Of a stretch of 64,000 nucleotides of DNA, positions 1 through 64,000 are shown piece by piece. The stretch spans positions 4,277,479 through 4,341,478 of the forward strand of contig NW_017802379.1 in the NCBI RefSeq assembly GCF_001625305.1, in the 5' to 3' direction. The notes under the pieces are model-generated. The model was not told the DNA's origin, did no database searches, and saw nothing but the letters and a program-made list of their open reading frames with translations. The number at the start of each line of letters is the position of its first letter. Position 1 is the stretch's first letter. The stretch is from Branchiostoma belcheri (lineage: Eukaryota). The translations under genes and the position numbers were made by a program.

Positions 1-69
1 TAACTGCATTCACCTATTACCTTGAACTGAAGTTCAATTCTCCACGAAATTGTTCGTATATTAGTTATC

Positions 70-1473
70 ATGCGGCACCAAAGCAGACATCTACACCCGG
101 CCAAGATTCTTGTCGTCCTGGGTTTGATGTTTGTCTCTCTGACGGTAGCTAGCGAAATATCAGCACTTGCCACCCTGCTTGTCCGAGGTTGTTCCATAAA
201 AGACTGGGGACAATTACCAGTGGTAGATTGTGACAACAAGGGGTTAACGAGCGTTCCAACAAAACTGCCCATGATACTGTTTAAACTTTACTTACCCAAC
301 AACCACCTGTCAACATTTCCATGTCGGAGTCTGCCCTTCCTGCACACCCTGAACCTAAGAAACAACACAATCACTGAAGTTTGCTGGGCCTGTCTGAGAG
401 ATCTGCCTAGGCTATCATACTTAGATTTGTCTTATAATAATATCTCCTGTGTCAAGCTCTTTCCGTTTCGGTTTTCCTTACGCAACCTCAACAAGTTGGA
501 CATTTCCTTTAACCGTCTGAAGACGCTGTCCTGGTGTGACTTAGGGATGACCTGGGGGGGCAGTGTTCCATATGCGGGGCTGATAGCTGGAAACCCTTTC
601 CACTGTGACTGCGACATTGCCTGGCTTATTGACATGGCAAAGGTTGCGGAACAGTGCCGGTTGGAGATAACCGTTCGCGGTATCGATGCTTGTCGTTCTG
701 AAATTGGCAAAAACGCGCTTGTCCGTGAGTTTCGCAGGGAACCGTCTTTGTTCCGCTGTAAGACACCCTCAGACCTGGTCGATGTTGAACTCTTCCGACT
801 AGATATCTCGCCATGTCGAGACTTCTGGAATCTTATGTTCCAAAATGAGACCCACGGCCCGCCTTGTCCTGCAGACGATTTCTGCCCCAGAGATGGGCAT
901 TCTAACGGCATTACTTCATCTTCGCTGCCGCCAACAACCAGTAGTTCCGGAATTGAGGAATCAAAAAGGAACCAAACTAAAATGTATCAGAATTTCCAAA
1001 ACGCGACAAATACTAGTATGCTTGACGTTAATAATGCAACCTTGGCGGCAGCAAGGACCTTCGGTCAGATTAAAGTCTCAAAAGAAATGTCTAATCCGTT
1101 AGACAAAAGTGACCAATCTTTGCCCATGACAAAAAGGCCCCCCAAACCAGACAAGTCATTTAAAGAGCCAGATACCCAGTTTTCAGGGTGGATGCTGACA
1201 ACTATAGTTGTTGTACTAATCGTTGCCACCTGTTGTGTAGTCTTGGTTGTGTACTGTATAATGGTTAAGTTCCAAGCCGGCAAACTGGCCGTCCAACCTA
1301 ACACCAACCTGCACGCTCCAGTCAATGATCAGAATAGCTGCCCCAGTGTCGTTCCGAAACCAGACTCAGACGACAGCGTTTACGAACACATTTCGGACGA
1401 CGACGAAGAAGAAGAACCTTATGCAAAGTCGTATGTTTTCGACGTTCCGCAGTATGAGATGACTAAGATTTAA
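70..1473 (+). CDS. Intronless leucine-rich-repeat type-I transmembrane protein (signal peptide, LRRNT, about 6 LRRs, LRRCT, Ser/Thr-rich N-glycosylated stalk, one TM helix, acidic cytoplasmic tail)
   Basis: Continuous 467-aa ORF starting at a real ATG. Hydrophobic N-terminus ILVVLGLMFVSLTVAS. Repeated LxxLxLxxNxI units. LRRCT motif NPFHCDCDIAWL. TM segment WMLTTIVVVLIVATCCVVLVVYCIMV. Tail SDDDEEEEPY. Confidence 0.8.
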   Translation: MRHQSRHLHPAKILVVLGLMFVSLTVASEISALATLLVRGCSIKDWGQLPVVDCDNKGLTSVPTKLPMILFKLYLPNNHLSTFPCRSLPFLHTLNLRNNTITEVCWACLRDLPRLSYLDLSYNNISCVKLFPFRFSLRNLNKLDISFNRLKTLSWCDLGMTWGGSVPYAGLIAGNPFHCDCDIAWLIDMAKVAEQCRLEITVRGIDACRSEIGKNALVREFRREPSLFRCKTPSDLVDVELFRLDISPCRDFWNLMFQNETHGPPCPADDFCPRDGHSNGITSSSLPPTTSSSGIEESKRNQTKMYQNFQNATNTSMLDVNNATLAAARTFGQIKVSKEMSNPLDKSDQSLPMTKRPPKPDKSFKEPDTQFSGWMLTTIVVVLIVATCCVVLVVYCIMVKFQAGKLAVQPNTNLHAPVNDQNSCPSVVPKPDSDDSVYEHISDDDEEEEPYAKSYVFDVPQYEMTKI

Positions 1474-3091
1474 CATGGGTGATTATTTTGGACATTCCAT
1501 GTTTCCAACTAGATTTTTTTGGTTCTGTGTTTTCAGTGATTTGTTTCAGTCCCAAATGACCCAATTGGCAAATAATGTTGTTTCAAATCTTTGAGCTTTT
1601 AGTCATGTAATCTAGTCAGATCATGGCTTTCTGCTGGAAAAATGTTGACATCTAATATTCATGTATTAACACAATGCAAATGAGAGAGATGGAAACTGCC
1701 TGGTACAAGAACAGGTATGGGAAGGACTAACTACTTAGTATTTTTTATCATGGTAACAACATAAATGATAATCATCTTATCATAGTTCAGGCACATTTTG
1801 TGTTAATTCATGTAATTGTAGAGCCAAAAATGTGGGATTTCAATATTCATTGTATTGAAATTAGGACACGTCATGATCTTGGAAACATTAGAGACAAATA
1901 GAAAAATGTTGCAATGTCATCCCTTTTGAAAACTTACTGCTATTCATTAGCACATGTAACCTGTAGTTGAAACATATTTCTGAAAATGTATGCACCCTTC
2001 ATGCAGTGTTATCAGTCAGTAATCTTAGGAGTAAGAATGACAAAGATATGACCTGACATACAGACTATGGCTGATATTATAAGACTTCAGCTGTGCAGTG
2101 TAAATATATCACATGTTGAAATGGTGTTACCCCGGTATGTGTGTAAAGGCTTGAATACAATGTTCTGTTTTTTTCATCTAAATTCTTAACTGAACAAGGA
2201 ATAACGCATGACCATAAAAAGTGTCAAATACTGTAGATTGTAACTCTAAAAGTGGTTGATGTTAGAGTACAGGTTGTGTTTTCGGTTGCTTTTTTGCTTA
2301 GCTTACCTTTATGTATGGATATGTGGGACATCAAATGGGACGTGACTCAAAGAAAAAATTGCACAACTTAATCAAAGGTTGACAACTGGATAAGATACAA
2401 TTGGTACATATTGATGATACCTGTAAGTGTGTACACTGGCTGTAGTATGGCAATAGATGAGAAACACTGAACACATAGAAGCAGACTTTAGGATGTATAT
2501 GGTTGTATATAATATATGTTGCAGAAAGAAATAAAGCACAAGATCAACACTATCATGTGGATGGACTGTTTTATTGTAGTTCATGTTTGAGATCTTGATA
2601 GTCATCTGAAGATTGAAGGGCTCTTAATTCAGACTTTCCAGCATTTTTGCCTTTTCCATCTGCATTGACATGTGTCTAACACAAGAGTTGAGCCCTTAAT
2701 TTTAGCTCCCACTGGGCAGGCATGAGACTCTCTTTTCATCTGAAATTTCCAGTCACGGCAGACTTTTTATCTGGTCAGTGAACTCATTAATTCCATGACC
2801 AATCTTAGTACCTAATTGGCTAATTAGGATCACTGCCAACCGAACAGCTGAAAATCTATCGAACCTATAGTCCAACTGTTATATTTTACCATAGTCCAAG
2901 CAGGGAACAACTGTACTACTAGCTGAAAAACAAGTACAATGTAGCATGTATTAGGGTCTTTGACCCTACCTTTGACACAAAAGCGACACATTGAGAGTTC
3001 ACCAGCATACAAAATAAAATGTGAGGGCTGTATTTTTATGTGGAAAGTTGCTTGTTTAGGTGAGTTTTTGCCAGAAAGCAGCTACATGTAG

Positions 3092-3136
3092 TTATCGCTT
3101 CTGGTCTCCCAGGTCATCAATGTTGTCTTCATCAAT
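3092..3136 (-). CDS. DENR: DENR (density-regulated protein) exon 7, terminal, encodes IDEDNIDDLGDQKR*
   Basis: Acceptor ctctatttcag. Matches the DENR C-terminus DDDSIEDLGEVKK. Stop at 3092-3094. Candidate polyA signal (AATAAA on minus) near 2570. Confidence 0.8.
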   Translation of the reverse strand: MDEDNIDDLGDQKR

Positions 3137-3326
3137 CTGAAATAGAGGGATACACAAGTTTTCATTTCTTCTACTGCACAGTATTGGCAATTTGTTTACT
3201 TATTATTCCAAATAAATAAAGAAAATGATTCTTCTACCACTGATACATAGTCTGTCTATCCATCTATCCTCTAGGCTATAACAATCCTAACACGGCTGGT
3301 TCCCAGGCTATAATGATCCTACTGAC

Positions 3327-3466
3327 CTCAGGCCACTTCTCTGGGATCACATCAAAGATGTCGTCCGTCACGTCCCCTTGAATCACGATCTCGTCCTCAT
3401 CTGTTCTGGAGGCCCCACACGCAAACCTATTGGCAAAAAATTTTCTGGCTTGCTCTAGGTCAATAT
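3327..3466 (-). CDS. DENR: DENR exon 6 (SUI1 domain: [47 protein letters not shown])
   Basis: Strong similarity to the human DENR SUI1 domain ([35 protein letters not shown]). Acceptor ttcttcccacag. Donor GAG|gtcagt. Confidence 0.9.
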
Positions 3467-4072
3467 CTGTGGGAAGAAACAGGAAAAAATTGCTTTTCAT
3501 TTGGAGCAACTACTACTAGTACTAGTACTTTTATATTGTGTCTTTTTTTGGTTATATTACAAAATCGTCTGTCAAGGGCAATTTTGATCTGTTACAATTA
3601 AAAGGGACAGGATGAACTTTTAGGTCATCCAGCACAAAAATTTCTTTATGTCTTTAAAACTTAACACATTATCAATGGTCACAGCAGCATTAATGTTGTA
3701 ATAACTATTACAACATCATACAACACACCTCACTATCCAGGCTAATATTCTACAAACCAAATATTCTGTAATACACTACACTGCACACCATGACATAGAG
3801 CAGCAGGATTCAGCCCCTTGTTCAAATAAACACGTGTAAGGCAAACACACGTGCCACAGACTTGTTTTTCTCTCCCTTCCAGGTAATCACTTTTTCACTT
3901 CAGTTGGAGGGCAGGTCTTTTATTAGCCTTAATTGCACGGTTCGACTGTAAATGGAAAACAAATTGACAAGGAACTTCCTGTCAACATGTTTTTCAGTTG
4001 GGCCTACGCTGAAATGTTAATCTGCAAAATTGCCCTGCATGCGTACAAAACATACAAAAAGATGTTTTTATG

Positions 4073-4167
4073 GGTTCACCACACCACGAAGTGGTGTGGT
4101 GAAACCATATTGCTTTTTCTGATGTTTCTTCTCCTTCTCCTCCTCCTTCTCCTCCTCCTGCCATATC
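4073..4167. repeat. Near-perfect 16-bp inverted repeat (ggttcaccacaccac-gaa-gtggtgtggtgaaacc) followed by a (CT)n/CCT microsatellite, inside DENR intron 5
   Basis: Read directly from the sequence. The palindrome is why ORFs on both strands carry the same HHTTKWCGE peptide. Confidence 0.7.
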
Positions 4168-5148
4168 TTTAAATGGATTCAGCTTCTTCATTTTAGGGCC
4201 TAAGGTCCTGAAATTTGGTATGGAGGTACAGTGGGCAAATACCCCTAGGCGTTTTTTAAATTATTGTGATACAGGCTTTTAGAATGGTTTTATTTGAGTT
4301 TTTTGGCTGTGTAATAGCTAATGTATTACTGTGTAAGTGTGCAGTGTTTACCACATTTGGACATGAGTCATCACAATGGCATGCAAGGCATCAACCAATA
4401 GGCATGCAGCTTTCCTCTATTCTCCTTGCTGATTGGCTGTTGGGATTTAACTGGCTTAACTTCATTTACACCTGCACAGAGCCATGCCATACTGACAGTA
4501 TGTCTGTATTCAAGTGTTTTGGTAGGTATTTTAAGCTTTCCTGCTCCAGCATTGGAATGCGGGCTATGAACGCTTCTTTTTATCTTGAAAATCAACAGTT
4601 TGCATTATGCAATCCTAACCAATAATGTAGGGAATAGCTATCCAACTGTTGTAGTCTTAGTTGTATGTTACTTCATACTATAGTTATATCAATGTAAAGC
4701 ATTGTTTTCCCTTGTGTTTCTCATTCTTTCCCTGCCATGTGGTAAAATGTGGTGAACCCATCGCTGTATTTGCTCCAAAGCAAATATTGGCCTTTCTAGT
4801 TGGTACTTCTTTTTGTTGGGAGAACAGAGAATAGAGCTGTGGTAACATGTTATTACACGAAATTGGCTGGTAAACATTTGTATCATCTGATTGTCTACAA
4901 GTCTTCAACTGTCTAAAATCCATTCATTGTGTCATGTAAATGAACATTAGAAAGAAGCTACGAAGGAACCTAAGATTATGATGAATGTAAAAATTAAAAA
5001 CGTCAGGAAATAACCTTATTCCTTACAATTTTATTACTATTTCTTTGTTACTACATGTATATTCTTTGATGGGTTTGGTTTCACAATATCATTTTCCAGC
5101 AGTGTAATTCCCACCAAAATATGGTTGGAAAGAGGAAAGCAGGCTCAC

Positions 5149-5265
5149 CATATGTAGCTAACCCGCGTATCCTGGTCACATATTTCTTCTTGTTTCTCTG
5201 TACCCGTGCGATCGTCACCCCCTGTGGCTCCGCCTTCTTCTTGATTTTGATGTTGCCTCTGCCAC
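5149..5265 (-). CDS. DENR: DENR exon 5 ([39 protein letters not shown])
   Basis: Matches human [31 protein letters not shown]. Acceptor ctccaacag. Donor TATG|gtgagc. Phase-consistent with the flanking exons. Confidence 0.85.
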
Positions 5266-5594
5266 CTGTTGGAGGGATGGGACAAGGCAAAATACAACCA
5301 GCTTGATTGTGATTCTACATGGCTGAAATATGAAGAATGACAGGTAAGGTGAAGTCATCTCCACATAGGAGAAGCATGACGCCTTTTCAAGTAGCTAGCA
5401 GCAGTCAATGCAGTTGTGCTATGGCTCACATTTTTTCAGCCAAGCACACCAGGACACCCCTACTCTTCTTGATAATTGTGTTGGGTTCTTTTACAAACAG
5501 AGATTTGAACACAAGGCCACTGACAATATATGTCTCCATCTGAAAGTATCAATGCAAAGACTGCCTAAAACTAGTAAAAGTACAAGAAACTGAC

Positions 5595-5654
5595 CTCTCT
5601 TTTGTCTTCCCTTCTTGTCTGTGTCTCCTGTGTCTCCTCCTTCTGGGGGTTTCT
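5595..5654 (-). CDS. DENR: DENR exon 4 (acidic/basic linker EKPPEGGDTGDTDKKGRQKR)
   Basis: Acceptor ctgtcttgcag. Donor GAGAG|gtcagt. 60 nt and phase-consistent. Confidence 0.75.
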
Positions 5655-5848
5655 CTGCAAGACAGGAAAGAAACTACATGTATTAGTAATTTGTAGAAGA
5701 AACCTATAGATCCATTATGGCATAATACATGGCAACACAGCTATTAGAAGTAAATACTGAAAACCAACACTAAGTCTAAAGAATTACCAAGAGGAATCAA
5801 CATTGAGAAAGAAAAAAAAAAACAATGCAGAAATATTGCTATCCATAC

Positions 5849-5936
5849 CTGAGAGATATAACTTGCCAAATTCGGAGGGCAGGTTCTTCTCTAACCAGGC
5901 TTTACACTTGTCATTGTTTGGCATGTACTCACAGTA
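5849..5936 (-). CDS. DENR: DENR exon 3 ([29 protein letters not shown], zinc-binding region)
   Basis: Matches human [26 protein letters not shown]. Acceptor tctaccaacag. Donor TCAG|gtatgg. Confidence 0.85.
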
Positions 5937-6246
5937 CTGTTGGTAGATGAGGAAACAGGAAGTTAGATTATTTTGGCATTAAACTCATTTATGCTACATT
6001 AGTATTTTATGGACAATACAATCTTTAATACTAGTACTCAAATTAATTGTTATCCACACTTTACATTTACATCTTTTCAAAACACCAAAAGAGACACTTG
6101 CATATTCTTTCTACAGTGTCACAGTTAGGAAATCATGCAACGTCATTGATCACTGATGTGCAGTACTGATGCACAGCAGCAGGTGGGGCTGCTACACAGC
6201 AGCCTTGCTTCTCTATAGTCACAAAGGTTCAGCTAGAAAGCCTTAC

Positions 6247-6266
6247 CTCTACTGGTAGTGTGCATT
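6247..6266 (-). CDS. DENR: DENR exon 2, a 20-nt microexon (ECTLPVE)
   Basis: cag|AATGCACACTACCAGTAGAG|gtaagg. Restores the frame between exons 1 and 3 and gives YCGECTLPVEYCEYMP, matching human YCGVCSLPTEYCEYMP. Confidence 0.7.
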
Positions 6267-6485
6267 CTGAAATTGAGGCAAAAGAAAGACACATTAGAAA
6301 ACATGTCTTGACTTGATGTGAAAACTAAAACTGGTCCCTGTCAATGTAAGTAGAACTGTACTATTGCATGTGTATATCAATAAAGAAAAATGTGCTTCAC
6401 TGAACAAAGTCAGCAGCTTACTTCTCCAAAATTATTCTTAGCCATAAGGATGAAGGATTTTGTCAGTATCTTTTATGTTACCTAC

Positions 6486-6576
6486 CTCCACAGTATAAGA
6501 TCCTTAGAGGATATGATACATTTTTCTTTGGTGCTTTTGCTCCAGCCTCTGCTTCGGCTTCTTCTGTGGAAGCCAT
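6486..6576 (-). CDS. DENR: DENR exon 1 (MASTEEAEAEAGAKAPKKNVSYPLRILYCG)
   Basis: ATG at 6576-6574. Donor GGAG|gtaggt. Matches human DENR ...DYPLRVLYCG. Confidence 0.8.
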
Positions 6577-8119
6577 GTCCTTTCTGGGAAACAAAATTGA
6601 TTGACAATTGATTACAGATCTATGCTGGAAAAATGACAGTGGAACAAACTTGCTTCTACAATCATTATGCTACTTCTAATAATGAAAGAACCTACAGTAA
6701 CAGTTACACTGAAAAACTTCAAGTAGCCTCTTTGCAAGTGCCATGCACTTATTTGTTTTGATAGGGGAAGCCTCAGAAATTCTATTTCCCAATGTCGCTC
6801 AAATTCAAAAGTCTTTTCATAAATAACAGTTTCATAATTTGTAAATCTATCTGTAGTGACTTTGGTATGTCCAGATCATACCTTATCAGATTAACAAGTC
6901 CAAAAGATCACAACAACCTTTGAAAGGTACTCCTGTCATAATCTATTAATTCATTCTCCTCCTAGGATGAGGATGCTTCATACTAACCAAAGCTGAGAAC
7001 AAACAAAAGAAAACAGTACAAACACATACTGTTCACCACAAATGTTTATTTCTTTGGGTATTGCATGTCATTCTAATCTAATGAAACAGATGTACATATT
7101 GCAGCAAATACAACATGCCTTATAGCAACTGAGAAATGTATATGAAACAAGTGGTAATCTACAGCTAGCACTAAATAGCTGTGACCAAGATTGGATATTT
7201 TGGCCCCGTTTCAAAGTGCTCATATGACAAAACAGAAAAAACATTCAGACAAACTATATACATTGGCACATGTACCACTCAAGTCTGTTTAAGTTGGCAA
7301 TATATTCTCACTCTTAACTCCTCATGGCTAGTAAATCTGCATTCTGTTTAGTAACACTGAAGATAGATATCTATATCCTTACTTAAAATTGTCCACCAGG
7401 TTGAGTCTATAGATCTCTTGGCTAGTATATTATGTATATAATGTATTATGAAGGTAAATTTGACATGAAAATACAGATAAAATGAACAATAACCTTATCA
7501 ACATTAAAACAATATCTTAAGTGTGATAAAGATGATCTACGATTGTTTTACTAGGGTAGAATTCTTACATAGTCATGATCATTACTTTCCAACTTTGGCT
7601 TGTTTTTCAAATGGCACTGTTACAAAATGGCAACAGGTAATGTGTCCCAGCACTAGAGTACAACTAATCAGCACCAGTATTAGAGGGATCTTTGAAGCTA
7701 AACTCACTCTCTACTGCATGGTAATGCATTAAATGCCCTGTAAATATATCATGATTAGATTTTTCATTGTACACAATCAAACACAACAATTCTGCTTTCC
7801 TTACTTGCTTTTAGTTTTGACAATATGCATACTGGTCCCAGGATATAATATATACAGTTCTTGTACCAGTTTTATAATTCATGACTGACTACAGTATAAC
7901 ACAGAGACAATCCAAATGTAACTAATTGTCAGTTTTCAGCACACTAGATCTGGTAACATCTACATGTTAACACTAGCATGTTTTATTTTCATTGTACAAT
8001 ACAGGATCTATAATCCAAACAAGGCAGTTTGGTGTACAGTTCTCACTTAGCAAAACAGAATATTTCTGTCTGCGATTGCAACCCAACAACATCAGTGACT
8101 TAAAAAAAAAACTAGATTT

Positions 8120-9643
8120 CTATTTAATCTTCCTCTTGCTGTACAGCACTTTTTCAAAGGTTAGAGTCAGTTGAACTGAACAGTACATGGAAGCCAGAAG
8201 CTTTACTGTGACAAAGGGGAAGCCCGAAATGAAAAACTTATCGAAGTACACATAACCAGCGCTGGTCCCTCCAAGGAAGACTAAGTTAAACAGGATGAGG
8301 AAGGCTAGGATGGGAGCGTTACACAGTGCCTTCAACCTCCTCTGGTTCTGAGGTGAGAGTTGGCTTGTGTAATGTTGTACTGTGGCCGTCTTTGCAATGA
8401 TGGCGCCGGTAGATTCCACCACGATGCCAGTCCAGTTGAGGAGTCCCCATGCGATAAGATAGTACTGTCCACCGTGCCAGTAGCACACCATCCCGAAACA
8501 AGCTGCTGACGCCAGCAGCTGACGCACGATGCCCTTGTGAGACCCGCCCAGTGGTATGTAGATATATCGGACCAGGAAGGTGTGCAGGCCATTGTCGAAG
8601 TACCTCCACATGGCCGTAAACGTGTACAGCGCGCTGACGCATCGCGGGAACATCGGAGGTTCAATCCCATCCAGCATGGCAATGGTTGACGAGAAGCCAT
8701 AGAGGACCATGTACTTGACATGGAAGAACTGCACGTGAAGGTACCCTATACCGGTCACTTCCATCAGGGGCAGGTTTTCCAAGATGGAGATTTGCTGTTC
8801 AAGTTCACAGAAGTACAGCAGATGATACGCAGCCTCGGTGATGATGGCCCATATCGTAACACGGCACGCGCACCATGCAACACGTTCCAAGCGTGTCTTG
8901 TCCAACAGGATGGGATGTTTGATGTACTCGTGGAATGTGTTGTACGTGATGACAGGGCCATTGAAGAACAGGGGAATGTAGAAGTTGAACAAGAGGAAGT
9001 CAAACAGAGAATATGCCTTCTGGTCCCTGCGAAGTTTGCAGACTTCCAGGCTGAAGCTGAGCTGTCGGAGAATTGACATAGCCGCGGTGAAAAGTAGTAG
9101 ATAGTACGTGCTCTCGTCCTCCCCTGATAATGTGTACTGAAGTACTTTGAAAAGGCTGGAGTTGAGTGTGGCCACGATAAATATTCCTACCCCCCAGCAT
9201 AGGAGCGCTGACCGCAACAATGCAGCAGCGTAAAACACCATACAGTGGGCAAGAAGCACACAAAGAGGCTTCCACCCAAGCACTAAGTACAGGCACAGGA
9301 AACTGTAGGCTAAGTACGCTTCTCTTCTGTATTTTGAGAGGAACATTGACATCAGTCTACTGACCACGATATGGCCTACGAAACAAAACACAAGTCCTTC
9401 TTTTAAGTGCGTCTGCCAGAACACCCACTCAAAGTCTGCTATGTCCTTTTTTCTTCCTAGGAATGGTAGGAAGCTTGACTGGTCCAACTCTAGATCCTCA
9501 AAGAGGGTGTCCTCCATCTCCTTTGATAAGACATAGACCACATAGATGGAATAGAAAGCTGGACCACAGAATCCCAGAAAGTACAGGAGCATTTCAATCC
9601 TGGGAAGGCGGGCGGTGTCGGCAGACATCTTGCCTGAAGCCAT
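8120..9643 (-). CDS. HHAT: Hedgehog acyltransferase (HHAT / skinny hedgehog-like MBOAT), intronless
   Basis: 507-aa multi-pass membrane ORF with a real ATG. Motifs KKDIADFEWVFW, AMWRYFDNGLHTFLVRYIYIPLGGSHKG and YWHGGQYYLIAWGLLNWTGIVVE match human HHAT (KKDATDFEWSFW, GMWRYFDVGLHNFLIRYVYIPVGGSQHG, YWHGGYDYLWCWAALNWLGVTVE). The catalytic Asp and His residues are present. Confidence 0.85.
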   Translation of the reverse strand: MASGKMSADTARLPRIEMLLYFLGFCGPAFYSIYVVYVLSKEMEDTLFEDLELDQSSFLPFLGRKKDIADFEWVFWQTHLKEGLVFCFVGHIVVSRLMSMFLSKYRREAYLAYSFLCLYLVLGWKPLCVLLAHCMVFYAAALLRSALLCWGVGIFIVATLNSSLFKVLQYTLSGEDESTYYLLLFTAAMSILRQLSFSLEVCKLRRDQKAYSLFDFLLFNFYIPLFFNGPVITYNTFHEYIKHPILLDKTRLERVAWCACRVTIWAIITEAAYHLLYFCELEQQISILENLPLMEVTGIGYLHVQFFHVKYMVLYGFSSTIAMLDGIEPPMFPRCVSALYTFTAMWRYFDNGLHTFLVRYIYIPLGGSHKGIVRQLLASAACFGMVCYWHGGQYYLIAWGLLNWTGIVVESTGAIIAKTATVQHYTSQLSPQNQRRLKALCNAPILAFLILFNLVFLGGTSAGYVYFDKFFISGFPFVTVKLLASMYCSVQLTLTFEKVLYSKRKIK

Positions 9644-10679
9644 GGCTGGGGAGGCTTTGTCAAAACCAGTCCACGGCGTATATGCAAATTCCGGGATTGT
9701 TCACCTGGTAATTTCCAGCCGAGTACAGCCAACCATCTGCAAGAACAGGCCACAAGATTCTCTCAGTATTTGACGTCAAAACGTGAGCAACCATGGCAAA
9801 TGCCATGAAGGGAAAGTTTGACAAGACGCACATTGGACACAACGAAGGTACACAGTCCTGCTCTGTTTTTGTTTGTTTGTTTGAATGCATTACATCATGA
9901 CCACCTTATGGCTTCTGTCCATCATCAACAGTTGACTTCACCTGACAACATTTTGCAATTTTTACCACACCCGTATTTTTGCCAATGCCATATCTGTTGT
10001 ATGTTTTAAAGAAAACAAAAACACTACCACTGACACTAGGTCCATTTTCTTTTTGCAGTTCCCTTTGTAGAACATTAATATTTTAGTATTGTGTGACATA
10101 CTATATTTTAGTCTGTGTATTGTACTGTATCATATGGAATATGTAGATCAGTGATATAGTGTGGAGGGTTGGTGATTTGGTGGTGTGGTGAGTGTTTCAT
10201 GTAGATAAAAAAAAACATTTCTTTGAGAAAATTTCCTTCTCATAAATCATGACAAGGAAATTTCCTCACATGAATAATTTTATTTTTTAATGATGTGCAC
10301 GTGAACATGTGTTGATGGTTTTACAAATCATCAACACTTAAACATACGTTAGGTTCAGTAGAATGGCACATTTTAAGCGACACAATTGTGGCACATACAC
10401 GTTTTTAACCTTGTTTCGTTAAACATGACGTGTCTTATTATGACTGGTTCCTACTACCCCCCTCCCCTTTCAACAAAAAGCATGTAATATCATGTATGGA
10501 ACTCGCGTGGTTCACATGCCGCAAATCACAGTAAGTTTTTCACACCATTAAACCCATCATTGCTCCTTACATTTTACTATTTTGAGTGAATGGCTCTTAT
10601 CTACATAGTCTAAGAAAAAAATCCCGTAAATGTGTTTCTGTGTGATGAAAATCGATGAAAACTTACCAGAAATTTCGCA

Positions 10680-10880
10680 AAATGTAACAAGATGGTTGGA
10701 GCTGAGCTCGCCTTAGGTCATGCTCATCGCGCAGGCGCCGTGACCCGACGCATGCGCTCTACCCGGCGTTCGAGTTCAAACAGAAATTCAAATTTCCCAG
10801 CGGCGACTGTTGTGTTTTTGTGTACTTTTACTCAGGATTTCAACCCTTAAGAACGGACTCCTGACCGTTGGTATTGCTTC
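10680..10880 (+). promoter_or_regulatory. CpG-rich putative promoter / non-coding first exon of the downstream coiled-coil gene (candidate donor cag|gttagt at about 10877), divergent from HHAT
   Basis: A locally CpG-dense island (gcgcaggcgccgtgacccgacgcatgcgctctacccggcg) in otherwise AT-rich sequence. The position fits. The evidence is weak. Confidence 0.3.
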
Positions 10881-11777
10881 CAGGTTAGTAGAACGTGTCA
10901 GTCTGTCAGTAGCCTTCCGTTTAGGGTCTAGACATCTGTACAGGCTGTGAAATAAGCGATTGTTTGCGCTCTGAAAAGTCGCTTGGTCCCAAAAAAGTCG
11001 TCTGTACAGCTGGTGTCGGCCTGATCAAAGTTTGTTTTCAAAACTTCAGCAACTGATCGATTCGTGTAGAGGCAGTTAAGTTTCATTCTTTCAAAAAGAC
11101 GTGATTTACATAAAAGCATTTGACCTTGTCATTTTAAACAAGTAGATGGTTTATAATATTTGTTGTAATTTTTGGAAGACAATTTTGTGTCACTCAAGAA
11201 GTCGTTAGATGTTTATGACACCTGCTCGTGATAATTTGCTTCTTTTCAAACTCCATCAGGATACGGAAGACCCACTAACAATCAAACAACAGGGAAACAA
11301 AGAAATCCCAAGCATTTAAGAATTGGGAAACTAACATATTTTTTCATTTGCATCCCCTATATCAAGGTAATAAAAAAGTACATAATTTTTTAACAATAGA
11401 TGTCCTGTTCTGTACCACCATAAATTCTAGTCAAATTACAACACCCTGATGCTTGCCCTGTGTTTAAGCTTCATTTGCATGTCTTTGTAGTCGTATTGGC
11501 TATTTCAACATGGAAGAGAAATGTGTATCCATGCGTTCATGTTGGATTAACAGGTGTTATCTGCAACAAATTTTCACAAAAGTCTTCCATAATTCCAAAT
11601 TGTTTCCTGGTCACTCCAGAATCACCAAGATCACCAATCATTAACGAAAAGAGTAAACCCAATAAGAAGTCATCACACACAAATTTATGAAGCTCAGTCA
11701 TTAGACTTTTGTGTGTCCATAGTAACCACTAACCGCGCTGTTATTTCTTCCCAATATTACTTCTCACCCGACCAGAG

Positions 11778-11880
11778 ATGGACCACGCCCCCACTTCACC
11801 CGCCCGAGGCTCGCCGTTTAGCGGACGGAAGGACTACAGCGGCGCCGGGAACAGGAGCGCGGATGGCAGTATTGTCAGAA
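11778..11880 (+). CDS. Coiled-coil gene (CCDC62-like?) exon 1, ATG start (MDHAPTSPARGSPFSGRKDYSGAGNRSADGSIVR)
   Basis: ATG at 11778. Donor A|gtatga. Phase 1 matches exon 2. Confidence 0.6.
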
Positions 11881-13744
11881 GTATGAACAACTGTTCCTGT
11901 AAAATAATCTAGGAAAAAATGTTGTGTTTCCTGACCGAGCCCAGAAAAACTGCTGATTTTTTTGGGGGGTGGACCCCTGCAAGGGACATTTTTCAAGCTG
12001 ATCAACCTTTTCTAGCTCCATAAAATGTTGTGCAATGTTGGTTTTCTATCATTGACATTGAAAATAAAAGTGTCCTCATGCAAGTTTTACTTTTTACTGT
12101 ATTGTATAAGTTGGACCCCTATATATCCCTGTAGTCCAAAAAAAAGATAATCCTTACCTACCGACCCTAATTTTTTTTCAGGACTGAAACAAGAAACACA
12201 ACATTTTTTTCCAAGTCCTCACATATGCTTTTTTATATTTACCTCCATTTCTTTGTTTGCAAAACTTGGAACATTCGACTACATGTGTAATTTTCAAATG
12301 TCACCTATATATAGGTTATAATGACATCTTCCGTCACAGATGACCTTTTTATACTAAGTTGCTTTGCTAGACAAACACTGAAACTAAAATGAATGGCTGG
12401 GTAGGATAATGCAGTAGAGCTGTAAATGGACATCCTACATTTTCTGTGTGCCCAGTTTATTTTGGGATAGTGCACAGTAAAAACACCCCGGATAGCCTAC
12501 TTCAAACCAAGGAGGTTTAAATCTCCTTGTTCAAACTGATTCCTTTGCAAATCAGGGCTTGACCACATGACAGGGAAATGGACACCTATGTGTTTGTGTT
12601 GTAGAGGTGAGCCATGACAAAACTAGTCCAGATCCCATTTGGTACAGGTCTCACCTTTCTCCTGAAACTGCATTTTCAAAACAGTCCAAGAAGCTGTGAA
12701 TTCTAACTGAGAGTGAGAGTGCAAGTATTCAGATGCGTGATTATCTGTTTGCAATATCTGACAACGATCTAAGCATTCTCGTATTCTCCTACCTGTTCCA
12801 GTGCATTTTTAGTTTTCAGTGTTTTGACCCTGTGACTGATCCAGTCACTGTGGTTGAACTGTTCTACTAGTTTGCCATGTGTTAATCAATGCTAAACCAA
12901 CAGGGGGAGCTTGTACACTACATGTAAACAGATGTAGCTGCCAAGTGTCCACCACAGACACACGCTCATGTGGTCCTGTTTAATATTTCTCTCAAGTCCA
13001 ATATTTTTCATGCTCAGCTATGAAACTTAAACTGATCAACAGCAATAGAAGACAATTTTGTATGTAACATAAAACATTTGCATGCATGAAGGAGTAGCTT
13101 CTGTCCTCAGATGCTTTGTGCTTCTAAAAAGCTACAAAATTATGCCAAGTTCAGAGCAGAAAAAAGGGGAAACTTTGCTGCTTGCTACTGGAAATTGTAA
13201 TCGGAAGAATTGCCCTGCATATGTTCTGTGCTATGCTTGAAGCGATTAACATTTTCAAGCTCAAATATCGTAGTTTACAAGACCAGTGAAGCAAAGAGAT
13301 CCCTTTGTGATGGATACAAAGGTTGCCATAAGTGTTGCTAATGGTATGGAAGACAAGTTGCTTCCCTCTCATTTTAATTTGCATAATCAAGGGGATCTGC
13401 ATAAGAACAGTCTGGAGGATACGTTTACAGGGGGTGAAAGGGTGCAACGATTGGTCTGCATTCTAAAGCAATCAATGGAGCAAGTAGCCGTAACCACCCA
13501 GCGTGGGTTACAGCTGTTTGGGTCGGTTAGATACATTTCTGGCGGTAACATTGTAACGTTTGCCGGGGCTTCTCTCGTTTTCCTGTGGTTGTTGGTGGAA
13601 ATATGGACCGTAACGTCTGCAATGTTCAGTGTAACCAGTTCCGAATGGTGTATGTCAATATAGGTAACTGCTTTTATCTTCTTCTGTATTTGTTGTAGTA
13701 TTTTGTATTGCTGTGTTTCTGATACATCTAGGTAACAGACAAGT

Positions 13745-14176
13745 TATCTGTGGTTGTTACTTTACAGTGTTCGAAATACCTGTCTGCAGTCTGCAATCTG
13801 CAGATAGATTTTCAAGATTGCAGAAGAAAAATTTATACAATCTGCAATTTTGCAGCAGTAAAAATTGGCACTTGGGATTTGGCGCTCTTGGCCCCAAGGA
13901 CAGACAACACTTAAGCTCCTATTCTGAAACAACAGGAGCTTCTTCACTAATTTGCATCAACCTTGTCTTGACTTGTCTATCTTTTGTTTCTTTTTGGACT
14001 TCCAAAAATTTGTCTTCACTAATTTGCATATCAATCAATAGTTCATGCTTATAAACCTGCAAGATTGTAGTATGGAGGCTTGTGTATTTGCAGAAAGTAT
14101 TTCCAAATTGCAGAACAAAATTTTGACTCTTCTGCAATATTGCAGAGCACTGAAAAAAAGTATTTCGACCACTGCT
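13745..14176. repeat. Foldback / MITE-like element with imperfect inverted termini, about 430 bp, inside intron 1 of the coiled-coil gene
   Basis: Left end cagtgttcgaaatacctgtctgcagtctgcaatctgcag. Right end ctgcaatattgcagagcactgaaaaaaagtatttcgaccactgc, which is the imperfect reverse complement of the left end. Internal direct repeats ttcactaatttgcat. Confidence 0.5.
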
Positions 14177-14941
14177 TTAAAATTAATAATTTTCTAAAGG
14201 CTGTCAACAGAGAGAATTGCCATTTTTGGTTTTAACACGGTACAATATGTCATTAACTTTTTGAGAAGGTGCATGTACTTGAACATTGTTGCCATCATTT
14301 TCCCTCAATGTATGTTACTTTTATGTCACTATCAGAACTCTGTATAACACAACATTGTCCCTTTTCTTGAGACTGTGTACTATAAACAGGGACATACAAA
14401 GGCCAACATCGAACCATTTTTCCTTTTCTATTGAACCGATGTTTAGGCAGCCAGGACGACACAATGTTTACATGTTTCTCTGTTGTATACTCAGGTTTCC
14501 TAAAGTTGAGATCTCAAATTTCTGCAAGGACAATGCCTAGTAATTCCCACAACCATCCTAAGAACGCGTCCTTATTCAGTCCAATTTAGACCCATCTAAA
14601 TGAGCCCAAGTACAGCATTTTCAATTTCATGCCAGACTGCACCTTTTGTGTTGGTTTGTTACTTCAGGGTTACTTTTAGTTTGGTTCGGATAAGTGGTAG
14701 TTTTCCTAAAGTGAGAGCGTTGGGGAGGGATGAAGTTTTGTTTGTACAGATTGTTTGACAATTTGTTGAGAATGGGTTACATTGCGTGCATTGTTCTCCA
14801 ATAGGCGTACATCAGTTGATACTTGTTTACTCTGTGGCAGGTGGGCAGCTGTATCAGATGTTTTGATGATACACCATTGGATAGGTTTAATTACAAAAAG
14901 TGTCATCTGTAAGTGTAACTATTTTGTCATTTGTTTTGCAG

Positions 14942-15000
14942 CAAATCACTACAGTCTTCCCAGCTATGACCCCCAGTATCAAAGTACGCCAAAATCAAAG
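14942..15000 (+). CDS. Coiled-coil gene exon 2 (NHYSLPSYDPQYQSTPKSK)
   Basis: Acceptor ttgttttgcag. Donor AAG|gtatgt. Phase-consistent. Confidence 0.65.
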
Positions 15001-15617
15001 GTATGTTGTACAAGCTTAAGATAAAGCTTCGAAATGACAAATTGTACCACCTGTGTATTAAGAAAATAGAGAGTCTGACAACAGTTAACATAGCAAATGA
15101 CTAAAAAGTATTAAATTTGTGATGTCAGAAATGGTAGAATTGTTTTTATTCTCCTTGCGGGAAGGCGACAGCTTGTCTATGGCAGTTATGCATTTGGGAG
15201 CTGTTTAATAAAAGCACTTAATATAAATAATATGTAATTTAGGTATAGTAGTTCTCCCATTTATCAATTATTCAGTGTTGAACCAACAGAAAGCTTGACT
15301 CTACTGTTTGCATGGTGGTGACCATGAAAGGTTTGATAAATGGATGTGAGAAACTCTATAGCTAGAATGGTTAGCTTTCAGCATTAAAAGGCTATTAGAA
15401 CTCTGACACTTGACGTTGTACTGAACAACAGATGTGCTAACAGCTGTGGCGTATGTGTATACTAGATACAGTTATTCATACAATTGATATTACTATTATC
15501 AGAGGTATCATATACTAATATAAAGGTTCTATAGAAGTCTGCCCATGAGGGTAGTAACATTTGATATCCACAGCTGATAGTTTGTTTTTGACTATTATAT
15601 GTTTTTCTCCCATCTAG

Positions 15618-15761
15618 GGTGGACGTTCCCTCGGCTACTCCCCTGCCCCACCCTCCACTGCTGCCTCCAGCTACCGCTCCCCCAGTCCTAACAGGGGAAC
15701 TCCCCCCAAGGGCAGGTCCAACAGCCCAACCCGCATGTACAATGGATCTCCCCCTAGACAG
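15618..15761 (+). CDS. Coiled-coil gene exon 3 (Ser/Pro-rich: GGRSLGYSPAPPSTAASSYRSPSPNRGTPPKGRSNSPTRMYNGSPPRQ)
   Basis: Acceptor catctag. The 3' end is ambiguous: either a GC donor CAG|gcaagg at 15761, or a canonical donor AAA|gtaaag at 15806 that adds 15 in-frame AT-rich codons. Confidence 0.6.
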
Positions 15762-15927
15762 GCAAGGAAACACAAATTTTTCTTGACAAATAAAAAAACT
15801 TCTAAAGTAAAGTGTTTTTGGTCTGTCTGGTGTAATTAACGGCAATTTTCTTGTAATAAGTGTTTGTAAAAGCTACATTTGTATTGTCATGAATTGTTAC
15901 TAACTAAATCCTTGTCTCCATTTACAG

Positions 15928-16120
15928 AACTATGTGACTGATCTGGAGCGTTCCACAATAGAGAAGCAGAGGAAAGAGCTGCAGCTGCTGATTGGTGAGC
16001 TGAAGGACCGTGACCGGGAGCTGAACGACATGGTGTCGGCGCACCAGAAGCAACTGGCCTCGTGGGAAGCCGACAGACAGCGTGTACTGACACTCGAGCA
16101 GAGGTGCTCCAGACTAGAAG
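15928..16120 (+). CDS. Coiled-coil gene exon 4 (NYVTDLERSTIEKQRKELQLLIGELKDRDRELNDMVSAHQKQLASWEADRQRVLTLEQRCSRLE)
   Basis: Acceptor ccatttacag. Donor AAG|gtaggg. Heptad coiled-coil. From memory this resembles the CCDC62 N-terminal coiled coil, unverified. Confidence 0.8.
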
Positions 16121-16512
16121 GTAGGGTTCAACTTCTGTCCAGCATTATAATGTTTCTTCTTGATTCACAAAGATGTTTAAGTGTTATTACATGTATCACA
16201 TTTCATATCATGTAAATGCGTAGGTACTGAAGAAGGACTTTGTAACATGGATAATCTTAAATGTTAGATACAAAATTGCAGGACAGTAATGTGTCAGACT
16301 CAGAGCTGTGAGCCACTGTAAGTTGTGACAATGCTGAAAATTTGCTTTTTAGATTTTATGGCAATCAACTTTTTTTTTATGCATCAGAGAATACACAGGG
16401 AGACCTTTCTCTGCTACATCAATGACATATTTACATACACAAATGTTTACAAGTTGTTTGGTATCTGACTTTGTTGGCTGATTCCTTTTCTGCTCTCTCA
16501 AATTTTGACCAG

Positions 16513-16679
16513 GAGATTTGCGGAACCGTTCAGAAGAGCTGAAGCACATGCACACCCAGATCAAAGTGGTGGAGTCCCAGGACCAGTCCAAGTCATGCGC
16601 CCTGGAGAGTACCCAGGCACAGCTGGTCAAGGAGACAGAGAGGGCCAGTCAGGCAGAGATGAGGGTGGAGATGCTGCAT
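16513..16679 (+). CDS. Coiled-coil gene exon 5
   Basis: Acceptor ttttgaccag. Donor CAT|gtgagt. Encodes DLRNRSEELKHMHTQIKVVESQDQSKSCALESTQAQLVKETERASQAEMRVEMLH. Confidence 0.8.
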
Positions 16680-17062
16680 GTGAGTTTCTCAAAGGATATA
16701 GCCTAAAATAGTGGCTTGAAATCGATTGTTCAAAAAAAGAAACACCTACTGAGGGCAAATTACTAATTAGACTTTGTAGGACATGCTTTTTGATAGATTT
16801 CTATTTGCTAATCATGTTCATATAACTGGACTCCCAAAAAGTGGCTACATTAGCAAACTGGTCTCTATGCAGAGATGGTCATGACTGTAAGATGATTCTG
16901 ACTTTAGGAATTCTGTTGAAATCTGTGCAGATTATTGTATACAGTGTGAAGATTGGTATCTTTTTTTGCATAGAGCCTTGTTTAAACATTCTGAAAGCTT
17001 GGAGACATCCACAGCTATGATCATGTTTACACACACAAACTACAACACCTTTTTGTCCACAG

Positions 17063-17242
17063 GAAAAGAACGAGAGTCTGAACACGTCCTTACGGGACAT
17101 CTCGACCAACCTGGGACACCTGGAGGCACGTGAGCAAGAGTTAGCCACCCTGCTACAGCTGAAGGACAAGGACCTCATGGAGGCATCCTCACACATCACG
17201 GAGATGAGCGCCAAGCTGAAAAGACTGGACCTCACATGTCGG
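17063..17242 (+). CDS. Coiled-coil gene exon 6
   Basis: Acceptor tttgtccacag. Donor CGG|gtaggt. Encodes EKNESLNTSLRDISTNLGHLEAREQELATLLQLKDKDLMEASSHITEMSAKLKRLDLTCR. Confidence 0.8.
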
Positions 17243-17409
17243 GTAGGTGTGGGCACTCTTTTTTTGTTTTGGTTATGTGCTGTCTTCTGATTGATAGATA
17301 AGTTTTCTGATTACTACCAAGTTTCTGTTAGCTTTCTAGCCTGAATCCTGCACCTATTTGGATTATACATGTAGTGTTGTTTATCATCTTTGCAACCATT
17401 CTGTTTCAG

Positions 17410-17503
17410 GAATGTCAGAAAGTGGAGTCTAACCTGAGGAGGGAGATGGCCGAGTGGAAGAGTAAATATGCAGAGTCCAGGAAAGAGATTGACAGGTTCA
17501 AAG
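17410..17503 (+). CDS. Coiled-coil gene exon 7
   Basis: Acceptor ctgtttcag. Donor AAAG|gtgtgg. Encodes ECQKVESNLRREMAEWKSKYAESRKEIDRFK. Confidence 0.8.
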
Positions 17504-17672
17504 GTGTGGCAGCTATGTTTTAGCCATGGGGACGACTACACATTTTCAGCTTTACATGAATTGCTAGATGAGACGGAGTGACAGTTTCTTTTGTTGTAAG
17601 TAATTAATCTATTTGATACGTTTTTCATGTGTGACTTTTAGCTTCTTAATTTTTTGCCTGTAATTTGTACAG

Positions 17673-17774
17673 AGGAAATGACAAAACAGCAGGCAGATGT
17701 AGAAGCTGTACAGGACAACCTCAGACGGGCACAGAACGAGTTAGAAGCAGCCAAGAAGGACCTGATATTGTCAG
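17673..17774 (+). CDS. Coiled-coil gene exon 8
   Basis: Acceptor taatttgtacag. Donor TCAG|gtaacc. Encodes EEMTKQQADVEAVQDNLRRAQNELEAAKKDLILS. Confidence 0.8.
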
Positions 17775-17938
17775 GTAACCAGTCATTTTAAATTTTATAT
17801 CATGTTACAGACGTGCATACCTTTGTCATTACTTACAATGTTCATGCATGTACTTACACTTGTAACCAACATATTGTGAGGTGTTTATTGCAGAGTACCA
17901 TAGATTGGGTTGATTTATCTCACTTGTATGATTTTCAG

Positions 17939-18027
17939 CGGAAAGAGAGAAGAGGAAAGATCAGCTGCTAGAACTGCAGAGGTCCAAACAGGAGAGGACG
18001 GATCAGGAGTTAGCCAGTCTTAGACAG
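17939..18027 (+). CDS. Coiled-coil gene exon 9
   Basis: Acceptor gattttcag. Donor CAG|gtagga. Encodes AEREKRKDQLLELQRSKQERTDQELASLRQ. Confidence 0.8.
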
Positions 18028-18204
18028 GTAGGATTTTTTGTAAAGTCCTGTCAAATGGTAAAATTGGGACAAAATGGTTCAGAGAAATCAGATAATACTT
18101 GATGCAGATTAGAAAAAATTCAAGAGTGAAGGTAGTTTTTCAAACTTGCATGAGATCTTTATACTCTTACTGTTGTGAAGTTGATGTGTTTGTTTTTATT
18201 TCAG

Positions 18205-18284
18205 ATATATGAGCGGCAGCAGAGAGACATTGCTTTGTTACAACTCAACCTGGACAACTCTAAAGACAGGCTCAGGAGCTCAGG
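18205..18284 (+). CDS. Coiled-coil gene exon 10
   Basis: Acceptor tttatttcag. Donor CAGG|gtaggt. Encodes IYERQQRDIALLQLNLDNSKDRLRSS. Confidence 0.8.
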
Positions 18285-18455
18285 GTAGGTTAGGCTGTGG
18301 ATTGTAAAATAAAACAGCAAAACATTTCATGTACCAAACAAAACACTGTACCTGCCAATGCACCATTTGTATATTCTTCTAAGCATGCATGAGGCCCGTA
18401 TCTGATACAATCTTTCAAACCCTTGTTCCTGTTTTGTTTTGGATGTTTTTTATAG

Positions 18456-18642
18456 AGGTGAACTTGAGCTGAGTGGTCCCAGAAGAAGCTCCTCCCCCTA
18501 CAGACCGTCCCTGTCTCCCCGCAGCAGTCCAGTCAGACCGCTCCCCTCACCGACACGAGGGAACCCGGGCCACGATAACGCTCAGGACGGGAACAGCTCG
18601 CTGAACAGATCCTCAGATAACGACAATCTCAGCATTAATGAT
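18456..18642 (+). CDS. Coiled-coil gene exon 11 (Ser/Pro/Arg-rich: GELELSGPRRSSSPYRPSLSPRSSPVRPLPSPTRGNPGHDNAQDGNSSLNRSSDNDNLSIND)
   Basis: Acceptor ttttttatag. Donor GAT|gtaagt. Confidence 0.8.
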
Positions 18643-18826
18643 GTAAGTTGGAATCAATTTTCAACTGAAACTGTGCAATCTTTATTACTCCTCAATACTA
18701 TTTGTGGTGAAATTTCTTTATGTCTTGTTGCCCTTTGGTAGAACAATCATAAGTTCAGCTATCATAATTGATACAGTTTCTTTCTACTGCGTTTCCTAAG
18801 CTTGATTTTCATTGGTCCTTCTGTAG

Positions 18827-18943
18827 CTTGAAACAGCCTCCCCAACCAGTAAGCTGCACCGACTGTTAGAGGAGTCTCGGCAGATGGTTGCCAATCTAGA
18901 GGAGCACACCACACTGCCCCTCCCTCCTAACACAAGCAAACAG
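18827..18943 (+). CDS. Coiled-coil gene exon 12
   Basis: Acceptor ccttctgtag. Donor CAG|gtatta. Encodes LETASPTSKLHRLLEESRQMVANLEEHTTLPLPPNTSKQ. Confidence 0.75.
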
Positions 18944-19163
18944 GTATTACCTGTGTTAACTGTGTGTGAGTGTGGTGCAGTGCAACTACTTTGAGGGAGG
19001 CTACTTGCCATATGGCAAGAGTACACCCTGTGTTGTTTTGTTGGAATGTTTTACTAATATGAAAACATGATTGTAGCTGGTTGTGTTACTAAGTGTGTGA
19101 CAGATAAGTTTGTATGCAGACATGCATCTGAATGGTGAATGGTGGTCTCCTTTGTTTTTTCAG

Positions 19164-19178
19164 ACACACGCACTCTGA
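19164..19178 (+). CDS. Coiled-coil gene terminal coding segment (THAL*)
   Basis: Acceptor tttgttttttcag and an immediate in-frame TGA. AATAAA lies near 19513. An alternative 3' exon at about 19549 (tcttctacag|ATGACAGAAGAGGG...) cannot be excluded. The model totals 509 aa. Confidence 0.45.
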   Translation, partial: THAL

Positions 19179-21084
19179 GCAGCACCCATACTAAGGTGGA
19201 GGTTAGGGTCTGACTTTGTGATTATTAACAAACCTGGGCTCCAAACTGTGTCTGTTGTGCCTGTTGAAATATTTTTTTTTGGCAGTTTGGAGTGCAGGAT
19301 AGTAGATGTAGTGTCTGTAGCACTTTGTTAGTTGCTCTAGTGAAAAAACCTTGTTGTAGCCTGCATGTCGTAGCAGCTATTGGTTCAACTGAGATGCAGC
19401 TTCCTCATTTTTTTTTCCACAGATGCTTTCAATGGTTTGCAACTTTCCATGGATTCTTTGCTAATTGAGATGTCCTTATGTTCAGACACAAGGAATCAAT
19501 GTTGATTTGTTGCTGTTTGGAAATAAATAATACTTGTCTTCTACAGATGACAGAAGAGGGTGAGGCTGAAGAAGAAGGAACACAAGAAAATGGAGAAATA
19601 TGAGGACAACAATTTTACAGACAAAATTGACCATCATACTCACAGATGTAGAGAAATTTTTCAATGATGTCATCTTTTTCTCCATCTTTTTCTTCTAGTT
19701 GGATGAATTTTTCAAAGAAAAACACAGCAAAGCTCTTGTACTAGTTATAGGAAAACTCAGAATTGATAGCTGATGGCAATGCAAAAAATCTATAAGAAAT
19801 TAGAGGCAATATTCAGAGACAGACATAAGATCACAAACTAAAAAAGTGTCGGCTTTTTGTTGCCACTTCATCATGCTTTTTGATAATTTGTTTATAACAT
19901 TGCATGTATTTAAAAGTCCCTTTCTAAATTGCACATTGGTGCCAAAGTACACTCAGATGCCACATTTGATCATATTCATAGAATTTTTATGGAAATTTTG
20001 TTTACTTTTTAGGCAACACCTTCTTTCACTGTTAAATGTTATAGTTATTTAGTATACTGTATGCATAGCTTGGAACCAGTAATATTAATCTCCCTTAGGC
20101 TCTACCAATATTATAGATGTTTATTTCTCTTTTATTCCACATGAACTTAAGTCAATACTGATGTTTCCAACTTAAGTCAATACTGATGTTTCCATTGTAT
20201 GGTTTGTAAGATGTCCCATTGATAACATTCCGTTTCAAAAGTGTTAGTGTCATATGATCCCTTGTTGTGGCATGTTCAACCATGTTTACTTCTCAACATC
20301 AAATGTGAACATTCCCAATGTACATAAATTATTCTATATTTTAATGAATGTGCTTTACCTCAAGCAAGATGTAATGACTTTTCTCAAGTATGAAAAGGAA
20401 TATACAGTATTTTCATTATGTAGTACTGAAGTATAGAGAATTTTGTAACTCTGTATATGCAGTGAGTCTCCAACATTTTGGTTATCATGGTATCAAGTAT
20501 GTTGTTGCAAGCCTTTCGATATGCCTGTATTGTATATTGCTTGCTGTTCAATGTTGTTCATATAAGTCATTACCACTCTGCTGGTTTTCATTTTTATTGA
20601 GATTACCGTATTAGCTACATATATTACAATGGTTTCAAAGCCACACATCTGTGATAATGCACATAATATCTACATTTGTATATTCAAGATCCTTAATATC
20701 TTGCCTTGTGATATTTTGATTTTGTACCCACTTTGTATTTGAACAATCAAAAGTAAATGTATTATTCTCAAGCAGTATGTGTCCTCTGTTGATAGTTGAT
20801 GGAAACCGAAGAAAATGAAGATTCAAGACTCCTAAAACTATTTATTTGACATAGAATGAGACAATAAAGCATTCAATAGTGCCAAATAATGTTTGGATGC
20901 AGGATAGATATAAAGACAAATAACAAGTCATCAAGAATTCTGATGATCTTTATTCAGACAATAATCTTTATATTTTTTCTAGTTGATTACAGAAACAATG
21001 TATAGCTAAACAAAAAAATGTTTACCACAAAGCACTGCTTTTTTCTATACAAGAAAATATTTCTGTATAGATCCCTTCCTTCAG

Positions 21085-21291
21085 CTATGAATTCTTCTTT
21101 ACCAAATGATCATAGGCATCCCATTGGATATTGACGTTTGGAGGAAGGTCTTTTTCAATCAGCTGATTGTAAACATCAGCGTCTACTACAGCTGTCTTGT
21201 AAAAGTCCAGCACATCTTGGAAGGTTTTCATATTTGCCAGCTCATTACTTGGAACTTCATGTCCAAACTCCTTGTAGCACCTTGACAAAAC
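21085..21291 (-). CDS. MRPL50: MRPL50 (mitochondrial ribosomal protein L50) exon 4, terminal
   Basis: VLSRCYKEFGHEVPSNELANMKTFQDVLDFYKTAVVDADVYNQLIEKDLPPNVNIQWDAY matches human ...GSSLPSNWQD...[36 protein letters not shown]. Acceptor tctttacag. Confidence 0.85.
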   Translation of the reverse strand, partial: VLSRCYKEFGHEVPSNELANMKTFQDVLDFYKTAVVDADVYNQLIEKDLPPNVNIQWDAYDHLVKKNS

Positions 21292-21489
21292 CTGTAAAGA
21301 AAAATAGATCAAGAAGACATTAAGACGAAACAGTCCACAAATCTATCTTGAAATCTAACAATGCCAAGCCAAAGCCAGGCCCTGAATATATCTCGCAAAA
21401 TTACAAATGACTCCAAAGCCACTCTAATGATGACTTCCATATCAAACTAGACATTAAATGTCTTTGAAGAATTATACATGTAACGTTAC

Positions 21490-21628
21490 CTGGAATTTGG
21501 TGCTGATGTTTTCAACACTGACGTTCCTCCATTTATCTGTTGGTCCTCCCCTGATCTCTGCTGCCATGCCTTCTAGTCTCTGCTGTAGGTCTGGTGGTGG
21601 CTGGTATGCTCTGGACTTTCGTGTGGGT
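21490..21628 (-). CDS. MRPL50: MRPL50 exon 3 (PTRKSRAYQPPPDLQQRLEGMAAEIRGGPTDKWRNVSVENISTKFQ)
   Basis: Matches human [24 protein letters not shown]. Acceptor tgtttttttcag. Donor CAG|gtaacg. Confidence 0.85.
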
Positions 21629-21871
21629 CTGAAAAAAACAGAGACAATTGAAGTATTTCTAAACTTTACAGAAACTCTCAGTATCTAAAAAGTACAGAAC
21701 AGCTGTGTGGATCAACCTGATCTTTATCAAGTTTATGCAGCTTACATTTATTGTGCAAAAATAGTGTGTTATGCAAATAAAGCTAATTTGCATGGGTAAT
21801 ATCAATAGGGTGCATGTATCATAGGATTAAATCTGACAATTGAGTAACAGCCACTGGGTAGATCAGATTAC

Positions 21872-21999
21872 CTCTGTGCCAGCAAGTCTTGGGTCTCCTG
21901 TTCAGCTGCTGCCAGCTCCTTGTCACCTGAACCTCCAAACAGACTGGACAGAAGTCCACCTCCTTCACTGTAGGCTCTACTACCGGTACATACTGTTGC
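21872..21999 (-). CDS. MRPL50: MRPL50 exon 2 (Gly/Ser-rich linker)
   Basis: Acceptor tttttggagcag. Donor AG|gtaatc. Phase-consistent. Confidence 0.65.
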
Positions 22000-22220
22000 C
22001 TGCTCCAAAAACAATCATATCGTATTTGTAAAACAAAAGAATATGATTACAACATAATTTGCTCAAAAACACAAACCATGCTTATAATTGAGTGTCAGCC
22101 TACCCCCCTCCCCAATAAAACATATCCACACTTCTTTCAAGAACCCAACGTTGTCACAAAATGAAACCGACTGTACACGATATTGAAAATTTATTGAGAC
22201 ATTTGGGGAAGAGTTAATAC

Positions 22221-22298
22221 CTGTTGTAAGTGTAAAGATCTTCTTGATAGAACAAAGAAAGTCCTCAGAAACGTTTTTCCAACCAAGGGCGCAGCCAT
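22221..22298 (-). CDS. MRPL50: MRPL50 exon 1 (MAAPLVGKTFLRTFFVLSRRSLHLQQ, mitochondrial presequence-like)
   Basis: ATG at 22298-22296. Donor CAG|gtatta. The N-terminus is basic and amphipathic. Confidence 0.75.
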
Positions 22299-22581
22299 TT
22301 TGACTCTCAAGTCTCGTACAAAAGCAGCTATCGTGAGAGTAAACGAGATTGAGCTTAATTCTAGGGACAAATCATTAATGCACCAAGGCTTCATATAGAT
22401 ACACATGAATAGTTGAGTAAGAGTTCAAATCACACCACTGTGCTGTACGACGACGAAGAAAATATTTGAATATGTAGGTTTTTTTTAATATACAAAAAGT
22501 CTATTTGAAAGATGTTAATTTTTGCGATTTCACCATGAAGATAAAACGTACTGTCCCCAAACACCAACCTACACATTCAAG
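22299..22581. promoter_or_regulatory. Compact bidirectional promoter shared head-to-head by MRPL50 (-) and the RSRC2-like gene (+)
   Basis: The two start codons sit only ~283 bp apart on opposite strands. Confidence 0.5.
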
Positions 22582-22674
22582 ATGGACGCCTTGGCTGGGT
22601 ACGACAGTGAAGGCAGTGAGTCCAATGATTCAGCATTCACCGACAAACCTCGCCCTTTCCCATTACAAAAACAG
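22582..22674 (+). CDS. RSRC2: RSRC2-like (arginine/serine-rich coiled-coil 2) exon 1 (MDALAGYDSEGSESNDSAFTDKPRPFPLQKQ)
   Basis: ATG at 22582. Donor CAG|gtgaga. Confidence 0.65.
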
Positions 22675-24239
22675 GTGAGATGCACATAATATACTTCATT
22701 GTATGCTTTCTGACAAAATCTGTTGCAGAAAAATGTGATTTTGTCGATATTTTATTGTTTTGTGTGTAGCACTCGACGGCAGCCGACGGACAACAACATT
22801 TCTTGCCAAATATGGCGGGGCACCCCCACTTGTACATGTTTGCAATGTTGTTTGAGGTTTCTGAAAATTTAATGAGATTCCATCAGTGTAATTAGTACTT
22901 TCTTACTGAAATTTAAAAAAAAGTTGAGCTCACAAGGATTGCATAATCAAGGCATTTTGCATGCTAATTTTCACCTACCCCATCTTGAGCTTCATGATTA
23001 GTGAGAGAGAAATTTTGTTGACAAAAAATTGTATTGTAAAATGTTCCTTTTCTCGTGGAAAATCATACCATATTCAACTTCATTGTAGAGATGCATTTTA
23101 TTTCAACGTTCGAAATTAGTGTCAGCATATAGTTCAAATTTACATGTAACATTAACGTTACTCGTTGGTGATGTGAACATGTATATTGTTTTGCATTGCC
23201 CCACTATGGTTATTTCACTGCGACCAAGTCTTTCCCCCTTCCCCAATGCAAAATTACTAGTGATCCCCATGAGATTTAACAGACAGTATATAACCAAGGA
23301 CATTATACATAACTTAGTGTATTGGTGGATTTATAATTTCCTCCGCAACATCTTTTGCACTGCAGTCATCAGATCTGATTAATTGCAGTATCTATCTTCC
23401 CAGATGTACTGACGAACAGCTTTCCTGTAACAGAATCTACTCAGCCCTATCTTTGCTATCATTAGTATGCAGGGTTTTACTTTCATCTGGAAACCCAATC
23501 ATCTGTACTCTGTTCAATTACACACAGATGTGCCTGTGGACTTGATGAAGTCCTGTAATTTTCAGGATGATTGACTGGGTGTTACCATTTCATCAAATTA
23601 TGTCTGGTACCGTACGGACATTGCCTCCACAATACATGTATGTTGATTGTCTCTCCAAGCTAATATCTGTTCCAGAGAAATTTTTGGTGCCAGTCCAATC
23701 TGGATTGACGCAATATGCATACCACCCATTCCATGCAATGTCATGCATACCATCCATGATGAAATAAAATGAATCCTTGACCTAGTCTTCTCATGTAGGC
23801 AAAGGTTTAATATTACCATGCAAAGGATGTCAAGGACAATGTCAACTCTGCTGACCTCATGAAAAGAGTCGTCTGCAGTAGCTATCCCCTTTGCACAAAG
23901 GAGCAATCATTTGATCACCCTTTACTTATGAGTCCTATAGAACTTCCTTTATTAATTTTTCAGAGGCTATGACTATAGTATGAGTATGAATATGAATACA
24001 GCTTTGAGAGAGATGGCTTGAAATGTTAGGAAGGAACTTGCTAAGAATACATGTAATGATGTATGTACAGTTTGCTAATATACTTTTGTACTTAAAGCAT
24101 GCTTAAGTGAATATTTTGTCTTAATTGTCATGTGACACATGTGAAAGGGGCTTTACAAGCAAAATGCACATAGTGTTTTTGTTTCATATTCAGCAGATAT
24201 CCTAGAAGTGATATTTTAAAAGCCTGTTCTATTTTACAG

Positions 24240-24362
24240 GTGCCTATTGTGAGGATGCAGCAACAAGAAGATCTTCCCCAACGTACAAGGGAAGGCCAGC
24301 AGCCAGCTGCCAGTTCTAGTGGTTTGCAGGCCGAGATGTCTGACCTACAGCAAGGCCCAGAG
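24240..24362 (+). CDS. RSRC2: RSRC2-like exon 2
   Basis: Acceptor ctattttacag. Donor GAG|gtaaag. Phase 0. Confidence 0.65.
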
Positions 24363-24853
24363 GTAAAGTCATGCCACTTAAGTTTGGGGGTTTGAAACTA
24401 ACGTCCAAGCATGCTGTTGTATTGATGTATTGATTTTGATTCCACAGTAATACAGGGTTGCCTGCACGAAGAAAAATTGGCCTTAGGGAGAGCAGTGATT
24501 ATGATGTCACTGAAAATACTTAGTTTCAAGCTCCCTATTGATATATCCGGTCCCACCAAAGTCATATTTGACCCAAATGCTGACAGCGCTCTATTGTGGT
24601 TTGTCACGTACTTGTAGTATTTCTGTCCTAGGAATGTGTGTGTGCTTTGTTTATCAGATTGCAGTTATTTTTTTATCTTCTCAAGTTGTTATGTCAACAA
24701 GAATTAGTCCAGGAAAATTCACAACTTTTTTCCCCACAGGATTTTTTCCATGGCAGTGGAGAACTGTGATAGTTTACAGTTACGTATGCATGAGAACTTG
24801 TAACACAGTATAGGCGTTCTCAGATGTCTCCAACTTGTTCCAGGATTGACTGG

Positions 24854-24948
24854 ACCTCTATCTACATGGAAAACCATACATTGTAATAATCTGTGAGCTT
24901 CTCATGCAAGAGATGCAAATATTTTGTTTTCCACATGTAGATAGAGGT
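24854..24948. repeat. Hairpin of ~95 bp with ~21-bp arms (acctctatctacatggaaaac ... gttttccacatgtagatagaggt) in RSRC2-like intron 2
   Basis: Inverted repeat read from the sequence. The loop is about 50 nt. Confidence 0.5.
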
Positions 24949-25191
24949 TACAGCTCAACTCTGGTACTTAAGTCTGTATTTTCAGCATTTTTGTATGTGT
25001 ATGCTAATGAGAGAACTTGAGTTTAAGGTATGATTTTATCCAAATTTTGGAGGTGAGTGTTGCATATAAGAACAGTTAGCATCTTTAGATAGACACTCTG
25101 AAGGAGCACTGAAGCATAGTCTACTGTCATACAGTGGAAGAGATGTAAAAACACATAATAACACCTCTATAATTGATGAACTATGCACCAG

Positions 25192-25284
25192 CTTAAACCA
25201 TGCCTCGGCGAGCCCAGTACTCCGAGTGAAGCTGGTCGGGACAAAAGCATCCGGCCGTTCTTGTTAGACCGGTGGCCGCTACAG
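25192..25284 (+). CDS. RSRC2: RSRC2-like exon 3
   Basis: The acceptor caccag has a weak polypyrimidine tract. Donor CAG|gtaaat. Phase-consistent. This is the least certain internal exon of this gene. Confidence 0.45.
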
Positions 25285-25904
25285 GTAAATAGCAGCTTGG
25301 TGTCTGTACACATCTCAGCCTCAGTCTTCTTATGTATGGAAGAGTATCTCTTCTCTGTCGTATTTTGTGTGTCTATGTCATTTAAAGTCTACAGTCTACC
25401 TTTTGTTAGATTCACAATAAGAGACCAAGACAATTATTGCTTTGGTAACCAGTTGCTGTAATCATTTTCATATTTAATTTAATCTTTGGCTGGTTTTCAA
25501 GAGAAAAACATTATTATATACACATTGGCTATGTAGATATGCATGAATACAAAGGAATTTAACATTTTCAACAATTTTGGTATCAGGATGTTACTAAGTC
25601 AAAATAATGCTTATTTTGAGAAAAATATATTATAATTTTTAAAGTTTTATAATTTGATATCTAAAACTCTACAGTTTCTGGTGCAAAGCTTGGGCCAAGC
25701 AATAGACTACCTATTGGTTTGAAAATGGAAAAATAGAATGCAACAAACAAAGAAATGAGTTGTTACCTGTGCAGATAAAAAGAAAGAATCTTCAACCTTT
25801 CCTCTAGTCTGTTTCTCTTCCAGATGGACAACTGTGCCACTTCTTGATACTAACTTTGTTTTGTTACATTATCCCTTGTAAGACGCCACTTCTTCCCAAA
25901 ACAG

Positions 25905-26503
25905 GACAAGTCCGTATCAGACAGACGTCTCTCGGGCGCATCCCCTCCATCCAATCGTAGCCCATCTCCGAGAAGACGACGGGAGTCATCGCGGTCGGCA
26001 AGTCGGAGTCCCCGGAAGTCTCCCTCACCTGTGGACCAGCGAGAAAAGTCCCACAACAAAAACAACTCAAGATACTCCAAGTCTCCTAGTAAATCCAAGA
26101 TGTCAAGGTCACCTAAAAGATCAAGATCACCAAGGAGTTCACCTAAAGTTTCAAGGTCGCCAAGAAGGTCAAGGACATCACAGACACCATCGCCCAGAAG
26201 GTCTCTCTCGCCCAGGAAGGGATATAAGGGTTCAAGGTCATCAAGGAGCCCTTCTCCAAAGCGTAAGAGGTCAAGATCGCCCAAGAAGAAGGCACACAGG
26301 AGTAAGGGGTCTCCTGAAGGGAGGCACAGACTGAAATCCCCGGACAGGAGACGGCGTTCCCGTGACAGGGCGCGAGGGTCACGGGACAGTCCTGTCCGCA
26401 GGTCATCCAGAGACTGGGAGAAGGGCAAGTCCAAGGACAGGAGGGACTCGCGAAGGTCACCGGACAGGAGACGACGGAGGTCACGTTCAAGGTCACCTCC
26501 CAG
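25905..26503 (+). CDS. RSRC2: RSRC2-like exon 4, a 599-nt RS/SPR-rich exon
   Basis: Acceptor cttcttcccaaaacag. Donor CCAG|gtttgt. Dense SRSP/RRS/SPK repeats. Confidence 0.8.
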
Positions 26504-26670
26504 GTTTGTTCAGGCCTTCTTTTATTTGCACTTTGTATGTTACCAAGTCCCTGCTTTACATCAAAATTATCAGTTTTGTCATAGAGAGAATTGCCGTACC
26601 AGTTGTATGATTTTGAGTCAAACACTTGATAAAACATCTAACATTTTCTCTGTGTTCCTCTGATCTGTAG

Positions 26671-27039
26671 AGAGGCACGGAGACGTTCAAAGTCACTATC
26701 TCCAGAGAGGAAGCATTCGTCGTCGAGATCTCCCTCTCCTCATAGATCAAAATCAGGATCAAAAAAACATCCAAGATCCAGATCCAGATCACTCAGCCCA
26801 GCCAGATCCAAGTCACCTCACCACAGGGGTTCAAAATCAAGGTCCAGATCACCCAGAAAGCAGTCGAGATCACCACGTCGGCAATCCAGATCACCTCGCA
26901 AGCAGTCCAGATCTCCCCGTAGAAGGTCAAGGTCACACTCACCATATGCACGCAAGAGGTCAAGATCTCCCAGGAGACGTCATTCAAGGTCACCTGTATC
27001 CAGGAGAGATCATCGGAGGTCTCCACCACGGAGGAGAAG
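26671..27039 (+). CDS. RSRC2: RSRC2-like exon 5 (second RS-rich exon)
   Basis: Acceptor ctgatctgtag. Donor AAG|gttggt. Confidence 0.75.
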
Positions 27040-27313
27040 GTTGGTTCTAACATCATGGTTTGGGAGGGGTTCATGGAACTATATGTTGGTGGTACATGTA
27101 GGTGCAGAAAAAAAAGAAAGTCGTCAAATTATATGCTCACAATAATGAAAAGTTCAGAAGTACAGAAGTGACCTCAAAAACCGTGAACATAAAAGTACCA
27201 TGCAAAATCAGGAACTACAGTAGTCCTTTTGCAAAAGTTCACATTAAGTCACACACTTACAGGTTAATTACATACTTACATGTGTATACAATGTGTATGT
27301 TCAGTCCCCACAG

Positions 27314-27534
27314 AGGTATGCGTGGCCGTGGTATGCGGGGACGTGGGCGTGGTCGGCGTCGCAGCCCGGGTCACAGGTCACGTTCCTCGTCCGGCAGCGC
27401 CAGTCCAACTGGTGACCCCGCCCTGGACGCACAGGACGCGCTCCGCAGGAGGCTGGAGCGAGCCAAGAAAAAACAGCAGGAGAAGGCAGAACGGGAGAAG
27501 GCTGAGATGGAGGCTAAACTGGAGAGTGGGGAAG
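27314..27534 (+). CDS. RSRC2: RSRC2-like exon 6 (RG repeats, then coiled coil DAQDALRRRLERAKKKQQEKAEREKAEMEAKLESGE)
   Basis: Matches human RSRC2 MDAQEALARRLERAKKLQEQREKEMVEKQKQQE. Acceptor tccccacag. Donor GAAG|gtagga. Confidence 0.8.
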
Positions 27535-27948
27535 GTAGGACAGTGTGGAAACATGTCAAGATATTTTATTTATTTATTTGTTACATTCAGGCACAAAACT
27601 GACCCATATCAACAGATACATGAATATGAAATAAGGACTTAACTTAATCTGCCAACACTGGAATGAATTGGGACTTGCCCAAAGTTTCGGCTGATTCCAT
27701 CAACCTTGTTCACGGAATGGACCCGACTACTCTTGAAATGGGACGTCGGAAACACGTGACCGTAGTAGCGGGTCATACGTACCAGATAATTTGTGTCGCC
27801 CCCCATAATATTTCGTAACAATATGCAAAGAAAAGCCTACCTAAAACTTGGCATAATTCTAAGAAATTCTTATGCCTCTTCATCAGGCCTACTATTTGTT
27901 GTTATGACTTATTTTGTCATGTTTCAAAGGAATGTGTATGTGTTGTAG

Positions 27949-28082
27949 CTGCAGCAGGTGTACCCCCCTCCATTGTGGGAGTGAACCCTCTGCTGGCAGG
28001 ACAGCAGGTGACGCCCCAGGAGGCCGTGTGTGCAGCTGCCAGGGCCATGCAGATGAAGGTAGCAGCTGAAACAGGCATACAG
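27949..28082 (+). CDS. RSRC2: RSRC2-like exon 7
   Basis: Encodes AAAGVPPSIVGVNPLLAGQQVTPQEAVCAAARAMQMKVAAETGIQ, matching human AAAATGGSVLNVAALLASGTQVTPQIAMAAQMAALQAKALAETGIA. Confidence 0.85.
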
Positions 28083-28247
28083 GTGAAAACCTCATACTGT
28101 GCACATATACTACACCTGGCTAGAGTGTATTCACTTACATGATCTTCCTGCTGTAAACATTTTTTTAACAAACAAAATTCCATATGAAATGGTTTGTTTC
28201 TGATCATCAGTTTGCAAAATGTAACCAATGTTCTGTTCTGTTGACAG

Positions 28248-28349
28248 GTGCCAAGTTACTATAACCCAACTGCTGTGAACCCCATGAAATATGCAGAGCA
28301 GATGCAGAAAAGAAAACTGCTCTGGGCTGGCAAGAAAGAAAAGAAAGAG
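28248..28349 (+). CDS. RSRC2: RSRC2-like exon 8 (VPSYYNPTAVNPMKYAEQMQKRKLLWAGKKEKKE)
   Basis: Matches human VPSYYNPAAVNPMKFAEQEKKRKMLWQGKKE. Confidence 0.9.
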
Positions 28350-28550
28350 GTAGGCTTACAGATGTTTATTATCTGTTAACTGCTATTGATATTGTTATGT
28401 TATGTATTTTGTAAAAATATTTCAACAACATCAAGTAGAGTTGTAGATAGTTGGGTGTTTTCAACTTTACTACAATAAGTTCATTTCCGTAATGATCCAT
28501 TTGTAATTTGAGACATGTTAAAGAGTGTCTTCCCTGTATCCATATCTCAG

Positions 28551-28670
28551 GGTGATGCTCCTGCGGGCACTGTATGGGACAAAACCAAGTTCCACGACGA
28601 GGCCACACAGGCAAAGTTCCGCCGACTGATGGGGATCCATGGAGAGGCCTCTGGCAGTGGAGCCAGTCAG
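28551..28670 (+). CDS. RSRC2: RSRC2-like exon 9 (SMAP-domain part: VWDKTKFHDEATQAKFRRLMGIHGEASG)
   Basis: Matches human IWEKLNFGNKDQNVKFRKLMGIKSEDEAG. Confidence 0.85.
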
Positions 28671-28954
28671 GTGAGTCCTTCTGATTTTCTCCAAAGTAGA
28701 TCAAGGAGTACATTCTTGTATGTGATGAACATTTTAGATCTAAAATGTAGTCCAAGAATTCTAGACTTTTCTTAAAGTACAGAGAGATTTGCCACCTGTA
28801 TTGGTGACATTTTGGCTTGCTGGCCATTTTCTGTGACTCTTATGAAAGCCAAATGGCCGTACATGTATTTTTAGTACATCAAGTGGCCAACATAGGTAAT
28901 GTTGACTGTAGTTGTCAGTGGATGTTGAGTTAGATATTGCTGATTTGTTTTTAG

Positions 28955-29107
28955 GCACCTGGGGACGGACCAGACATTCAGCAGGAGCAGGAGAAGCTGT
29001 TCCGTACGCTGGAGGCGCAGTACGAGTTTGCACGCGGCACGACGCACACACAGAAGGGCGTGGGACTCGGCTTCTCATCAGCACGCCAACCTGGGCCCAC
29101 GCTATAA
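28955..29107 (+). CDS. RSRC2: RSRC2-like exon 10, terminal (QQEQEKLFRTLEAQYEFARGTTHTQKGVGLGF...*)
   Basis: Matches human QQEEVFRNLDAQYEMARSQTHTQRGMGLGF. Stop TAA at 29105-29107. The full model is 668 aa. Confidence 0.85.
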   Translation, partial: APGDGPDIQQEQEKLFRTLEAQYEFARGTTHTQKGVGLGFSSARQPGPTL

Positions 29108-29420
29108 CAAAACAAACAGGTGTTACCTGTGTAAATATGGAGTAGCACGTTAAAACTACAGCAGTGTTTTCTACTTCCTTTGTGGAGGAATTATACCTAT
29201 AGAAGAATGTGAGCATAGTCAGACCAAGATAAAATTATCAGGAAAAGAATTGAGCAGAAGTATTGAAAAGCATCCTTTCTGGACTTGTGGTGTTAGTATT
29301 TGCATGGTACTGTTTTTGCCCATGACAAAAGAGTTGAAGCCATTTGGTCATCAAAAGGAACACAGACTAGTAATCCTTGAAAGGACTGAGATCTATTGTT
29401 TCTTGTTTGTTAGATGTTTA

Positions 29421-29798
29421 GGCCACACCAATTTAATTTGTTGGTTCTCGGATTTTTTCCGAAAAAATATGAAGCGACAGGGCGAAAAAAAAAAAAAATA
29501 AAAACAGGTCTAGGCATTCTATTATAGCCCCAAATGCTACAATATGAGCCATGAAGTCAACAAAAAAGGCTGGGTTAAAATTTAAAGTATAAATTTTGAA
29601 CTTTTAATCAAACCACTGCATTGATAGATGGCAAAAAACTGTAACAACTAGGAAGAAAAGGAATTTCCCAACTGATGGTGGCAAAATATGAGCATATTTG
29701 AGTTGATTCAGAACCAGAATCTTTTTTTTTTTTTTTTTGCAAATCAGAAAAAAATGAAGAGGCGAATCCGAGAACCAACAAATTAAATTGGTGTGGCC
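29421..29798. mobile_element. Non-autonomous MITE of ~378 bp with 34-bp terminal inverted repeats and a TTA target-site duplication (PIF/Harbinger-Tourist-like)
   Basis: Left TIR ggccacaccaatttaatttgttggttctcggatt. The right end is its reverse complement aatccgagaaccaacaaattaaattggtgtggcc. The flanking trinucleotide TTA is on both sides. The interior holds A/T homopolymers and no ORF. It sits just 3' of the RSRC2-like gene. Confidence 0.6.
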
Positions 29799-31633
29799 TT
29801 ACTTGCAAACAGTAGATTTGAAGGCTATAATAAAATCAGTGAGTGTCTGATTCTGAAGCTGGGATCAATACATCACAAGTTTGTTATTTTACCTCATGTG
29901 CTACTAAAACAGCAAAAAAGTTGTACAATAAGGTACATGTTACATTGCTTATTCATAGTGGCCATCACCTGGTGGATAAAACTGTCCACTTGCTATCAGA
30001 ATATCTAAGCAATATACAAGTAGAACATTTGATTCTTTAATAGGCACAGGTGCTGGCATTTCTATGATGCATAAATATGACAGTGTTAGATTCAAAGCAG
30101 TATTTTTGTGTGAATTTTCGGTATCCTAAAATGCTCTCTTCAAAACATATGGTTCTTTTAGCAGCTGGGTTGGTTTCACTGTTTTTATAGCAAACATTCT
30201 ACCCAATTAATCAGTGTGTTTACTGTTTAGATTTAATATGAATGAATCCAGCATTGGGAGGTGTTGACAGCATACACACCACGTACTGTGAATGGACCAG
30301 GGAATCTTCAGAAATATTACTCATCTTGAGTGGCCTGTCTTAGAGATGCTCTTTCAGACACTTAGAAAATGTGCAAGTACTGAGTTCCCTCTTTTCTAGC
30401 AAAAATTACTCATTTTCATGAATTGTTGTGTATACTTTATACTATACAAACTGATGATTATTTCTACTGGCAGCTTATATTTCTCCTTGGTGTTTTGCTT
30501 GTTTTTTTACGTGTACAATATCTTTTTTTCAATACCAGTTGTGTTTCTACAGCACTAAGTTTCCTACTGTAAAAAGCTCATACTCTGTACATGACATGCA
30601 ATGATGGGATTCAAAGCAAAAGAAAAGCCATACCTGTATTTAGTCATGTGTCTACCTTTATTTAGTGCTGTAGAATAGAAGTAAGTAATGAATAGAAGAG
30701 AGATCACACATAACACAACATCTGATGATACATAGTGTGCCAGAGTATTTTATTGCAACAAAGCCAAAAACATAAAACAACATTTCACATTTAAAAAGCA
30801 AGACCACCCATTGTCTACTGTATTCTCTCCAACCATTGCACTCCTCTACCAACACTGCAATTGTTGCATGGCTTTCTTTGGTTGAATACAGTACAATGTT
30901 GGAAAAAATGCATATGAAAAAAAAAACAGTTGTGAACAAAACCATAAACTTGCTATTGTATGCTAAAACATTTAAAACCACCTCCATGAATATCTTGCAC
31001 TCTCACTTCTTCATTGCAAATATCATATTTCCCTTAATTGACGCCAATATCACTACAAAAGAAAAGGAAAAAAATTGTAACACGAATACACAAAAAAAAA
31101 TTGAGAAAAGTGACATTCTATTTCATGTCATACTGCATAGTTGAATTAACATTATTACAAGCAAATATGCATGATGTATTCAGGAAGAAATAATGTACTA
31201 GTTTTAAAATCCATTTAAACTTGAAACATGCCCTTATTGTAAGGCAATACACCATAGCATTTTATACATATTATTAGTTCAGCTTTGGATTACAGACAGT
31301 TTTAACATTTACCTGAAAGTCTTATTATAACAGTTACCCGGTACATATATATCTATGTGAAAGGCATACTATAATTGTAACTTCCCTTACTAGCAGCTCT
31401 AATAGACATTTAGCCAATGTCCTTATAATAGCAATTATTACATAGAATGAGGCTAAAAGGCCTGGAAGATGAATCTATCTGAATTACATGATATTTCAAA
31501 TTAAAAAATTTAGCTGGACGAAGTGGGGAATGAGTCAATCTTAGAATTCCTGACTTTGACTATACATGTATAATAGTCTATAGGTATCTATTGCAGCATA
31601 TGGCAACTAGTTGTATCTGTGTAGGAAGCAGCT

Positions 31634-33466
31634 TTAAGCTTTCTTGTATTTCAGTATTGTAACTGAGAAGTGGCAGTTGACAGCTTCAGGTAGTGGTAGG
31701 GAGAAGGTGAGAGTGTTGGTGCCTGGGTCGTAACACTGCACCGTGTCCAGGCTCTGGTCTGCCTCCTCTGTAGATCTCTGCTCGCGGTCCGACCCCCCTG
31801 TGATGTACAACTTCCCGTTACACGCTGCAATACCGCAGAACTCCCACAGGGTGAGCCTCTCCGCTAGCGAGATCCACGTGTCCGCCTTTGGGTCATAGCA
31901 CAAGATGGCCGGCAGCTTCCCACCTACTACATAGATGAGAGAGTTAAGTAGAGCAGCGTTGATGCACTCCCCCTTCCTGGGCATCGGTGCTCTGGTTTCC
32001 CAGCAGTTTTTGTCGGAGACATAGCACTGGACTTGAGGACTGCACACGCCAGTCTGCCCCTTCCCGCCTATGACGTACAGTTTTCCATCACAACTTGCAA
32101 TGGCAAAGGACGATACTGGATTGAGCAATTGCTTCCCTTCCATCCACTCATTTCTGTTGGGATCATAGACCTCGACACTGTCTAAATACTTGCAGCCATC
32201 ATCTTTCGAGCTGTCGTAACCCCCAACAGCGTACACTTTTCCATTGAGAACTGCCATCTTGTGTCTGCTTCTACGCTGGGCCAAAGAAGACAGCTTACGC
32301 CATGTGCTGAGCTTTGTGTCAAGCTCCCAGACTGCTGAGCCTTTCCAGCTGCCCCCTGACACGATGATGTTGTTGTGTAATGTGACTGCCGCATACTCGA
32401 CAGAGTTACGGAAATCGATGGCGAGGTCTAACAGGTCGTTATCCCACAACTGTTCTTTGGGGTCGAAACAGTTGATGTGATTGGTCGATACGTCTTCTTC
32501 ATTTTCCACGTGGGTCACGCCTCCTCCAACAACGAGAACCTGCGTGATGCCCGACCTTTCCCGGTGAACTGTCCGCGTGGAAGAAACCTCCTCGGGGGAC
32601 AGGTGATAGATGGTTGCCTCCTCCATCAGACTCTCGAACCCTTCTGTTTTATTCACTAACTCGTTCCTGCGCACATTTCTGACGACTGACACTGGATCCA
32701 TCAGAGGGAACCTGATTTGTGGAAGCAGGTCTTTCAGCTGCGGCCCGCGGGACTTTTTATCGCACTGCACCCACCGTAACAGTGCTTCATATACCAGCTC
32801 CTCTTTACTCACGTTCAGCCTGTTGTCAGACATGTAATGTGCCAGCTCACCTGCTTCCAGCTGAGAAAACTCCTCCATTTGACAGACTTCCTGAAAGTGT
32901 TCCAGTACAAAGTCCTGTGCTTTCTCTGCGAGCTCCGTACAGCACAGCGCTGAGGCAAAACGATGGATCCCGAGACAGTTTCCTGTTTCTAACATCTTCC
33001 CGAGGTACTTGGCACACGCCTCCACTATGGGTGTGAGCTGCATCAGGTTAGCAGCCTCCAGCAGCTGCTGTACATTAGTCTTGTTGATGACCAGTTCTGA
33101 GGAGTAGATGTAACTCAGGATGGATTCTAGGATTGAGGGGTTCATGTTTTTGATGACCACCTTCGTCTGTTTGGTCTCCTTGAGTCCGTTGGTGAACATG
33201 GCCTGGAAGTACCCGCTGCAGCACGACAGAATGGCACGGTGGCACGGGAACTCCCGGTTTCCCGCACAGAGAACCACGTCCACCAGACAGTGGTCTGTAC
33301 GAAGCCGCTGTAGGCCCTCCAGTACGTTGGTGGCGTGGCTTGCGTTGGTGAACTTCTCATTACTGGTTGGATCACTGTCCACAGATGTGTCTGACTGTGC
33401 ATTTGAGGAAAGTTGGGTTGTTTCTGGACACGTTGTGCACTCAGGAACCACTTGTACACCGGCCAT
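31634..33466 (-). CDS. Intronless Kelch-like (KLHL) protein: BTB/POZ + BACK + six Kelch repeats, ~610 aa
   Basis: BTB region CLVDVVLCAGNREFPCHRAILSCCSGYFQAMFTNGLKE.. with BACK and six Kelch repeats in one ORF. The likely start is ATG 33466-33464 (MAGVQ), with an alternative in-frame ATG at 33502. The TTG at 33535 shown in the ORF track is not a real start. Confidence 0.85.
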   Translation of the reverse strand: MAGVQVVPECTTCPETTQLSSNAQSDTSVDSDPTSNEKFTNASHATNVLEGLQRLRTDHCLVDVVLCAGNREFPCHRAILSCCSGYFQAMFTNGLKETKQTKVVIKNMNPSILESILSYIYSSELVINKTNVQQLLEAANLMQLTPIVEACAKYLGKMLETGNCLGIHRFASALCCTELAEKAQDFVLEHFQEVCQMEEFSQLEAGELAHYMSDNRLNVSKEELVYEALLRWVQCDKKSRGPQLKDLLPQIRFPLMDPVSVVRNVRRNELVNKTEGFESLMEEATIYHLSPEEVSSTRTVHRERSGITQVLVVGGGVTHVENEEDVSTNHINCFDPKEQLWDNDLLDLAIDFRNSVEYAAVTLHNNIIVSGGSWKGSAVWELDTKLSTWRKLSSLAQRRSRHKMAVLNGKVYAVGGYDSSKDDGCKYLDSVEVYDPNRNEWMEGKQLLNPVSSFAIASCDGKLYVIGGKGQTGVCSPQVQCYVSDKNCWETRAPMPRKGECINAALLNSLIYVVGGKLPAILCYDPKADTWISLAERLTLWEFCGIAACNGKLYITGGSDREQRSTEEADQSLDTVQCYDPGTNTLTFSLPLPEAVNCHFSVTILKYKKA

Positions 33467-33738
33467 GGTGTTGTTAAAATCTGGGAACAAACATTGCAGC
33501 ATGTAAACATGGACTAAAGACGGTACATACATCAATATCTCGTCAAGAAAAATTTAAGAGTCCAAATTACCATCAACATCTCAAATGTCTGAAACTAAGT
33601 ACATGTGTTCAAAGTGTGACAGATGTAGATAACCCTCTACTGATGAGGTAAATATGGGTATGGACCAAACAATGTTTCTTTCTCGTTTGTGGCCAGTTTT
33701 TCCTTCAGCCTGTGCTGACAAAATCTAAGTCCGGTGAA

Positions 33739-33765
33739 CCCGGAAGTGAAAACCCGGAAGTGAAA
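33739..33765. promoter_or_regulatory. Two tandem ETS/GABP-type motifs (aacccggaagtgaa x2) about 270 bp upstream of the KLHL ATG
   Basis: A direct 14-bp repeat containing the CCGGAAGT core. The position fits a TATA-less promoter for the KLHL gene. Confidence 0.4.
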
Positions 33766-35776
33766 TGTAGCAGTCCATAGAACCGGTCCAGCATTACGCC
33801 GCCATCAATCATGTTTCAAACTGGACAATAATCCAGCACTTAAACCGTAATCATGGCGTATAAGTCATCTGAACTCACGTCATTACTTACACTGTTTATT
33901 TACACAAGCCGCCGTCTCTGTTTACAGTCGCCAATTTGCAACAATAAACCTGTACAGATCTGCAACCACAGAAACGTCAAGCCTGTAACGGCTAACATAT
34001 GCTAGTCATGTTCAAGTTTAAAGCTATTTAGCGTTCAGAAAGGTATTTCAGACTATGTAGAAACCTTATAGTCTGACTGTTTAAAACTCTCTCCTCAACG
34101 TGACTCTAAAGGGCCCAGGAGGAGGGGTACTTGAGGCAGATTGTGTCCCCATTTTCTGCATCACTTCACAACAGGTGCTGTCACCAAGGCCACCAAAACA
34201 CAGCCTGTTACAGTACAAGGTAAATATGCGAAGTACTCACCTACTGCAGAGAGTTACAACGTAGTTATTCAAGCACGTATTAGACGTTGGCGGGCCGTAG
34301 ACGCTGCAGCAAAATTGTGTTTGAGTTCGGGACGAGTTCGCCCAGCTTGGGTCAACAACGGATATGGCACAAAGGACCGAACAGCGCAGCCCGACATGGT
34401 GTATCCATCCACCTAACAAAAACGAGGACCTTTCGAATATATGAATCATGACAGATAGCCTACAGTGTGTGTGACTGTTTTTGATTTTATGCGTAATATC
34501 TCGCAAAATCAACGTACATGTATTTGTTAAAGATTCACAACCTACAAACCTCACGGTATGAATAATTAATTGCTCGGAATATATCCTACCGCGCGTTAAT
34601 CGGTCCAAGAAAGGCGTCACCAAACGGCGGAAGTTATCATTGCAGGAAAGCCCAGGCCCGGCAGCAGCAAAAATAAATCAGATCGCTAGAGGTCCCCACT
34701 GACAGGTGCCGATGATGGTTTGTGTGATACGTTCACGAATGATCGGAACGTCGGCAGCAATGCAACAGAACACAGTAAGGACGTCACTCCAATCTTGTAT
34801 TGTTTAATTCCAAAGTACAAACTACATTGTAGATATAAAAAAGACAATAAAAGTATCAAAATGCCAGTAAAATTTCTTAAAATTCGCTTCAAATGTTCCA
34901 AGTTATGAATGCGTAGTACATCTGTAGTATTATTCATGTTCGTGAATAAATCTGCATATATGAAAATTAGTATATGATATGTTGGTTCTGTTTTTGAGAA
35001 GTGTTGAAGTAGAGATTCTTGCTTGTGATAAATACAAGAATAACTTAGATGAAAGTTCGTACAAATGATAACAGTAGGTTGGCACTGTTAACAGCTCCTT
35101 CGCCTTAGAGTATAATTAATGCCATGATTAAAGTTGAAAAACTACACGTTCCAAATCTACTAGTATTTGTACATGAGTCCATTTGATGAACACTTTCTGA
35201 ACATGTTACTTTTCTAGAAAAGGCGTTGGTCTCGGGTTCCAATGTTCAGATACACAGCCCCCTAGCTGCCTGACTTTAGTACGTACAATATGTAGTGAGC
35301 AGACCTCTGACGCTACTGTAAACTAAAATCACTGTTAGTCAAGATATCGTGCTTTAGAAAATACTTCATAGAAAAGCAGTGTTGGATATAAAATTATAGC
35401 AGCGCGAAAGAAAATGTTTATATGTGATTGATACTATGTGGGCATTGACAATGAACCACAAAACATTGTCAAACCTTGTTGTACCATCTTGTCATATGTT
35501 GAACAATCTAAGACGAAATACGTTATAGATAACGAAGAAAACAAGCTTTGTCAAGCTTTGTATGAAAATGTTAGCTTAGTTTGGCCGTTTAAAAGAAATA
35601 AGGCAAGAGTTGGCGTAAGATTGAAAACGCTGTAGAATATGCTGAACGTTGGGAGAGTATGCCTCCATATTTGGTAGTGAGATATAACGCGTCTAACGAC
35701 GTCATCATTAATCCAGCGCCATATTGTCTCAGCTAAGTCGTCTGATCGTCTGACAATATGGCATCGTTTGATGCTC

Positions 35777-35818
35777 CTAGTCTGAATCTTGGTGCTGGTC
35801 CTCAAAATACATGAAATC
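35777..35818 (-). CDS. PLSCR: Phospholipid scramblase (PLSCR) exon 9, terminal (DFMYFEDQHQDSD*)
   Basis: Acceptor tttctttgcag. Matches the human PLSCR1 C-terminus LIDFMFFE. Confidence 0.8.
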   Translation of the reverse strand, partial: DFMYFEDQHQDSD

Positions 35819-36103
35819 CTGCAAAGAAATAACAAACAAAACACTGAGTTGTGCAGTGAAAAGTACCAATCGTCCATTCTATTTCTGTGCTTTCCGACAA
35901 TGAAACTAAATGGGTACGTTGCCCCCTTTTCACTAAATGTAAAAATCTTATGATGTATACTGGTGAATGACCTCACGTGGTACGCTATCGAACCGTGTAC
36001 GTACTGGCCTCGCTTTTTATTATAAAGAATAGAACAATACAGAAAAGGCACACCACACTAGAACGATCCTTCCTTTATACGCACTGAATTTCTGACAACT
36101 TAC

Positions 36104-36162
36104 GATTAGAAAAGCCAACCCCAGCATGGTCGCTTTCATTTTCACGTCCAAGTCCATCGGAA
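36104..36162 (-). CDS. PLSCR: PLSCR exon 8 (FPMDLDVKMKATMLGLAFLI)
   Basis: Matches human FPLDLDVKMKAVMIGACFLI. Acceptor ccctacag. Donor ATC|gtaagt. Confidence 0.9.
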
Positions 36163-60979: not shown

Positions 60980-63900
60980 CCTGTTATCAGCGTTACCGCT
61001 CTCCTGGATTATACCAAAGAGTGCGACTAGTACTTTTTCTTATCTTTCAATTCTGAACTCCTTTTTAGCACCACACACCGACATGCTATCACCGAAATAC
61101 GATATTTCAGAAGATTGCTGCATTCCGTCAGCATGAAGTACAAAGTGAACCACACAGATAGTCGCTAGAGCAGGTCCCGAGCTGCTATCTTGTCTGTGAT
61201 CAGGGCGTCTGTAGGCGGCAAGAAACAGTTGGGTTCACAAGCCGGAGTGGGAAAAGGGGGATTCATTCTATAGCTCTAGAGGGGATACTAAAGTTTACAT
61301 ATACTTTTTTGAAACGGTACTGCTATTGACCACTTTTAGGCACTGAGCTTGGAAGGTATATTACTATGCCAGAAGATGCCAGTGGATGTTTTTTATTGAA
61401 AGCTTGTGGATTTCATCTGAGTGAAAAATATTGACGAAAGTAATGTTCACCCGGCGCGTGTGTGTACCTTCTCTTGTGTTTGAGTGGGTGGTTGTGGTCA
61501 TTTTATCCTTTCCATTTTGCTAATAGAATATTTGGTGGGTTGTACCAACTCCCAACGGAGGGAGCGACCGTTGGTAATCGCTGATCCCTTCACAACACTA
61601 CAAAAATCGTAAAACCTCACTTTTGTGTTGTGGTAGAACCGGGATTTTCCAATCTTCTATCTCTTCATCAGAAAGAACACAGAACGATCAGTATCTCATA
61701 TACCCACATTACTGACGCTACAGTGGCATCAGCAAAGTTACTATCTGTGGCATCAGCAAAGTTACATCTCCAAGAAAATGTAGGGCCTAGGGTCAATTTC
61801 AGTGTTTTACGAAACCCTTCAAGTAGTACAACTAAAACAAAATCTTCACCTTCTTCCACATCTGCATGGAGATACGACAAACCAAAGAAGGGTGGCGTAT
61901 GGACCTTCTATGGCCAATGGATACTGCCTGGCCAATGTCGTTTGCCCACCTAGGATCTGCTTGGAGATTACAAACGAGGAGCAATACAAAATATGTGTTT
62001 AAAACAGAACTGAGTCAGCAAAAAATGATCTCATTAAAGGATTTGAACAGCGAAATCACAAGAAGCAGTTTCAGGGAACCGGGGCTACATATGTTGCATA
62101 CCTGGCGTACGTTTGGTGTTTACAAAAAATACCCCTTTGCCTCCCAACGGCCCTACACACAAAGCAATTGCTCACGCGTTTACCAGGTAATCAGCACGTT
62201 TAAAACATACCTCCGTGTAAGTTTTCAACTCAATAGATCCCCAAAACAACGCCATGCGCCGGGCATGTTTTGTGTTTTCAGGACTATCTCACTAATTAGA
62301 AAATGTGGATAAGCCTTAATCTCGTTAATTGAGCGTTTGCCCTTAAGCGTTTACAGTGGAATTTTGAGCGAAGTGACATGTTCCACTAATGGTGTTATTG
62401 CTGTAGCATTTAGATGAATATCTCTTTGTGCACTGTGTACTGTTTTAAGAGCTTTCTGGACAGAGGGTTTTATGTACAGGTGAGCCGGCCTTAATAGATG
62501 GGGCTGGGGTTTATCAGGATGACAGTAACTGGTTGCTCAACGATTCTAGGAATTTTCTCGCATCCGCTCGTTACTTAATCATCTCCTGTAAATTTGCAAA
62601 CCGTCAGCATTCACAGATAAGAGAACAATTCTGTGCAGGTAGACGCACCGGTTTTACATTTGGGAGGCAAGATTTTTTTTTACCTCACCGGTAAACTGCG
62701 CAAAGAGGAGGGCGTGGTGTTATTTTGTCATGTTTGTTTGTTTTGAATTCTGAACAAGAAATAGTTTTGTTCGATATTTCTCTTTATTAGGAAGTTAAAC
62801 TCAACATCAAATCATTGAACTACCATGTTGCGTCCCTCTACTGCACCAATATCATAGTATCTTTTTTACCTCAATACCAGGTGTGACGGTATCTTATTTT
62901 TCTACCTTATCACAGGTGTATCTCCCGCTCTGAAGCCCTCCCACCCACGTTGACAGCAGTTTGATTGACACATATCAATCTTCATCTTCCGTTGTTTTCT
63001 GTTTTTCTTCGGTAGAAAAAACGATAATCATCTTAAAAACAACAACTAAACACATCCAGGATTAACATATGAAATTGATTAGTGTCTAAAATGACAAGAG
63101 CTTATCCCTGGGTTTAAATCTGGTGGTACTAATGATACAAATATATACGGTTATCATCGCTGTAACGGTTGCATCTAGTCTGCGCACTACGTACGGGGCA
63201 CAAGTGACTTTAATACGACAAAATATTGACAAGTTTTGGCCCCGAGATTGTAAGTTCGGGCGTGAAGATAAGAGGGGACACTATGCGGTGAAATTGCCTA
63301 ACGCCACAAATACATACAAATCGTCAACGGGTGTTGAATATGGATCAAATCCCGTGAATCCAGAGTGCGGAGGTTCAAACCCCGCTCGGGTACGGTGTGA
63401 CAGGTTCAGGTCATCTTTGGTAGGGGACGTAAACTTTGGCCCCGTGCATTGTCAATCTAGCCCCTGCAAGTGTAAGAACCCAACAAACTTATCGGGAAGG
63501 ATAGTAGTGATCGGTGTGCTTGCAGGCAGGCTCGTGATTTCTCTCCCATCACTCAATGACCAGAGACGACGGCCAATGGCCAATGATTAGCAGACTGGTC
63601 AACGTCGCCTCGCCATCATGAAAGCACCGATACTGTTAGGTTAACCACATGTGTGACGTGCCACCACGTGGTGGCTTATGCATACAACTTTACAAGTATA
63701 CACTGGGTTCAATACTTCCCCACCGTTCTTTGTCATTCCAATCTAACATTCCACACAAAACTCTACTTTTAGAGGTTTGAACTCGAGCACTAATTGTCAC
63801 TTTCTCTTTTGTGGCTGAGAAAGAGCATTCCTCGCATATACGTGGCCGGACATAAAAGGTCCGACTTCGCCTAACCTGTGGTTACTTACTAATCACTTCT

Positions 63901-64000
63901 AATTACTATCATGAAGAGACCGCATCGGAACGCAAGGTCGGAAATGGCCTCGCACCGCACCGGTCATCATCTGCAAGTTCCTTCCTTTCTTTTACAAGGT

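What the first reader, a model, noticed from the sequence alone, without database searches (positions are those of the whole stretch)
3092..29107. Vertebrate 12q24.31-type linkage (DENR next to a CCDC62-like coiled-coil gene, RSRC2 nearby) preserved within 26 kb
The hand-built models place a DENR ortholog, an adjacent coiled-coil gene and an RSRC2-like SR/SMAP gene within ~26 kb. From memory, the N-terminal coiled coil of the middle gene (STIEKQRKELQLLIGELKDRDRELNDMV) resembles CCDC62. In human, DENR and CCDC62 are immediate neighbours at 12q24.31 and RSRC2 lies a few hundred kb away on the same band. If the middle gene really is CCDC62, this is an ancient conserved micro-linkage. It also gives independent support for the gene call, which I could not make confidently from sequence alone.
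Basis: partly seen in the sequence, partly recalled or inferred. Interest (0 to 1): 0.5.

Follow-up and report, generated by a model that had tools for sequence, protein, structure and literature searches.

The report
Ancient DENR–CCDC62 gene neighbourhood in amphioxus
This stretch of a lancelet (amphioxus) genome carries the DENR, CCDC62 and RSRC2 genes close together as in human 12q24.31, and the DENR–CCDC62 pairing also exists in an annelid and a brachiopod, so it is a genuine but ordinary example of ancient gene-order conservation.

Summary
The three gene calls are right. The window comes from Branchiostoma, close to B. belcheri. It holds DENR (- strand, CDS 6576 to 3092), CCDC62 (+ strand, 9793-19600) and RSRC2 (+ strand, about 22582-29107).

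The middle gene is CCDC62. Every named hit among the 120 listed is CCDC62 or an uncharacterised protein (two Nematostella isoforms in one CCDC62 cluster are labelled cingulin). It is 44% identical to mouse CCDC62 over 307 residues without gaps.

"Adjacent" is not exact. An intact, intronless HHAT-like acyltransferase gene (8120-9643, -) lies between DENR and CCDC62. MRPL50 lies between CCDC62 and RSRC2.

DENR sits directly upstream of CCDC62, head-to-head, in the annelid Owenia (2.9 kb) and the brachiopod Lingula (2.2 kb). In a bat the two are in tandem (3.7 kb). Counting amphioxus, that is four lineages, which meets the published criterion for a conserved ancestral microsyntenic pair. DENR is absent within 10 kb of CCDC62 in three ambulacrarians and two cnidarians.

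The RSRC2 link is seen only in amphioxus and vertebrates. It could be a remnant of the ancestral neighbourhood, but this is not shown.

Hundreds of such pairs are already known in amphioxus, so this is a new member of a known kind, of low to moderate interest.

The parts
3092..6576 (-). DENR orthologue. CDS from ATG at 6576 to the stop codon at 3094-3092. Exons lie near 6576-6490, about 6290-6240, about 5960-5870, about 5660-5600, about 5290-5170, about 3445-3300 and 3175-3095 (approximate).
   Evidence: Pfam DENR_N 7e-19 and SUI1 6e-18. Aligns over residues 15-186 with human DENR, PDB 5VYC, E 4.7e-69. Landmarks, open frames. Annotated as a DENR_N gene in B. belcheri L001.
8120..9643 (-). Intronless HHAT-like MBOAT acyltransferase gene (507 aa), lying between DENR and CCDC62. 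This intervening gene was not mentioned in the finding.
   Evidence: Single ORF. Pfam MBOAT 1e-30. 91% identical to an HHAT-like protein from a B. floridae hybrid assembly, 53-54% to other amphioxus HHAT-like proteins and about 40% to vertebrate HHAT. pN/pS = 0.034 against the L001 allele. Called as a gene in L001.
9644..9792 (.). 149-bp spacer between the divergent start codons of the HHAT-like gene and CCDC62. It is a candidate shared (bidirectional) promoter and contains a perfect CRE palindrome, TGACGTCA, at 9771.
   Evidence: Coordinates. CRE found and retained at -22 in L001. Promoter function is inferred, not shown.
9793..19603 (+). CCDC62 orthologue (about 519 aa). Exons by tblastn of P0001: 9793-9846, 11775-11882, 14944-15000, 15618-15761, 15925-16122, 16512-about 16660, 17063-17242, 17410-17502, 17672-17776, 17932-18030, about 18200-18285, 18457-18645, 18827-18946. 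A possible alternative last exon, matching the B. lanceolatum C-terminus, ends at 19600.
   Evidence: 44% identity to mouse CCDC62 over 307 aa without gaps, plus the C-terminal SPTSKLHRLLEESRQMV motif.
21085..22298 (-). MRPL50-like gene (two coding exons, 161 aa in the B. belcheri annotation). This is the intervening gene between CCDC62 and RSRC2, and it lies head-to-head with RSRC2.
   Evidence: Pfam Ribosomal_L50, below the gathering threshold on my partial model. Recorded as PF10501 for the annotated product in L001. Coordinates mapped.
22582..29107 (+). RSRC2 orthologue (593 aa in the B. belcheri annotation). It has a long Arg/Ser-rich region (exons within 25854-27050), a coiled coil (about 27310-27530) and a C-terminal SMAP domain (28245-29104). 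The stop codon is at 29105-29107.
   Evidence: Pfam SMAP 5e-15. All named top hits are RSRC2, with B. lanceolatum at 91% and vertebrates at 45-51%. Limits mapped from L001.

Best explanation
The region is an inherited remnant of an ancestral bilaterian gene neighbourhood, not a functional device. In the bilaterian ancestor DENR and CCDC62 most likely lay head-to-head (5'-5'), 2-3 kb apart. That state survives unchanged in an annelid and a brachiopod.

In the amphioxus lineage an intronless HHAT paralogue, probably a retrocopy, settled in the spacer. It now starts 149 bp from the CCDC62 start codon. In the lineage leading to mammals DENR was inverted, giving the tandem DENR>CCDC62>HIP1R order.

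RSRC2 lies two genes further on in amphioxus, and, from memory, a few genes away in human (RSRC2-KNTC1-HCARs-DENR-CCDC62). It is probably a looser remnant of the same ancestral neighbourhood.

Retention is best explained by two things: the very small breakpoint target (2-4 kb spacer) and the slow rearrangement rate of amphioxus. Some contribution from shared promoter-region regulation is possible.

Shown: the gene identities, the gene orders and the orientations. Inferred: the ancestral orientation, the retrocopy origin and the reason for retention.
For: The same order appears in a second B. belcheri assembly.

Order and orientation elsewhere:
- Owenia: DENR(-) CDS start at 7136, CCDC62(+) at 10001.
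- Lingula: two DENR copies (-), the nearer starting at 7794, CCDC62(+) at 10001.
- Bat: DENR(+) ending at 6316, CCDC62(+) at 10001.
- A Fukomys 'CCDC62' model carries DENR_N, which is a read-through fusion consistent with tandem order.
- Zebrafish denr/ccdc62/hip1ra synteny with human chr12 is published (PMC7575005).
- The hemichordate Glandiceps keeps CCDC62>HIP1R as in human.

[quoted passage not shown] Amphioxus is known to retain 448-492 such pairs.

Loss of ancestral 5'-5' arrangements in stem vertebrates is a documented trend (PMC6292497).

The HHAT-like insert is absent from the Owenia and Lingula spacers. It is intronless and only 53% identical to the other amphioxus HHAT-like proteins.

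RSRC2 and CCDC62 share a chromosome-scale record length in B. lanceolatum and several vertebrates, and map to one human chr12 locus (PMC13493937).
Against: No DENR lies within 10 kb of CCDC62 in Asterias, Diadema, Glandiceps, Montipora or Nematostella (tblastn). So the pair is either not eumetazoan-wide or has often been broken. The 10-kb flank limit means looser linkage could not be seen.

The ancestral orientation rests on three non-vertebrate lineages and one mammal. No fish, lamprey or tunicate locus could be retrieved.

The human gene order and distances for RSRC2 are from memory plus a GWAS gene list, not from a map read here.

Under a scrambled-within-chromosome null, I estimate the chance that one of the about 5 other genes in the block comes from the human 12q24.31 band at several per cent. 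The RSRC2 part is therefore not significant on its own.
Confidence: 0.8

Rival explanations
1. The DENR|CCDC62 pairing is actively maintained by selection because the two genes share cis-regulatory sequence in their common 5' spacer. That would be a bidirectional promoter region or shared enhancers, so that breaks between them are deleterious.
For: The 5'-5' orientation with a short spacer (2.2-3.2 kb CDS to CDS) is kept in three phyla. 5'-5' pairs are over-represented among conserved microsyntenic pairs and keep their orientation more often (PMC3514665). Adjacency survives even in mammals, with a 3.7-kb gap.
Against: Orientation is not kept in the bat, so a shared divergent promoter cannot be essential. 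In amphioxus a whole gene sits in the spacer, separating DENR from CCDC62. The spacers are longer than the <1 kb taken as the signature of a bidirectional promoter. The pair is absent within 10 kb in five other species. From general knowledge, DENR is ubiquitous and CCDC62 is testis-enriched in mammals, so co-expression is not expected. No shared motif was found: a CRE occurs near CCDC62 only in amphioxus and Owenia.
Confidence: 0.15
2. The co-occurrence is coincidental. The three genes came to lie together in amphioxus by independent rearrangement and do not reflect ancestral linkage.
For: Two unrelated genes are interleaved: the HHAT-like gene and MRPL50, whose human orthologues are elsewhere in the genome (from memory). 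Orientation differs from mammals. The RSRC2 association alone has an appreciable chance probability.
Against: With roughly 1,000-1,500 genes per chromosome, I estimate a specific pair falling within one gene of each other at about 0.3% per lineage. Seeing this independently in amphioxus, Owenia and Lingula as well as vertebrates is about 1e-8 for the pair. Published randomisations give <0.0002 per pair for four lineages.
Confidence: 0.03
3. The middle gene is a generic coiled-coil protein (LZTS-, tropomyosin- or cingulin-like) that only resembles CCDC62 through coiled-coil composition, so the synteny claim is empty.
For: No Pfam family defines it, and the only Pfam hit is a sub-threshold Tropomyosin match. 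Two Nematostella isoforms in the same cluster are named 'cingulin' by NCBI.
Against: All named hits at E 1e-99 to 1e-68 are CCDC62. There is a gap-free 307-residue alignment with mouse CCDC62 at 44% identity, a 27/28 match of the N-terminal motif, and a second conserved block at the extreme C-terminus. Compositional similarity does not produce this.
Confidence: 0.02

Closest known systems
Conserved ancestral microsyntenic pairs (CAMPs) of Irimia et al. 2012 (PMC3514665)
   Same: [quoted passage not shown] They have a short intergenic distance and a 5'-5' orientation in most lineages. Amphioxus is one of the best retainers (448-492 pairs).
   Different: I could not check whether DENR-CCDC62 is already in their list, because the supplement is not held. 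Orientation is not conserved into mammals. Neither gene is a developmental regulator. No co-expression data are available.
Human 12q24.31 / zebrafish chr10 denr-ccdc62-hip1r(a)-hcar block (PMC7575005)
   Same: The same orthologous genes, DENR and CCDC62, are neighbours. RSRC2 is in the same region in human (PMC13493937 gene list).
   Different: Vertebrates have DENR and CCDC62 in tandem (bat), followed by HIP1R. Amphioxus has them divergent, with an HHAT-like gene in between and no HIP1R detected in the window, though 34-64 kb was only partly scanned. CCDC62>HIP1R is instead kept in a hemichordate.
Ancestral bidirectional promoters disentangled in vertebrates (Marletaz et al. 2018, PMC6292497)
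   Same: A 5'-5' arrangement is present in amphioxus and other invertebrates and lost in the vertebrate lineage. The window also holds two very tight divergent pairs: HHAT-like|CCDC62 at 149 bp and MRPL50|RSRC2 at about 283 bp.
   Different: DENR|CCDC62 start codons are 2.2-3.2 kb apart, which is longer than typical bidirectional promoters. No CAGE data were examined here.

Membership tests
CCDC62 orthologue | Best database matches are CCDC62, with no competing family | tested here: met
   Among the top 120 hits, every named one is CCDC62 or uncharacterised, E down to 1e-99 outside Branchiostoma. None is LZTS. Two Nematostella isoforms in one CCDC62 cluster are labelled cingulin.
CCDC62 orthologue | Colinear alignment with mammalian CCDC62 across the N-terminal coiled coil, including the STIEKQRKELQLLIGELKDRD motif | tested here: met
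   44% identity over 307 aa with no gaps against mouse P0107. The motif matches at 27/28 positions.
CCDC62 orthologue | Conserved C-terminal LXXLL-containing block (the nuclear-receptor interaction motif described for CCDC62/ERAP75; that role is from memory) | tested here: met
   SPTSKLHRLLEESRQMV against mouse SPTSKLQRLLAESRQMV, 61% identity over 36 aa. Function not testable.
CCDC62 orthologue | Genome-wide reciprocal best hit and testis or ciliated-cell expression | not testable with these tools
   No whole-proteome reverse search or expression data are available. Public annotators name the B. lanceolatum protein CCDC62.
DENR | N-terminal zinc-binding DENR_N domain plus C-terminal SUI1 domain in one protein of about 190 aa | tested here: met
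   PF21023 7e-19 and PF01253 6e-18. Full-length alignment with human DENR, PDB 5VYC, E 4.7e-69.
RSRC2 | Arg/Ser-rich N-terminal half, central coiled coil and C-terminal SMAP domain, with best hits to RSRC2 rather than to small acidic protein | tested here: met
   PF15477 5e-15. Every named hit among the top 120 is RSRC2 or hypothetical/uncharacterised. The RS-rich frames are visible at 25854-27050.
Conserved ancestral microsyntenic pair (Irimia 2012) | [quoted passage not shown] | tested here: met
   DENR-CCDC62 in vertebrates, amphioxus with 1 intervening gene, annelid with 0 and brachiopod with 0. Criterion as quoted.
Conserved ancestral microsyntenic pair (Irimia 2012) | The same criterion applied to RSRC2-CCDC62 or RSRC2-DENR | tested here: inconclusive
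   Only two lineages are documented. Amphioxus has 1 and 3 intervening genes respectively. For vertebrates I have the same chromosome by record length and the same human locus. RSRC2 is absent within 10 kb of CCDC62 in all eight other species' loci.
Bidirectional-promoter gene pair | 5'-5' orientation with transcription starts less than 1 kb apart | tested here: not met
   DENR|CCDC62 CDS starts are 3.2 kb apart in amphioxus, 2.9 kb in Owenia and 2.2 kb in Lingula, and the genes are tandem in the bat. TSS positions are unknown. The distance criterion is met by HHAT-like|CCDC62 (149 bp) and MRPL50|RSRC2 (about 283 bp).
Genomic regulatory block | A developmental regulator whose enhancers or conserved non-coding elements lie in neighbouring bystander genes | not tested
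   None of the genes is a known developmental transcription factor or signalling gene (general knowledge). No non-coding conservation analysis across phyla was attempted.

The most novel reading that the evidence does not exclude
DENR|CCDC62 is a bilaterian-wide 5'-5' pair held together by a shared regulatory spacer. In amphioxus an HHAT retrocopy inserted into that spacer and became a conserved, functional gene by capturing the CCDC62-side divergent promoter (149 bp, with a CRE). This would be a concrete case of retrogene birth by promoter hijacking inside an ancient microsyntenic pair, and vertebrates then separately 'disentangled' the pair by inverting DENR.
Probability: 0.2. Interest if true: 0.4.

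Novelty: new member of a known kind. Interest (0 to 1): 0.27.

Why it matters
The result confirms three hand-built gene models in unannotated sequence and shows that synteny can be used as independent support for a gene call. It adds a documented example, with orientation and spacing, to the catalogue of ancient animal gene pairs: DENR-CCDC62 in chordates, an annelid and a brachiopod. It also points to two small evolutionary events worth a note. One is the insertion of a functional intronless HHAT paralogue into the pair in amphioxus. The other is a change from divergent to tandem orientation on the way to mammals, in line with the reported loss of ancestral bidirectional arrangements in stem vertebrates. 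It does not reveal a new mechanism or system.

Tried and rejected
1. Look-ups of isoform-X2 proteins failed because only the longest isoform is indexed: P0002 B. lanceolatum, P0030 Pristis, P0117 Styela. No fish, shark, tunicate or second amphioxus species locus was obtained. X1 isoforms recovered through the listing of cluster members worked.

2. The supplements of Irimia 2012 are not held. The supplements of Robert 2022 contain none of the gene names. Whether this pair is already listed could therefore not be settled.

3. A literature search for CCDC62 plus Branchiostoma found nothing.

The 34-64 kb remainder of the window was inspected only through open frames and a few targeted Pfam queries. 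No KNTC1, HIP1R, ZCCHC8 or other 12q24.31 orthologue was recognised, but small-exon genes could have been missed.

5. I searched for a shared CRE motif in CCDC62 upstream regions across nine loci. It is present only in amphioxus (-22) and Owenia (-948, -1221), so it was rejected as a conserved feature.

6. I considered LZTS, tropomyosin or cingulin identity for the coiled-coil gene and rejected it.

Full report
**Source and gene content**

The window is animal DNA, with about 40% G+C, split genes and no prokaryotic features. A hand-spliced coiled-coil model from + strand frames between 15.9 and 19 kb was searched against the large protein collection. It matched Branchiostoma belcheri 'estrogen receptor binding' protein (P0001, 95%) and B. 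lanceolatum CCDC62 (P0002, 92%). These were followed by CCDC62 of crinoids, starfish, Owenia, Lingula, hemichordates, nemerteans, sea urchins, cnidarians and many vertebrates, at E 1e-99 to 1e-68. Every named hit among the 120 listed was CCDC62 or uncharacterised.

The exact locus of P0001 in assembly GCA_025402995.1 (L001) has the same gene order as the window. It is 93% identical at the nucleotide level over 27 kb. The window is therefore B. belcheri, either a divergent haplotype or a very close relative.

**Checking the three genes**

- **DENR.** The - strand model (ATG 6576, stop 3094-3092) carries Pfam DENR_N and SUI1. It aligns over its whole length with human DENR, PDB 5VYC, E 4.7e-69.
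- **CCDC62.** tblastn of P0001 places exons at 9793-9846, 11775-11882, 14944-15000, 15618-15761, 15925-16122, 16512-, 17063-17242, 17410-17502, 17672-17776, 17932-18030, 18457-18645 and 18827-18946. Against mouse CCDC62 the amphioxus protein is 44% identical over 307 residues without a gap. The quoted motif matches at 27 of 28 positions. A second conserved block lies at the C-terminus: SPTSKLHRLLEESRQMV, which contains an LXXLL.
- **RSRC2.** The + strand model has a long RS-rich region, a coiled coil and a C-terminal SMAP domain. All its named top hits are RSRC2. Mapping from L001 gives a CDS from about 22582 to 29107.

The finding's limits, 3092 and 29107, are exactly the DENR and RSRC2 stop codons.

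**What the finding missed**

The genes are not strictly adjacent. Two genes are interleaved.

An intact single-exon 507-aa MBOAT ORF lies between DENR and CCDC62 (8120-9643, - strand). It is an HHAT-like paralogue. It is 91% identical to a protein from a B. floridae hybrid assembly, but only 53-54% identical to the other amphioxus HHAT-like proteins and about 40% to vertebrate HHAT. Against the L001 allele it has 44 synonymous and 5 non-synonymous differences, giving pN/pS of about 0.03. It is therefore a functional gene. Its ATG is 149 bp from the CCDC62 ATG on the opposite strand.

A two-exon MRPL50-like gene lies between CCDC62 and RSRC2 (about 21085-22298, - strand). It is head-to-head with RSRC2, with about 283 bp between the start codons.

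The order is therefore DENR(-), HHAT-like(-), CCDC62(+), MRPL50(-), RSRC2(+). An LRR gene (70-1473) and a single-exon BTB-Kelch gene (31634-33535) flank the block.

**Neighbours of CCDC62 elsewhere**

The look-ups show CCDC62 with 10 kb on each side.

| Species | Group | What flanks CCDC62 |
|---|---|---|
| Owenia fusiformis | annelid | DENR(-) directly upstream, head-to-head, 2.9 kb between CDS starts |
| Lingula anatina | brachiopod | two tandem DENR copies (-) upstream, the nearer 2.2 kb from CCDC62(+) |
| Phyllostomus | bat | DENR(+) ends 3.7 kb upstream of CCDC62(+), in tandem |
| Glandiceps | hemichordate | no DENR, but CCDC62 followed by HIP1R in tandem, as in human |
| Asterias, Diadema | echinoderms | no DENR by annotation or tblastn |
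| Montipora, Nematostella | cnidarians | no DENR by annotation or tblastn |

A Fukomys 'CCDC62' model carrying DENR_N is a read-through fusion that fits the tandem order seen in the bat. A published figure reports denr, ccdc62, hip1ra and hcar genes in conserved synteny between zebrafish chr10, human chr12 and mouse chr5 (PMC7575005).

**Is it more than chance?**

For DENR-CCDC62, yes. Irimia et al. [quoted passage not shown] Their randomisation false-positive rate is below 0.0002 per pair. Vertebrates, amphioxus, an annelid and a brachiopod satisfy this. My own rough estimate, for about 1,000-1,500 genes per chromosome in random order, gives about 1e-8 for this pair.

For RSRC2 the evidence is thinner. 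It is two genes from CCDC62 in amphioxus. It lies on a record of the same length as CCDC62 in B. lanceolatum, Spea, Trachemys, Dendrobates, Discoglossus and sturgeon. It is in the same human chr12 locus list as KNTC1, DENR, CCDC62 and HIP1R (PMC13493937). It was not within 10 kb of CCDC62 in any other species' locus. With several genes in the block and some 25 genes in the human band, I estimate a chance co-occurrence at several per cent. The RSRC2 link is plausible but not demonstrated.

**Interpretation**

The most parsimonious history runs as follows.

1. An ancestral bilaterian 5'-5' DENR|CCDC62 pair had a 2-3 kb spacer. It is retained as such in the annelid and the brachiopod.
2. In amphioxus the orientation is retained, but an intronless HHAT paralogue (probably a retrocopy) was inserted into the spacer.
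3. On the vertebrate stem, or later, DENR was inverted to give DENR>CCDC62>HIP1R.

The last step fits the reported loss of most ancestral bidirectional arrangements in stem vertebrates (PMC6292497).

I favour passive retention, aided by a very short spacer and the slow rearrangement rate of amphioxus, which retains 448-492 CAMPs. I give active selection on a shared promoter less weight, for five reasons:
- orientation is not kept in mammals;
- a whole gene now sits in the amphioxus spacer;
- the spacers exceed 1 kb;
- five sampled species lack the pair within 10 kb;
- no shared motif was found.

Regulatory constraint remains a minority possibility.

**Novelty and limits**

Amphioxus-vertebrate synteny and ancient microsyntenic pairs are well established. 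The vertebrate DENR-CCDC62-HIP1R block is in the literature, and the amphioxus genes are already annotated as CCDC62 and RSRC2 in public records. I found no paper that mentions this pair outside vertebrates, and the relevant supplementary lists could not be read. I therefore class it as a new member of a known kind, of low to moderate interest.

The limits are these:
- flanks of only 10 kb;
- twelve look-ups, three of them lost on non-indexed isoforms;
- no fish or tunicate locus;
- human map positions from memory;
- no expression data.

Noticed in passing
window 8120-9643 (- strand): An intronless, intact HHAT-like MBOAT gene lies in the DENR|CCDC62 spacer. It is 53% identical to other amphioxus HHAT-like proteins and 91% to a B. 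floridae-hybrid orthologue, with pN/pS about 0.03 against another B. belcheri allele. It looks like a Branchiostoma-specific functional retrocopy. One of the 53% relatives (P0278) is on a record of the same length as L001's contig.
   Followed up: partly
window 9644-9792 and 22299-22581: Two very tight divergent gene pairs are present: HHAT-like|CCDC62 with start codons 149 bp apart, and MRPL50|RSRC2 with about 283 bp. They are candidate bidirectional promoters, a class reported for 25% of amphioxus neighbouring genes. A perfect CRE, TGACGTCA, lies at 9771, 22 bp before the CCDC62 ATG, and is kept in the other assembly.
   Followed up: partly
L008 1229-3505 and 5487-7794 (Lingula anatina): Two tandem DENR gene copies (184 aa each, with identical tblastn scores) lie upstream of CCDC62. 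This is either a recent tandem duplication or an assembly duplication.
   Followed up: no
L003 10001-28221 (Glandiceps talaboti): CCDC62 is followed in tandem by HIP1R, as in human 12q24.31, although DENR is not within 10 kb. Different lineages have kept different halves of the DENR-CCDC62-HIP1R block.
   Followed up: partly
window 31634-33535 (- strand) and 70-1473 (+ strand): Two further single-exon genes flank the block: a 633-aa BTB-BACK-Kelch (KLHL-type) protein and a 467-aa LRR type-I membrane protein. Counting the HHAT-like gene, the window has several intronless genes.
   Followed up: no
window about 36700-38800 (- strand); about 48180-48430 (- strand), with a PGTKWCGAGD stretch near 54300 read by eye: Exons of a phospholipid scramblase (Pfam PF03803, 1e-10) and of a group-III-type secreted phospholipase A2 (PF05826, 8e-22; the query joined the two stretches, but the match lies in the 48.2-48.4 kb exon). 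Neither gene family maps to human 12q24.31 (from memory). The adjacent 222-aa ORF at 54313-54981 has no Pfam match.
   Followed up: partly
L004 25097-26125 and 42251-43393 (Owenia): Single-exon rhodopsin-type GPCR genes lie inside and just downstream of Owenia CCDC62. In vertebrates the single-exon HCAR GPCRs also sit beside DENR/CCDC62. This is probably coincidence, and homology was not tested.
   Followed up: no
window versus L001 (whole 27 kb overlap): Nucleotide identity to the public B. belcheri assembly is only about 93%, with many indels, and synonymous divergence is 0.13 in the HHAT-like ORF. This is either the extreme allelic diversity typical of lancelets or a closely related species.
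   Followed up: partly

Follow-up and report, generated by a model that had tools for sequence, protein, structure and literature searches.

Hedgehog acyltransferase (HHAT) is an MBOAT enzyme of the ER membrane that attaches palmitate, taken from palmitoyl-CoA, to the N-terminal cysteine of Hedgehog, and its catalytic histidine is what sets it apart from vertebrate HHATL. Reverse-transcriptase-mediated intron loss is a general phenomenon, as are 'orphan' or replacement retrogenes, and the simplest model of such loss predicts that a kept intron lies at the 5′ end of the gene. A close arrangement of genes is described at the cholinergic locus, where an intronless VAChT gene is nested in the first intron of ChAT and the 5′ exon is shared. 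Amphioxus is said, on the word of the 2008 amphioxus genome paper, to keep the ancestral chordate exon–intron structure.

The locus described here lies in an amphioxus window, by which we mean the whole 64,000-nucleotide stretch of DNA that was analyzed, and carries an HHAT coding sequence (CDS) without introns upstream of DENR. Set against the usual conservation of amphioxus genes, amphioxus HHAT is a clean local exception because all ten ancestral introns are lost from this copy and nine of ten from its sister. We consider it likely that the lancelet lineage lost the ten ancestral introns, nine of them before a duplication and the tenth after it, that the duplication took place at the DNA level on the same chromosome, and that the window copy is a functional HHAT. 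The case is one of lineage-specific wholesale intron loss together with lineage-specific duplication, a known kind of event of which this is a new example.

The HHAT coding sequence and its conservation

The coding sequence and the motifs that hold its key residues are positioned in the window as follows.

8120..9643, minus strand: complete HHAT CDS, 507 codons plus stop in one exon, supported by the ORF, the MBOAT domain, the match to human HHAT, the orthologous CDSs and dN/dS
8633..8647, minus strand: PRCVS with Cys335 (FPRCVS here, LPRCVS in human)
8582..8605, minus strand: RYFDNGLH, residues 347–354, with Asp350; aligned to 7MHY (human RYFDVGLH)
8468..8482, minus strand: YWHGG, residues 388–392, with His390, the MBOAT signature histidine; aligned to human YWHGG

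The ORF runs uninterrupted from ATG to stop over 507 codons on the minus strand at 8120..9643. Given the local base composition, 507 sense codons in a row would arise by chance with a probability of ~1e-14, and the G+C content is 49% in the ORF versus 33.5% in its 3′ flank. 'Single exon' is used here of the coding sequence only, and the UTRs are outside the claim. The best database match of the encoded protein is a 507-residue Branchiostoma protein. Its 90% cluster contains no transcriptome-derived members.

The protein carries the Pfam MBOAT domain PF03062 (E = 1.1e-30; 107.5 bits against a cutoff of 27). Residues 13–493 are collinear with residues 2–483 of the solved human HHAT chain 7MHY_A (E = 2.1e-96), and no insertion suggestive of a retained intron appears in the alignment to the human HHAT structures. 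Three of these structures, 7MHY, 7Q1U and 7URF, are matched over the full length (E ~ 1e-96); the best solved chain that is not HHAT is DltB, at E = 0.0017. All 68 named matches from outside amphioxus at E ≤ 1e-10 are HHAT, and those from vertebrates are HHAT proper, with 34–40% identity over ~97% of the length. In a tree that included no HHATL or PORCN outgroup, the window protein clusters with deuterostome HHATs. Orthology is further backed by the sister paralog described below, whose intron has an ancestral position and phase specific to HHAT.

The CDS is shared by close relatives. B. belcheri, B. lanceolatum and one haplotype of a hybrid assembly all have a single 1,524-nt CDS exon upstream of DENR, and no indels occur between the window CDS and the three orthologous CDSs. 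The initial annotation had described 507 contiguous codons and had called for a comparison of gene structure in related species; the three orthologous loci agree with it on the first point and answer the second with the same intronless CDS. Identity to the window protein is 99.2% for B. belcheri KAI8507224.1 (96.8% at the nucleotide level), 98.6% for haplotype B of the hybrid assembly, 92.9% for the B. lanceolatum ortholog and 90.7% for haplotype A. These figures place the window in amphioxus, in B. belcheri or a near relative of it, and a vertebrate origin is rejected. Pairwise dN/dS is 0.07–0.09 at dS values of 0.43–0.53, and it falls to 0.025 when the nearly identical B. belcheri allele is compared. 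Third codon positions take 65–81% of the interspecies substitutions in every 150-codon segment of the ORF. Judged from these substitution patterns, the intronless HHAT is functional and under purifying selection over its whole length.

Two other accounts of the ORF were rejected. A hidden intron or frameshift is ruled out by the alignment to human HHAT and by the coding signal along the ORF, and a pseudogene is ruled out by the retained motifs, the HHAT matches and the dN/dS values.

The catalytic center appears intact. Asp350 and His390, the counterparts of the human catalytic residues Asp339 and His379, both fall in motifs that align with the human ones, in keeping with the earlier claim that the catalytic Asp (RYFDNGLH) and His (YWHGG) are retained. 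Cys335 is the counterpart of human Cys324, a heme ligand in the solved structures. Trp348 lies in an MWRYFD motif that aligns with MWRYFD in human HHAT, and it corresponds to the human gate Trp335. A reading of the amphioxus protein as HHATL-like and without catalytic activity, or as a duplicate in decay, instead of as an active Hedgehog acyltransferase, is highly improbable. NCBI does label it 'HHAT-like', and the canonical function could sit in the second paralog described below. However, '-like' is a generic suffix in that name, and all vertebrate matches are to HHAT proper (35–40% identity over ~97% of the length). All four key residues (catalytic Asp, catalytic His, heme Cys and gate Trp) are kept, dN/dS stays at 0.07–0.09 over a dS of ~0.5, and the window copy is nearer to the outgroup HHATs than the paralog is. 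The same residues, matches and ratios uphold the earlier view of the product as HHAT rather than HHATL-like. On every sequence-level criterion that was tested, the product of the amphioxus ORF is an HHAT, and it would be expected to act enzymatically on Hedgehog.

Ancestral introns, the second copy and the intronless state

Exact exon boundaries were mapped for several HHAT genes and then placed on the protein alignment. HHAT has 11 coding exons in Takifugu, 11 in Diadema and 10 in Ptychodera, where the protein of the gene model stops before the alignment's C-terminal part. The introns of all three fall in identical alignment columns, with the phases 1,0,0,0,0,1,2,2,0,1 for the ten introns, and a 36-nt microexon lies between ancestral introns 7 and 8. 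Because the introns of pufferfish, acorn worm and sea urchin coincide, the deuterostome ancestor had an intron-rich HHAT, and the amphioxus condition is a derived one. The contrast first drawn, between about ten coding exons in vertebrates and one here, stands as far as the counts go, with 11 exons in Takifugu. It is a comparison across subphyla, since the host is a cephalochordate, and there is no vertebrate anomaly to explain.

Amphioxus has a second HHAT gene, which is ~54% identical to the intronless copy and is flanked by MYO18A-like and KDM2-like genes. It has one intron only, at codon 359 in phase 2, which matches ancestral intron 8 exactly in both column and phase; the intron measures 203 nt in B. 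lanceolatum, 580 nt in B. belcheri and ~557 nt in B. floridae. The paralog also retains the Asp, His, Cys and Trp residues and has a dN/dS of 0.095. A paralog with an intron had been proposed as something to look for, and one exists, but it is nearly intronless, having just ancestral intron 8. A third, intron-rich amphioxus HHAT was not found in a protein search that recovered vertebrate homologs at 30–40% identity.

A neighbor-joining tree (491 columns, 200 bootstraps, no HHATL outgroup) unites the two amphioxus groups in a single clade with 100% bootstrap support and supports each of them at 100% as well. The duplication is therefore specific to cephalochordates and older than the Branchiostoma radiation. 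By this phylogeny, vertebrate HHAT has two co-orthologs specific to cephalochordates, and the amphioxus intronless gene is one of them. The intronless copy has the shorter branch, lying at a mean distance of 1.24 from ten outgroups, against 1.42–1.45 (mean 1.44) for the paralog. The copy beside DENR has thus changed less than the other and probably serves as the principal enzyme.

Both copies are on one chromosome. They lie at 25.47 Mb and 22.91 Mb of B. lanceolatum CM068847.1, 2.56 Mb apart, and at 0.60 Mb and 1.76 Mb of a B. belcheri scaffold, 1.17 Mb apart. The two B. floridae proteins are each recorded on a contig of 23,529,748 bp, where the analysis covered the paralog locus. No flank homology was detected between the two paralog loci, and the CDSs themselves are just 65–72% identical over parts. 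Within 10 kb of the Ptychodera or Diadema HHAT, none of DENR, KDM2 and MYO18A is present, and tblastn for DENR was negative; the neighbors there are a methyltransferase gene in Ptychodera and TMEM187 and an aldose epimerase gene in Diadema. Outgroup synteny points to neither amphioxus locus as the original one, and the flank comparison favors neither mode of duplication.

Since ancestral intron 8 is the only one in the sister copy, parsimony places the loss of at least nine introns ahead of the duplication. The lancelet lineage would have purged these nine ancestral deuterostome introns, after which HHAT would have been duplicated at the DNA level within the same chromosome and the copy beside DENR would have precisely lost intron 8. 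Whichever way the duplication took place, the introns were probably removed through reverse-transcribed mRNA, partly or fully spliced, that either recombined with the gene or was inserted. The survival of intron 8 beside the microexon suggests a partly spliced template.

The intron kept in the paralog lies in the 3′ third of the gene, a position that misfits the simplest 3′-biased cDNA-recombination model. This misfit calls for a partly spliced template or for more than one event.

For the last of these steps, duplication of DNA followed by loss of intron 8 from the window copy is the reading we moderately favor. A tentative alternative, which we regard as somewhat unlikely, is that the window copy arose as a processed retrogene: an HHAT mRNA with all introns spliced out, whose source was either the one-intron paralog lineage or an older gene rich in introns, would have been reverse-transcribed, inserted upstream of DENR, recruited a local and possibly bidirectional promoter, and become the main or an additional HHAT. 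Such an insertion agrees with a CDS without introns beside a sister copy that has an ancestral one, and it would account for the duplication and the last intron loss in one event, where the DNA route requires a duplication and a separate loss. It also agrees with the tight fit of the gene between unrelated neighbors, next to a highly conserved promoter-like block that it shares with the divergent neighbor, a setting in which retrogenes typically borrow regulatory sequence.

Other observations tell against insertion of a processed copy. No poly(A) remnant and no target-site duplications were found, although both would be expected to have decayed since an event of this age, before the Branchiostoma radiation. 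From the HHAT stop codon to DENR there is no run of at least seven A residues, and around the ORF there are only short repeats at chance level, so that the suggested search for such remnants flanking 8120–9643 yielded nothing beyond chance matches. A retrogene is expected to insert unlinked to its parent, whereas the two copies are 1.2–2.6 Mb apart on one chromosome; a random insertion that near has a probability of ~1%, as roughly estimated from the size of the genome. The copy without introns also evolves more slowly, which is the opposite of the usual retrocopy pattern. Intron counts discriminate poorly, with none in the window copy, one in the sole candidate parent and ten in the ancestor: the parent is nearly intronless itself, lacking nine of the ten. 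Because the loss mostly predates the duplication, zero introns are weak evidence for retroposition. Most of the retrogene features that could be tested are lacking in the window HHAT. Between a retrocopy and lineage-specific intron loss, the two origins initially offered, intron loss is favored, and linkage and slow evolution tell against the retrocopy.

Flanking sequences and the DENR gene

Upstream of the ATG, the window holds two features of interest.

9644..9835, minus strand: strongly conserved block upstream of the HHAT ATG, from a four-sequence alignment
from ~9793, plus strand: candidate first coding exon of the divergent neighbor gene, from the B. belcheri annotation

The upstream block spans ~190 nt and has 43 consecutive invariant columns across the four sequences, despite a dS of ~0.5. 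It contains TGACGTCA, an acceptor-like cctgttcttgcag/ATGG with a branch-point-like TACTGAG before it, and a donor-like AG/GTGA 32 nt beyond the acceptor-like site. Upstream ATGs are present as well, including that of a 48-codon uORF that is open in all four sequences and has a nucleotide-invariant core. In the B. belcheri annotation, the start codon of the divergent gene is 150 nt from the HHAT ATG. The block probably functions as 5′ leader and promoter, and it may be a compact bidirectional promoter.

Downstream, the features are all on the same strand as HHAT.

7998..8102, minus strand: conserved 3′UTR block of ~105 nt, just after the HHAT stop, from the alignment
7982..7987, minus strand: proximal AATAAA, 132 nt past the HHAT stop, with AATGAA in the other three sequences, from the alignment
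7045..7050, minus strand: distal AATAAA with a GU-rich stretch after it, unchanged across the four sequences, from the alignment
3095..6583, minus strand: DENR gene downstream of HHAT, 7 coding exons, located by tblastn of amphioxus DENR proteins and a microexon search
6576-6487; 6266-6247; ~5939-5850; 5661-5593; 5266-5150; 3467-3324; 3139-3095, minus strand: DENR coding exons

The distal AATAAA is likely the main HHAT polyadenylation signal, and its use would imply a 3′UTR of ~1.07 kb. DENR has the seven coding exons first attributed to it, and the microexon counted among them measures 20 nt (6266-6247). Pfam DENR_N and SUI1 domains are found on orthologous DENR gene models. The DENR ATG is at 6576, with the HHAT stop at 8120, and a conserved TTTCCCAG acceptor lies 8 nt upstream of that ATG. 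Because this conserved acceptor precedes the ATG, DENR must have an upstream non-coding exon.

Public gene models repeatedly join the two genes. Three HHAT–DENR fusion models were found, of 674 residues in B. floridae and B. belcheri and of 543 residues in B. lanceolatum. The 674-residue fusion consists of HHAT 1–485, the tripeptide IKD and DENR 1–186, joined via a weak donor, CAT/GTACTG. In recent RefSeq entries, HHAT appears as 'isoform X1' and DENR as 'isoform X2/X3' with consecutive accession numbers, which suggests that NCBI treats HHAT and DENR as one gene on transcript evidence. The ordinary explanation for such joins is read-through between tightly spaced tandem genes.

It is also conceivable, but distinctly unlikely in our judgment, that amphioxus HHAT and DENR belong to a single conserved unit of transcription, with the near-invariant block as shared promoter and 5′ exon. 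Transcripts would then either traverse the HHAT ORF to its own poly(A) signal or splice past it to the acceptor before the DENR ATG. The two ORFs are indeed closely spaced on the same strand, with an acceptor ahead of the DENR ATG. DENR may equally well have a first exon of its own, beyond the HHAT poly(A) signal and ahead of its ATG exon. If the unit were shared, an intron-free HHAT cassette would be a structural requirement of nesting in the first intron of another gene, and this would explain why the last intron was lost from the window copy and not from the paralog.

Significance and comparison with known systems

The HHAT gene models are already public in RefSeq and GenBank, and in a search of the available literature no paper was found that treats the structure of HHAT genes in amphioxus or connects HHAT to DENR. 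The biochemistry of HHAT is unchanged by these results, whose value lies in annotation and evolutionary book-keeping. Within those bounds, the amphioxus pair offers a possible small case study of intron loss, both in the template (a cDNA partly or fully spliced) and in timing (before or after duplication). To our knowledge, amphioxus has a single Hedgehog gene. Judging by constraint and retained residues, it has two HHAT genes that are apparently catalytically competent, and the pairing of one Hedgehog gene with two such enzymes raises a modest question of how work is divided between them.

The window protein resembles human HHAT in its full-length collinear MBOAT architecture and in four aligned residues, namely catalytic Asp and His, heme-ligand Cys and gate Trp. 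Unlike human HHAT, it has a 12-residue N-terminal extension. Where a vertebrate HHAT, that of Takifugu, has 11 coding exons, the amphioxus gene has one, and amphioxus has two copies of the gene.

At the HHAT/DENR locus, as at VAChT/ChAT, an intronless ORF lies upstream of a multi-exon gene in the same orientation, with an acceptor at the ATG exon of that gene, and annotations merge HHAT with DENR. The likeness is one of sequence and annotation. The products also differ, those of HHAT and DENR being functionally unrelated, unlike those of the cholinergic locus.

The precise removal of many or all introns, with no intron-rich copy found in the genome, is what amphioxus HHAT has in common with reverse-transcriptase-mediated intron loss and 'orphan' retrogenes. 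It differs from them in being without scars, in the linkage of its copies and in a kept intron that is not at the 5′ end. The HHAT homolog of the jellyfish Rhopilema esculentum, like the amphioxus gene, has a single coding exon, of 1,503 nt. It belongs to an independent lineage, is 38% identical and adjoins a piggyBac-type transposase gene rather than DENR; its intron loss is presumably convergent and independent. The jellyfish homolog shows that complete intron loss is tolerable for HHAT.

Possible transcriptional linkage of HHAT and DENR

Gene models in three species fuse the intronless HHAT gene to the downstream DENR gene (window 6487-9643, minus strand); the proteins behind this annotation are P0077, P0080, P0085, P0076, P0079, P0082 and P0083. 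A 674-aa fusion model consists of HHAT residues 1-485, the tripeptide IKD and the entire DENR protein, with its junction using a donor near 8187 and an acceptor at 6584. RefSeq accession numbers for HHAT "isoform X1" and DENR "isoform X2/X3" are also consecutive, as if they belonged to one gene. Together with the fused models, these accessions indicate that read-through from HHAT into DENR, or a shared transcription unit, is possible. Two AATAAA signals lie 3′ of HHAT, and only about 460 nt separate the distal one from the DENR ATG exon that follows it.

Candidate polyadenylation signals 3′ of HHAT
7982-7987, minus strand: proximal AATAAA, specific to the window, with AATGAA in the other sequences
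7045-7050, minus strand: distal AATAAA, invariant, with a GU-rich tail

The region 5′ of HHAT

Between-species comparison revealed a near-invariant block immediately upstream of the HHAT ATG, with 43 invariant columns in a row against a dS of about 0.5. It contains TGACGTCA, the acceptor-like cctgttcttgcag and a donor-like AG|GTGA, as well as two upstream ORFs of 11 and 48 codons. The 48-codon ORF is open in all four sequences compared (the window and its orthologous loci in B. belcheri, B. lanceolatum and one hybrid-assembly haplotype), but its core is invariant at the nucleotide level.

A neighbouring gene is predicted to be transcribed divergently, and its candidate first coding exon is separated from the HHAT ATG by only 150 nt. 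Hybrid haplotype A carries a disrupted version of this exon, which B. belcheri and B. lanceolatum conserve. The neighbour's gene models encode 509-537 aa, with a start site that varies between assemblies and no Pfam domain in any of them, and the one in B. lanceolatum extends across HHAT on the other strand.

Features upstream of HHAT
9644-9835: near-invariant block
~9793-9850, plus strand: candidate first coding exon of the divergent neighbour, with ACCATGG... and MANAMKGKFDKTHIGHNE followed by a GT donor

Other ORFs in the window

The long KLHL-type ORF is apparently another single coding exon. The product of the leucine-rich-repeat ORF is hydrophobic at its N-terminus and resembles a transmembrane segment towards its C-terminus, so that this ORF is probably a one-exon gene for an LRR membrane protein. 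Neither the 210-aa nor the 222-aa ORF has a Pfam match; the former may be one exon of a gene for an SR-like protein.

ORFs
70-1473, plus strand: 467 aa, uninterrupted, leucine-rich repeats
26031-26663, plus strand: 210 aa, extremely Arg/Ser/Pro-rich
31634-33535, minus strand: 633 aa, uninterrupted, BTB, BACK and Kelch repeats
54313-54981, minus strand: 222 aa

HHAT copies in amphioxus and beyond

The one-intron HHAT paralog in the B. floridae reference (locus L010) carries a frameshift in exon 1 (L010:10995-11005), due either to misassembly or to a null allele, and is flagged "LOW QUALITY PROTEIN" in RefSeq. The two amphioxus copies have different neighbours: a KDM2-like gene adjoins the paralog (L002, L010), and DENR adjoins the intronless HHAT in the window. 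Human KDM2B and DENR both lie on 12q24.31; on that basis, both amphioxus copies may fall within one old synteny block, which in vertebrates would be without HHAT. The HHAT homolog of the jellyfish Rhopilema esculentum is likewise a single coding exon (L008:2001-3503), adjoined by a piggyBac-type (DDE_Tnp_1_7) transposase gene, and presumably represents an independent case within the HHAT family of the loss of every intron.
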